DNA of 57,355 bases from Methylotenera sp. (GCA_036675645.1 JAKFEP010000186.1:1-57355), one strand, 5' to 3'; shown: positions 1 to 57,355, counted from the stretch's first letter. Numbers and translations are program-made. Notes: generated by a model from the sequence alone, not told the origin.

Positions 1-650
1 TGCAAAAATTCGGCTTCTACTTCATATTCATGCATGCTTGGCTTAACAAAGCGCATGGCTCGATTGTGCGCAGCCGCTGCGATGTTGCCTGAAAGGCGCA
101 TGGTGGCTTGCTCATAGGGAGATTTAATTAAACGTTGTTTATCCACCAATTGGCGTACATCTAGAATCGCTTCTGGTGCGCTTACGCCAGTGCGCGCCAA
201 GTCCTTCACCTGATTCAACCAGCCAGTCATGCGCGCATCCCAAACGGCATCAATGCCTAAGCTGTAAAATAGTTTAGCTTGGTTACTTAAAAGCTTGGGT
301 AACATCTCATCTAATTGCTGCATGCTGTAGGCCGCGTCAAAACCAAACTGCGTTTTCGCCGCCTCTGGCCCAAATCGAAAACCATCCCAAATCTCGCGCT
401 CCATATCTTTATCGCGACAAAACAATATCGATTTTGGCTCAGATTTTTTATCGTTTGAACCAATCAGCACCAACACACTTTCGGGTTCGGTAAAGCCTGT
501 TAAATAATAAAAATAACTATCAAATCGGTAGGGATAATGACTGTCACGATTGCGTATCACTTCATTCGCGGTGGGGATAATGGCAATGCCCTCTCCCATA
601 CTTTTAAGCAATGTTTGCCTACGCTGTTGAAATTCTTTTAAATTCACCAT
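1..650 (-). CDS. pepP: Xaa-Pro aminopeptidase (N-terminal part; runs off window start)
   Basis: Manual translation from ATG at 650: MVNLKEFQQRRQTLLKSMGEGIAIIPTANEVIRNRDSHYPYRFDSYFYYLTGFTEPE, the typical aminopeptidase P N-terminus. Confidence 0.92.
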   Translation of the reverse strand, partial: MVNLKEFQQRRQTLLKSMGEGIAIIPTANEVIRNRDSHYPYRFDSYFYYLTGFTEPESVLVLIGSNDKKSEPKSILFCRDKDMEREIWDGFRFGPEAAKTQFGFDAAYSMQQLDEMLPKLLSNQAKLFYSLGIDAVWDARMTGWLNQVKDLARTGVSAPEAILDVRQLVDKQRLIKSPYEQATMRLSGNIAAAAHNRAMRFVKPSMHEYEVEAEFL

Positions 651-654
651 TTTA

Positions 655-1392
655 TTAACCGTAATTCAATAAACTTTCATCCAAGCTTTTTAGCCGTTCT
701 GGTGTGCCAATGTCGTGCCAAATTCCCTGATAATACTGGGCGGTAGCAGCATTATTTTCAATGGCATTGCGCAACAAAGGGGCCAATTTTGCAGGCTGAC
801 CTTTTACAATGTTCGCAAATAAATCAGGATGGTAAACACCCACGCCTGAAAAAGTCAGCATGCCACTGTTATTTTGGCCGCTCTCATTTTTTAACCTACC
901 TGCTTCTATGGCAAAATCTCCATTCGGGTGCTGTGGCGGATTATCCACCAACACCAAATGTGCCATGACATTTTTAATGTCTCCAGAATTATTTTCGGTC
1001 TGTTGGACTGCGTTAAAAAAGTTAATTGGGCTTTTAAAATCTATTTCTGTGTACACATCACCATTTACTACTAAAAATGGCTCTCTGCCATTGGTATTTT
1101 GGGTCAACAATTCTAGCGCATTGGCTATGCCGCCCGCCGTTTCCAATGCCACTTTTTCTGGGCTATACTGAATGGACAAGCCCCACTGTGCGCCGTTCCC
1201 TAATGCCTCCTCTATCTGCGCGCCCAAATGTGCATGATTAATGACAACATCCTTAAAGCCAGCGGCTGCTAATCGCTCGAGATGCCACACAATCAGTGGC
1301 TTACCGCCTACTTTAAGCAGGGGTTTTGGCCTATAGTCGGTGAGGGGCCTCATGCGCTCACCACGTCCCGCAGCTAATATCATCGCCTTCAT
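655..1392 (-). CDS. murU: N-acetylmuramate alpha-1-phosphate uridylyltransferase
   Basis: MKAMILAAGRGERMRPLT...PKPL nucleotidyltransferase motif; adjacent to amgK in the conserved amgK-murU/lptD arrangement. Confidence 0.9.
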   Translation of the reverse strand: MKAMILAAGRGERMRPLTDYRPKPLLKVGGKPLIVWHLERLAAAGFKDVVINHAHLGAQIEEALGNGAQWGLSIQYSPEKVALETAGGIANALELLTQNTNGREPFLVVNGDVYTEIDFKSPINFFNAVQQTENNSGDIKNVMAHLVLVDNPPQHPNGDFAIEAGRLKNESGQNNSGMLTFSGVGVYHPDLFANIVKGQPAKLAPLLRNAIENNAATAQYYQGIWHDIGTPERLKSLDESLLNYG

Positions 1393-1511
1393 AAACTATT
1401 TTTATGGGCGACTCGCTTCGTTGCGTGCTCGCTCATTCCTCGCCTATAAACAACATATGTCTTCGTCATTTGCTCCGCGGCGCCTTGCGCCTCATCCCAT
1501 AAAAATAGTTT
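1393..1511. repeat. 119-bp palindromic element with perfect 16-bp terminal inverted repeats (MITE/REP-like)
   Basis: AAACTATTTTTATGGG (1393-1408) and CCCATAAAAATAGTTT (1496-1511) are exact reverse complements; the interior is partly self-complementary. Confidence 0.75.
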
Positions 1512-1526
1512 GGCTTAATAAAAAAT

Positions 1527-2537
1527 CTATACCACGTATTTCGGCCGCGGTACGCGACCCTCTAACGCATCTAACAGCCTTAGCATCGGTCGCAACTCTA
1601 CATAACGCTCACATACTTTACGCAAATAGTGCAGCACCAATGGCATATCATCTAAGTAGCCATTTTTGCCATCGCGGTGGCTCAAGCGCGCAAAAATACC
1701 CAGTATCTTAATGTGTCGCTGGGCGCCCATCCATTCAAAATCTCGGTAAAACTCGCTAAAGTCATTTGGTACTGGTAGTTTTGATTTGCGCGCTTTTTCC
1801 CAATAACGCACGGCCAAGTCAATGATTTTCTCTTCATCCCACTGAATATAAGCATCTTTGAGCAAAGACACTAAATCGTAAGTAATCGCACCATATACTG
1901 CGTCTTGAAAATCTAATACACCAGGATTATTTTCTTCTGTAACCATCAGGTTTCGCGAATGATAATCGCGATGCACATACACTTGGCCTTGGGCAAGAAT
2001 ATTTTTATTGAGCAATTCAAACGTGTGATTGAGTGCAGTTTGTTGCTCCGCATTCAGCTCAAATTTCAAATGCTTGGCCACATACCAATCTGGGAATAAT
2101 TGCATCTCGCGCGTTAACAAAGCCGCATCGTAATTGGGCAAAATATTTGGCTTGCTGGCCAATTGCAGTTTAATCAGCGCGTCAGTGGCATCGCCATACA
2201 TTTTTTGCGCTGTTTTAGGATTAAGTGCGTTTAAGTAAGTATCGTCGCCCAAATCGGTAAGCAATAAAAAACCGTTGGTTAAATCCTGTGCCAATACTTG
2301 CGGTACATTTAACCCTGCTGCCAAAAATAAATTAGCTATATTGACAAACGGCGTGCAGTCTTCTTGTGGCGGCGGCGCGTCCATAGCAATGAGTGTCTGA
2401 TGCCCTTTAAATGCATGCGCCAAATGCACTCTAAAATAACGTCTAAAGCTGGCGTCTGCTGAGGCAGTGGTAAGCGTAAATGTTTGTGCGATTAATGCTT
2501 GTTTAAGCCAAGTTTCTAATTGGTTTTTTCTATCCAT
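1527..2537 (-). CDS. amgK: Anomeric MurNAc/GlcNAc kinase (APH-like phosphotransferase)
   Basis: ASADASFRRYFR, MDAPP, HRDYHSRNL, LDFQDA motifs; synteny with murU and lptD. Confidence 0.9.
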   Translation of the reverse strand: MDRKNQLETWLKQALIAQTFTLTTASADASFRRYFRVHLAHAFKGHQTLIAMDAPPPQEDCTPFVNIANLFLAAGLNVPQVLAQDLTNGFLLLTDLGDDTYLNALNPKTAQKMYGDATDALIKLQLASKPNILPNYDAALLTREMQLFPDWYVAKHLKFELNAEQQTALNHTFELLNKNILAQGQVYVHRDYHSRNLMVTEENNPGVLDFQDAVYGAITYDLVSLLKDAYIQWDEEKIIDLAVRYWEKARKSKLPVPNDFSEFYRDFEWMGAQRHIKILGIFARLSHRDGKNGYLDDMPLVLHYLRKVCERYVELRPMLRLLDALEGRVPRPKYVV

Positions 2538-2672
2538 ATTAATTATTGCGACTGCCAGCCTTTATAATGTTGTTAGTTCAAGCAAGTTTTTGCTTGATTA
2601 GCACTTGCATGTATGCGATTTTAGCATTCATGCGTAAAATACATACCTTAAATCATTTTTAGCCTATTTGCA

Positions 2673-5120
2673 TTGCACAACGCCCGTTTGAACATTCATT
2701 TTGCAAAATTAGTTTTTGCGGCATTGGCTAGCAGTTGTTTGCTGGGCTTCAGTGTTATTTCATCCGCAGAAACTTCAAGCGCAGCGTTAAAACTGAGCAC
2801 AGAGTTATCAACCATTCCTGAAACCATCCAACCCGAGGCTTTGCCAGGCGCCATAGAAATTGAGGGCGATAAGCTGGATTTATACCTGGATCGTAAAATG
2901 CGGGCTACGGGGAATGCAGTGATTAGCAAGGGTGAACAAAAAATATATGGCGATAAAATCGAATATGACGTGCAAAATGACGAGCTTACAGTAGACGGCA
3001 ATGCCCGCATTGATATGGGAGATAGTGAATTGCGTGGCCCTGCGCTCAAAATGCAGCTGAGTGAGAGCATCGGTGAAATGCGTGATGCATCAGTCACACT
3101 AGTAAGGCCCTCAAATCGCAATGAAAATAATAACGTGCGCGACGAGCCTAGTGAGTACACGCAATCCAAGTTGCTGAATGCACAAACTACATTAACTGAT
3201 AACCCACGCTTGTATCAAGACAATTACCGCGAACCCGCAACGCCGATTGGACAAGCATCCATAGACCCAAAATTCAATTCGTCGCGCGGCGACGCCAAAG
3301 CCATATTTTTTGAAGGCCAAGATAAAAAACGGCTCGTCGGTGCGCGCTATACCACCTGCGAACCTGGCGTGGATGATTGGTATATTAAGGCCGGAGAAAT
3401 CGAGTTGGACGACTACACGCAATCTGGCACCGCAAAAAATGCCCGCGTTGAGTTTAAGGGCGTGCCATTCCTATATACGCCCTGGATGACCTTTTCATTT
3501 AATAACGAGCGCAAGTCTGGTTTACTGACACCCACGGTGGGTACTACCAGCCGAAGCGGTTTTGAAACACTGATCCCCTACTACATTAACATTGCTCCGG
3601 ACATGGATGCGACGGTCGGTGTACGTTATCTCAGTAAACGCGGTGCACAGTTGCAAGGTGAGTTTAGGTACTTGGACGAGAATTACTCAGGGATTAACAA
3701 CATAGAGTATCTAAATGATGATAGCTTGAGTGGCGGACAACGTTATTACGCCAACATTAGCCACCGACATAACTTAGGTGCTGGCTGGTCTGCGGGTTAT
3801 AACATCGAAAAAGTGTCCGATGACGAATATTTTTCAGAGATGTCTACGCGCATTACCAGCACCAGCCGCGTCAATCTGCCGCAACAGGGTCGCGTCGATT
3901 ACACCGGTGACGTGTGGCAATTCAGCGCCTTGGCGCAAAAATATCAAACATTAGATGATACCAACTTCCCCTACGAGCGATTGCCTCAGTTGACATTAAC
4001 TGCGGATAAAGAGTGGGATTACTTTGACACTGAGCTATATAGCGAGTGGACCTATTTTGATCGCAACCGAGATGCGCCTGTTACCGCTACAGGAAGCCGC
4101 CTCACAGTTTACCCGAGTATAAGCGTACCATTGATGCAATCGTATGGTTACATCACCCCTAAGTTTGGCGTGCATGCGACCAATTACCGCCTCAATGACA
4201 ATAATTTTAGTATTGGTGGCAGCACTTTCAGCAATAATTCTGATAACCGTACTTTACCTATTTTTAGCGTTGACAGCGGCCTGTTTTTTGAGCGCGACGT
4301 CAGTATCGTCAAAAATAAATATACGCAAACTTTTGAACCGCGAATATTTTATGTGTATATTCCTGATAAAAATCAAGATCGTTTACCCGTGTTTGATACT
4401 GCCTTGGCAGATCTCAACATGACGACATTGTTTAGCGAAAACCAATTTACTGGCAACGATCGAATCAATAATGCCAACCAGCTTAGCCTGGCATTTACCA
4501 CCCGTATGATTGACCAAGACAGTGGCGCAGAGCGCATTGCCGCTACCATTGGTCAACGTTATTATTTTGATGACCAAAATGTCACCTTACCTGGCAGTAT
4601 TGCCTCCAAAGATAACTCATCAGATATCATCGCAGCATTAACCGCAAGACTCTCAAACAAATGGAATCTTGATGCATTTTGGCAATACAACACTGATGAG
4701 TCGGACATCGTGCGTGGCAATCTCCTGGCGCGCTATAACCCGGAGCCGGGTAAGCTACTCAATGTAGGTTACCGCTATACTCAGGAGTTTCTGGAGCAGG
4801 TCAACATTTCTGGCCAGTGGCCGTTAAGCCGTGGTTGGTATGGTGTAGGGCGCTTTAATTACTCCATCAAAGAAAAAACGCTGATTGAAAGCTTGGCGGG
4901 TCTAGAATACGACGCTGGCTGCTGGCAAGCACGTACCGTGATACAGCGCGTAGAAACTGCAACTGCAGACGCAAACTATGGTCTATTCTTTCAGCTAGAA
5001 CTTGGCGGCTTAGCTTCCATTGGCTCTAACCCGCTTAACTTGCTCAGACGCGATATTCCTGGCTACTTAAGCAGCAGCGAGATTCCCACTAATTACAGGC
5101 AACAAAATTACTACCCATGA
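2673..5120 (+). CDS. lptD: LPS-assembly outer membrane protein LptD
   Basis: 815 aa, signal peptide, [27 protein letters not shown]; first gene of lptD-surA-pdxA-rsmA. Confidence 0.95.
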
Positions 5121-6439
5121 AATTATATTTTAGATTATTGATTATATTAGTTTTTTCAGCATCGCTAATGGCTAATGCGGGCGAGTCTGCCCCAGTAAAA
5201 AAGCCCAATGAAATCGTTAAGATGGATCGCATCATTGCCATCGTAGACCAAGGCGTGATTACGGAACAGGAGCTAATTGACCGTACCCGTACCGTAAAAG
5301 ACCAGTTGGAAAAGCAAGGCACGCCAGTGCCATCCGATAGCGTTTTAGAAAGACAGGTATTAGAGCGGCTCATTGCAGATAGTTTACAGTTACAACTGGC
5401 CGCACAAACAGGGATTAAAATCGACGATACTCAGTTGGACAAAACCATTGAGCGCATTGCCGCACAAAACAAAATGAGTGTAGATGAGTTTAAAGATGTC
5501 CTAGAAAAAGATGGCATTCCATTACGCAAGTTTCGCGAAGATATTCGTAGCGAAATTACCATTGCCAGAGTGCGTGAACGCGAGGTAGATAATAAGCTGA
5601 ATATTTCTGAAGGGGAAATCGACAATTACTTAACTACGCAAGCCAACCGCGGCGAAGAACAAGACGAATTTGAAATCTCGCATATTTTAATTCGCACCCC
5701 CGAGGATGCTAGCCCTGAAGACCTGGAAAAAGCCAAAACCAAAACCCAGGAAGCCTTGAAACAATTGGCTGATGGCATCAGTTTCTCAGAAGTTTCTGCG
5801 AGCCTGTCAGATGCTCCAAATGCATTAGAAGGGGGTGGCATGGGTTGGCGTAGCGGCGCTCAGCTACCTGCAGTGTTTCTGGAAATGCTTAAACCGATGC
5901 AAAAAGGCGAGGTTTCAAAACCAATCCGTAGTCCCAATGGTTTCCATATTTTAAAAGTCACAGATCGTCGTGGCGGCACCTCGTCGCTCGTGATTGGTCA
6001 AACGCATGCGCGGCATATTCTGATTAAACTTACCGAAGTGGTCTCAGAAATAGAAGCCAAACGAAAAATAGACACCATCAAAGAGCGTTTAGATAATGGT
6101 GGTAAATTCGAAGAATTAGCACGTCAATACTCAGAGGACGGTAGCGCAAACAATGGGGGCGATCTGGGCTGGGTAAACCCGGGAGATACCGTGCCTCCAT
6201 TCGAAAAGGCCATGAATGAACTAGGCTTGGGTGAAATAAGCGAACCTGTGCTGTCACCCTTTGGCTGGCATGTGATACAAGTTATCGAGCGCAGGCAACA
6301 AGACATGACCAAAGAAGCTTCACGTCTCAAGGCACGTCAGGAAATTCGTGTGCGCAAAGCTGAAGAAGCTTATCAGGATTGGATACGTGAAATGCGTGAC
6401 CGTGCATTTGTTGAGCTTCGTTTAGAAGATAAGTTTTAA
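5117..6439 (+). CDS. surA: Periplasmic chaperone/PPIase SurA
   Basis: DRIIAIVD N-domain, two parvulin domains (HILI...GFHI; HILI...GGDLGW...FGWH); ATGA overlap with lptD. Confidence 0.95.
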
Positions 6440-6471
6440 TTTTACTGACTAATTTTCTCTAGGCTTTAATT

Positions 6472-7491
6472 CTGTCTATACCGCGCATAGCAATCACCTC
6501 TGGCGAGCCGGCTGGTATTGGCCCAGATATCTGTGTGTTATTGGCACAAGAGGATATTGCAGCTGACATTACAGTGATTGGTGATGCAAATATGTTGTTG
6601 CAACGTGCGCAACAACTCAATATTGATGTCAATATCCACGCCTACGAAGCGACACAAACCCCTCAAAAGCACCAAAAAAACAGTTTAAAAGTACTGCATA
6701 TTCCCACTGCCGCAGCTGTGTGTGCCGGCAGCTTAAACCCTGCAAATAGTCTCTATGTATTAAATACACTGACTTGTGCGATTGATGGCTGCACCAGCGG
6801 CGCTTTCGATGCCATCGTTACCGCTCCTGTGCACAAGGGTGTGATTAATGATGCAGGTATACCGTTTACTGGCCATACTGAGTTTTTGGCAGAGCATACG
6901 CAAACCAAAAATGTAGTCATGATGTTAGTCGGTGGCCAAGGTAAGAATAAATTACGGGTTGCACTGGCAACTATTCATTTAGCCCTTAAAGATGTGCCTA
7001 ATGCGATTACCCAAGAAAATCTAGAAACGACCATCCGTATTTTACATGCAGATTTAATCCAAAAATTTGGCTTTGCAAACCCCCGTATTCTGGTGGCTGG
7101 CCTTAATCCACATGCTGGCGAAGATGGTTACCTGGGGCGTGAAGAAATTGAAACGATTAACCCCGTATTAAATAAATTGCGCTCGCAAGGTATACAGCTT
7201 ATCGGCGCCCTACCCGCTGACACTTTATTCACACCAAAACACTTAAACCATGCCGATGCCGTACTGGCTATGTACCATGATCAAGGTTTGCCAGTGTTGA
7301 AGCACGTTAGCTTTGGTGCTGGCGTCAATGTGACGCTAGGCTTGCCGATTATTCGTACCTCAGTTGATCATGGCACGGCATTGGACTTGGCTGGAAAAGG
7401 CAATATTGAGATTGGCAGCATGCAAGCTGCACTTAATTTGGCGATTGATTTAGTGCATAAATCTCAAACAAAAAAAGCAAAAATAATATGA
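6472..7491 (+). CDS. pdxA: 4-hydroxythreonine-4-phosphate dehydrogenase (probable non-canonical start CTG 6472 or ATT 6469)
   Basis: Conserved RIAITSGEPAGIGPD lies in frame upstream of the track start 6535; also FTGHTEF, GLNPHAGE, MYHDQGL, RTSVDHGTA. Confidence 0.9.
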   Translation: MSIPRIAITSGEPAGIGPDICVLLAQEDIAADITVIGDANMLLQRAQQLNIDVNIHAYEATQTPQKHQKNSLKVLHIPTAAAVCAGSLNPANSLYVLNTLTCAIDGCTSGAFDAIVTAPVHKGVINDAGIPFTGHTEFLAEHTQTKNVVMMLVGGQGKNKLRVALATIHLALKDVPNAITQENLETTIRILHADLIQKFGFANPRILVAGLNPHAGEDGYLGREEIETINPVLNKLRSQGIQLIGALPADTLFTPKHLNHADAVLAMYHDQGLPVLKHVSFGAGVNVTLGLPIIRTSVDHGTALDLAGKGNIEIGSMQAALNLAIDLVHKSQTKKAKII

Positions 7492-8255
7492 GGCATGTGG
7501 CTAAAAAACGCTTCGGGCAAAACTTCTTAACCGACCAAGCCATTATCGCTAGTCTAATAGATGCTATCAACCCCAAAAAAGTTGAAACCATTGTTGAAAT
7601 CGGTCCAGGTCTAGGCGCACTCACCAAGCCGCTTATCAAAAAAATCGACCATCTACATGTAGTGGAAATTGATCGTGACATTGTGAGCTGGATGCAAAAA
7701 GAGTACATCAGCAACAGCATCACTATTCACAATGTGGATGCACTCAAATTTGACTTTGGCCAATTGGGTAACCATTTACGTGTTACCGGGAACCTGCCCT
7801 ATAACATTTCAACCCCTATTTTGTTTCACCTGCTAGACAACCTTGCACACATTGTAGATATGCATTTTATGCTGCAAAAAGAAGTGGTAGAGCGTATGGT
7901 AGCCATGCCTTCAACCCCAGCCTATGGGCGACTTTCAGTCATGTTGCAATATCATTTAAATATGGAATATCTAATCACTGTACCGCCTGAAGCATTTGAA
8001 CCTGCACCTAAAGTGGAGTCTGCTTTTGTGCGTTGTGTGCCTCACGCGGTAAAACCCTATATTGCACAAGATTACGATTTATTTTACAAAGTTGTGCTGG
8101 CCGCTTTTGGACAGCGCCGTAAAACGATTCGCAACACCTTAAAAGATTTTTTAAACGATCAAGATTTCGCACAATTAAATTTAAATGCACAACTTCGCGC
8201 AGAAAATCTAACAGTAAAAGATTTCGTGCAAATCAGTAATTTCTGTAAAAAATGA
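7488..8255 (+). CDS. rsmA: 16S rRNA m6,2A1518/1519 dimethyltransferase (KsgA)
   Basis: KKRFGQNFL, EIGPGLGALT, GNLPYNIST, QRRKT motifs. Confidence 0.97.
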   Translation: MRHVAKKRFGQNFLTDQAIIASLIDAINPKKVETIVEIGPGLGALTKPLIKKIDHLHVVEIDRDIVSWMQKEYISNSITIHNVDALKFDFGQLGNHLRVTGNLPYNISTPILFHLLDNLAHIVDMHFMLQKEVVERMVAMPSTPAYGRLSVMLQYHLNMEYLITVPPEAFEPAPKVESAFVRCVPHAVKPYIAQDYDLFYKVVLAAFGQRRKTIRNTLKDFLNDQDFAQLNLNAQLRAENLTVKDFVQISNFCKK

Positions 8256-8297
8256 TTGGATGATTAAAGTCCATCTAGCAGGTCGACAATAAGCCGT

Positions 8298-11200
8298 TTA
8301 TAGATTGACTAGGACGTTATGTTCTTTTCTATCATCTGTAAGTGGGATAGTGCAAGCTATCGCTGCATTAGTCTTATCCACTTGACCATTAACTACTACA
8401 TCATCTAATACAACACGCGGCAAGTCAGCTAATTTCTCTTGATTAGTATTAATGGTGATGTGATACAGAGTATCGCGATAGCGATAATGTATCTTGTAAG
8501 ACTGCCAATGTTTAGGTACACATGGCGCAATATGTAACTGGTCATTTTCCAAGGTGATACCCAATAAGGTTTCCAGTGTCAATCGATACATCCACCCTGC
8601 GGCTCCGGTATACCAAGTCCAGCCACCACGACCTGTGTGTGGTGCTGTGGCATAAATATCTGCACTCATCACATAAGGCTCTACTTTGTAAGTTTGTATT
8701 TGTTCTGCAGTGCCAGCATGGTGAATTGGATTTAACATGCCATATAACTCCCAAGCACGTTCATGGTCGCCTTGCATGGCAAATGCCATGGTTGTCCAGA
8801 TCGCAGCATGGGTATACTGACCGCCATTTTCACGCACACCAGGCACATAGCCTTTAATATAGCCAGGTTCTAATTGGGATTGATCAAACGGTGGATCCAG
8901 CAATTTAATCAACTGTGCATCCCGTTGTACTAAACGTTGGTTGACAGCGGCCATCGCTTGTTTGGCGCGCTCAGGGTTGCCTGATTTGGAAATCACCGAC
9001 CAACTCTGGCTAATAGAATCGATTTGACACTCATCATTTTCTTTTGAGCCTAAAGGCGTGCCATCATCAAAATATGCGCGCCTATACCATTCACCATCCC
9101 ATGCGTTGGTTTCAATATTGCCTTTTAAAAGCGCCGCTTGCGTCGTACAGACTTCGGCAAATTGTTCATCGCCTTTATTGTGTGCAATCATATTAAATAA
9201 ATTCAGGTTTTCAACCAGGAACCAAGCCAGCCATACACTCTCACCTTTGCCATCACGGCCGATTAGATTCATGCCATCGTTCCAGTCACCGCAACCAATC
9301 AGCGGCAATTGATGTGCGCCAAAGCGCAAGCCGTATTTAACAGCCCTTACGCAATGTTCGTATAAACTGGCTGATTCATGAGAGCGTTGCGGTAAATCAT
9401 AATAGGCTTCTTCAAATTGATTTAAGCTACGACCTTCCAGAAAATGTACCTGCTCATCCAATACGGCTGTATCGCCCGTAGCCACAACATACCGGCAAGT
9501 TGCGTAAACTAGCCATAAATAATCATCTGAAAAATGGGTACGCACGCCTTGCCCGTTTGGTGGATGCCACCAATGTTGCACGTCACCTTGCGGGAATTGA
9601 CGTTCGGCACAACGAAGAATTTGCTCGCGCATTAGCCAAGGTGTTGCGTGAACCAAGGCCATGGTATCTTGTAATTGATCGCGGAAACCGTAGGCACCGC
9701 CTGATTGGTAATAGCCGCTACGTCCCCACAACCTGCATGAAATCGTCTGATAGATGAGCCAACCATTACTGAGTACATTTAAGGCTGCATCTGGCGTTTC
9801 TACCTGCACTGCGCCTAATGTGTGATTCCAGTATTCGTATACAGCGTCTAACGCTTGCCTTGCGCCTGCACGCCCGCTAAAACGTTGCAGGTAGTGACGT
9901 GCTTCGTCGGCATTATTGGCTGCACCAAACACAAATACAAATTCCCGCTCCCCATCCTCGTGCAAGGTAATCGATGTCTGCAAGGCAGCACATGGGTCTA
10001 AGCCTGCGCCAGTTCTACCTGATAAGCGCTTGCGATACATCGCCGCCGGGCTTGCTAATGAGCCATTCCTTCCAATAAATTCAGTACGGTTGCCGCTTAA
10101 ATTCAATTCTTTTTCATTGAGCTGGGCAAACACCACACGGTTTGCAAACTCGCGGCTATACGCATTATGTGCAAACAGTGCGCCCGTCTGTGCATCAACT
10201 TCAGACACAATATGCATTAAGTTAGCGTGTCGCCATTCGCCTAGCACTAGCTCCCAGTAGCCCGTCAGCGATAATTGACGGATGCGATTAGACAAATTCC
10301 GCAATTTAATCACTACAAACTTAACGGGTGCGTCCATGGCTACATAAGTGGTCATCTCTGAGCTGATGCCGGCTTCATGATGTTCAAAGACACTATAACC
10401 AAAGCCGTGGCGACACACATAGTCACTTTCATCTAAGGATGCTGTACAGGCAGGCAAAGGTGTTGGTGACCAAAAAACGCCTGTTTCGTCATCTCTAATA
10501 TATTGTGCTTCGCCACTGCTATCGGATAACGCATCGTTATGCCAAGTAGTCAGGCGGAATTCATGCGCGTTTTCTACCCAGGTATAAGCACTACCACTCT
10601 CAGACACCACGGTCCCGATGTGTGGGCTGGCAATGACATTCACCCATGGCGCAGGTGTGGTTTGTCCGTTTCTTAAGGTAATCACATATTCACGACCATC
10701 TGTCGTAAAGCCGCCAATGCCATTGTCGAAAATAAGCGTGCGCTTAGGCAGCGGCACATAGCGTTGCGGGTAGGCTTGAAGAAAAGGTTCTAACCTTTCA
10801 GATGCACGTTCAGTCATGCGCTCGGTTGCGACGCGACGTTCAACTTGTTCAATCAAGTTTTCACCACTATCGGTAAATACGACCCGAGCAACGGTTTGAA
10901 ATAATACGCGCGCTTCCTCAGACAACTCTTCGACCCGCTTTATAAACACGCCCCCTGGTTTATCCATGGTTTGTGCTTCAGCTCCTGCATTAATCAAGCC
11001 GATAATTTGATCCTGTAAAACGGCTCGATATCCTGAAAAATCTTCATTAATGATGACTAAATCGACAATTAATCCATTCATGCGCCAATAGGTATGGGCC
11101 TGCAGTAACTGCTTAACTAAGTTAATGCGATTTATGTCACCAATCCGGATAAGCACAATCGGCAAATCACCAGAAACACCAAACCGCCAAAGCCCGGATT

Positions 11201-14200
11201 GACCCAACTGGTTACGCGAAATAATGCTAGGCGAAGCACGGCGCAAGGCATTGCAATAAATAACTGAGCTGGCTAAACGTCCATACACTTGGGCATCTGC
11301 TTCGCTGGCATTCAACATACGTAGTACTTCTTGGCTTTGAAACCATGCCATTTCAAAAGCACGCTCTACAAAATGACGATCGCCGTACTTATCTATCAAC
11401 GCCAATGCTGCTTCACGCGAATTAGCGACACCAGAAATAATCTGTACCGTTGTGGATTTATCTGCCGCCAAATGCACAGACCGCCGAATCGCAACAATAG
11501 GATCTAGCACTGAGCCATCGGTGTTAGATAAAGGATGCGCTAATGCTTGAGCGGATTTAACATTTGGCCTGCCAAATAGCTGATCGGTTATTTGATTTGA
11601 AACTTGCCCCAATAGATTTCCTGTGGTTTTTAAGCCATCCTCACTATCAAACACCACAGGATTGGCGGCAGAACGTCCGCGCCCGATAAATTTTGCACGA
11701 TCAGTTTCATAGGTGGGCACCTGGCCAGGGTTGGTATGATTGCCACCTTGCACTGCCATTAAATGAAACATCCACGGCACACGCTCGCCTTGGGTGCGTG
11801 GTCGCCTGGTACAAAGAATGGCTTGCCGATCATGCAAAATTTCAGTTTGTACGAATAGATTGCTAAATGAACGATGCGCTAAATCAGCGTTTTGCGGGGC
11901 TAATATCACCTCAGCATAGCTGGTTATTTCAATCTGATGAGGCCTTGCCGCCAAATTGGTGAGCGTGACACGCCGTATTTCCACATCATCTTCCGGAGAA
12001 ACACTGATTTCAGTATGTGTTTCAATGGTTTGGTCACGGCGACGATATTCAGCACGCGCCTGTGAAAATATGGCTTCATAAAAATCAGCTTTCCTCTGGG
12101 TTGGCTGATGCGCACTGGACCAATACCGCTGGCTATCCACATCCCGCAAATAGATAAAAGTGCCCCAGTTGTCCTGTGTGGCATCTTCTCGCCAGCGCGT
12201 AACTGCTAAGTCATGCCAGCGGCTATAACCGCCACCCGCATTGGTTGCCATCACATGATATCTGCCATTCGATAGCAAATGTACTTCCGGAATCGGCGTA
12301 TTGGCCTCAGGGAATATACGCATAATGGTACCTGCGGCCTTGTTAACTTCCACCGCATTTGCATTCACCTCTGCTGCGTGAGGCTGCAATGTCGCCCCCT
12401 GTTTAGGGATACGTTCCTGTAACAGCAGTTCTGTCGCTTTAATGGTTGGCGAAGCCATGAATCGGCGCTGCATCGGCTTATTCAACAGTACATGTGCAAA
12501 TGACAACAGGCTCATGCCCTGATGATGCGCCATGAAGGTTAAAATGGCAGCATGGTTTTTACCACGCGGTAAGCGACTGGGAGTGTAATCAATCGCTTCA
12601 TAAAACCCATATTGCCCAACAAAGCCGCTATCTGCTAACTTTTGTAAGTTTTTACAGGCTTCATTCGGCATCACCATTAACGCCAGTGCGCTGGCATAAG
12701 GTGCAATCACCAAATCGTCTGCCAAGCCTCTTTTAAATCCCAACCCTGGCACGCCAAAAGCCCGGTATTGATAGACTTGTCCATTGTCTGTCGCGTTATA
12801 GCAAGACTCTGAAATGCCCCACGGTACACCTTTAAGTTGGCCATATTTAATTTGCCGCCGTACTACCGCTTTACAGGTGTGGTTCAATAAAGTGTTTTCG
12901 AAACTGGGCATGAGTAACTGCGGCATTAAATACTCGAACATAGAGCCAGACCATGAAAGCAGACTAATGTCACCACCGATACTGGTGAGCAGACGGCCTA
13001 GTGAAAACCAATGCTTTTGCTGCAATTGACCTTGTGCAATCAATAAAAAGCTGGCCAGCCGGGCTTCAGACGCCAATAAATCGTAACAAGAAGGATCGCG
13101 CCGACGCTCACCAACATCAAAGCCAATACTCAGTAAATCAGTTGTGCTGTCGTACAAAAAGCTGAAGTCCATTTCAGCCAATTTTTGGGTACGCTCCACC
13201 AAATCATCTATTTTTTGCAAGCGCTTATTATTTGCATCAATATCTGTCATCTGACTGTTTCTGGATTCTTCCAAACATGCATTTGCTTGTGCATATAATG
13301 CGTTGGTCCAATAAACCAATTCATCTTGATCATCTAAAGACAGCACTCCTGCCAGCTCATGCATAATTTGCTGTATTTGCACAAATATTTGATGCATAGA
13401 CTGTGCACTTTGTGGTGAAGTAAACGCTTGCTTATGCAGTATTTCTTGCAAAAATTTAATCTTATTTTCGATGGGTTTTTCTAGCTGTGTTGGCAAATGT
13501 TCAAGCAATATAGTCAGCGTGTCACCTAAGCCTTGTAAATTTTTACAACTATTTAAAGGTTGATGTTTAAGTTCAAGCAGCCCCGCCTGCAAGGTCAATA
13601 AGCTTCCTGCCAGGTTGCCGCTGTCTACAGATGAAATGTAATGAGGATTTAATAGCCGTAGCGTGCGTGTTTCATACCAATTATAAAAATGACCATGATA
13701 ACGTTCCATTTTTTCCATGGTTGCCAATGTATTTTCGGTGAGGTATAACAATTGATTAACGCTGATATAGCCAAAGTCATAAGCGGCTAAATTTGCCAAT
13801 AGCCCCATCCCTATATTGGTTGGTGAGGTGCGGGATGCGATGGTGGTGGTTGGATGTTGCTGTACATTATCCGGCGCTAACCAATTTTCTTCAGCTGTCA
13901 CATACTGATCAAAATACCGCCAGGTACGCCTTGCGCTGGTTCGCAAAAAAACCGTCTGGCTTACCGTTAACTCAGCCACTTCTGAATCAATGGGCTTGCT
14001 GATCCACCACGCGACTAACGGCGAAACTAACCAAAGCAATAGAATAGGTACGCTAAATTGCCAAACCATTAATGGGCTAGCATGCAAGGTTTGCAACCAG
14101 ACTAAATAAGTGGTGAGCACCAATACAATCGCCGGTGCAATCCACATCTCTTTATAAAAATCTACCCGGCTTTGGCGTGCATTTCGCTTGGTATAAAGCG

Positions 14201-17105
14201 GTAAATGCCAAAGCAATAAATTGCGCTTGCTAAACAGCATGCGGCCAGCAGAGCGCGCTGTCGCATCTAAATTGACTGCAAATTCATAAGGTAGAAATAC
14301 CAGTGATAATGTTGCTAATAATAATGACTGAGTTGCCGTTTGATTGGACAATTTAAGATGCGCAAACCAAGCACGTTCTTTAGGTTTATTAAGAAATGCA
14401 ATCAGGCTGCTTAGTATCGGTGGCAAAAATAAAACCGCCAATACAGTTGCTTGAATGGTCACCAACATTAATAAGGATATATTAGATAACCAGCCTGCCA
14501 GCAGCAAAACAAACAGTGATAGCGCAATCAGGCTACGCCTTAAATTGTCGATAATTTTCCAAATCGATAAAGCACTTAATGGATTGCGCCGTCTGTTTGC
14601 ATCTATACCATTGGCGGTGGGCACCCGCGGGAGCAGCCAGCCAGCTAATTGCCAATCACCTCTTACCCAACGGTGACGACGACTGATATCCATGGGATAA
14701 CTGGTTGGATGATCTTCAATTAAATCAACATCACTCACCAGTGCACTTCTGGCATAGCCGCCTTCTAGTAAGTCATGGCTCAAAATCAGGTTATCAGGAA
14801 AACGTCCGTCTACCGCCAACCTAAAGGCATCGACATCATAAATACCCTTACCAACAAATGAGCCTTCTGCAAAAATATCTTGATAGACATCTGACACTTC
14901 CCGTGTGTAAGGGTCTATGCCAGATTCTCCCGCATAAAGCTTGGTAAACCAGGTTTGATTCGCGCTGACTAAACTAATGGATGCGCGTGGTTGCAAAATG
15001 GCGTACCCATTCACAACACGGCCTGCTTTCTCATCAAACACCGGGCGGTTCAGCGGGTGCGCCAAATTACCAATCAATTTGCATGCCGAATCACGCGGCA
15101 ATTGCGTATCCGTATCTAATGTAATGACATATTTAATACTGCTTAAAACGCTGGTATCGCCAACAATTTCTGTAAAGGCAGATTGATTAATAGTGTCCAT
15201 ATCACCGTCACGCAGCAGTGTATTAAATTGCTCTAATTTACCGCGCTTGCGTTCATAGCCCATCCAGATACGGTCCACTTCATTCCATTCGCGTTGCCGA
15301 TGGAATAAGTAAAATATGTTGGGTCTATCATTAAAGTATCTTGTATTCAACGCCTCAATACCGGCACGCGCATGGGCAATTAATGCAGCATCTTCTGGCA
15401 CCGTGCGTGCGGCAGCATCCTTAAAATCAGTGAGCAGTGCGAAAAATAAATTGGCATCCCGGTTACCGAGGTAACGAATTTCTAAAGCTTCAAGCAAGCT
15501 ATCAATCTCTTCCACGTTGCCAATCAAAGTGGGAATTACCACCATCGTGCGGTGTTGTTCTGGGATGCCTTTGGAAAAATCCAGCCTTGGTACTGGATGA
15601 GGGCGAACAGTCTGGGTAATGATTAAATTGACCAACGAAACAGCCAGGGCCGAAATGCCTATAAAACCAATCAAGCCCAAAAGTACAGTCAACCAATTGC
15701 TAAGTCCACTATAAGTTGCAGCAAAAACGATGATTGCAGTAAGTAATGCGGTGAGCAACAAAATACTGCCCACGTAGAGGATTAAGCTAAAGGGCTTGCA
15801 AGATTGCTTGAACACGCACTCCAGGGTGTTACGACAATTTAGTTTTTGTTTAAGTAACCTGAGACCATCATCAATTAAATAATAGCCAACGTGTGCGCTG
15901 CGGTGTTGACTCCCCACTAAGTTGGTCGCGTTATTGGCTAAGCTAATTGCCATGCGCGCTGCATTTACTTCATATTGCGAGCACTGGTTGCCCACCTGAT
16001 CAGTTTTAATTTTTGGGATTAATCTTGCGACATCCTCAATTGCATGACGATATTGATCGCGTGTAGAAAAATCTTGGTTCACATAATTGCTACTGGGGTC
16101 ATGAATTAATATCTGTTCTACCGCACTCAGTGACTCAACATAATTGCGCCAATCCATGCCGCCAATAAACCGTAAACTGCTCACACTATTAGCGATAGAG
16201 ATTTGATTAGCAGCGGCCTTACGGCTGGCAGATTCCAATAACTGCGTGGCAGTCATATGTTGTAGCGATAATTGCTGCTCTACCCAAGTTTGCACAAAGG
16301 CCATCGCTGCGCCTTGGTCCTGTAATCTGCTATAAAACTCTTCTACAAAAGACGCAGTGAGTGGTATGTCGGCATCAGCCAATTTGGCTAATAGCTGGAT
16401 AATATGTTTAGGTTCGTTTTCTGCAGCTAGAAGCATGCGATCTGCCCAAACAGACGCAGTTTCCTGCTCTTCGCGTCGATTCGCAATACGCACTGAAACA
16501 CGGCGTAAGTTTTCGATTAATGCCAACTGCAACATAATAGGAAACGCCCACAGCTCGCCTAACATCAAAGGCTCTACTGTTTGATACGCTGCAATAAACT
16601 GGGTGGTATTTTCATTATCCACCCGGCCATCCATATGCGAAATTAAGGCTAACGCTAAATCATAAATACGTGGAAAACCATCTGATATACCACCGACTAA
16701 ACGGGGTAATTGTTTACTATAGCCACGCGGCAAATGGCGCTGGGCTAATGTGATTTGCTGTTGAATTAAATAATAATTATCAAGTAACCAACTTTCAGCC
16801 GGGGCGATGCCCTGACCGATTTTTTCAGTGCTGCTGTTAGCCTGAGAAATAGCCTGATAGGCAGCCAAAATTACGCTTGCATTGTCTGAAAGCCTTGCAA
16901 GTAAACGATCTGGCCCAGGGGTGGGATTGACCTTATGCTGGCTGGCGAGTGTGATGGCATGGCGTTTAAGTTGCTCTATGCTGAGCAGTTCAGAGCGTAG
17001 CAACTCAGGTTCGTGCTCTTTAGGCGCTGATTTGCCTAGATGGGCAAGCAGGGTTGAGACTATGTTAGAAAGCTTATACAAGATATTGGGAATATTAGCT
17101 CTCAA
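8298..17105 (-). CDS. Cyclic beta-1,2-glucan synthase-like protein (Cgs/ChvB/NdvB family; GT84 plus C-terminal GH94 phosphorylase)
   Basis: 2935 aa; WMGYERKRGKL, TLDTDT, LSHDLLEG, RRHRWVRGDWQ, SWSGSMFEYLMP; GH94 motifs QSGGAYGFRDQLQD, GDWNDG, ENGGQYTHAA. Exact start uncertain. Confidence 0.88.
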   Translation of the reverse strand: MRANIPNILYKLSNIVSTLLAHLGKSAPKEHEPELLRSELLSIEQLKRHAITLASQHKVNPTPGPDRLLARLSDNASVILAAYQAISQANSSTEKIGQGIAPAESWLLDNYYLIQQQITLAQRHLPRGYSKQLPRLVGGISDGFPRIYDLALALISHMDGRVDNENTTQFIAAYQTVEPLMLGELWAFPIMLQLALIENLRRVSVRIANRREEQETASVWADRMLLAAENEPKHIIQLLAKLADADIPLTASFVEEFYSRLQDQGAAMAFVQTWVEQQLSLQHMTATQLLESASRKAAANQISIANSVSSLRFIGGMDWRNYVESLSAVEQILIHDPSSNYVNQDFSTRDQYRHAIEDVARLIPKIKTDQVGNQCSQYEVNAARMAISLANNATNLVGSQHRSAHVGYYLIDDGLRLLKQKLNCRNTLECVFKQSCKPFSLILYVGSILLLTALLTAIIVFAATYSGLSNWLTVLLGLIGFIGISALAVSLVNLIITQTVRPHPVPRLDFSKGIPEQHRTMVVIPTLIGNVEEIDSLLEALEIRYLGNRDANLFFALLTDFKDAAARTVPEDAALIAHARAGIEALNTRYFNDRPNIFYLFHRQREWNEVDRIWMGYERKRGKLEQFNTLLRDGDMDTINQSAFTEIVGDTSVLSSIKYVITLDTDTQLPRDSACKLIGNLAHPLNRPVFDEKAGRVVNGYAILQPRASISLVSANQTWFTKLYAGESGIDPYTREVSDVYQDIFAEGSFVGKGIYDVDAFRLAVDGRFPDNLILSHDLLEGGYARSALVSDVDLIEDHPTSYPMDISRRHRWVRGDWQLAGWLLPRVPTANGIDANRRRNPLSALSIWKIIDNLRRSLIALSLFVLLLAGWLSNISLLMLVTIQATVLAVLFLPPILSSLIAFLNKPKERAWFAHLKLSNQTATQSLLLATLSLVFLPYEFAVNLDATARSAGRMLFSKRNLLLWHLPLYTKRNARQSRVDFYKEMWIAPAIVLVLTTYLVWLQTLHASPLMVWQFSVPILLLWLVSPLVAWWISKPIDSEVAELTVSQTVFLRTSARRTWRYFDQYVTAEENWLAPDNVQQHPTTTIASRTSPTNIGMGLLANLAAYDFGYISVNQLLYLTENTLATMEKMERYHGHFYNWYETRTLRLLNPHYISSVDSGNLAGSLLTLQAGLLELKHQPLNSCKNLQGLGDTLTILLEHLPTQLEKPIENKIKFLQEILHKQAFTSPQSAQSMHQIFVQIQQIMHELAGVLSLDDQDELVYWTNALYAQANACLEESRNSQMTDIDANNKRLQKIDDLVERTQKLAEMDFSFLYDSTTDLLSIGFDVGERRRDPSCYDLLASEARLASFLLIAQGQLQQKHWFSLGRLLTSIGGDISLLSWSGSMFEYLMPQLLMPSFENTLLNHTCKAVVRRQIKYGQLKGVPWGISESCYNATDNGQVYQYRAFGVPGLGFKRGLADDLVIAPYASALALMVMPNEACKNLQKLADSGFVGQYGFYEAIDYTPSRLPRGKNHAAILTFMAHHQGMSLLSFAHVLLNKPMQRRFMASPTIKATELLLQERIPKQGATLQPHAAEVNANAVEVNKAAGTIMRIFPEANTPIPEVHLLSNGRYHVMATNAGGGYSRWHDLAVTRWREDATQDNWGTFIYLRDVDSQRYWSSAHQPTQRKADFYEAIFSQARAEYRRRDQTIETHTEISVSPEDDVEIRRVTLTNLAARPHQIEITSYAEVILAPQNADLAHRSFSNLFVQTEILHDRQAILCTRRPRTQGERVPWMFHLMAVQGGNHTNPGQVPTYETDRAKFIGRGRSAANPVVFDSEDGLKTTGNLLGQVSNQITDQLFGRPNVKSAQALAHPLSNTDGSVLDPIVAIRRSVHLAADKSTTVQIISGVANSREAALALIDKYGDRHFVERAFEMAWFQSQEVLRMLNASEADAQVYGRLASSVIYCNALRRASPSIISRNQLGQSGLWRFGVSGDLPIVLIRIGDINRINLVKQLLQAHTYWRMNGLIVDLVIINEDFSGYRAVLQDQIIGLINAGAEAQTMDKPGGVFIKRVEELSEEARVLFQTVARVVFTDSGENLIEQVERRVATERMTERASERLEPFLQAYPQRYVPLPKRTLIFDNGIGGFTTDGREYVITLRNGQTTPAPWVNVIASPHIGTVVSESGSAYTWVENAHEFRLTTWHNDALSDSSGEAQYIRDDETGVFWSPTPLPACTASLDESDYVCRHGFGYSVFEHHEAGISSEMTTYVAMDAPVKFVVIKLRNLSNRIRQLSLTGYWELVLGEWRHANLMHIVSEVDAQTGALFAHNAYSREFANRVVFAQLNEKELNLSGNRTEFIGRNGSLASPAAMYRKRLSGRTGAGLDPCAALQTSITLHEDGEREFVFVFGAANNADEARHYLQRFSGRAGARQALDAVYEYWNHTLGAVQVETPDAALNVLSNGWLIYQTISCRLWGRSGYYQSGGAYGFRDQLQDTMALVHATPWLMREQILRCAERQFPQGDVQHWWHPPNGQGVRTHFSDDYLWLVYATCRYVVATGDTAVLDEQVHFLEGRSLNQFEEAYYDLPQRSHESASLYEHCVRAVKYGLRFGAHQLPLIGCGDWNDGMNLIGRDGKGESVWLAWFLVENLNLFNMIAHNKGDEQFAEVCTTQAALLKGNIETNAWDGEWYRRAYFDDGTPLGSKENDECQIDSISQSWSVISKSGNPERAKQAMAAVNQRLVQRDAQLIKLLDPPFDQSQLEPGYIKGYVPGVRENGGQYTHAAIWTTMAFAMQGDHERAWELYGMLNPIHHAGTAEQIQTYKVEPYVMSADIYATAPHTGRGGWTWYTGAAGWMYRLTLETLLGITLENDQLHIAPCVPKHWQSYKIHYRYRDTLYHITINTNQEKLADLPRVVLDDVVVNGQVDKTNAAIACTIPLTDDRKEHNVLVNL

Positions 17106-17225
17106 GAATAACGCGTTAAACCGATAAAATTACTCTACTAAGAGTGAATTACTTAAGAGTTTTTACGTATCATATTTCAGTAAAAACCCTTAGGTTTAAT
17201 ATACGCTTTTTTTTGTAAAATACTA

Positions 17226-17241
17226 CGTACGGTAACGCACA
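17226..17241 (-). promoter_or_regulatory. Palindromic Crp-family box upstream of the glucan synthase
   Basis: Minus strand TGTGCG-TTAC-CGTACG, 22 nt, then TATATT. Confidence 0.75.
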
Positions 17242-17266
17242 TAGCCTTATTGCACTTAAGTTTTAC

Positions 17267-18010
17267 CTAAGCGTTTAGCTGCATTTTTTGGAGACGGTCT
17301 TGTTCTTTTTTTGCAATCGCATAACACTCACAACTGCGACCCTCTAATGCATGACGATCCAGCACCGTAATCAGGCCGCGCTTATAACTGATCACACCCG
17401 CTTCTTGTAGTTTTAATGCAGCATCCGTTACGCTCTCGCGCCTCACTCCTAACATGCCGGCAAGCATCTCGTGTGTCAGTGCAATTTGATTGGAGGATAG
17501 TCGATCTAAACTTAGCAATAACCGACGGCATAGTTGCTGGTCGATTGAATGATGACGATTACAAACCGCTGTCTGTGTCATTTGCGTAATCATCGCCTGG
17601 GAATAACGCAATAAAATATTCAGCATATGTCCATCACGATTGATCGCGGTTTTGGCTGCTTGAGCATGCATTCTGTAACCTTTTCCGGCGCACTGTACCA
17701 AGGCCTGGTTAGGTGTGTCGCTACCCGATAATAACAATGATATGCCGACGACACCATCATTACCGATGACTGCCACTTCGGACGAGTCTCCACTTTCTGT
17801 CATATACAACAAAGAAACAATCGCTGTGGTCGGGAAATACATGTAAGCAGGTGTTTTTCCTGATTCATACAACACTTGGTTCAGAGAGAAATCGACAGGT
17901 TCCATATCAGGTTCCCATTGATGCCACTCATTTTCAGACATCGCAGCCAACAAATGGTTAAGTTGGGGTAATGACGCCTGATCTTGGATTTTTTGCGCGA
18001 CAGCATTCAT
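17267..18010 (-). CDS. Crp/Fnr family transcriptional regulator (paralog 1)
   Basis: cNMP-binding-like fold, AVCNRHH..QQLCRRLL, HTH LGVRRESVT, C-terminal SCECY; SD AAGGAG. Confidence 0.9.
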   Translation of the reverse strand: MNAVAQKIQDQASLPQLNHLLAAMSENEWHQWEPDMEPVDFSLNQVLYESGKTPAYMYFPTTAIVSLLYMTESGDSSEVAVIGNDGVVGISLLLSGSDTPNQALVQCAGKGYRMHAQAAKTAINRDGHMLNILLRYSQAMITQMTQTAVCNRHHSIDQQLCRRLLLSLDRLSSNQIALTHEMLAGMLGVRRESVTDAALKLQEAGVISYKRGLITVLDRHALEGRSCECYAIAKKEQDRLQKMQLNA

Positions 18011-18172
18011 GTGGTTCTCCTTAACTAGGGGCTCATGATGCGTTCAACTCATCGAATTTTTTATCAGTTACGCGCTTAATATAATGTAAGCATTATCCTA
18101 CGAGCTGATATTTATGCTGACCTCGTACCGTTAAAACTAAAAACTGTCATTAATGCTTCACTTTGAACTATT

Positions 18173-18188
18173 TGTGCGCCAGCGCACT
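18173..18188 (+). promoter_or_regulatory. Palindromic Crp-family box upstream of the EEP-clsB-nnrD operon
   Basis: TGTGCG-CCAG-CGCACT, 20 nt, then TAAGAT (18209). Confidence 0.75.
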
Positions 18189-18308
18189 TTAGAATTAATT
18201 AAACAATGTAAGATGATTAATGAAAACAAGCTAAGCTATCAATGCTGCCGAACCGTAAAACCAACTGTCTATAATTCGTTATAGTTTCTATAAAAAGCTG
18301 AGTTCAAT

Positions 18309-19061
18309 TTGCATAACACATTACGTATCGCTACATTCAATATCCATAAAGGGGTGACACACTTCAGCGCGAGCTTGGCGTTGCACCATCAGCGTGATTT
18401 GTTGCGAAAACTACATGCTGACATTATATTTTTACAAGAAGTACAAGACGTACATACACTAAAAAGTAAGCGTTTTTTAGCCTGGCCGACTGCAGGCCAA
18501 GTGGAGTTTTTAGCCGATACGGTTTGGAAAGATTATGCTTATGGCAAAAATTCGGCCTACCCAGCTGGCCACCATGGCAATGCTTTGTTGTCAAAATTTC
18601 CAATTCTAAACAATAAAAACATAGACATTTCAGCCCATACCTCTGAGCAGCGAGGCATACTGCATACTGAAATTAACGTACCCGGTTGGACATTGCCCTT
18701 ACATACTGTCTGTGTGCATCTGGGTTTATTTGCACATTGGCGGCATCAACAATTATATAAAGTTGCTGAATACATTGAGACACATGTACCTGCTGATGCG
18801 CCGCTAATTATTGCTGGTGATTTTAACGATTGGAGTATGCGTGCAGGCCGTGTCTTCGCAACGCGCTTACATTTAAAAGAGGTTTTTGAACATCATGCAG
18901 GTATTTCAGCACGCAGCTTTCCGTCTTGGCTGCCTATATTGCGTCTGGACCGTATTTATGTGCGTGGTTTCAGCATTAAGCATGTAGAGGTGCATTCAGG
19001 CCCACAATTTATTAAACTGTCAGATCACGCTATTTTAACGGCTACTCTAAATAAAGTATGA
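18309..19061 (+). CDS. Endonuclease/exonuclease/phosphatase family protein (YbhP-like)
   Basis: ATFNIHKG, FLQEV, HGNALLS, AGDFNDW, LDRIY, LSDH; upstream of clsB as in ybhP-ybhO. Confidence 0.88.
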   Translation: MHNTLRIATFNIHKGVTHFSASLALHHQRDLLRKLHADIIFLQEVQDVHTLKSKRFLAWPTAGQVEFLADTVWKDYAYGKNSAYPAGHHGNALLSKFPILNNKNIDISAHTSEQRGILHTEINVPGWTLPLHTVCVHLGLFAHWRHQQLYKVAEYIETHVPADAPLIIAGDFNDWSMRAGRVFATRLHLKEVFEHHAGISARSFPSWLPILRLDRIYVRGFSIKHVEVHSGPQFIKLSDHAILTATLNKV

Positions 19062-20242
19062 CGACTTTTGTTGGCGGAAACCAGATTGAGTTACTGCGTT
19101 GCGGGGTTGAATACTTTCCAGCGCTAGTGCATGCCATTGACGCTGCCAATACGGAGATTTACCTAGAAACCTATATTTTTGAATTAGATAAAGCGGGTAT
19201 CCAGATTGGCAATGCGCTGAAACAGGCAGCACAGCGTGGCGTCATGGTAAACGTTTTGCTAGATGGTTTTGGCTGCAAAGATATGCCGTCGGAATATCTA
19301 AAAGAATTACGACAAGCTGGTGTACAAGTCATGCTGTATCGGCAAAAAATATCACCCTGGACATTTAAAAAAAATCGCTTGCGCCGCCTACACCGAAAAA
19401 TTGTAGTCATTGATGAGCATATCGGCTTTGTTGGTGGTATTAACATTATTGATGATTACAACGTGCCTGAGAACACGCCGCCACGCATTGACTACGCCGT
19501 CCGTGTTGAAGGTGAGTTGTTACCCAGCATCACCGCAAGCGTACGTAAACTTTGGCATCGTATGCAATGGACACACTTGCAGCCTACTCGCCCCAACGCA
19601 AACAAACACTTAACTCAGGCTAAACCAGCAGGGAAAAAAAGTGTCAAAAAAACTATCCAAAAAGGCATGCAGGCTGCATTCGTATTACGCGATAACGTCT
19701 TGCATAGACGCGACATTGAAAAGGCTTATTTAAGCGCTATCCTCGCAGCGAAGTCTGAAATCATTATCGCGAATGCCTATTTTGTGCCAGGCAGACGGTT
19801 TCGTAGAGCATTATTAAAAGCTGCCAGACGTGGCGTAAAAATTGAGTTGCTGTTGCAAGGTCGTATGGAATATTTTTTAATGTTTGCTACGCACGCTTTT
19901 TATGGCCTGTTTTTAAAAAACGGTATCGATATTTATGAATATCGCAAAAGCTTTATGCACTGTAAGGTCGCTGTCATTGACGGCTATTGGGCTACGGTTG
20001 GATCATCCAATATCGATCCTTTTAGCATGCTGCTAGCACGTGAAGCCAATATCGTTGTACAAGATGCAGCATTTTCTAACCAGTTACGCAGTGAAATCTG
20101 CGCTTCGATTCGTGAAGGTGCCTATCAGGTCAATGCCAAAGAATGGTTGCAAGGCAACATTCTCAAACGCACCATATCATGGTTTACCTATGGCATTGTC
20201 AGAGTTTTTTTGGGCTTCATTGGTTATTCGAAAGAGCAGTAG
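19058..20242 (+). CDS. clsB: Cardiolipin synthase ClsB
   Basis: Two HKD motifs (HRKIVVID, HCKVAVID), no N-terminal TM segment, translationally coupled to the ybhP-like gene. Confidence 0.85.
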   Translation: MTTFVGGNQIELLRCGVEYFPALVHAIDAANTEIYLETYIFELDKAGIQIGNALKQAAQRGVMVNVLLDGFGCKDMPSEYLKELRQAGVQVMLYRQKISPWTFKKNRLRRLHRKIVVIDEHIGFVGGINIIDDYNVPENTPPRIDYAVRVEGELLPSITASVRKLWHRMQWTHLQPTRPNANKHLTQAKPAGKKSVKKTIQKGMQAAFVLRDNVLHRRDIEKAYLSAILAAKSEIIIANAYFVPGRRFRRALLKAARRGVKIELLLQGRMEYFLMFATHAFYGLFLKNGIDIYEYRKSFMHCKVAVIDGYWATVGSSNIDPFSMLLAREANIVVQDAAFSNQLRSEICASIREGAYQVNAKEWLQGNILKRTISWFTYGIVRVFLGFIGYSKEQ

Positions 20243-20255
20243 TTTTAGCAAAAAG

Positions 20256-21146
20256 ATGAAGAAATCAACCATTAATACCACGCCAAATAAGACAGTTAAA
20301 AGCAATGCTTTGCTGAAGCACATGTTTTTTCCTGCGCTGCCAGCACGCAGCCCAAGTTCGCATAAAGGGTCTTTTGGCAGTGTGGCAATTGTAGGCGGCG
20401 ATACTGGCATGACTGGTGCAGTATTGTTAGCCTCTCGTGCCGCCCTATTCTGCGGGGCGGGGCGGGTTCATGCGTTTTTCTTAGCTGAAAATGCGCCTAG
20501 CGTTGATACTAACCATCCTGAGATCATGCTGCATCCAGCCTCCGCGCTGACTAACATGAAGCAAATGAGCTGTATTGTCATCGGCCCAGGCTTAGGTCAA
20601 TCAAAAGTAGCCCTTGAACTGCTGGAGTTCTGCATCAAACAACATGTTAAGTTGTTGCTTGATGCAGATGCACTCAATTTAATCAGTCAACAAGCACATT
20701 TAAGTAACCTACTTAACAGTCGCCCGGCCGAAACCATTATGACACCCCACCCTGCCGAGGCAGCGCGTCTTCTTGCCACCACGGTAGCTGAAATTCAAAA
20801 CAATCGCAGTGGAAGTGCGCAAAAATTAGCTACTAATTTTCGGGCGGTTTGTGTATTAAAAGGTGCAGGAAGTATTTGTGCACACTTCGATGGCAGTTGG
20901 TTTATCAATACTACAGGCAACCCAGGATTGGCCAGTGGCGGTACAGGTGATGTTTTAAGCGGAATCATTGGCAATTTGATTGCACAAGGTTTAACTACAA
21001 TGCAGGCAGCTAAATTGGGCGTCTATGTGCACGGCGCTGCTGCCGATAAACTGGTGGCTGATGGCGTTGGCCCGGTAGGTTTGACGGCTTCAGAGATCAT
21101 ACTAGAGGTGCGCAACCAGATTAATCAGCTGAATAAACTGGCGTAG
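20256..21146 (+). CDS. nnrD: Stand-alone ADP-dependent NAD(P)HX dehydratase (YjeF C-terminal domain)
   Basis: HKGSFG, IGPGLG, LDADAL, TPHPAEAARL, VLKGAG, GGTGDVLSG; start moved to ATG 20256 to avoid the clsB overlap. Confidence 0.85.
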   Translation: MKKSTINTTPNKTVKSNALLKHMFFPALPARSPSSHKGSFGSVAIVGGDTGMTGAVLLASRAALFCGAGRVHAFFLAENAPSVDTNHPEIMLHPASALTNMKQMSCIVIGPGLGQSKVALELLEFCIKQHVKLLLDADALNLISQQAHLSNLLNSRPAETIMTPHPAEAARLLATTVAEIQNNRSGSAQKLATNFRAVCVLKGAGSICAHFDGSWFINTTGNPGLASGGTGDVLSGIIGNLIAQGLTTMQAAKLGVYVHGAAADKLVADGVGPVGLTASEIILEVRNQINQLNKLA

Positions 21147-21191
21147 TAATCATTGGGGATGCCCCACTGGTGCGTTTGCCAGCAATGTTCT

Positions 21192-22544
21192 TTACTTGCT
21201 TGCAGTTACTCGCCAAATCGTATTGCCGACATCGTCAGCAACTAGCAATGCACCGCTTTTATCCAAGACCACACCTACTGGCCGGCCATAGGCCTCACCT
21301 TCTTTGCTGACAAATCCTGTTAGCACATCGATTGGTTTTCCGGTTGGCTTGCCATTAACAAAAGGCACAAAAATAACCTTATAGCCACTGCGCGGCTTGC
21401 GGTTCCATGACCCATGTTGGCCTACAAACATGCCATTGGCAAACTCAGCTGGCAAAGTAGTGCCAGCAGCAGAAGCAAGGCCAAGCGAAGCCGTGTGTGG
21501 ACCCAAAGCATAATCAGGCACAATCGCTTTTGCCACCATTTCAGGCTGCGGCGGCTTCACCCGCTCATCAACGTGCTGCCCATAATAACTATAAGGCCAG
21601 CCATAAAATCCACCATCCTGCACAGAAGTTAAATAATCTGGCACCAAATCGCTACCAATTTCATCGCGCTCATTCACTACCGTAAATAGAGTGCTGTTTT
21701 CCCAAACCATGCCATTTGGATTGCGCAGACCAGAGGCAAAAATACGATGCTTGCCCGTTTCAATATCCACTTCCCAAATCGCAGCCCGCCCAACTTCAAC
21801 ATCCATACCATGTTCTGCTACGTTACTGTTGGATCCAACTGTTACATATAGTTTTGTGCCCGCTTTATTTGCAATGAGATTTTTAGTCCAGTGGTGATTC
21901 ATTGGCTCGCCAGGCAAATCCACTATTTTTTCGCCAGGTTCAGAAATTTGCTTGGCATCTTCTACATAGTTGTAGCGCATCACAGCATCGGCGTTAGCCA
22001 CATAAAAATGATTGCCAACCAATGCCATACCAAATGGCGAATACAAACCCTCGATAAAAGGTAAACGGATGTCAGCCACTCCATCCCCATTCGTATCACG
22101 TAATAATGTGATCCGGTTAGCACTAGGCACAGCAGCACCAGCTTGTTTCATCACCTTGCCCATCATCCAGCCCCTAAAGCCACCGCCACTTTGCTTAGGT
22201 GGCGCATTGGTTTCCGCAACCAAAACATCTCCGTTGGGTAAAACGGTTAGCCAACGCGGGTGATCCAACCCCGTTGCAAATGCGGACACTGTGGTACCCC
22301 CCGCTGCAATTGGTGTTAAGTCGGCAGGCCAACCGATTGCAGGTGCAATATGGACTGTTGGGATGATCGTTTTATTCGGTGCTGGCAATGTAGGGTTAGA
22401 ACCAATGCCAGCCGCTACGGGCAAGCTGGCAACATCCCCACATGCGCTTAATATTAACAAGGTTGCAGCAAGGCCTATCCCATACAAAAAGCTGTATGGA
22501 TTAAATGATCCATCAACCTGGCTATTCAATTTTTTTTTGCTCAT
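21192..22544 (-). CDS. Sorbosone/PQQ-dependent sugar dehydrogenase family lipoprotein
   Basis: Lipobox LSAC; [40 protein letters not shown]. Confidence 0.85.
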
Positions 22545-22554
22545 TTTTTAAAAA

Positions 22555-22713
22555 CTATAGCTTGCCCATTAAAACCAAAATGATCAGCACCACCACGACC
22601 AGCCCTAGGCCACCACTTGGCCCATAGCCCCAACTTTTACTGTGACCCCAAGTTGGCAATGCACCTATTAGCATTAAAATTAAAACAATTAATAATATTG
22701 TTCCAATACTCAT
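22555..22713 (-). CDS. DUF3309-like small membrane protein (52 aa), copy B; not in the ORF track
   Basis: MSIGTILLIVLILMLIGALPTWGHSKSWGYGPSGGLGLVVVVLIILVLMGKL; SD GGGAGAG. Confidence 0.88.
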   Translation of the reverse strand: MSIGTILLIVLILMLIGALPTWGHSKSWGYGPSGGLGLVVVVLIILVLMGKL

Positions 22714-22748
22714 GACGCTCTCCCAAATGAAATGATTTATGCATTAAT

Positions 22749-23006
22749 TTATGGTGTTGTTGGCGTAGTTTCTGGCGGTGGAATAATAATGGTAGTATCC
22801 CCAGACTCACCAGGTTCGCCCTGAACACCCTCATCACCAGGCTTTCCAGGTTCGCCTTTTTCCCCAGCAGGGCCAGGTACGGGCACTGGCACTGGTACAA
22901 CGACTGTTTCATCTCGTTCTTCTGGTACATTGACCACCGTTGGTTTATCGCATGCACCGAGAGCTAATACTGCAATTACCGCAAAAGTTAATGTTAAATT
23001 TTTCAT
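22749..23006 (-). CDS. Small lipoprotein with a short collagen-like (Gly-X-Y)9 segment
   Basis: Lipobox LGAC-DKP; PVPVPVP followed by GPA GEK GEP GKP GDE GVQ GEP GES GDT; SD AAGGA. Confidence 0.8.
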   Translation of the reverse strand: MKNLTLTFAVIAVLALGACDKPTVVNVPEERDETVVVPVPVPVPGPAGEKGEPGKPGDEGVQGEPGESGDTTIIIPPPETTPTTP

Positions 23007-23029
23007 ATTAAGTCCTTTATATTCTGATA

Positions 23030-23087
23030 TAAAAATCTGTATGGATTAAACAATCTGGTAATCCTTACTATTCAATTTTTTGCACAT
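23030..23087 (-). pseudogene. Relic copy of the first ~60 nt of the sorbosone dehydrogenase gene
   Basis: ATGTGCAAAAAATTGAATAGTAAGG...TTTAATCCATACAGATTTTT resembles ATGAGCAAAAAAAAATTGAATAGCCAGG...TTTAATCCATACAGCTTTTT at 22544; same 543-bp offset as the DUF3309 pair. Confidence 0.7.
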
Positions 23088-23097
23088 TTTTTAAAAA

Positions 23098-23256
23098 CTA
23101 TAGTTTACCCATCAGCACCAAGATGATCAGCACAACCACGACCAGCCCGAGACCGCCACTTGGCCCATAGCCCCAACTTTTACTGTGACCCCAAGTCGGT
23201 AATGCACCTATCAGCATTAAAACTAAAACAATCAATATTATTGTTCCTACACTCAT
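23098..23256 (-). CDS. DUF3309-like small membrane protein (52 aa), copy A; not in the ORF track
   Basis: MSVGTIILIVLVLMLIGALPTWGHSKSWGYGPSGGLGLVVVVLIILVLMGKL; SD GGGGAG. Confidence 0.88.
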   Translation of the reverse strand: MSVGTIILIVLVLMLIGALPTWGHSKSWGYGPSGGLGLVVVVLIILVLMGKL

Positions 23257-23285
23257 GATTTTCTCCCCGATAAAGTTAAATAGAT

Positions 23286-23582
23286 TTAAGGTTTTTCTGG
23301 CACAATTTCAGGCGGCATATCAACAACCGGTGGCGGGATAACAATACTGCCGTCACCATCCGGATTGCTAGGTTCAGTCTGGATATCTTGATCTAAAGAC
23401 TTTTCCGTTTCGCTTTTAGTCCTAGAGTCAATGCCTTCATCACCCGACTGTCCTCCACGTATTGACGACTCCGGCACAGGTACAGTCACAGGCTCATCTG
23501 GCAATTCGGCCGGCATTGGTTTATCGCATGCAACTAGACCTGACAATACGACAACTGCAAAAGCTACCTTTCGATAATTCAT
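23286..23582 (-). CDS. Small acidic Pro-rich lipoprotein, paralog of 22749-23006
   Basis: Start MNYRKV at 23582 after SD AAGGA; lipobox LVAC-DKP; shares VPVP, GDEG and IxIPPP with the paralog. Confidence 0.75.
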   Translation of the reverse strand: MNYRKVAFAVVVLSGLVACDKPMPAELPDEPVTVPVPESSIRGGQSGDEGIDSRTKSETEKSLDQDIQTEPSNPDGDGSIVIPPPVVDMPPEIVPEKP

Positions 23583-23643
23583 GTTAAGTCCTTTTACATT
23601 GCTCAGAACGTAATCCATCTTAAGTGATTAACTCACTTTACTT

Positions 23644-23659
23644 TGTTCGTTATCGTACA
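23644..23659 (-). promoter_or_regulatory. Palindromic Crp-family box upstream of the lipoprotein/DUF3309/dehydrogenase unit
   Basis: Minus strand TGTACG-ATAA-CGAACA, 21 nt, then TAAGAT. Confidence 0.8.
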
Positions 23660-23720
23660 TAAGCGTAAATTTTATAAAATGAATTGTCTTAAGGATTTTC
23701 GTTGCTGAACTTTTCCTATA

Positions 23721-23736
23721 AGTTGCATAACGCACA
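23721..23736 (+). promoter_or_regulatory. Degenerate Crp-family box upstream of Crp paralog 2
   Basis: AGTTGC-ATAA-CGCACA, 21 nt, then TACAAT (23758). Confidence 0.65.
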
Positions 23737-23797
23737 TACAGCGCATAACATAGCCGATACAATATAAAGATGCCCTTTTATACTGAGAAAGCAACAC

Positions 23798-24523
23798 ATG
23801 AGCGCCTTGCCTGACCCACGACAAAACCATTTACTTGATGCGTTGTTGGCAACTGATTATAACCGCTTATTTCCGAACCTTGAGTTTGTTAAATTGCCTC
23901 TGGGCCAAGTACTGTATGAGTCTGGCCAACAATTAAAATATGTCTATTTCCCCACCAACAGTATTATTTCGCTGCTATATGTGATGGAAAATGGTGCATC
24001 GGCAGAGATTGCGATTGTAGGCAATGAGGGCATATTAGGAATCTCCCTTTTTATGGGGGGAGAAACAACACCAAGCCGCGCCGTTGTACAAAGTGCTGGG
24101 GAGGGCTTCCGTTTAAAAGGGGACATATTAAAATCTGAATTTAACCGTGCCGGCCCAGTACAAAGATTATTATTGCGTTACACCCAAGCATTGATTACGC
24201 AAATGGCACAAACAGCCGTGTGCAACCGGCATCATTCGGTAGAGCAACAATTATGTCGCTGGCTATTGCTCAGTTTAGATCGCCTTGCGAGTAACGAAAT
24301 CACGATGACGCAAGAACTCATTGCCAATATGCTGGGGGTGCGCCGTGAAGGCGTTACCGAAGCGGCACGCAAATTACAAGCGGCTGGTTTAATTGAATAC
24401 AGCCGTGGTCACATTAAAGTCACCGATCGACCCATGCTAGAAAAAAGATCCTGCGAATGCTACGACGTTGTTAAAGTCGAGTTCGAGCGCTTACTCCCAT
24501 CACTCCACGGCATTGCCAAGTAA
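23798..24523 (+). CDS. Crp/Fnr family transcriptional regulator (paralog 2)
   Basis: QNHLLDAL, VYFPTNSIISLLY, VGNEG, AVCNRHHSVEQQLCRWLL, HTH LGVRREGVT, SCECY. Confidence 0.92.
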   Translation: MSALPDPRQNHLLDALLATDYNRLFPNLEFVKLPLGQVLYESGQQLKYVYFPTNSIISLLYVMENGASAEIAIVGNEGILGISLFMGGETTPSRAVVQSAGEGFRLKGDILKSEFNRAGPVQRLLLRYTQALITQMAQTAVCNRHHSVEQQLCRWLLLSLDRLASNEITMTQELIANMLGVRREGVTEAARKLQAAGLIEYSRGHIKVTDRPMLEKRSCECYDVVKVEFERLLPSLHGIAK

Positions 24524-24584
24524 TCAGCAACACAATCTGCACTAAAATTCTAAACTTTTTACCGCACGTCTTAAATTTCGTATA

Positions 24585-24600
24585 TGTGCGTTGGTGCACA
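24585..24600 (+). promoter_or_regulatory. Palindromic Crp-family box upstream of the PAS-GGDEF-EAL gene
   Basis: TGTGCG-TTGG-TGCACA, 20 nt, then CATAAT (24621). Confidence 0.75.
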
Positions 24601-24671
24601 GACATGCTTATGTGACCGCGCATAATTAATACACTATTTAATTAACACATACAGTAGAAAGTTTATATCTA

Positions 24672-26516
24672 ATGGCTAACCAAGCTAAAACGAATATGAG
24701 CAAATTCGCTGTGACTAAAGCGGATGTGCGTGTGCAACCCACCGAAAAAACAAAAAAAACCGATACAACATCAGCAGGCCAATCTGTCATTATTGATGCA
24801 GCCAGGTATAGAGAGAAAACGCGGGCAGAAATTGCGCTTAACTCCATTAGTGATGCCGTTTTCTGTACTGACACTAAAGGCAATATCGATTACTTAAATA
24901 TTGCTGCGGAAAAAATTACCGGCTGGTCGCGCGAAGAAGCCAACGGCAAACCCAGCAACCAGATATTTAAAATTATTAACGGATTAACACGCGAGGCAAG
25001 CTGCGATCCTGTGAGCATGGTGTTGAAAACCAATAAACCCAGTGGCATTGCACCAGATACGATATTAATAAAGCGCGATGGTAGCGAAGTAGCTATTGAA
25101 GATTCCGCTTCACCCATTTACAGCAGCAATGGTCAGCTGACCGGGGTGGTGGTGGTATTTCACGACGTAACTGGGACCAAAGCTATGTCCACCAAGATGG
25201 CACACTTGGCACAACATGATTTTTTAACTAACCTGCCTAACCGCGTATTGCTCAATGACCGTATATCGCAAGCCGTCGCTTCTGCTAAACGGCATCATAC
25301 GCAATTAAGTGTGCTTTTTTTGGATCTGGATAATTTTAAGCATATCAACGACTCCTTAGGGCATGCGGTAGGAGATAAATTATTACAATCAATCAGTCAA
25401 CGTCTGCTCAACTGTGTACGTAGCTCGGACACAGTTAGCCGCCAAGGCGGGGATGAATTTATTGTCTTGCTGGCAGATAATAAAAATGGGGCAAACGCTG
25501 CATTAACGGCTGAAAAAATCCTCGAAGAATTTAAGCCGGCACATAAGCTAGGAGGGGTCGTTCCAATACATATTAGTACCAGCATTGGTATTAGTGTATT
25601 CCCTAACGACGGTATGGATGCAGAAACACTGATTAAAAACGCTGATATCGCCATGTATTTTGCCAAACAAAAAGGGCGTGATAATTACCAGTTCTTTAAA
25701 AGCGCGATGAACACACAGTCGACTCAGCGTGTGAATATTGAGGCGGGATTGCGTTCCGCGCTAGCAAAACAGCAATTTACGTTGCGTTATCAACCCAAAG
25801 TGAATCTGGTAACAAACCAAATAACTGAGGTAGAGGTCTTTCTACGATGGCAACATGTCGAATGGGGTGAAGTGCTGCCTTTGGATTTTCTTTCGATTGC
25901 AGCAGATTGTGGCTTGATTGTTCCGATTGGTCGCTGGGTGCTACGAGAAGCTTGCTATCAAGCTAAACAGTGGATGAATAGCGGAATACCGCCCATTACA
26001 ATTGCAGTGAATGTTTCTGAAAAAGAGTTTCTGCATAAAGACTTTGTAGAAAGTGTACGTGCGATATTAATTGAAACGCAACTGCCGGCACACTACCTGG
26101 AATTAGAAATCACTGAAAGTGCGTTGATGCGTGATGCAAACAACAGCATGACAATATTGCACGACCTGAAGAAAATGGGGCTAAAACTCTCCGTGGACGA
26201 TTTTGGTACCGGTTACTCGAGCCTCAGTTACCTGCAGCTATTTCCTATTGATGCATTAAAAATTGATCAATCATTTGTACATCAAATAATGTCAGCTGTG
26301 GATGATGACATTATTCTTTCTGCCATCATTAGCATTGGGCATAAACTGAAGCTAAAAGTGATTGCGAAGGGAGTAGAGAATAAAATGCAGCTGGACTTTT
26401 TGAAGAGCCAACAATGCCACGGAGGTCAAGGTAACTTTTTTAGCCCTGCCTTAACCGGAGAGCAATGTGCAAGCATGCTTGCAGATACTGAATTATTTTT
26501 AGAAGTAGCTAATTAA
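24672..26516 (+). CDS. PAS-GGDEF-EAL protein (EAL domain looks degenerate)
   Basis: PAS domain, HDFLTNLPNR, intact GGDEF; EAL motif reads EVF and EGVE reads KGVE. Confidence 0.9.
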   Translation: MANQAKTNMSKFAVTKADVRVQPTEKTKKTDTTSAGQSVIIDAARYREKTRAEIALNSISDAVFCTDTKGNIDYLNIAAEKITGWSREEANGKPSNQIFKIINGLTREASCDPVSMVLKTNKPSGIAPDTILIKRDGSEVAIEDSASPIYSSNGQLTGVVVVFHDVTGTKAMSTKMAHLAQHDFLTNLPNRVLLNDRISQAVASAKRHHTQLSVLFLDLDNFKHINDSLGHAVGDKLLQSISQRLLNCVRSSDTVSRQGGDEFIVLLADNKNGANAALTAEKILEEFKPAHKLGGVVPIHISTSIGISVFPNDGMDAETLIKNADIAMYFAKQKGRDNYQFFKSAMNTQSTQRVNIEAGLRSALAKQQFTLRYQPKVNLVTNQITEVEVFLRWQHVEWGEVLPLDFLSIAADCGLIVPIGRWVLREACYQAKQWMNSGIPPITIAVNVSEKEFLHKDFVESVRAILIETQLPAHYLELEITESALMRDANNSMTILHDLKKMGLKLSVDDFGTGYSSLSYLQLFPIDALKIDQSFVHQIMSAVDDDIILSAIISIGHKLKLKVIAKGVENKMQLDFLKSQQCHGGQGNFFSPALTGEQCASMLADTELFLEVAN

Positions 26517-26546
26517 ATTAAGTTGAATTTAATTATGTCTGGCTTA

Positions 26547-26562
26547 TGTCTCCTAGCGCACA
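26547..26562 (+). promoter_or_regulatory. Crp-family box driving the putative sRNA
   Basis: TGTCTC-CTAG-CGCACA, 21 nt, then CATATT (26584). Confidence 0.65.
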
Positions 26563-26596
26563 GATTAACTCAATTTAAAAGAGCATATTGCCCTTC

Positions 26597-26680
26597 GAAG
26601 ACCTGCAATTTACTTTACGCTAACATCTTTCCCACGTTCTCCATTAGCGTGGTTGGCTCTCAGAAATGAGAGCTTTTTTT
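26597..26680 (+). ncRNA. Putative ~84-nt sRNA: hairpin with CU-rich loop plus intrinsic terminator
   Basis: Own box and -10; stem ACGCTAA (26617-23)/TTAGCGT (26644-50) around loop CATCTTTCCCACGTTCTCCA; terminator follows; no ORF. Confidence 0.55.
26655..26680 (+). terminator. Rho-independent terminator
   Basis: GCTCTCA-GAAA-TGAGAGC followed by T7. Confidence 0.85.
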
Positions 26681-26700
26681 ATAGGCTTAGACTAAAGTTC

Positions 26701-27186
26701 TTAATATTTAAGATAGGATTTATTCACGATTAAACGGATTTCATTTGCACGCTGAAAAGGGGCCGTCACAATCATGAGGATTGCACCACTCTCTATTTTG
26801 CTTTTATATTTTTTAAATTCAGCCCCAAAAAAATTAACACCAAACAAAGCCGCAAAAGCAAATGCACCTATCAGGCTGGCAATTGCAACAACGGTTATCC
26901 AGTGTATCCCCATAGAACTGGCTATTCCTGGGTCAATGTAATGTATACATATGCCCGTTAACAAACCAATCACAGCACCTATCCAAATCCCTTTTCCGTC
27001 ATTCTCCTCATCGTGAACTACCTTAGGGCTTTCAATGATACTTACACCTTGCAACTGGCCAAAATCGGTGCCGGGCTTCGCTATAAAACTTATATCTTCA
27101 TTATCTATCCTGGCAAGCATTAACGAACCAGCTACTTGATTCGCTGTTGCAACATCGGGGAGTAAAAATTTTAACTTAGGCGTCAT
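26701..27186 (-). CDS. Membrane protein with glycine-zipper-like TM hairpin, function unknown
   Basis: 161 aa, GIWIGAVIGLLTG and ASLIGAFAFAALFG hydrophobic helices; preceded by a box. Confidence 0.7.
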   Translation of the reverse strand: MTPKLKFLLPDVATANQVAGSLMLARIDNEDISFIAKPGTDFGQLQGVSIIESPKVVHDEENDGKGIWIGAVIGLLTGICIHYIDPGIASSMGIHWITVVAIASLIGAFAFAALFGVNFFGAEFKKYKSKIESGAILMIVTAPFQRANEIRLIVNKSYLKY

Positions 27187-27255
27187 GTTGGTTCTCTTTA
27201 AAATGTTTTAATAAAAAATCTTAAACAAAAAATATACCCATGAAACTCATAGGTC

Positions 27256-27271
27256 TGTTCGGTGACGCACA
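27256..27271 (-). promoter_or_regulatory. Palindromic Crp-family box upstream of 26701-27186
   Basis: Plus strand TGTTCG-GTGA-CGCACA; on minus strand TATATT at 19 nt or TATTTT at 21 nt. Confidence 0.75.
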
Positions 27272-27298
27272 TTGCTGGTGTTATTGCTTTATATTTTC

Positions 27299-27314
27299 AG
27301 TCTGTTAGCGCACA
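27299..27314. promoter_or_regulatory. Degenerate Crp-family box without a matching -10
   Basis: AGTCTG-TTAG-CGCACA. Confidence 0.4.
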
Positions 27315-27353
27315 TAAGCCTGTTCCCAGCTGGAACTGAAGTACTATCAGTTG

Positions 27354-27369
27354 TGTTATCTAGCGAACA
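27354..27369 (+). promoter_or_regulatory. Degenerate Crp-family box upstream of Crp paralog 3
   Basis: TGTTAT-CTAG-CGAACA, 21 nt, then weak -10 CACTCT. Confidence 0.55.
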
Positions 27370-27510
27370 GACACCACATCACAAATAAGCCACTCTTAAT
27401 TTTACATATTGAGACTTTGTAGCCTCCGACAAATGAATCGTCATCAACTTTTCTTTTTGCCGCCTGTTACTTTTTTAAATTTAACAGCGCACCAATAAAG
27501 GAAATTTTAC

Positions 27511-28263
27511 ATGCCCATCATTCAAGCCGCTTTTGGCAGCAACCGATTATTAAACTTACTCACAGATAGTCAGCGTAAAAATTTTGTGGGTAGTTGTGAA
27601 TTAATCAACCTTCATTTAGGTGATGTACTAGCGGTGCCCGGAGACACGGTTGCTTATGTATATTTCCCTGTTGAAGGCATCATTTCATGGGAAAAGCAAA
27701 TTATCGGCAGCCCCTTTTTAGTGGTCACGCTTATCGGTAATGAGGGCATGCTTTGCATCAACTCGCTGTTGGGCGTCGATGTATCACCTTGCCGCGCCAT
27801 CGTACAGAAATCCGGGTTTGCCTTGCGCATTCCAGCAAGCACCTTCATGCATCAACTCAAACAAATAGCAGACTTTGATGTCATATTAAAACGTTACGCT
27901 TATGTGAGTTATAATCAAGTGTTACAACTAGCCGCCTGTAATCTTTTTCACTTGCTAGAAAATCGGCTAGCCAGGTTACTACTGATGTTTCAAGACCGAG
28001 CGCAATCTGATGAATTGCACGTCACACAAGAGCAGTTAGCTGAAATGCTAGGCGTACGCAGGGTAGGTGTGACTAAAGCAGCAGGGTCATTGCAACGTCA
28101 AAATTTAATTAGCTACAGTCGTGGCAATGTGATTATTCATGATCTGAATGGTTTAAAAGCCTCCTCTTGTATTTGTTATCTGGCCGACAAAAAAAATTAT
28201 GAACATATCATGCATGCCCAAACTAGCCATAACACAAATACCCCTGTGCAATTGCCAATTTAA
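27511..28263 (+). CDS. Crp/Fnr family transcriptional regulator (paralog 3)
   Basis: NRLL, VYFPVEGIIS, IGNEG, AACNLFH..RLARLL, HTH LGVRRVGVT, SCICY. Confidence 0.88.
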   Translation: MPIIQAAFGSNRLLNLLTDSQRKNFVGSCELINLHLGDVLAVPGDTVAYVYFPVEGIISWEKQIIGSPFLVVTLIGNEGMLCINSLLGVDVSPCRAIVQKSGFALRIPASTFMHQLKQIADFDVILKRYAYVSYNQVLQLAACNLFHLLENRLARLLLMFQDRAQSDELHVTQEQLAEMLGVRRVGVTKAAGSLQRQNLISYSRGNVIIHDLNGLKASSCICYLADKKNYEHIMHAQTSHNTNTPVQLPI

Positions 28264-28400
28264 CTGAATCAACACTCATTTTGCAGCACTTATATTACCA
28301 ATGAGTTATTACCAATAAGTGACACCACCAAAAATCGTGTCTTACTTGTAACAAATGGCAATGTACTCGCCGAATCCTCGATAGCTTTTAACCATGACTC

Positions 28401-28416
28401 TGTACGCTGGCGTACT
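28401..28416 (+). promoter_or_regulatory. Palindromic Crp-family box upstream of the second cardiolipin synthase
   Basis: TGTACG-CTGG-CGTACT, 21 nt, then TACCAT. Confidence 0.8.
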
Positions 28417-28488
28417 TATGTAATGTTATTTTGAGCGTACCATACGCTAAAAATTAGATAGAAACGTTATTTACATAAGGTTAAATGC

Positions 28489-30003
28489 ATGCACATTGCC
28501 AATATAAAATTGATAGCTAGACACAGCATTGGCATGCCATTTATCCGATTTATTTTAGGCTTAAGTTTACTGGCTCTGTCGGCTTGCTCGTCAATGCCAA
28601 TCATGGTGCCCGACATGGCCATGCGCTCATCCAAGCCACCCACGCTTGAAAACGCTCGCGGCCCGTTAACTGCTCAACAAAGTAAAGAAATCCTATCGCG
28701 GATTAAAAAAGATGGTGTAGAGACTAGCATCTTTGATAAACACTTAGCGTTAATCAGTGAAGTTGTAGGTAGCCCGCTGGTGGTTGGGAATAAGGTCGAC
28801 TTGTTGATAGATGGGACAAGCACCTACGCGGCCATGTTGAACGCCATCGATCAGGCAAAGGACCACATCAATCTGGAAACCTATATTATTGAAGACGACG
28901 AAGTGGGTCATATGTTTGCTGAGCGGCTGATGGCGAAGCAACGTAGTGGTGTACAAGTTAATCTGATTTATGACAGTGTGGGCTGTATTTCCACGCCTAA
29001 AGAGTTCTTTACGAAACTAAAAGAGAGCGGTATTAACGTTCTGGAATTTAATCCAATCAACCCCACCAATGTCAGAGAAGGCTGGAACCTGAATGAACGT
29101 GATCACCGTAAATTATTAATTGTCGACGGTAAAACCGCTTTCTTAGGTGGCATTAATATCAGCAGCGTTTATTCTCGCGGCTCATCTGGATCATCTGGCG
29201 GATCAAAAAGTAAGCCGTCCAAAAAAGTGGAAGAACCTGAAATAGAGGAAAAACCTAATACAGCTATATCCAATCCAAATTCAACCGAGCCAAAAAAATC
29301 GCCAGGTGACAGTGTTCCCTGGCGTGACACGCACTTAAAAGTTGCTGGCCCAGTAGTGGGCGAGTTTCAGAAATTATTTATTGCCGCTTGGGAACAACAA
29401 AAGGGAGATGTCTTAGCCAAAAAGAATTACTTTCCAGAGCTTAAAAACCAAGGCAATGAAGTGGTAAGCGCGATTGGCAGTTCACCAGACGAACCCTACA
29501 GCCAAATCTATGCCACGCTGATTTCGGCGATTAATAGCGCAGAAACACAAGTGTATTTGACCAATGCCTATTTTGTACCAGATCCGCAATTACTAACCAC
29601 TTTAAAAGATGCAGTGGCACGTGGCGTGGTAGTTAAATTGTTGCTACCTGAAAAAACGGATTCTGAGTTAGTGTACTTCGCCTCCCGCTCATATTATGAC
29701 GAACTGTTAAGCGCAGGCGTGCAGATCTATGAACATAAAGTGGCTATTCTGCATGCCAAAACCGCATTAATTGACGGTGTTTGGTCAACGATAGGCTCTA
29801 CCAATTTAGACTGGCGCAGCTTTATTAACAACCATGAAATCAACGCCGTCATACTAGGGCAAGATTTTGGTGACCAGATGCATCGTATGTTTAATGAAGA
29901 CTTGGCTGTATCCCAGCAGATCACTTTAGAAGCCTGGCGTAAACGATCCCTCCTATCGCGTATTAAAGAGCGCGCTGCCCGTTTGTGGGCGCGGCAACTC
30001 TAA
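28489..30003 (+). CDS. Cardiolipin synthase / PLD family protein with lipoprotein-type signal
   Basis: HRKLLIVD and HAKTALID HKD motifs; LSACSS lipobox; start may be the later ATG (MPFIRF). Confidence 0.85.
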   Translation: MHIANIKLIARHSIGMPFIRFILGLSLLALSACSSMPIMVPDMAMRSSKPPTLENARGPLTAQQSKEILSRIKKDGVETSIFDKHLALISEVVGSPLVVGNKVDLLIDGTSTYAAMLNAIDQAKDHINLETYIIEDDEVGHMFAERLMAKQRSGVQVNLIYDSVGCISTPKEFFTKLKESGINVLEFNPINPTNVREGWNLNERDHRKLLIVDGKTAFLGGINISSVYSRGSSGSSGGSKSKPSKKVEEPEIEEKPNTAISNPNSTEPKKSPGDSVPWRDTHLKVAGPVVGEFQKLFIAAWEQQKGDVLAKKNYFPELKNQGNEVVSAIGSSPDEPYSQIYATLISAINSAETQVYLTNAYFVPDPQLLTTLKDAVARGVVVKLLLPEKTDSELVYFASRSYYDELLSAGVQIYEHKVAILHAKTALIDGVWSTIGSTNLDWRSFINNHEINAVILGQDFGDQMHRMFNEDLAVSQQITLEAWRKRSLLSRIKERAARLWARQL

Positions 30004-30043
30004 ACTTTCACCTGGATTCACAACTTACTCGCTTGGAAATACT

Positions 30044-30931
30044 ATGTATAGATTAACGTTCTTTATAATGAGTTTGATGCTATCTCCAATCGCATTGGCA
30101 GCCGATGCTGAATCAGCAAAAACAGATGGAGATGCGATTGCCTTGCTGAGCCAATATAAAGCCCTTAATAAATCGTTAGCTAACAACCAATTTAAACGTC
30201 CGCTGGTGCTCAATTCCACCGAAACACCAGAACAACTTAAAGGTGAGATTTATGCAGTCATTAAGTATCCCTTTGCAACCGTCAGCACTGCCTTAAATAA
30301 TCCAGCTAACTTATGTGGTGCCCTTATATTGCACGTGAATGTTAAATATTGTCGCGCCGTTAATAGTGAATCTGGTCCTGTACTTAATTTAAACATCGGG
30401 AAAAAATATAATCAGGAACTAGCAGAAACTTATCCTGCCGCCTTTAACTATCGCGAAATAACAAAATCTGCTGATTATTTTTTGGTCGGCTTAAAAGCTG
30501 CTGAGGGCCCATTGGGAACGCGGAATTATCAAATTTCAATTGAAGCAACGCCCCTTAAAAATAATCAAACATTTTTGCATTTTACCTATGCTTACTCATT
30601 CGGTTTCGCCGGCCGTACTGCGATGAAAGGTTACTTAGCCACCATCGGAAAAGATAAGGTAGGCTTTACAGTAGCCAGCAGACAGCCTAATAATGAAGTC
30701 AAATATATTCAAGGCGTGCGCGCCATCGTAGAGCGTAATACCATGCGTTATTATTTGGCCATAGAAGCTTATGTAGCAGGACTAAATTATCCAGCAGATA
30801 AGCAATTGGAAAAAAGATTACAGCTTTGGTATGACGGCACCGAACAATATCCGCGCCAATTACGCGAAGTGGGCAGAGAGGAATATTTTGTCATGAAAAG
30901 GAAAGAAATCCAGCGGCAAAATGCTTCTTGA
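30044..30931 (+). CDS. Exported hypothetical protein
   Basis: 295 aa, signal peptide ending ALA-A, 40 bp downstream of the cls gene. Confidence 0.7.
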   Translation: MYRLTFFIMSLMLSPIALAADAESAKTDGDAIALLSQYKALNKSLANNQFKRPLVLNSTETPEQLKGEIYAVIKYPFATVSTALNNPANLCGALILHVNVKYCRAVNSESGPVLNLNIGKKYNQELAETYPAAFNYREITKSADYFLVGLKAAEGPLGTRNYQISIEATPLKNNQTFLHFTYAYSFGFAGRTAMKGYLATIGKDKVGFTVASRQPNNEVKYIQGVRAIVERNTMRYYLAIEAYVAGLNYPADKQLEKRLQLWYDGTEQYPRQLREVGREEYFVMKRKEIQRQNAS

Positions 30932-30976
30932 TGAGTGCGTATTGGTATTGTCATGCTTTTTTAAGCTCAATGATAT

Positions 30977-33900
30977 CTATATAGTTTGTTGTTTTCTGTG
31001 AACCAGCTGATATAGGAGTGGCAAGATAAGCAACGTTAGTATCGTGGATGAGATAATGCCACCTATTACAACAGTAGCTAGCGGCCTTTGCACCTCTGCT
31101 CCAGTTGAGGTCGCCAAAGCCATCGGTAGAAACCCAATAGCTGCTACTAATGCTGTCATTGCCACAGGGCGCAATCGTGTGTAAGCACCGTTTAAAATGG
31201 CGTCATCAAGTGTTTGGCCTTCCTCTCTTAGCGTGCGGATGAATGAAATCATGACTAAGCCATTGAGCACCGCCACACCAGATAGCGCTATAAACCCTAC
31301 ACCTGCCGAGATCGAAAACGGTATATCGCGTATCAAAAGCGCTAATACGCCACCGGTAAGGGCAAACGGAACACCACTAAAAACCAATAAACCATCTCTG
31401 ATATTGCCAAAGACCATATAGAGCAAGAGTAGCACGATACCAAGTGCGATTGGCACGACAACCTGCAGTCGCTCACTGGCTGAAATGAGTTGCTCGAACT
31501 GTCCGCCCCACGACAGCCAATAGCCGGTAGGGACTTCCACATTGTCCTCAATCAACGTTTGCGCTTCATTGACGAATGAACCTATATCCCTGCCTCGTAC
31601 ATTGGCCGTGACAATCGTGCGGCGCTTGCCATTTTCACGACCAATTTGATTAGGGCCTTGTACTATCTCCAACGTGGCGATGTCACCCAACGTGACGTAA
31701 GTTGACTCGACATCCGAGCCATTGGTAGTTTTGATTGGTATCCGCTTAAGCGCTTCTATATTACTCCGCTGGCTTTCCGGCATGCGCACTTGTAAATCGA
31801 ACCTGCGGTCACCTTCAAAAATAGTCCCAGCGCTATAACCCCCAATGGCAATGCTTACTGCATCCTGCACATCTGCGACGCTCAAACCATATCGGGCAAT
31901 TTTTTGACGGTCAGTTTGAATGGACAATACAGGTAATCCGGTTATCTGTTCTGCTTTAACATCAGCAGCACCCGGTACTGTTTTCAACAGCTTCTCAATT
32001 TGTTTACCAACCTCGACTAGCGTTTCTGTATCGTCGCCAAACACCTTAACGGCAACATCAGCACGTACGCCTGATAACAATTCATTGAAGCGCATCTGTA
32101 TGGGCTGGGTAAACTCATAATTATTGCCTGGGACTTCCTTAACTGCATCTTCCATGGCGGCAACTAGTTGTACTTTGGTTTGATATGGCCCATTCCACTG
32201 GTCTTGCGGTTTCAGAATAATGAAAATATCAGCAACACTAGGCGGTACTGGATCTGTCGCTATTTCCGCAGTGCCAATCTTTGCAAATACTTTGTCCACT
32301 TCTGGAAATTTTTTAATGGTTTGCTCAAGTGAGTTTTGCATCTCGATAGCTGTGCTCAAACTAGTGCCAGGTATCCGTAGTGCATGCATCGCGATGTCCC
32401 CTTCATTTAAGCTAGGAATGAATTCGCTACCCATTTTTGTAGCTACCAAGCCAGATAAAGTAACGATTGCGATTGCTACCGTGATAAATACTGCCTTATT
32501 CGCTAAAGCCATTTTGAGCATAGGAAGATAGCCTTGCTTTAGTAAACCAATCGCTCTGTTTTCTTTTTCTTCAATCTTGCCATTCATGAATAGGGCGATG
32601 GCTGCAGGAATGAATGTCACAGACAGAATCATGGCGCCTATCAATGCAATCACGACGGTATAAGCCATTGGGTGGAACATTTTTCCTTCAACACCAGAAA
32701 GTGCAAAGATAGGGATGTAGACGGCCATAATAATGAGTTGGCCAAAAATGAGCGCTCGCCTGACTTCTTTAGTGCCTTCAAAAACAATCGAAAAACGCTC
32801 ATCGCGCGTGAGCTGTCTGCCAAGTTTAGTTTGCTCTTGCGCAAGCCTACGTAAACAATTTTCCACTATTACAATTGCACCATCGACAATGATGCCGAAA
32901 TCCAATGCACCTAAACTCATGAGATTGGCACTGACATGATTCGCGAACATGCCACTAAAGGTGAACAACATGGCCAACGGAATAATGGCTGCCGTGATGA
33001 GTGCTGCACGCAGATTCCCTAGAAATAGAAACAAGATCACGATGACTAAAGCAGCCCCCTCGAAAAGGTTGGTGGCCACTGTATGGATAGATTTATTTAC
33101 CAGCGTAGAACGGTTGTAAGCCGTATTCACTTCAACGCCTTCAGGCAAGGACTTGCGAATTTCTTCTAACTTTGCTTCCACCTCTTTTGAAACAGTATGA
33201 CTGTTCTCACCTATCAAAAGAAAGGCAGTACCCAATACGACTTCTTGTCCGTTTTGCGTGGCGGCTCCATTGCGCAACTCTTTACCAATCAAAATATCTG
33301 CCACATCCTTGATCCTGATGGGTGTGCCTTCACGACTGACCATGGTGATATCGGCAATCTGCTCTATATCCGTGACTTGTCCAGGCAGACGCACAAGATA
33401 TTGTTCTCCGCCTTTCTCAATGTAACCAGCACCTACGTTTAGGTTATTACGTTGTAATGCTTGAATCACATCTTGCGAAGTTAAACCATAGGCAAGTAAC
33501 TTTTCGGGATAGGGAGCCACGTGAAATTGTTTGACATAACCGCCAACTGAATTGATTTCGGTAACCCCTTTAACGGTGCGCAGTTGCGGCTTAATCACCC
33601 AGTCTTGCATCTCTCTTAAGTCTGTAGATGTATAAACTGAGCCATCGGGTTTTTTTGCGCCAGGTTCTGCTTCTACAGTCCACATGACTATTTCACCTAA
33701 GCCGGTAGAGATTGGTCCCATCTTGGGTTCTACATTGGCAGGCAGACTATTTTTTGCTTCTTGAATACGCTCGTTAACAAGCTGACGTGCAAAATAGATG
33801 TCCGTTCCGTCTTTAAAAACAACGGTAACCTGTGATAAGCCATAGCGGGAGACGGAGCGCGTATATTCAAGGTTAGGCAAACCTGCCATAACAGTTTCAA

Positions 33901-34105
33901 TGGGAAAGGTAACGCGTTGTTCGGCTTCTATCGGCGAATATCCCTCGGCTTCAGTATTGATTTGAACCTGTACATTGGTAATGTCGGGCACCGCATCAAT
34001 GGATAAATTCTTGTAGCTATAAATACCCAGTAGTGACATGACAACCACAGCCAATATAACGAACCAGCGTTGATTTATTGCAAAATGAATGATGCGTTCA
34101 AACAT
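30977..34105 (-). CDS. czcA: CzcA/CusA family heavy-metal efflux RND transporter
   Basis: IDAVPDITNVQVQINT, GALDFGIIVDGAIVIVEN, GAEVQRPLATVVIGG. Confidence 0.9.
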   Translation of the reverse strand: MFERIIHFAINQRWFVILAVVVMSLLGIYSYKNLSIDAVPDITNVQVQINTEAEGYSPIEAEQRVTFPIETVMAGLPNLEYTRSVSRYGLSQVTVVFKDGTDIYFARQLVNERIQEAKNSLPANVEPKMGPISTGLGEIVMWTVEAEPGAKKPDGSVYTSTDLREMQDWVIKPQLRTVKGVTEINSVGGYVKQFHVAPYPEKLLAYGLTSQDVIQALQRNNLNVGAGYIEKGGEQYLVRLPGQVTDIEQIADITMVSREGTPIRIKDVADILIGKELRNGAATQNGQEVVLGTAFLLIGENSHTVSKEVEAKLEEIRKSLPEGVEVNTAYNRSTLVNKSIHTVATNLFEGAALVIVILFLFLGNLRAALITAAIIPLAMLFTFSGMFANHVSANLMSLGALDFGIIVDGAIVIVENCLRRLAQEQTKLGRQLTRDERFSIVFEGTKEVRRALIFGQLIIMAVYIPIFALSGVEGKMFHPMAYTVVIALIGAMILSVTFIPAAIALFMNGKIEEKENRAIGLLKQGYLPMLKMALANKAVFITVAIAIVTLSGLVATKMGSEFIPSLNEGDIAMHALRIPGTSLSTAIEMQNSLEQTIKKFPEVDKVFAKIGTAEIATDPVPPSVADIFIILKPQDQWNGPYQTKVQLVAAMEDAVKEVPGNNYEFTQPIQMRFNELLSGVRADVAVKVFGDDTETLVEVGKQIEKLLKTVPGAADVKAEQITGLPVLSIQTDRQKIARYGLSVADVQDAVSIAIGGYSAGTIFEGDRRFDLQVRMPESQRSNIEALKRIPIKTTNGSDVESTYVTLGDIATLEIVQGPNQIGRENGKRRTIVTANVRGRDIGSFVNEAQTLIEDNVEVPTGYWLSWGGQFEQLISASERLQVVVPIALGIVLLLLYMVFGNIRDGLLVFSGVPFALTGGVLALLIRDIPFSISAGVGFIALSGVAVLNGLVMISFIRTLREEGQTLDDAILNGAYTRLRPVAMTALVAAIGFLPMALATSTGAEVQRPLATVVIGGIISSTILTLLILPLLYQLVHRKQQTI

Positions 34106-34161
34106 GATGAGGGCCTTGATCTGAATGTTGGAAATGACGCATGCAAATTATTAATGAAGAA

Positions 34162-35661
34162 TTAATGATCATGCGTAGCCACTGATTTACCAATATCGGC
34201 TTTAATTGCAAAGCTATTGCCTGCCGCATATTGCTCTCCAGCAGACAACCCACTTAACACTTCAACCATGTTGCCATCGCTGCGCCCTAACTCGACGGGT
34301 CTTGCTTCAAAGTAGTTGCCATAACGTCCAAATACGACGGTCCAGTCGCGAATGCTTTGTATCGCATCAGCTTTAACTGCTACCGGCACCTCGGCTTCAT
34401 CTATATCAAGTGTGACATCCACAAACATACCAGAGCGCCATACACCGGATGTATTGTTGAGTACGATACGAGCTGTTGCGGTGCGCGTTTGCTCACCTAC
34501 AAAAGCGCCAATGGAAGCAATGACGCCTTCACCTTCAGCATCGAAAGCATTGGCTTTCACCAGCGCCTTTTGACCAACTTTAATATTGGCTAAGTCTTTG
34601 GGATAAATAATGGCTTTAACCCATACATCTGAGGTATCAGCGATGACAAACAGATTATCATTTTCCTGTACGGTTTGACCTGCCGCAACAGTCTTCTCTA
34701 TTACTGTTCCCGAGATAGGGGCCTTGATTTCGTAGCGCGTAGACTGGTTACTATTATTGCTTGAGGCATCTAAAGCCATCAGTTTTTCGGAAACGAGATT
34801 AAGTGAAATTTCCGCTTCACTATAGGCTTGGCCTGCAGCCAAATAGTCTTGTTCGGCTGAGATTTTTTCTTCCCATAGCTTCTTTTCACGTTCCAATGTA
34901 ATTTTGGCTAGGTTTAAACGTTTTTGCGCTGCAGACAATTGACTGCGCAGTTCAGCCAAAGCCTGGCTTTCCACCACAGCGAGCACATCTCCCTTACGTA
35001 CGGGTTGTCCAAGGTCAACTTTTACCACAGTCACCAAACCACCCACGCGCGGCACCACATGAACAATACGATCCTCATTAAATGTGATTTCACCGGATAA
35101 TTTATGCGTAGCTTTGATAACGGCCGAGCCAGCGGTAAGTATCTCAATCCCTGTGCTTTTCAGCACTTCATCCGACATTTCAGTGCGCGCTTCAACCTGG
35201 CCGTAATTCCATTGGTACGACTTACCTTTGTAGTTTGCGGTAATCGCCACATCAAATGAATGGGGCTCATCAACCACACTATCGCCAATCAAATAGTCGG
35301 ATTCCGGCGAAAACTTGAATATTTGAGCGGGTTTGCCCAATCGAGTCAAAGCCGCTGTCACACTGGCAGCATTAGGTGCTATTGGCTGGTTGTTTTCATA
35401 GAGGTAGAACCTGAACTGTGGCGGCACACCTTTTTCAAAAATAGTGACTTCTAGACCAAAGTCATCTTGAGTGAAATATTTTCCCCCATGTGGTCCTTTT
35501 GCGATCTCAGGCGCTTTTTCCGTGTGATCATGCTCTTCATGACCGTCTTTATTACCGAGTGATCTTGAATTGTCATTAAGTAATATAAAGAAACCTAAGG
35601 CAATCGTAATGACAACGACAATCACGATTAAGAGGACTTGTTTGGGCGGGATTTTATTCAT
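34162..35661 (-). CDS. czcB: CzcB-like membrane fusion protein
   Basis: N-terminal TM, His-rich linker, GPHGG domain, lipoyl-like APISGTV, C-terminal HDH. Confidence 0.85.
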   Translation of the reverse strand: MNKIPPKQVLLIVIVVVITIALGFFILLNDNSRSLGNKDGHEEHDHTEKAPEIAKGPHGGKYFTQDDFGLEVTIFEKGVPPQFRFYLYENNQPIAPNAASVTAALTRLGKPAQIFKFSPESDYLIGDSVVDEPHSFDVAITANYKGKSYQWNYGQVEARTEMSDEVLKSTGIEILTAGSAVIKATHKLSGEITFNEDRIVHVVPRVGGLVTVVKVDLGQPVRKGDVLAVVESQALAELRSQLSAAQKRLNLAKITLEREKKLWEEKISAEQDYLAAGQAYSEAEISLNLVSEKLMALDASSNNSNQSTRYEIKAPISGTVIEKTVAAGQTVQENDNLFVIADTSDVWVKAIIYPKDLANIKVGQKALVKANAFDAEGEGVIASIGAFVGEQTRTATARIVLNNTSGVWRSGMFVDVTLDIDEAEVPVAVKADAIQSIRDWTVVFGRYGNYFEARPVELGRSDGNMVEVLSGLSAGEQYAAGNSFAIKADIGKSVATHDH

Positions 35662-35670
35662 GTTAGATTC

Positions 35671-36963
35671 CTAGGGTTTAGCAGTCTGGCTTAAAGCTGT
35701 GTCGCCAACGATACGTTCTATCTCTGCGACTGCCTGATAAGTTTCAAGTAACGCGTTCAGGTATTGGGTTTTTGCTTGGAATAAGGTGCGCTGTGCATCA
35801 AGCACATCCAGAAAATTGAATTTACCTAATTCGAAACCCTTGGTAGCCGCATCATAAACACTTTGTGCGCCTGGCAAGATATCGGTTTTAAAAGATTCAA
35901 CCGCACTGTAATTTGCACTCCAGCGCTCAAATGCTTGAGACACGTTATTTTGCAATTGGATTTCTGTGACAGATAATTCATCTTTTGCTTTTTCCGTGCG
36001 ACTTAGTGCTTCCTGAATATTGCCCTGATTACGGTCAAATAGCGGAATTGGAACGGATAAGCCAAGTACGACCTGATTCAACCCTAACTCTTCATTACGT
36101 CGACCACCAACACTAACCGTAATATCGGGTGTACGTTTGGTACTCTCCACTTCCAGCAAAGCCCTACGGCGATCCACCTCCAGATTGGCACGTTGCATCG
36201 CTGGCGAGCTTTTTACCGCATTAATTAAATCGTTTACAGGCGGTAGATGAGTGACATTATCAACATCACCTAATGCAGATTCAAATACCGGATTTGAGTT
36301 GCCCCATAACGCAGTCAGACGTTTGCGTGCATTGCTAAGCAAGCTGGTTGCATGATTAAGTTCTACCTTAACTGCGGACTCAGCCACTTTAGACTTAATT
36401 TCTTCGACAGGCGATATCTTGCCAGCCAAGACCCGTTTGCTAGCCGCCTCTTTAGCGCGTTGTGCCAACGTGAGCGATGACTGTGCTAGCTTGACCCGCT
36501 CTTGGGCAATTAATACCTCATTGAATGCGAGATTAACTTCAGCCAGGATTTGCATCTTTTTGAGTGCAAGCTCATAACCAGTGAGGTCATAACCCAGTGT
36601 TGCAGCTTTAATCCTACTGTCTCGTTTCCCCCCTAGTTCAATAGGTTGGTTAAGCTGTAATGTGGTTTCTCGCGTTGAGCTGCGTGTATCTTCCAGCGTT
36701 GCAGAGACCGAGGGGTTAGGCCTTGTACCTGCTTGAATCACCACCCCTTGTATGGCTTCGCGCTCTCTGATAGCTGCCGATATTTCTGGATTAGCCTCTA
36801 AAGCAAGGTTAAGCGCAGACTGCAACGTTAACCCATTCACAGATTCAACATATTGTGCTGGTGGACTCTCGGTCTGTTCCTGACTATATTCTGCCCTAGC
36901 TATTGGCGGAAAAATGAATAGTGAAAGGAAAAGTAAATTGATTAATAGCGTATGCACACCCAT
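35671..36963 (-). CDS. czcC: CzcC-like TolC family outer membrane factor
   Basis: QPIELGGKR, SVPIPLFDRNQG, FELGKFNFLDVLDAQR. Confidence 0.88.
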   Translation of the reverse strand: MGVHTLLINLLFLSLFIFPPIARAEYSQEQTESPPAQYVESVNGLTLQSALNLALEANPEISAAIREREAIQGVVIQAGTRPNPSVSATLEDTRSSTRETTLQLNQPIELGGKRDSRIKAATLGYDLTGYELALKKMQILAEVNLAFNEVLIAQERVKLAQSSLTLAQRAKEAASKRVLAGKISPVEEIKSKVAESAVKVELNHATSLLSNARKRLTALWGNSNPVFESALGDVDNVTHLPPVNDLINAVKSSPAMQRANLEVDRRRALLEVESTKRTPDITVSVGGRRNEELGLNQVVLGLSVPIPLFDRNQGNIQEALSRTEKAKDELSVTEIQLQNNVSQAFERWSANYSAVESFKTDILPGAQSVYDAATKGFELGKFNFLDVLDAQRTLFQAKTQYLNALLETYQAVAEIERIVGDTALSQTAKP

Positions 36964-37034
36964 GACACTCTCCTGAAATCAAATAAACGCTGGTATGGCC
37001 AAAGCCATAGCAGCTAATCAAACATTATTTGAGG

Positions 37035-37436
37035 CTAGAATTGTGGTGGTGCACGTGGCGCAGGACGTCGCCGTTTAAAGAAATAATCGTGAAGGAAACT
37101 AGTTGCAGGATAAACGGGTAAAAGAACATTTGTTCTAAACAGCAGAAAACATATTACAAATATTGTGGCGTACAAGGTGAGGCTGTTATCTAAATCATTA
37201 ATCAAGCCATTCGCGACCGTAACCGTGTGCATCGTATGAGATAAATCAGTTACATAATGATTGTCATCATAATCAGCTGAGTGCTCATGCTCATCTGCAT
37301 GCACATGTAAACTAGCGTGTTCAGGCAAATGCTCAGCCCCTGAATGCGTATGAATGAACGGTGCTATAGTTTGCAATAATGCAAAGCAAAGCACAATCAT
37401 CCAAGATAGCTTTTTAAGTGGCTGAAAATAATACAT
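37035..37436 (-). CDS. His-rich CzcI-like exported protein
   Basis: PFIHTH..HLPEHASLHVHADEHEH; C-terminal PRAPP; sits upstream of czcC. Confidence 0.7.
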   Translation of the reverse strand: MYYFQPLKKLSWMIVLCFALLQTIAPFIHTHSGAEHLPEHASLHVHADEHEHSADYDDNHYVTDLSHTMHTVTVANGLINDLDNSLTLYATIFVICFLLFRTNVLLPVYPATSFLHDYFFKRRRPAPRAPPQF

Positions 37437-37540
37437 ATGGGTAGTCTAACAATATTTGGTCACATTCCAAAATAAAATTAAAGTCACTACATCAATTTAA
37501 GACAACCCTACAGCCACAAATTTTGTGGTGCTATTGCTTC

Positions 37541-39580
37541 TCACTTATTAACGGGCATTGCCTTATTTTTTTGCATCAAACTTTTGCATCCAGCTGCACG
37601 CTGTTTAGCCTCTTCAGTATCGCCTGTATCAAATAGGGGAAGAACGCTAGCTAACGGATTAAGGATGGCCAGCAGTATTGAAGCGGCCAGTTTTAAACCG
37701 ACTGGTTTTTTCTCTAACGCAACATTTGGGTCTGAAAAGCTGCCGGTGACGTTTAATGGTACACGCAACGTTAATGGACTGAAATCTTTAGGCAGCGCCA
37801 TGACACGAAGATTGAGTTTCTCCGTTGCAAAAGAAAGTGAGCCCTCTGCCCACACCGTTGTATCAGTAGTATCAACTACCATGACGCGGGGCGTGAATAA
37901 GCCGTTCTTTGCGTGTAAATCCACCACGGCGCATTGCACAGCCAATGGTTCATCTCCTTCAAATAGCACACCGATTGATTCCGCCAGATCAAGCCCTGCC
38001 AATTCAATGCCTAAATGTGAAATCGCACCTTCGTTCAACGCACTACGAATGGTACCGTCCACACTGGCCAGAAATTCAGCAGTGGATTTCCCCTCACCTT
38101 TCAAAAGCGCCATGCCATTTAAACGACCAGATATATAAGGTGGCCGGCCATCTGGCCGCTTTTGCTTTATCCAGCGCTCCAGCCTTACGCCCCTCCAGGC
38201 AACATTAGCGTCCCATAAGGCTTTTGGACCACGCCCATCCAATCCAATATCGCCAGTTAAACCGCCATCTGCGGTTAGCGCTTTGATATTTTTAAGTGTT
38301 AGTACCGCATCGTTTAATTGCAGATCAGCTTTAAAAGGCTTGAGTGGCTCTAAATAACTGGTCTTTAAATCTAAATATTGCATATCGAGCTCGACCTCAG
38401 CATCCATTTTACGTAGTGATGCCAAATCAAAAGGCCGGGTTGGCAATACTTTATTCGGATTATTATTTTCTGAATTTGTACCGAAAGCGGGGCCTAAATC
38501 AGTGATGACCAATTTGCCTGCCAGCTGGCCTTTTAACAGTGGCGTTGCTAAAGACTTATCATAAGAAAAACGACCGTTTAGACGACTTTCGCCGACCGCC
38601 ATTTGGTCAATACGCGTGTGCCAAATTAAGTCTTGTTTTTCAACTTTGCCATTGGTCTTGAATGCCTCGGTGGTTGGCAGGGTAACGTCTACCAAATCGC
38701 CTACCGCTGCTAATGAAGGTCCGCTTAAATTGAAATCTCCCGTAAAATCAGTCGGGTGCAACATGTCCCTTGTCGTGCCTTTAAATTTTAAATGAGCACG
38801 ATCAATCGTAGCGTTAAGGGTTATTGCAGCTGGAAACTCCTTTGAAACATTTTTATCCGCCGTGGATGCCCCCACAGAATCCAGCTCAATTTTCAGTGGC
38901 AAGCCTTGATAGTGACCACTCGCAGTAGCAGTAAGCTTACTGTTTTTTAGCGCATCAGAATCTCGATTTACAGCATTGCCAACAAGGGATAGCTTGGCTT
39001 CGATATTGGATTGCAGCGGCACATCCGCAATAGACAGTGTGCCATTGGTCAACAATAATTTATCGAAAGACGGGAATCGTACAGGTTGATTAGGAGGCTT
39101 ATCACTAAACTGCCAAGATGCGCGACCATCTGCTTGGCGCTCTAAATTAGCATCAAGTTGCTGCGCCTGTAAAACTTTAATTCGAAGCGGATAACCACGA
39201 TAAGCGCGCCATATATCACTGTAACGCAATTTAAGTAGGACATTGCTGCCATCAACAAAGTGAGGTTTTGTACTCCAACTAGGCGCAGCAATATTCAGCT
39301 TGGCTGTTTTCAGTACCAGTCCGCCTAAAAATTTGACATGAAATGGCTGTATTTTTTTGTGTGATGTCTTATTTGGCTGACTATCGAGAGTGCTGGGTTT
39401 AGGTGAGTTGGCTATATCACCAGTGTCGAAACTCACTTTACGGTTCATTAAAGACGATAGCTGTTTTTCAAGTGGCGTAGCCAAAAATGGCCAGCCCAAA
39501 TACTCACCCAAAGCGATACTGATAATTGAAACCGTGGTCAGCGCAATAATGATGTTCTGTGTTTTTGTTAAATTATTCAT
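37541..39580 (-). CDS. AsmA family (YhjG-like) protein
   Basis: N-terminal anchor, LERQADGRASWQF, CAVVD, DTTDTTV, PKDFSPLTLRVPL. Confidence 0.82.
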   Translation of the reverse strand: MNNLTKTQNIIIALTTVSIISIALGEYLGWPFLATPLEKQLSSLMNRKVSFDTGDIANSPKPSTLDSQPNKTSHKKIQPFHVKFLGGLVLKTAKLNIAAPSWSTKPHFVDGSNVLLKLRYSDIWRAYRGYPLRIKVLQAQQLDANLERQADGRASWQFSDKPPNQPVRFPSFDKLLLTNGTLSIADVPLQSNIEAKLSLVGNAVNRDSDALKNSKLTATASGHYQGLPLKIELDSVGASTADKNVSKEFPAAITLNATIDRAHLKFKGTTRDMLHPTDFTGDFNLSGPSLAAVGDLVDVTLPTTEAFKTNGKVEKQDLIWHTRIDQMAVGESRLNGRFSYDKSLATPLLKGQLAGKLVITDLGPAFGTNSENNNPNKVLPTRPFDLASLRKMDAEVELDMQYLDLKTSYLEPLKPFKADLQLNDAVLTLKNIKALTADGGLTGDIGLDGRGPKALWDANVAWRGVRLERWIKQKRPDGRPPYISGRLNGMALLKGEGKSTAEFLASVDGTIRSALNEGAISHLGIELAGLDLAESIGVLFEGDEPLAVQCAVVDLHAKNGLFTPRVMVVDTTDTTVWAEGSLSFATEKLNLRVMALPKDFSPLTLRVPLNVTGSFSDPNVALEKKPVGLKLAASILLAILNPLASVLPLFDTGDTEEAKQRAAGCKSLMQKNKAMPVNK

Positions 39581-39651
39581 AAATGACTTTTATGCTTTCA
39601 ATGCACAAAATACCTCTAAGTTACAAGCTAATTCAATTGAGATCATCTATC

Positions 39652-39667
39652 TGTACGCAAGCGTACA
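39652..39667 (-). promoter_or_regulatory. Crp-family box with perfectly palindromic arms upstream of the AsmA gene
   Basis: Plus strand TGTACG-CAAG-CGTACA; on minus strand 21 nt then TAGCTT. Confidence 0.8.
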
Positions 39668-39708
39668 TAATCGTCAGCAGCCCTCATAAAATTAAAAGTC
39701 GTTAGTTT

Positions 39709-39724
39709 GGTGCGTTATCAGACG
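39709..39724 (+). promoter_or_regulatory. Degenerate Crp-family box upstream of the HDO gene
   Basis: GGTGCG-TTAT-CAGACG, 21 nt, then TATCCT. Confidence 0.55.
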
Positions 39725-39831
39725 GACGCAAGGCAATGACAATCATATCCTCTACTTATAAAAATCCAGGGGGCTGGTGGGTGGCTTTTCAGGCCCCTGA
39801 TTTGTAAAGTAAATGCCAGTAAAGGAAAAGC

Positions 39832-40761
39832 ATGCTCGAGTCTAATTTAATGTTGTCAGTTTCTAAGGTTCTATCACCGAATATTCGCTTAGAAATGACG
39901 CCTCAGAAGGAGTTACAGGTACAACTGTCCCAGTTTAATCAACATCGGTTAACACCTCAGATTATTGATGATAACTGGACGTTAAAAATGTTACAGGATG
40001 CACAGATACTCGTTAAGGAAGGCTATTTTGTAGAAGCCGAACGGAAACATGTTCAGCAATATCTAGCAGATATGCCAGATAATGCAGAAGCGTTTATGCA
40101 ATGGTTTGAAAATTTAAAAACCGATGCACCAGGCCAAGGCGATGCATTATTTCCATGGTTAGCCAAGCATGCTACGCTGGAACAAATGCGCTGGTTTTTA
40201 CAACAAGAAGCGGCCGGCGAGGCAGGTTTTGATGATTTAGTAGCGATGACGCAAGTTAAATTACCGCCGCAAGCCAAATTAGAAATGGCACGTAATTATT
40301 GGGATGAAATGGGTCGTGGCCATGAAAATTCCATGCATGGCCTCATGTTAGCCACTACTGTCAAGAATTTGAACTTGAGACCTACGATTGAAGGGACAAT
40401 TTGGGAGTCACTGGCGCTAGCCAATTTGATGCTGGCAATGGCGGTAAATCGACGTTATGCATATCAATCGATTGGCGCATTAGGCGCAGTGGAAATGACG
40501 GCTCCTACCAGGGTAGTCTACGTAAATGAGGGGCTAAAGCGTTTAAATGTGCCCTTTGAAACTAGAAAATATTTTCAACTACATGCCACACTAGATATTA
40601 AGCATTCGCAAGAATGGAATGCTGAAGTGATTTACCCTTTGGTAAAAGCATCCCCAAAAATCGCGAAATCTATTGCGGAAGGTGCCTTAATGCGCTTGTA
40701 TTGTGGGGCTAGATGTTACGAAAAATACCGGAGTCACTTCGCACTCCCATCTATCCACTAG
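39832..40761 (+). CDS. Iron-containing redox enzyme (heme-oxygenase-like diiron oxidase, HDO)
   Basis: NYWDEMGRG....MH, GAVE, YFQLHATLDIKH (H-x3-D-x2-H) ligand pattern. Confidence 0.8.
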   Translation: MLESNLMLSVSKVLSPNIRLEMTPQKELQVQLSQFNQHRLTPQIIDDNWTLKMLQDAQILVKEGYFVEAERKHVQQYLADMPDNAEAFMQWFENLKTDAPGQGDALFPWLAKHATLEQMRWFLQQEAAGEAGFDDLVAMTQVKLPPQAKLEMARNYWDEMGRGHENSMHGLMLATTVKNLNLRPTIEGTIWESLALANLMLAMAVNRRYAYQSIGALGAVEMTAPTRVVYVNEGLKRLNVPFETRKYFQLHATLDIKHSQEWNAEVIYPLVKASPKIAKSIAEGALMRLYCGARCYEKYRSHFALPSIH

Positions 40762-41555
40762 GTTGAAAATAATCTACTGGCTGGCATTAAGCTACGGTAA
40801 TTCTTAATGGGTTTATCACTATTGATAAATTGGCTAGAGGCTGGTGCGTTTGTCACTTTCAATAAACTTTTCGCTACATTTGCAATGACATAATAGCATT
40901 CACAAGTTTTCGCTTCCAACGCGCGTCTGTTCAACACTATTATCTTCCCACGCTTGAGTTGGATGATGCCTTCACGTTGCAGATTACCAGCAATTAAGGT
41001 GATACTTTCACGGCGTACATTTAGCTTTGCTGCAATCGTATGCTGGGTAATAGCAATACTATTTGTTGGCGAATAATCCAGGGCATTTAACACTACCCGG
41101 CACAGTTGTTGTTCAATCGAATGGTGTCTACTGCACACTGAGATTTGCGCGATTTTAACGGTGCGTAATTGCAGGTACATTAGCAAGACTTGTAATAGTT
41201 CATTTGAACGTTTAATTTCTTCTTCTAGTACACTAGTTTTAACCCTATATGCATATCCCGTGCTTTGCACAGTCGCGCGCGATGCAAACTGGCTATCTAT
41301 CATCGGCGGCAGGCCAAATATACCATCACTCCTAATCGCTTCCGTTTCAAGAGAAATGTCTGTTGAGCTCTGATATACCGTTGAAATCACCGCTGTAATG
41401 GGGAAATAGCTATAAATCAATGTTGAACCGGCTTCATATAGCACTTCGCCTTGCAACAGGTTAATGAGTTGCAGTTGAGAAATGAAAGCATGCTGGCCTT
41501 TAGCCTCAAGCATGTTTAGCAAGCGGTTTTGTGTAGGCCGCGGTAAGTTAGGCAT
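40758..41555 (-). CDS. Crp/Fnr family transcriptional regulator (paralog 4, divergent)
   Basis: QNRLL, YFPITAVIS, SVCSRHHSIEQQLCR, HTH LNVRRESIT, TCECY; ATG 41555 preferred over TTG 41576. Confidence 0.85.
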   Translation of the reverse strand: MPNLPRPTQNRLLNMLEAKGQHAFISQLQLINLLQGEVLYEAGSTLIYSYFPITAVISTVYQSSTDISLETEAIRSDGIFGLPPMIDSQFASRATVQSTGYAYRVKTSVLEEEIKRSNELLQVLLMYLQLRTVKIAQISVCSRHHSIEQQLCRVVLNALDYSPTNSIAITQHTIAAKLNVRRESITLIAGNLQREGIIQLKRGKIIVLNRRALEAKTCECYYVIANVAKSLLKVTNAPASSQFINSDKPIKNYRSLMPASRLFST

Positions 41556-41664
41556 AAGAATCAAACGTTTATACAATTAATGAATTGGTCAAATTCTATA
41601 AGCAGCATGCAGAATCAGTAATAGAAATTTTACTGAATATATTGTCAGACTATGACTACAGGCC

Positions 41665-42972
41665 TTATAAATCCACTACATAACCCCAATCGACTAACTG
41701 TTGCCAATCCTTGGTTACCAGGTCTGCGCCGATATCCTGGCGATAGCGAATATTAGGCACTATCACCTTGACTGCTAATTCATAAGCTTGCTGGCGCGCA
41801 GCTTCAATCGTGTCACCGCGACCAACTGCAGTTGCTACGTTGCCGGTGACGCCACTGGTAATAAGATCATCATTCAGTTTTGCCACTTCAGAAAAATGCA
41901 GATGCCGTTTGTCGCTCTCCGAAAAAGAGGGTTGAAATGAAATAGGCAGGCCTTTAGACAACACTTCATAGCCATAGATGTATGGAAAAGGCGGTACATT
42001 CAAAACCACTCCCGCTGCAAAACCATCACGCGTTGCAATAAATAGGGATGACTTTTTAAGCATACGCCGAAATAATGTTTCCCATGCATCTTGCTGTAAT
42101 GCAGCGCATATAGAATAGCCCGGATAGCCAAAGCGGCTGGTAAATTCCAGCGGCCACAGCCCTTCTGCATTGGCTATCATATTTAAATTAATGTATCCAC
42201 AATAACTACTTTCTCTAAGCTTTGATTCAAGCTTGAGCAAGCTTTGCCGAAAAATCATCTCAGATCCACGGTAAGTGACAATCGTGCCCATTTCCCCCGT
42301 TAACTCACCCAAGTTTCCAGAAAAGAAGTGTTTATGCTCCCAATCTAAACAGGCAGGTTGCAAAAATTGTTCGCCGTTAAAATACGCGCCAACGCCCACT
42401 TCTATGCCATTGATATAGTCCATTAATACAAAGTCTAAGCTTTTGTTTTTATCTGTATGATTTTTGTAATGGCTTAAAAGTGTGATGAGATCAGCGCTAT
42501 CTTCGGTCATGCTCACGTAGTTACGCGTACGTTCGCAATTGGCTCCATTATGTTTATATACATAGCGTTTGTTGGTCTGGCGAATGAATGCAATTGCCTT
42601 ATCAAAATCTGTAAATTTATAGGTATTGGCAATGGGCATGCCCATTTCTTGCATGATTTGTTGGCCATATTGACGGTTCCCTTCCAGCATATCTCCAAAT
42701 GCGCTACCGCCAATCACTTGATAACCGTCCAGCCTTAACGCATCCTGAATATCACCTTTGGTAGCAGATTCGAATAAAATGATGCCATCGCTACCCGCTT
42801 CACGAATCCACGCTAATTCACTGGGCCAGTCTGTCGTAAAATTTAACATACCGGCATAGACGTCATGGTAGTCAGCATTTTCTACATAGACTTTTACAGC
42901 ATGTCCAGCCTGCATCAGCCGAATGTACATGGCGCCCAAATCACAATATTCGCCTATGCCTAAGAATTTCAT
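41665..42972 (-). CDS. PurD-like ATP-grasp ligase (not a canonical GAR synthetase)
   Basis: ATP-grasp with LTGEMG and LEFTSRFGYP; lacks the PurD GGREHA motif. Confidence 0.75.
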   Translation of the reverse strand: MKFLGIGEYCDLGAMYIRLMQAGHAVKVYVENADYHDVYAGMLNFTTDWPSELAWIREAGSDGIILFESATKGDIQDALRLDGYQVIGGSAFGDMLEGNRQYGQQIMQEMGMPIANTYKFTDFDKAIAFIRQTNKRYVYKHNGANCERTRNYVSMTEDSADLITLLSHYKNHTDKNKSLDFVLMDYINGIEVGVGAYFNGEQFLQPACLDWEHKHFFSGNLGELTGEMGTIVTYRGSEMIFRQSLLKLESKLRESSYCGYINLNMIANAEGLWPLEFTSRFGYPGYSICAALQQDAWETLFRRMLKKSSLFIATRDGFAAGVVLNVPPFPYIYGYEVLSKGLPISFQPSFSESDKRHLHFSEVAKLNDDLITSGVTGNVATAVGRGDTIEAARQQAYELAVKVIVPNIRYRQDIGADLVTKDWQQLVDWGYVVDL

Positions 42973-42992
42973 TTGGCGAAAGAATTCATCAC

Positions 42993-43955
42993 TTATACAG
43001 AATGATTTCGCGCAATTAGAACGACTGCAGCAATCCTGTCTGCCATGCGGTAAGCTTCGTTATCCAATTCTTCACTAAAAATATCAGGGTCCACTTCTGT
43101 ATATTCATAGGTAAACCCTGCGAAATCTAATTTAACCGCAGCTTCTGCCAAAAAAGCATCATAGCCGTTCACAATCGCAACGCCCGTGTACAGCAACAAT
43201 GCGCCATTTGGGTTTAATCGTTCGATAGCGGTGTCCACAATATCCAAAGACATTCCAGCACCGAGCGGGCCACCGCCATGACGATAGACGCGTTCAGATT
43301 CATCCAATAGATAAGGTGGGTTCGCGATTATCAAGTCGAAACTGCCGGCAACATTCTTCAGCAGATCACTATGTACCAATTCGATGTGATGCATGTCGGC
43401 AGCCGCCATATTTGCGTGGGCTAAGTTTATTGCGGCATGATTAATATCCGCCGCGATTATTTCAGATTCTGGCAAAGCCAACGCCAGCATAACAGCGCCT
43501 ACGCCACTGCCAGTACCTATATCGACGGCTCTGTGAATAGGTTGTTGATTGGTTGCTAAGAAATGATATATGGCTCTGGCAAAACGATAGCTGTCTGGTC
43601 CAAAAAAAATGGCCTCACTACTGGATGTGGGGAAAGCAGAGTGCAAAAATAGTTTGCCATTGAGGCTGGAAACGCGTAATTGACTTTTCAAGCCATTTTC
43701 AACTTTGGTGATAATATTGGCCGAGTGCATTAAATCAAATAACGCAGTATCGATAGCTTCTGGATTAAAAGGCCGATTCCAGCCAAAAATATCTACCAAA
43801 TCGTTGCCCATTGCATTTTCTATCCGATTATTTACTCTTTCGTGACTAGCTGGGCTAATCGTAATAAATTGATAATCATGCAATTGCAGATAGGCCAACA
43901 ACAACTCTAGATGGTGTTGGTTGCTAATCTCATGTTCTTGATCTGTAATATTCAT
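42993..43955 (-). CDS. Class I SAM-dependent methyltransferase (HemK/PrmC-like, NPPY motif)
   Basis: VDIGTGSG motif I, IANPPY, FFGPDSYRF. Confidence 0.85.
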   Translation of the reverse strand: MNITDQEHEISNQHHLELLLAYLQLHDYQFITISPASHERVNNRIENAMGNDLVDIFGWNRPFNPEAIDTALFDLMHSANIITKVENGLKSQLRVSSLNGKLFLHSAFPTSSSEAIFFGPDSYRFARAIYHFLATNQQPIHRAVDIGTGSGVGAVMLALALPESEIIAADINHAAINLAHANMAAADMHHIELVHSDLLKNVAGSFDLIIANPPYLLDESERVYRHGGGPLGAGMSLDIVDTAIERLNPNGALLLYTGVAIVNGYDAFLAEAAVKLDFAGFTYEYTEVDPDIFSEELDNEAYRMADRIAAVVLIARNHSV

Positions 43956-43988
43956 GAGATTAGCTTAGCAGGCCAAAATTGATTTTAA

Positions 43989-44004
43989 AGTACGCTAACG
44001 CACT
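43989..44004 (-). promoter_or_regulatory. Palindromic Crp-family box upstream of the methyltransferase operon
   Basis: Plus strand AGTACG-CTAA-CGCACT; on minus strand 21 nt, TAAGCT, 6 nt, ATG. Confidence 0.78.
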
Positions 44005-44122
44005 TACAACCCTTACATTTCCAGAGTAAATAAGTTAATTAAGAGTAATATAGATTGGTATCTAGTCAGACTAGAGTTAAGAATACGTACTATTTCATAG
44101 CAACCTCAATTGAAAGTGTTTC

Positions 44123-45283
44123 ATGAGCAATGAATCTAAAACACCGGCAGAATTAACTTCCGAGCCTGCACCAGACAACCTACTGGGGCTCAATTCTATA
44201 CAAGTTAAAAATGTGGGATTAGTGGTATTAACCACGATTGCAGTGATATTTGTTTTAGACTGGGCGCAGAGTTTTATCGTCACCATGTTGTTAGGGATAC
44301 TATTAGCCTACGCGCTTAGCCCACTGGTCAGTCAAATGGAGCGCATCAAAATCCATCGCTTCGTCGGCTCTACAGTGGTTATTCTGGCTTTGATTGGCAG
44401 CATCATCTTTGCCGGGTACGGTCTACGCGGCCAAGTGCAATCTATTATTTCAACTTTGCCGGAAGCTGCAACAAAGCTCACTTCTCATTTTGTTCCGAAA
44501 CGTGGCGAGCCTCTGACAAATATACAAAAAATACAAATTGCTGCAAATCAAGTTGAAAAGGCTGCAGCTGATGCAGAAAACAATCTCGCCAAGCCCAAAA
44601 AAAACATCATGCATGTTGTTCTAGATGAAAACAAATTTAAAATTGGCGACTTTCTATGGCGTAGTTCGCTAGGCGTTTTTGGCTTTATTGCAGAAGCGGT
44701 AACGATGATATTTCTTGCGTATTTTCTCCTGCTTTCTGGCGATACCTTTAAACGTAAGTTGGTAAAAATTACCGGGCCTACACTCAGCAGAAAAAAAATT
44801 ACCGTCAATATCATCACTGATATCAATTACTCTATACAGCGCTATATGTACATGCTGCTAGTGACCAATATTATTGCAGGTGTTTTATCCTGGGTGACAT
44901 TTCGCTTGCTAGGTTTAGAAAATGCTGGCGCTTGGGCGGTTGCCGCTGGCTTTATGCACATCGTGCCTTATTTTGGCCCTGCTGCCACAGCGGTCGTCAC
45001 CGGCATGGCGGCTTATATGCAATTTGATTCGATCTTGATGGCATTGATAGTTTCAGGGGCTTCAGTGTTGATTGCGATCATTGTTGGCGTGTTTATTACC
45101 ACTTGGATGACAGGTCGCATTGCCCAAATGAATTCTGCAGTTGTTTTTATATCGCTTATCTTTTTCTCTTGGCTATGGGGCCTATGGGGGATGTTGCTTG
45201 GCATCCCGGTTATATTCATCATAAAAGTGATCTGTGAATACATAGAACATTTACAACCGATTGCTGAGCTACTTGGTGATTAA
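44123..45283 (+). CDS. AI-2E family transporter
   Basis: Multi-TM; LAYALSPLV, YFLLLSGD, HIVPYFGP, WLWGLWGMLLGIP. Confidence 0.88.
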   Translation: MSNESKTPAELTSEPAPDNLLGLNSIQVKNVGLVVLTTIAVIFVLDWAQSFIVTMLLGILLAYALSPLVSQMERIKIHRFVGSTVVILALIGSIIFAGYGLRGQVQSIISTLPEAATKLTSHFVPKRGEPLTNIQKIQIAANQVEKAAADAENNLAKPKKNIMHVVLDENKFKIGDFLWRSSLGVFGFIAEAVTMIFLAYFLLLSGDTFKRKLVKITGPTLSRKKITVNIITDINYSIQRYMYMLLVTNIIAGVLSWVTFRLLGLENAGAWAVAAGFMHIVPYFGPAATAVVTGMAAYMQFDSILMALIVSGASVLIAIIVGVFITTWMTGRIAQMNSAVVFISLIFFSWLWGLWGMLLGIPVIFIIKVICEYIEHLQPIAELLGD

Positions 45284-45305
45284 ATAAATTAATCCGTTTG
45301 CGGGT

Positions 45306-48038
45306 TTAAGCATTAAGCTTATTCTGATTTGATTGTGACTTTTGAACAATTTGCTCGAATTGTTTATTTGATACTGGTTTAGAAAACAGGTAACCCTGTG
45401 CATAATCACAGCCAGCTTCTTCCAGTAGGTTTAGTTGTGCATTGGTTTCCACACCTTCTGCAATCACCTTCATCTCAAGCTTGTGGGCCATCAGGATAAT
45501 CGCCTCACACAAGCCCATATCATTTGATCCAGCGGCAATATTACGTACAAATGACTGATCAATCTTAATGTAATCGATATCGTATTTTTTCAAGTACGAC
45601 AGGGAAGAATAGCCTGTGCCAAAATCATCAATCGCTATCTGGATACCGGCATTTCTAAACGCTTGCAGTCTTTCGGTAATGCCGCTGGCTGCATCCAACA
45701 ATAAACCCTCTGTAATTTCAACAGTGATGCACTGTCCGGGTAATTTCATTTTTTCCAATTGCTCAAGCCAGCCAAAATCTTGACTCTTAAATTGAATCGG
45801 CGACTTATTAATGCTTATTTGAAAATCAGGATGCAGTGTCTTACGCCATTTCTTAACTTGTTGCACTGCTTGCTGAAACACCCAATCACCAATTTCAACA
45901 ATAATGCCGGTATCTTCCGCAATCGCAATAAACTGTGCCGGATTAATCATCCCCAGTGTTGGGTGATGCCAGCGGATCAAGGCTTCAGCTTTGCGAATTT
46001 GTCCGCTCTCTATCTCAACAATAGGCTGATAAACCAACTTAAACTCGCCTTTTTCACGAGCATGCCTTAAGTCATTCGCTAAACGCATTCTGGCTTTAGC
46101 AGAAGTTTGCATGGAAGCAGTAAAATAGCTATACCGATTGCGGCCTTCGGCTTTGGCGGCATACATCGCTTGATCGGCGTTTTTCAATAAATCTTCAAAC
46201 TCGGTGGCATCAATCGGGTATAGCGTAATGCCGATACTGGCTGAAATATAAACTGGTTCAGTTCCCAAATTAAACGGCTTTACCAGGTTGGCCAAAATAT
46301 TTTTAGCCACTTTATCCAAAGCAGTAGAGTCATCCATCTGTGTTAGCAAAATCACAAACTCATCGCCACCCAAGCGCGCCACGGTATCGATATCACGTAC
46401 ACTTGCTTGTAAACGCTCTGATACTTCTTTCAGTAGTGCGTCACCTTGATTATGTCCAAGCGTGTCATTCACCTCTTTAAAATGATCCATATCGAGAAAC
46501 ATCACCGCAAGCAATGACCCTGTACGTTCGGATTTTTTAATTTCTTGTTCCAGACGATCACGAAACATACGGCGGTTAGGCAGACCAGTAAGACTATCAA
46601 AATTGGCCTGTTGCCAAATCGTTTCTTCTGCTTCCCTTTGTTTGCTGATATCTCGCAAAATACCTAAGACGCTTCGTTTACCGCGAAAATCGACTGCAGA
46701 TGCGCGTAAATCCATCCACAGCGACTCTTTGCCGCCCTTTAGCAAAAACTTCACTTGATAATTCTTAGTTGGCTCACCTTCGCCAGTGATGCGCATCCTG
46801 AATCGCTGATTCCATACTTGCAGATATTCCGGTGCAATCACCTGTGCAAATGGCATATCGATAAATTCTTCGTAGGTGTAACCTAACATTTCAGGCAAGA
46901 TAGGGTTGAAGAAAACAAAGCGGAAGTCTTGTGCAACAAAAACCCCGTCTACCATCGCCTCTAGTAAGGCACGCTGGTTTGAGTCACTCTCACGCAGCTC
47001 AGCTTCCATGATTTTGATTTCATGAATATCAATGTGCGTACCCACCATGCGCGCTGCCTTACCATCCTCTGCATAACTCACCACCTTGCCACGAGAAAGT
47101 ACCCATTTATAGCTACCATCCTTGCATTGCATACGGTGTTCAAATGCATATTTATCTGCTTTTCCGCTGATATACTCCTTTAGTGCAACCAGTACATTTG
47201 GCAAATCTTCTGGGTGTACCATTTTCTCCCAACCTGCAATACTGGCTTGAAGTTCGTCATCTTCATAGCCCAGCATGGCTTTCCAGTTGTTAGAATATGT
47301 CACCTCCCTGGTAAGAATGTTCCAGTCCCAAACACCGTCACGCGCACCATCAAGCGCAAACTTCCAGCGCTCCTCATTGACACGAATCATATCGACATAA
47401 GCTGCGTCTCTGAGCACTAATCGGCGTGACAACAACACACCCAAAGCCATGAGTATGATGGTGAAAACCAACATAAATATTGCAATTAAAGTTTGTGCCT
47501 TGCGCGAAGCTGCGCTGATGGAATTGGAAAAAGCGTCCTCTATTGGCCTCAATTCAAGATTGATCTTGTTTATACGCTGTATTAAAGGCTGGATCGTTTC
47601 AGGTTTAGTTTCGCCGGACTTAATATGTTGGCGCAATTGCTCTGCCAGTTGCACGATTTGGTCTATTAAGTCATCACCCTGCTGCCAATAACCAATAGAA
47701 GGTTTTAGTAGGCTGGTATGCTGGAATATTTGAAACAGTGTAATCATCCCCGGTACATCTTCCGGGTTGTTTTTACCTAAAATAAGACCTTGGGTAACCA
47801 AGTCAATATCAGGGCTTTCACTTTGCAGTTGAATACGTGCCTGCTTATCACCTAACGGCACTTCGATTGCTTTTAAATACTGTTGATAATCAGAATCAGC
47901 ATGGCTTTTGGCATATTGATTGAGATAGTAGACAGACTCTTTTTGTGATTTTGACCAAAAGCTTTCGCCGCTCACATAAGCCCGGACAGATGACAGCGTT
48001 TTCATGCTGACCACGCCCAAGACGAACAATAGCGCCAC
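45306..48038 (-). CDS. Membrane-anchored PAS-PAS-GGDEF-EAL protein (start probably further upstream)
   Basis: TM plus periplasmic region, two PAS domains, GGDEF, EAL, DDFGTGYSSL, EGVE. Confidence 0.9.
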   Translation of the reverse strand: MALLFVLGVVSMKTLSSVRAYVSGESFWSKSQKESVYYLNQYAKSHADSDYQQYLKAIEVPLGDKQARIQLQSESPDIDLVTQGLILGKNNPEDVPGMITLFQIFQHTSLLKPSIGYWQQGDDLIDQIVQLAEQLRQHIKSGETKPETIQPLIQRINKINLELRPIEDAFSNSISAASRKAQTLIAIFMLVFTIILMALGVLLSRRLVLRDAAYVDMIRVNEERWKFALDGARDGVWDWNILTREVTYSNNWKAMLGYEDDELQASIAGWEKMVHPEDLPNVLVALKEYISGKADKYAFEHRMQCKDGSYKWVLSRGKVVSYAEDGKAARMVGTHIDIHEIKIMEAELRESDSNQRALLEAMVDGVFVAQDFRFVFFNPILPEMLGYTYEEFIDMPFAQVIAPEYLQVWNQRFRMRITGEGEPTKNYQVKFLLKGGKESLWMDLRASAVDFRGKRSVLGILRDISKQREAEETIWQQANFDSLTGLPNRRMFRDRLEQEIKKSERTGSLLAVMFLDMDHFKEVNDTLGHNQGDALLKEVSERLQASVRDIDTVARLGGDEFVILLTQMDDSTALDKVAKNILANLVKPFNLGTEPVYISASIGITLYPIDATEFEDLLKNADQAMYAAKAEGRNRYSYFTASMQTSAKARMRLANDLRHAREKGEFKLVYQPIVEIESGQIRKAEALIRWHHPTLGMINPAQFIAIAEDTGIIVEIGDWVFQQAVQQVKKWRKTLHPDFQISINKSPIQFKSQDFGWLEQLEKMKLPGQCITVEITEGLLLDAASGITERLQAFRNAGIQIAIDDFGTGYSSLSYLKKYDIDYIKIDQSFVRNIAAGSNDMGLCEAIILMAHKLEMKVIAEGVETNAQLNLLEEAGCDYAQGYLFSKPVSNKQFEQIVQKSQSNQNKLNA

Positions 48039-48262
48039 GATGAAGCAAAATGGCCAAATAATTGTTATTAATTGTTTGTTTATCGAGCGGATTTCGTGCT
48101 TCCTTACTAACTAAATGTACATTTAAACAATTTAAAAGTACGCTTTAATTACCTATTAAAGATTCACCGTGGTTTGATTCTAATCTTAAGACGCACTGGT
48201 GGCAACACATGAAACTCGTTAGGATACACTAACGCAGAATTTGGCTATGTTAACTAGCAAAC

Positions 48263-48293
48263 AAAAAAGCCTAGTCATCTCTGACTAGGCTTT
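48263..48293 (-). terminator. Intrinsic terminator (likely the original tRNA-Lys terminator)
   Basis: AAAGCCTAGTCA-TCTC-TGACTAGGCTTT with a T-run on the minus strand, just past the displaced tRNA 3' end. Confidence 0.8.
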
Positions 48294-48298
48294 AAATT

Positions 48299-48344
48299 TG
48301 GTAGGGTGTGCGGGGATCGAACCCACGACAAACGGATTAAAAGT
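48299..48344 (-). repeat. att direct repeat: duplicated 3' 46 nt of tRNA-Lys
   Basis: 45/46 identical to 53506-53551, running from the anticodon loop to CCA. Confidence 0.93.
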
Positions 48345-48585
48345 TGTTATAACATACTGTTTTTATTATAAAATTACTCGCCATCACTCGCTAATTCTCG
48401 TAAACATTGGTCATAGTTGTCACGTTCTAAGTTTTTTTAATGTCCATTTTCGACCCATAACAGACACTCAACGTGCTTACTCAGGGGTTAGTCGTCTTTT
48501 GTATGCGAACGGATGGGTCTAGTCGGGCGCGGGAATAAATAGCGCAATTATTTACAACTACAAATGTAGTCGAGGTAGACTGTTC

Positions 48586-50022
48586 TTATTGGCTATTAGC
48601 CAATGCTAATTTCCAGCAATTCTTTCCCATTGCCTTAGCCTGATACATAGCGGTATCTGCAAGACTTATTATCGTATCAATATCTTTGCTATTGTTTGGG
48701 TAGACTGACACGCCAATACTCGCAGATATACTGGCTTTATGGACACCCAGAAGGAAAGGGTTGCTAATGGTGTTTAAAATCTTTTCAGCTAAAACATGTA
48801 CGCCATTTAGATTTTCCAAACCACTAAAAATGATAGTGAACTCATCGCCACCTAGTCTTGCAAAGGTGTCTGACTCCCTTACACATAGACTCACTCTCTG
48901 AGTGACTTGGATTAATAGGTTATCACCTGCTTTATGTCCAAAATTATCATTTACCCCTTTAAAGCCATCTAAGTCTATAAACATGAGGGCAAACATTTGT
49001 TTTGCACGGGATGATCGCTTTACAGCCTCTTTTAATTTTTCAAAGAACATCCTTCTGTTTGGCAATCCTGTCAAAGAGTCAAAATTTGCGTGTCGCCAAA
49101 TAATTTCTTCTGTCTGCTTACGGTTTGAAATATCAGTATGAGTACCAACCATACGTTTCGGTGAGCCTGCAGCATTCCACTCAACAACCATACCCCTTGT
49201 CAAAATCCATTTATAACTTTGATCTTTACAGAGCACTCTGTGTTCAAGCTTGTATTCATCTATGCTCTTGTTTAGGTAGTCATTAAGTCGCTTTTGGACT
49301 GTTAGAAGGTCATCTTTATGAATTATTGAAAGCCAAGCTTCAGGCGAATTTAAAAGGTCATCATCTTCATAACCCAACATTTCTTTCCATTTAGTAGAAA
49401 AATAACTGATATTGTTTTCAATATCCCAATCCCACACACCGTCACCTGAACCCTCCAAAGCAAATTTCCATCGTTGCTCACTTTCATCAAGTTGTTTATT
49501 AATCAGTTCGCTTTCAATGACCAAGTCTCGATACTTATTACGTTCAGTCCTTAGTTCAAGTAGTTTCATAGCTTGATTAGCCAACAACATTAAGATATTT
49601 ATCTGGCTATCAGTCAGCTCCCGAGGAATTTTATCCATTATGCAAAAAGTACCTACTGCGACATCACCTGATGTACGCAAAGGTACACCAGCATAAAAAG
49701 CCAAATGAGGGGCATTAATTACAAGCGGGTTATTAGCAAACCGAGGATCCATAGAGGTGTCTGAAATAATAAGCGGATCATGTTGCTGGATGGCAAGAGT
49801 ACAGAAAGAAACATCTCTGGGGGTTTCTTTGACCGTTAAACCTACTGCCGCCATGAACCATTGACGGTGTGAATCTAGAATAGTAACTGTGGAAATAGGA
49901 ACTTCAAAAATTTTAGACGCAAGATTAACTAAATCATCAAAATCAGATTCTGGAGGAGTATCCAATATTTCTAAACTTTTTACTGCCATTAAGCGCTTAT
50001 GCTCTTGTAAAGCATCAATCAT
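48586..50022 (-). CDS. GAF-PAS-GGDEF diguanylate cyclase
   Basis: ILDTPPE..FDDL GAF, DGVWDW PAS, FARLGGDEF. Confidence 0.9.
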   Translation of the reverse strand: MIDALQEHKRLMAVKSLEILDTPPESDFDDLVNLASKIFEVPISTVTILDSHRQWFMAAVGLTVKETPRDVSFCTLAIQQHDPLIISDTSMDPRFANNPLVINAPHLAFYAGVPLRTSGDVAVGTFCIMDKIPRELTDSQINILMLLANQAMKLLELRTERNKYRDLVIESELINKQLDESEQRWKFALEGSGDGVWDWDIENNISYFSTKWKEMLGYEDDDLLNSPEAWLSIIHKDDLLTVQKRLNDYLNKSIDEYKLEHRVLCKDQSYKWILTRGMVVEWNAAGSPKRMVGTHTDISNRKQTEEIIWRHANFDSLTGLPNRRMFFEKLKEAVKRSSRAKQMFALMFIDLDGFKGVNDNFGHKAGDNLLIQVTQRVSLCVRESDTFARLGGDEFTIIFSGLENLNGVHVLAEKILNTISNPFLLGVHKASISASIGVSVYPNNSKDIDTIISLADTAMYQAKAMGKNCWKLALANSQ

Positions 50023-50112
50023 TAGCTACTCGCTTTCAAGAAATAATTTTTAGAAGTACTTACCAGAGTAATATTCTATATTGTGAATTAGAGATATAAT
50101 TTCCCAGTGAAT

Positions 50113-52236
50113 TTAATCTAAGCTGCTGAGTTGCTTTAAATTTTCAAAATCCTCTAAAGGAACTGGTTTTCCAAAGAGATAACCTTGACATAACTTACAA
50201 CCATGTTGCTCGAGGAATTCTCTTTGTGATTCCGTTTCAACTCCTTCAGCAATTACATCTATTCCCAGATTTTTTGCCATACCAATGATGGTTTGTACCA
50301 TAACCGCATCTTTTTCATTAGTTGAAATATTACGTACAAAAGACTGATCAATTTTAAGTTCATCTAAAGGCAATCTTGTTAAATAAGAAAGTGATGAATA
50401 ACCAGTACCGAAATCGTCTAAAGAAAAATACATGCCAAATTGTTTAAGTGCATTCATTTTTAAAATTGTGTCATCAATATTAATTAGCACAAGTGTTTCA
50501 GTGAGTTCAAGCTTGAGTTTTATAGGGTCTATCTCATTTTCTTTTACCGCATTAATAACTTGATCTACAAAATCAGGTTGGTGAAATTGACGTGCGCTCA
50601 CATTGATTGAGATTTTCAATTCTCTAGTTAGCGGGTTTTTCTGCCACACCTTAATTTGTTCGCAGGCAGTATTTAGTACCCACAGACCTATTGGAAGTAT
50701 TAATCCTGTTTCTTCGGCTAAGGGGATAAATTGCATTGGAGGAACCAGGCCTAATTTGGGATGCGGCCACCGAATTAAAACTTCAGCACCAAGAATTTTC
50801 TTTGAATGATCTACCTGCATTTGGAAATATAGTTTAAATTGCCCTTCTTTTACAGCAACTCTTAATTCATTTTCCATAACGCTTCGAGCTTCAAGCGTAG
50901 CTTGCATTTGTGGGTCATAAAAGCGCAATGTGTTTCGACCTGCATTTTTTGCTTGATACATTGCTGTATCTGCACGTTTAAGCAATTCATTAACACTTAT
51001 TTCTTGATTACAAAACAAGGTAATGCCGATACTTGCTGATCCAAAATATTCATGACCATTTAAGATATAAGATTCTGAAATAGTACTGAGTATTTTTTTT
51101 GCTAAATTCTCGACATAAGCCGCAGCTTTTTCAATATCTGCGTTCAAATCTTGGACTATAACAATAAACTCATCGCCTCCCAATCTTCCAATTGTGTCGG
51201 ACTTTCTTACACACAAACTCAACCTTTTGGCAATTTCGATTAGCAACATGTCACCAACATTATGACCTTGTACATCATTGAGCTTTTTGAAATTGTCTAG
51301 ATCGATAAAGAGTACAGAATCGTAATTTGCATGACGAATGCTAGCCGTATGAATGTTATTCAACCGATCAAGTAGAAGTTGTCGGTTTGGTAAATTAGTT
51401 AAGGAATCGTAGAAGGCTAGATGTTGAATTCGCTGTTCAATTAACTTACGCTCGGTAACGTCCTGACATGTACCTAAAACCCGTTCTGGATGTTCGTCCT
51501 CGTCTATACATATCCGCCAGTGCTCTTCTACATACTTTATTCGGCCATCTGACAAAAGCAGACGATGTTCTAGAGTTTGGTCAAAACTTTGGGATAAAGA
51601 TGAAATAAAAGCATTATTAACTTCAGCCCGGTCATCCGGGTGAACAATATCCAGAAAAGCCTGGTGTGAAGGGTTAAATTTTAAAGGATCAATTTCAAAT
51701 ATTCTGTAAGTTTCTTCCGACCATTTAACGGACATACTGGGAATTTCAGTTTCCCAGCTACCCATTTTAGCGACTTTTTGTGCTTGTGCTAATCGGAATC
51801 TTTCACTCTCAAGTAGCTCATGCGCCTTATTATTTTCACTCACATTAACAATTAAGGCGACATAACCAATTATTACTTCTTTCTTGCGAATTGGAGATAC
51901 TGAAAGTTTTACTAAAAAAGATTGACCGCTTTTTTGATTAAAATTTAAGTCATACCAAATGTTGTGAGATTTTGCAGTGCCTAAAATATTCAGCAACTTA
52001 TTCGCGTACTTTTTGGGAAAAATATCAAATAATTTTTTCCCTTTAACTGCGCGTTGGGATGTTTGATCAAACATTTCACACAACGCTGGGTTAGCATATA
52101 GAAATTCAGCACTGGTGGATAATACAGCGGCACATTCTGACATAGCATCAAGAATGTTTTTATATGGTAGTTTGGCAGGATTGACTAAAGATATAACCCC
52201 ACTCTTAGTTTCGTAATTCGACTCTCTCATTTGCAC
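50113..52236 (-). CDS. PAS-PAS-GGDEF-EAL protein
   Basis: GRLGGDEF, EVL, DDFGTGYSSL, EGVE, QGYLF. Confidence 0.9.
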   Translation of the reverse strand: MQMRESNYETKSGVISLVNPAKLPYKNILDAMSECAAVLSTSAEFLYANPALCEMFDQTSQRAVKGKKLFDIFPKKYANKLLNILGTAKSHNIWYDLNFNQKSGQSFLVKLSVSPIRKKEVIIGYVALIVNVSENNKAHELLESERFRLAQAQKVAKMGSWETEIPSMSVKWSEETYRIFEIDPLKFNPSHQAFLDIVHPDDRAEVNNAFISSLSQSFDQTLEHRLLLSDGRIKYVEEHWRICIDEDEHPERVLGTCQDVTERKLIEQRIQHLAFYDSLTNLPNRQLLLDRLNNIHTASIRHANYDSVLFIDLDNFKKLNDVQGHNVGDMLLIEIAKRLSLCVRKSDTIGRLGGDEFIVIVQDLNADIEKAAAYVENLAKKILSTISESYILNGHEYFGSASIGITLFCNQEISVNELLKRADTAMYQAKNAGRNTLRFYDPQMQATLEARSVMENELRVAVKEGQFKLYFQMQVDHSKKILGAEVLIRWPHPKLGLVPPMQFIPLAEETGLILPIGLWVLNTACEQIKVWQKNPLTRELKISINVSARQFHQPDFVDQVINAVKENEIDPIKLKLELTETLVLINIDDTILKMNALKQFGMYFSLDDFGTGYSSLSYLTRLPLDELKIDQSFVRNISTNEKDAVMVQTIIGMAKNLGIDVIAEGVETESQREFLEQHGCKLCQGYLFGKPVPLEDFENLKQLSSLD

Positions 52237-52397
52237 CTTCAGCGAATAGAAACTTAAAACAACAAATTAGCAACTAGTTTTTTAAATATACTAAGTAATA
52301 TACAGTAATAAACTAATTGATGATTTTCGAATGTGCCATTTTCTAGAGCCTCCCTGCGGCTTAGGTTACTCCCTCGCCGATCCGCAACCAAAATGAC

Positions 52398-52628
52398 TTA
52401 AGAATTTAATGAGCGGAATTTTCTTACTAGAAGGGGTTCTTTATTATATTTGCCCATTTGATTAAGATACTCATTTCCTTTATGGGTGAGAATCCATCCC
52501 ACTTTAAATTCAAACCTAATATAGTCGATAGAAAATAACGTACGGATGCTTGGGATATCAAGCTCAGTCATGCTTCCTTCGGCGATTCCGATAAGGGTAT
52601 TTTGAAATTCAACGGGAAGGGTTTCCAT
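52398..52628 (-). CDS. Small hypothetical protein (76 aa), probably leaderless
   Basis: ATG at 52628 is 6 nt after the -10 CAGAAT of a box promoter; C-terminal WILTHKGNEYL resembles a winged-helix wing. Confidence 0.55.
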   Translation of the reverse strand: METLPVEFQNTLIGIAEGSMTELDIPSIRTLFSIDYIRFEFKVGWILTHKGNEYLNQMGKYNKEPLLVRKFRSLNS

Positions 52629-52661
52629 CAAATGATTCTGATCCTGTGAGAAATACTTATC

Positions 52662-52677
52662 TGTACGTTAGCGAACA
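52662..52677 (-). promoter_or_regulatory. Palindromic Crp-family box inside the tRNA island
   Basis: Plus strand TGTACG-TTAG-CGAACA; on minus strand 21 nt then CAGAAT. Confidence 0.78.
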
Positions 52678-52834
52678 CATCGATGAAATATTGAAATTTC
52701 AAAGACGAATCAGCAAAGAACCTGTTTTAATTATTGTTTTAATATTAAATTTATCGGAATGTCTGCTTTGGGCCGTGACCAGACATTGTCACACCCCATA
52801 ACTAACCTATTGATATTATTAGAGATAAATAGGG

Positions 52835-52922
52835 TTAAAAGTTGTTACAACATATTGTTTTTATTGTATATTTACTCGCCCTGCCTTGCTAAGTTCCGTC
52901 AGCACTCGTCAAAAATGTCACG
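52835..52922 (+). repeat. Diverged second copy of the att arm at 48337-48424
   Basis: Gap-free 88-nt alignment from TTAAAAGT to TGTCACG; 41 of the first 46 nt identical. Confidence 0.8.
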
Positions 52923-53476
52923 CTGAAGTGTTTTTGGTATTAGACCTTTACTTGCTCTTCTTAGCTGCAATGGTTAAATTTGCTTTAACGACTGGATGCC
53001 GAGCAAGTGAGATTACTGGTCTTGAATGGAATCGGGTTGATCTAGAACGTAGAACAGCTTGGCTGGACAAGACTAAAAATGGTTCTCCGCGAGGTGTGCC
53101 ATTGAATCATGATGCAGTAAAAGTGTTACAAGCTTTAAAGGGAAGTCATCCCCAATATTGTTTTACCTATCAAGGAAAACCGATCAGGCGTGCTATAACA
53201 AATCACGCTTGGTATGCAGCCGTTGAACGTGTCGGATTAGGAGACTTTAGATTTCATGATCTTAGGCATACTTGGGCTTCATGGCATAGACAAGCTGGAA
53301 CGTCATGTGATGAACTTAAGGAGCTAGGCGGCTGGAAGTCTCGATCAATGGTTGATCGTTACGCTAAATTTGCAACTGAACATTTAGCTGTGGCAGCCAA
53401 CAGGATTGACTCTGGTCAACTTGGTAAAGTCATACCGTTGTCACGTTTTAGTCACGCTAATGAAAAAGCGGCTTAG
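52886..53476 (+). pseudogene. 5'-truncated tyrosine recombinase/integrase
   Basis: Catalytic residues present (TGCRASE, TKNG, HDLRH, LGGW, RYA); N-terminal arm/core-binding domains absent; ORF start lies within the att arm. Confidence 0.82.
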
Positions 53477-53499
53477 AGGTGTTTCACTCTAAACCGCTT
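53463..53499 (-). terminator. Island-supplied terminator for tRNA-Lys
   Basis: Minus strand AAGCGGTTTAGAG-TGAAACAC-CTCTAAGCCGCTT followed by TTT. Confidence 0.75.
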
Positions 53500-53505
53500 A
53501 AATAT

Positions 53506-53581
53506 TGGTAGGGCGTGCGGGGATCGAACCCACGACAAACGGATTAAAAGTCCGCTGCTCTACCAGCTGAGCTAACGCCCC
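53506..53581 (-). tRNA. tRNA-Lys(UUU)
   Basis: GGGGCGTTAGCTCAGCTGGTAGAGCAGCGGACTTTTAATCCGTTTGTCGTGGGTTCGATCCCCGCACGCCCTACCA, 76 nt, anticodon TTT. Confidence 0.97.
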
Positions 53582-53830
53582 ATTAAGTTAGTTTAGTTAA
53601 ACTATTTGGGTAAACCTGGTGTTTGACACATTTTCGTAGTCAATATGCATTAGCTACGAAAGGGCGCAATTATGCTAGAAACTGGCTGTTTGGTCAACGA
53701 CTGTTTCGTGTTTTTAAACTTATTTTCAACTTATAACCCTTAAATCAGCGGCTAACCATTATTACTCAAATTACATACTCAATAACTTGTATAAACATCA
53801 ATGAATAAAAAACTTTTCGCCCTGCTATAA

Positions 53831-54508
<678 letters not shown>

Positions 54509-54634
54509 AGAGTCGAACTGGTACCAAATTCTGTAGGTCTAGTATTAATGAAGTTTGGCTATAAATATTCAGCCCAATTTAATCAGTACAGAAATACATA
54601 CAGAGCTTAAGTTAAACAGTGAAAGGAAAACAAC

Positions 54635-55084
54635 ATGTCTACTGGCACCGTTAAATTACACAGAGTATTGAGTGCGCCACCAGAAAGGGTGTACCGTGCG
54701 TTTCTAGATGCAGACGCCATGGCCAAATGGTTACCGCCACACGGCTTTACCTGTAAAGTGCACCAGCTAGATGCCAAGGTTGGCGGCACTTACAAAATGT
54801 CGTTCACTAACTTTTCTACAGGCAGCAGCCACGCTTTTGGCGGTAAATATTTGGAGTTGATTCCAAATACGCTGATTCGCAACACCGATGTTTTTGATGA
54901 CCCAAACTGGCCTGGCGAAATGATTACCACGGTTTCTCTCAAGCAAGTCTCAGTGGGCACCGAAGTCAATATCACGCAAGAAGGTATTCCTGAAGTGATT
55001 CCTGTAGAAGGTTGTTACTTAGGCTGGCAAGAATCGCTGACCTTGCTGGCACAGCTTGTACAGGCTGAGATTCCAGACCAATAA
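54635..55084 (+). CDS. SRPBCC/AHSA1 family protein
   Basis: LHRVLSAPPERVYRAF, DAKVGG, GWQESL. Confidence 0.85.
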   Translation: MSTGTVKLHRVLSAPPERVYRAFLDADAMAKWLPPHGFTCKVHQLDAKVGGTYKMSFTNFSTGSSHAFGGKYLELIPNTLIRNTDVFDDPNWPGEMITTVSLKQVSVGTEVNITQEGIPEVIPVEGCYLGWQESLTLLAQLVQAEIPDQ

Positions 55085-55378
55085 CAAACCAATTAACAAC
55101 TGGGTCACAACTTAGCATTAAGTCTCATTTGTTTTGCCTGGCTAGTTGGCAATCAAGTTGTGGCATTGCGTAACTGATATTCGCTCAAGCTAACCCGCTT
55201 ACCTGGGGAGAGTGAGAGTTTGCTATCTCGGTTGTAATATCTTAAATCGGGTTAAGCTTAATTCCACGCCATTGTATGGATTTAGGATTAAACTACCAAT
55301 CAACGTTGGGAGCAATTTACGTAATTTAGGCAACCGAGAGCCAACTTTCCGTGCCAAAATCTATAAAGGATTGATTAC

Positions 55379-55864
55379 ATGAAACTTCGCGCACTCGTTT
55401 TAATCGGCGTATTAGGCTTATTTTTAATCTTCATCATACTCAATTGGACAACTATCATGGCGCCCACAACGCTTTATTTAGGTGTCGCAAGAGTGAATGC
55501 GCCGCTTGGTTTGGTGATGCTGGGTATGATTGCTTTACTAACGGCGCTGTTTCTTGTCTTTGTCGTTTATCTGCAAACATCGGTTTTGTTTGAAGCGCGT
55601 CGCCATGCCAAAGAATTACAAACCAACCGAGAATTAGCCGACAAAGCGGAAGCCTCTCGTTTTACTGAATTGCGCCAGTTTATGGAGGCAGAAATACAAA
55701 AACAAGCAATTGCTCAAGTTGAAGCCGAATCCACCTTATTGGCAAAATTAGATGCGCTAAATGCAGACATTCATCGTGCAATCGATGTGTCTGGCAATTC
55801 GCTCTCTGCTTATATTGGCGAGCTAGAAGACCGCCTTGAAACCAAGTTTTCTGACCAAAAATAA
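55379..55864 (+). CDS. LapA-like (DUF1049) membrane protein with C-terminal coiled coil
   Basis: Two TM helices around ILNW...APLGLVML, then a helical charged tail. Confidence 0.65.
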   Translation: MKLRALVLIGVLGLFLIFIILNWTTIMAPTTLYLGVARVNAPLGLVMLGMIALLTALFLVFVVYLQTSVLFEARRHAKELQTNRELADKAEASRFTELRQFMEAEIQKQAIAQVEAESTLLAKLDALNADIHRAIDVSGNSLSAYIGELEDRLETKFSDQK

Positions 55865-56065
55865 TCATCCGCATGACTTAATTGTTTAATTAGCATTAAT
55901 GGGCCAATATCCTTAAAAAATTTAATCGCTTAATTTGACCACACAAAGTCTTATCAGCATTAATTATTAAGTCTTGTACTCATCCCCCGCCTCAACCGCA
56001 TGACAAGCAATGCGAAAGGCCATGCCTTCAAGTATAATTTCGGAATTCATATTCAAGACCAATAA

Positions 56066-57355
<1,290 letters not shown>

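Follow-up and report, generated by a model that had tools for sequence, protein, structure and literature searches.

A candidate Crp/Fnr-clade operator ahead of accessory genes in Methylotenera sp.

Analysis of a 57,355-nt stretch of Methylotenera sp. DNA (GCA_036675645.1 JAKFEP010000186.1:1-57355, hereafter the window) confirmed that the box TGTDCG-N4-CGHACA is a genuine element. Judged from sequence, it is probably the operator of the RR(E/V)(G/S)VT clade of Crp/Fnr regulators, represented here mainly by CrpB, which would activate sigma70 promoters from about -41.5. Activation by one or more of the local Crp paralogs, as proposed in a preliminary description of this DNA, was supported by a 21-nt spacing to the -10 in three genome groups, by the co-occurrence of the box with the clade and by the presence of boxes before crpB orthologues.

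Enrichment and extent of the box

Sequences as described were found at all 14 coordinates of the preliminary description, although their fit to TGTDCG-N4-CGHACA was looser than its title implied: four sites matched exactly, four had one mismatch, two had two mismatches, and four (23721, 26547, 27299 and 39709) had three or more. Nine window matches with at most one mismatch were observed against 0.81 expected, a number reached in none of 100 shuffles; one of these nine, at 49672, is intragenic and was absent from the preliminary list. In the whole genome, where intergenic DNA accounts for 222 kb of 2.28 Mb by crude ORF calls, eight of nine exact matches were intergenic, and the matches with one mismatch were divided between 14 intergenic and 22 coding positions.

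A matrix was built from 15 sites outside the window, themselves chosen with the preliminary pattern. The 13 window matches scoring at least 10 were the window's top 13 and all belonged to the 14 listed copies, which upholds 13 of them and leaves the site at 39709 (score 5.3, rank 18) doubtful and background-like. At a score of at least 16, the genome held 29 intergenic matches and none in coding DNA, training sites counted in; together with the shuffles, this bears out an enrichment over both coding and shuffled DNA. The matrix scan also qualified the idea of a local regulon: the island sites stand, but boxes occur genome-wide and are not confined to the island. The conserved site exceeds 16 bp and reads approximately TW-TGTDCG-NYRN-CGHACA-KA, with conservation limited to these roughly 20 bp and the -10 while the flanks vary.

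No match of at least 10 was found ahead of the core genes (1-8.3 kb) or of czc, as had been stated. A box at class II distance is, by inspection, also missing ahead of crpA, the AI-2E gene and two GGDEF genes (45306-48038 and 48586-50022). A literature search returned no published motif matching the box, with RegPrecise and CollecTF outside its scope and some queries liable to miss the spelling 'CRP/FNR'. The clade itself is not wholly uncharacterised, because BerA of Burkholderia cenocepacia belongs to it.

Distance between box and promoter

In class II CRP promoters the activator site is centred at -41.5. The ten -10-like hexamers that had been reported at exactly 21 nt from the box were all confirmed (seven TAnnnT and three CAnnnT), as were those at 22 nt for 17226 and at 20 nt for 18173 and 24585, with none for 27299. 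Twelve of the 13 upheld boxes stand 20-22 nt from a promoter-like element, and from this spacing we infer that the box centre lies at -41.5 from the start.

At gene-oriented sites, TAnnnT was found at 21 nt on the gene side in 3/14 cases in the same genome, 12/39 in the genus and 5/14 in other families; the corresponding far-side counts were 1/14, 2/39 and 1/14 (pooled, 20/67 vs 4/67, with a background of 2.9%); divergent sites carried it in 7/12, 28/55 and 8/15 cases, respectively. The remaining 47 of the 67 gene-oriented sites had no TAnnnT at this distance, and 38 had no YAnnnT. GA followed the box on the gene side of 34/67 sites and on the far side of 15/67. The last two bases of the box and the next four often read CAGACA and may double as a -35, although the -35 hexamers are poor; this overlap explains the flank asymmetry more simply than heterodimers would.

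Sites and genes of the island

By Pfam, the four clade paralogs crpA-crpD are the sole transcription-factor genes among the window's 38 larger ORFs. The box at 17226..17241 (minus strand, score 19.6) has TATATT 22 nt downstream, toward the gene for a GH94 cyclic-glucan synthase (8298-17105, minus strand). The paralog crpA, with recognition helix RRESVTDAA, lies at 17267..18010 on the minus strand. On the plus strand, the box at 18173..18188 (score 17.0), with TAAGAT at 20 nt, faces an operon (18309-21146) of an endonuclease/phosphatase gene, the cardiolipin synthase gene clsB and a carbohydrate-kinase-family gene.

An exact box at 23644..23659 (minus strand, score 22.1) has TAAGAT at 21 nt toward a small-protein cluster. 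Its likely target is a duplicated unit of a small lipoprotein-like ORF and DUF3309 (22555..23582, minus strand; members at 23286-23582, 23098-23256, 22749-23006 and 22555-22713); a gene for a glucose/sorbosone dehydrogenase (21192-22544) comes after this unit. A weak box at 23721..23736 (plus strand, score 10.4) has TACAAT at 21 nt toward crpB (23798..24523, plus strand), the most conserved paralog, whose helix is GVRREGVTEAA. The box at 24585..24600 (plus strand, score 18.7), which is overlapped at its end by CAGACA and has CATAAT 20 nt away, faces the gene for a PAS-GGDEF-EAL c-di-GMP enzyme (24672..26516, plus strand).

At 26547..26562 (plus strand, score 14.9), the box is followed by CATATT at 21 nt and then by about 85 nt to a terminator at 26655-26674. 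A small RNA at 26547-26681 driven by this box was not supported, since its downstream part was matched in only 4 of 46 other genomes of the genus (one of them terminator-only) and the nearest relative has no box at the equivalent position.

An exact box at 27256..27271 (minus strand, score 19.7; TATTTT at 21 nt) faces the gene for a 161-aa membrane protein (26701-27186), and the middle one of this group of three, at 27299..27314 (score 17.9), lacks a -10 at 20-22 nt in both directions. The third, at 27354..27369 (plus strand, score 18.1), has CAGACA at its end and CACTCT at 21 nt, toward crpC (27511..28263, plus strand; helix RRVGVTKAA). A second cardiolipin synthase gene (28489-30003) is faced by the box at 28401..28416 (plus strand, score 19.6; TACCAT at 21 nt). 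The genome's best box, at 39652..39667 (minus strand, score 26.9; TAGCTT at 21 nt), faces an AsmA-family gene (37541-39580), while the doubtful one at 39709..39724 (plus strand), with TATCCT at 21 nt, faces the gene for an iron-containing redox enzyme (39832-40761). TAAGCT stands 21 nt from the box at 43989..44004 (minus strand, score 18.9), toward a run of methyltransferase, ATP-grasp and crpD genes, with crpD (40758..41555, minus strand; helix RRESITLIA) as the final gene of the run. An exact box at 52662..52677 (minus strand, score 23.2; CAGAAT at 21 nt) faces a 76-aa ORF (52398-52628). It lies within a low-GC element whose boundaries are a tRNA-Lys repeat (48289-48344 and 53496-53551).

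CrpB and its relation to known regulators

HTH_Crp_2 was matched above cut-off in all four paralogs, and cNMP_binding only in crpA and crpB. The CrpB model has a CRP fold (pLDDT 95) and resembles Mtb CRP, GlxR and FNR, with TM up to 0.76; identity to the solved structures among the matches listed did not exceed 22%. A homodimer through the long C-helix was predicted in a model that included zinc (score 0.89, best control 0.00; 100% contact agreement between runs, pLDDT at least 88). Of 30 solved one-chain pairs, 20 attained this mark, as did 1 of 23 single chains, and the score may owe something to resemblance to CRP dimers of known structure. Such a dimer would bind the predicted operator and switch on sigma70 promoters from a position near -41.5. 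CrpB is the likely main reader of the box, and it may activate its own gene through the box at 23721 as well as crpC, crpD and the c-di-GMP enzyme gene, which would create a feedback loop.

The phosphate-binding cassette through which E. coli CRP takes up cAMP includes Glu and Arg, at E72 and R82. Alignment by eye puts I82 and P92 of CrpB at these positions, and the commonest residues there are never Glu or Arg. FNR has four Fe-S cysteines, three of them N-terminal, and an ExSR helix motif; CrpB lacks this motif, and none of its cysteines lies ahead of residue 142. In the alignment, a Cys3His set is near-invariant (C142, H146 and C221 in 137/138 sequences each, C219 in 138/138) and is predicted to bind a metal, in a structural or sensory role.

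The sites of E. coli CRP and FNR are TGTGA-N6-TCACA and TTGAT-N4-ATCAA. The present system resembles those of both proteins in fold, dimer model, 16-bp core and 21-nt gap to the -10, and that of CRP also in having TGT...ACA as outer bases and an R-E pair in the helix. It differs in the inner CG...CG pairs of the box (the site logo has CG at positions 5-6, unlike the CRP site) and in that CrpB has neither N-terminal Fe-S cysteines nor the Glu and Arg of the cAMP cassette. S. meliloti Clr, a cAMP/cGMP-dependent regulator with its own box, was a fold-level match only, at 16-17% identity. LexA, with its CTGT-N8-ACAG site, was rejected because its spacing is N8 and that of the box N10. The helix RREGVTE of CrpB, compared with the CRP motif as given in PMC3590769, carries one more Arg ahead of R-E and lacks the final Arg. 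Cyanobacterial NtcA, according to PMC3898017, uses GTA-N8-TAC centred at about -41.5. Its geometry is shared, and the TGTACG...CGTACA subset of boxes contains GTA-N8-TAC; unlike in NtcA sites, position 4 of the box can be A, G or T, the CG...CG pairs are conserved, the targets are not nitrogen genes, and TIGR03697 gave 21-24 bits against a cut-off of 244.95. The ESM Atlas offered only generic Crp/Fnr names for a homologue, and a literature search on Methylobacillus EpsA gave nothing usable.

Distribution of box and clade

The clade comprises 4,256 representatives at 50% identity (E<=1e-30) and is carried by 70 of 201 sampled genomes of the order, about a third. Among 200 genomes of the same order, which are kin and eight of which partly supplied the 20-mer used, at least three strand matches were found in 43/69 clade-positive against 2/131 clade-negative genomes, with totals of 396 and 31 (reversed control, 16 and 25). 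The other 26 clade-positive genomes had fewer than three strict matches; 8 of 54 close clade-positive genomes had zero, with looser boxes beside crp genes in 3/3 checked. Within the genus, 4-10 exact boxes were present in each of 11 genomes with a CrpB orthologue (at least 77%), 1-3 in six genomes with the CrpA type only and 0-3 in five genomes without the clade, with controls of 0-3. In other families, the box with a -10 at 20-22 nt was again found ahead of crpB orthologues.

A Methylomagnum plasmid member with an identical helix had no box in 12.7 kb, and distant homologues with other helices (Nostoc, Microvirga, Granulicella) gave zero matches of at least 10 in about 10 kb each. Paralog-specific half-sites, with a Glu helix reading TGTG and a Val helix TGTA, gained no support: on a Burkholderia island that carries relatives of CrpB at 73% identity, most of the sites are of the GTACG type.

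BerA and the Burkholderia loci

BerA (Bcam1349) of B. cenocepacia is presented in the published passages on it (PMC3584217, PMC5552954, PMC9684580) as a CRP/FNR-family activator of the bep exopolysaccharide cluster, and these passages give no binding motif. Binding to bep promoters and their activation have been reported for it, with help from c-di-GMP (PMC3584217), and its transcription is reported to be under RpoN and BerB (PMC5552954). The gene, located through its published RpoN site, encodes a protein 44.6% identical to CrpB, with the same GVRREGVTEAA helix, CNRHH and CECY motifs and Cys/His set.

The 38-kb ber-bep region of genome G260 contains five matches of at least 10, all intergenic (reversed control, 0), and good intergenic boxes in this genome are nearly confined to the locus. 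One of the boxes, at a distance of 437-452 nt upstream of bepA and of 222-237 nt upstream of bepB, lies within 500 nt of both start codons and may fall in the region reported to bind BerA; it is weak, with two mismatches and a score of only 10.8. Related Burkholderia loci (24) gave 100 matches vs 1, and 48 other wza loci gave 7 vs 7. The loci W01 and L045-L070 provide footprinting support only, since their bep gene order differs from that of the published strain; the W01 record is labelled B. cenocepacia, and its bepA is 99% identical to that of B. puraquae.

Three published Burkholderia 5' ends could be placed, and none puts a box at -41.5. The centre of the bepA/bepB box is 165.5 and 356.5 nt upstream of the RACE 5' ends of bcam1331 and bcam1330, respectively, which were obtained in strain H111 and by a method that can map processed ends, and the centre of the bcam1348 box is 110.5 nt upstream of that gene's dRNA-seq start; other bep promoters are without a mapped start. 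The dRNA-seq supplements of PMC4603805 list no primary start for bcam1330, 1331, 1338, 1340, 1341, 1347 or 1349, and a half-site search of the upstream 60-mers gave no full box at the predicted offset among the matches listed. Further Burkholderia clade members, 71-73% identical to CrpB, and Bcam1348 could be readers instead of BerA. The two systems also differ in that good intergenic boxes are nearly confined to the BerA locus in G260 and occur genome-wide here, with a stress-type regulon, and in that berA has an RpoN promoter and crpB its own box.

Nature of the switch and alternative readings

An activator reading the same box through a switch other than c-di-GMP, either a Cys3His metal or thiol-redox sensor or a ligand-free protein controlled by its amount like FixK, has close to an even chance of being correct. 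It is favored by the near-invariance of the Cys3His set and by residues 82-87, the would-be nucleotide pocket, which are hydrophobic and packed against the partner's helix in the model. The control of berA transcription by RpoN and BerB (PMC5552954) points the same way, as does the absence of GGDEF genes up to 1.5 kb away from the crpB orthologue in other families. Against it, c-di-GMP reportedly strengthens the binding of BerA to promoters (PMC3584217), and an orthologue of the PAS-GGDEF-EAL gene adjoins crpB in 10 of 11 genus loci; the metal site of a sensor, for its part, is a prediction. Control by c-di-GMP, which has been reported for BerA within this clade, is a tentative reading that we consider possible, at somewhat less than an even chance.

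That the clade binds the box as a repressor, its dimer blocking polymerase over the -35 region until a signal arrives, is improbable. The box does overlap the -35 position, and a -10 at the activating distance is missing from 27299 and from many sites elsewhere; however, the one-base-sharp 21-nt peak in three genome groups fits activator contact and not steric repression, the -35 hexamers are poor, and BerA is reported as an activator (PMC3584217). Similarly improbable is that another regulator of the same islands reads the box, with the Crp genes merely among its targets. Genomes G127 and G138 have boxes with no clade gene detected, and 5' ends published for genes close to BerA fail to fit, but the TGT-N10-ACA spacing and -41.5 geometry are typical of CRP-family dimers, Pfam finds only the four clade genes as transcription factors in the window, and the boxes track the clade on pKLC102 (7 vs 2) and through many families. 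Chance matches or a small repeat element without regulatory role, suggested by the four divergent sites and by 39709, have a negligible probability and are refuted for 13 of the 14 sites by the enrichment, the matrix scan and the gene-side spacing, with conservation that does not extend into the flanks.

Candidate targets and significance

Candidate targets of activation by the clade include cardiolipin synthases, cyclic glucan and sucrose synthesis, DUF3309, SDR, hemerythrin, BrkB and cyclopropane synthase. General stress responses are elsewhere governed by sigma factors such as RpoS, SigB and EcfG/PhyR. Cardiolipin synthases, DUF3309, SDR, BrkB and osmolyte synthesis overlap with those responses, with CsbD and Ku nearby; unlike them, the present system would employ an activator at sigma70-type promoters, and RpoS was above cut-off in none of 47 genomes of the genus. 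The output may be a general-stress regulon standing in for the missing RpoS regulon. A literature search found no paper on the absence of RpoS in Methylophilaceae. More speculatively, and with a probability of perhaps a third in our estimate, the clade could be an unrecognised stress master switch for RpoS-less Betaproteobacteria, a Cys3His metal-bearing, c-di-GMP-gated Crp that runs their entire stress regulon, moves with islands and uses its box to capture incoming genes, with BerA as a specialised offshoot.

The activation mechanism itself is textbook; what the box would add is a motif for a widespread, barely studied clade. A 20-bp operator with fixed -10 spacing makes the regulons of this clade predictable from sequence, and BerA, a studied biofilm regulator, gains candidate sites for footprinting. 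If the master-switch reading is true, general stress control would be exerted by an activator and not by a sigma factor, and the BerA operator would be predictable. The box regulon offers a direct way to ask how RpoS-less methylotroph-like Betaproteobacteria survive stress.

Proposed promoter architecture of the boxed sites

We take the 16-bp palindrome TGTDCG-N4-CGHACA (the box) to be a genuine operator, one that would serve a variant form of class II activation by Crp. Most probably, dimers of CrpB (gene at 23798-24523), one of the four Crp paralogs of the window, would recognise it to activate sigma70 promoters; CrpB would also activate its own gene, and c-di-GMP would supply a feedback arm. 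The literature search, together with passages of PMC3590769, PMC9684580, PMC8231446, PMC10333796, PMC13751637 and PMC4603805, yielded no such motif; one may exist in databases of regulons, in subscription papers or in supplements in image form, which lay outside its scope.

The 14 intergenic copies enumerated in the preliminary description were all present. Thirteen are followed, as it had claimed, by a -10-like hexamer after 20-22 nt, namely the ten hexamers listed at 21 nt and three more at 20 or 22, and the reported absence of boxes ahead of core genes and czc was borne out. The box without a -10, at 27299, is the middle one of three between divergent genes (27256-27369, spaced by 43 and 55 nt); it may work from an upstream position, serving one or other of the flanking promoters.

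With its end 21 nt ahead of the -10, a 16-bp site has its centre near -41.5, where class II sites lie. Spacing was analyzed at non-redundant sites scoring at least 14 (30 from this genome, 107 from genus loci and 37 from other families, with 3, 2 and 10 ORF-internal sites removed, respectively), at loci picked around Crp genes and pattern matches and kin to one another, for which reason no weight is placed on the p-value. TAnnnT was most frequent at offset 21 in all three groups, where it occurred at 3/14, 12/39 and 5/14 sites on the gene side, at 1/14, 2/39 and 1/14 on the side away from the gene, and at 7/12, 28/55 and 8/15 divergent sites (pooled, 20/67 toward the gene versus 4/67 away; background 2.9%). 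The directional logo approximates TW-TGTDCG-NYRN-CGHACA-KA. GA directly follows the box on the gene side at 34/67 sites versus 15/67 on the far side; the resulting hexamer, CAGACA, stands 17 nt from the -10 and makes a poor -35. TAnnnT at 21 is missing from 47 of the 67 gene-oriented sites, which implies that different geometries, or genes assigned wrongly, are frequent. Mediation of repression by the box fits worse than activation by CrpB and is considered very unlikely.

Likely protein reading the box

The proposal that one or more of the four paralogs activates these promoters was narrowed by co-occurrence. Across 200 genomes of the order, a strict 20-mer, derived in part from eight of these same genomes, gave at least three strand hits in 43 of 69 genomes positive for the CrpB clade (Crp/Fnr proteins with an RR(E/V)(G/S)VT recognition helix, called at E<=1e-25) versus 2 of 131 negative ones. 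Hit totals were 396 versus 31 (reversed control, 16 versus 25). A second query revealed no clade gene in the two box-rich negative genomes, one of which is an assembly of 330 contigs, 93% complete. Eight of 54 close-clade genomes had no strict hit, and looser boxes were located beside crp genes in all three that were checked. Among 24 genus genomes, many incomplete, exact boxes numbered 4-10 with a CrpB orthologue (n=11), 1-3 with the CrpA type only (n=6), 0-3 without the clade (n=5), and 8 and 4 in two intermediate genomes; control patterns gave 0-3. Because counts were highest with CrpB orthologues, CrpB is the likely main reader, as judged from sequence co-occurrence; a different island-borne factor reading the box fits worse and is highly improbable.

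In other families, the box stands upstream of crpB orthologues with a -10 20-22 nt away, as it does upstream of genes on pKLC102 (7 hits versus 2). No box was present in 12.7 kb around a Methylomagnum clade member with the same helix, nor at the loci of three distant homologues with other helices. Genome G016 carries a CrpB-type gene matched as two pieces (contig C65; 68% and 70%) and still has 8 exact boxes. With about 20 strict boxes on each strand, G073, which has two clade genes, tops the 201 genomes. A Burkholderia island of about 50 kb (L040-L042, L031) contains a GH94 synthase, PRC-barrel-like genes, close CrpB relatives and about twenty GGTACG-type boxes.

Enrichment of the box

Over-representation was confirmed, with 9 window matches at no more than one mismatch versus 0.81 expected. 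Genome-wide, 8 of 9 exact matches were intergenic (intergenic DNA being about 10% of the genome by crude ORF calls); one-mismatch boxes were 14 intergenic versus 22 coding. A position matrix trained on 15 sites, none from the window, returned 13 window matches scoring at least 10, every one a previously listed site, with the fourteenth (39709) reaching 5.3. At scores of at least 16, 29 intergenic versus 0 coding matches were obtained genome-wide, training sites included. Chance fits worse than CrpB activation and is practically negligible.

A box with near-identical flanks occurs on two contigs of this genome (L189:1-14, C62 start; L193:3986, C73:17486), each close to paralogous small ORFs, through recent duplication or an assembly break.

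Relation to Burkholderia BerA

BerA (Bcam1349), the activator of the B. cenocepacia bep cluster, belongs to the CrpB clade by sequence. The RpoN site published 196 nt upstream of berA (PMC5552954) has a single occurrence in NZ_CP091013.1, where it lies 197 nt upstream of a Crp gene; the encoded protein shares 44.6% identity with CrpB, as well as its helix and its Cys/His set. BerA is reported to activate bcam1330 and bcam1331 and to bind 500-bp fragments upstream of both, more strongly with c-di-GMP (PMC3584217). Genome G260 has a ber-bep region that is colinear, at five genes, with the published coordinates, and its 38 kb hold 5 hits scoring at least 10, all intergenic (reversed control, 0). 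One two-mismatch box lies between divergent bepA and bepB, less than 500 nt from both starts. At 24 related Burkholderia loci, with different gene order, the box recurs in three positional classes (23, 21 and 24 loci), giving 100 hits versus 1; 48 other wza loci gave 7 versus 7.

The bepA/bepB box lies 165.5 and 356.5 nt from the published RACE ends, and the bcam1348 box 110.5 nt from its dRNA-seq start. The proposed placement at about -41.5 is deduced from the -10 spacing peak at 21 nt and is confirmed by no mapped start, these three Burkholderia 5' ends lying at other distances; BerA probably uses the box. NZ_CP091013.1 (L032, L038-L044) is labelled a B. cenocepacia plasmid; the replicon is 3.2 Mb and its bepA is 99% identical to that of B. 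puraquae. The bep gene order varies between it, other complex members and G260 (L225-L226).

CrpB and its possible signals

CrpB is predicted to have the CRP fold (pLDDT 95.4), and the solved structures among the matches listed are at most 22% identical. Its homodimer model scored 0.89 versus 0.00 for the best control, with contacts 100% alike between runs and pLDDT of at least 88; that mark is attained by 20 of the 30 one-chain pairs with solved structures, against 1 of the 23 single chains. CRP dimers are already solved, so the score may reflect likeness to known structures. The clade is large, with 4,256 representatives at E<=1e-30. Close homologues of the Crp protein carry the names Methylotenera or Methylophilaceae, and the host is accordingly taken to be Methylophilaceae-like. 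An alignment of 138 sequences shows R182 and R183 of the helix conserved in 135 and 136 of them, and C142, H146, C219 and C221, a putative metal site, in 137, 137, 138 and 137. The cAMP-contacting Glu and Arg are absent from the commonest residues at the equivalent positions, placed by eye from the CRP numbering.

Metal or redox sensing, or plain abundance control, has a little under an even chance of being the signal. Recognition of c-di-GMP, by analogy to BerA, is rated slightly less likely. The gene after crpB is a boxed PAS-GGDEF-EAL gene. Among 11 genus loci its orthologue adjoins crpB in 10, and the remaining locus stops at a contig edge.

Predicted regulon and island

Elsewhere in the genome (2.28 Mb, 44% GC; window contig C155), boxes precede, with operons inferred, cyclopropane synthase, quinol NO reductase, a 2Fe-2S/molybdo-oxidoreductase run, a sucrose-phosphate synthase operon, topoisomerase IB beside Ku, a hemerythrin pair, BrkB and SDR with CsbD nearby, M48 and trypsin-like proteases, DUF72, DUF378, a KaiC-like run and many small proteins, which we take to be a general-stress gene set. 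A strong box separates the gene for the quinol-dependent NO reductase from a 110-aa ORF (L188:881-4116, C7); regulators of the NnrR/NsrR type usually control NO reductases. The eight sigma70 region-2 matches, read by length and sequence, appear to be RpoD, RpoH, a FliA-like protein and five ECFs. The RpoS profile TIGR02394 exceeded its cut-off in none of 47 genus genomes, where the frames it matched were all of RpoD or RpoH size; a betaproteobacterial RpoS, if present, would be expected as a third match.

Bounded by core genes at 1-8.3 kb and by tRNA-Lys/adk at 53.5 kb, the island carries a GH94 glucan synthase, two cardiolipin synthases, four GGDEF enzymes, czc, AsmA, AI-2E and the four Crp paralogs, the only clade members in the genome. 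A tandem duplication at 22533-23594 (199 nt at 87%) comprises a proline-rich lipoprotein-like ORF and DUF3309, with a short collagen-like stretch in one ORF. Around crpD (39832-43955), genes for an iron-containing redox enzyme, an ATP-grasp protein (PurD-like, below cut-off) and a HemK-like methyltransferase look like a small biosynthetic unit. A CCACG...CGTGG hairpin-like element (26625-26681), immediately 5' of an intrinsic terminator, is found again in three relatives (L204, L205, L206) at the 3' ends of different genes, and may be a 3'-UTR RNA element.

The tRNA-Lys end, repeated over 56 nt, bounds a low-GC element (48289-53581) in which lie two GGDEF genes, a 76-aa ORF and an integrase fragment of 196 aa; another repeat, of 104 nt (48334 and 52832), suggests nested insertion events. 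Box 52662 lies within this element, which suggests that the regulon takes in arriving DNA.
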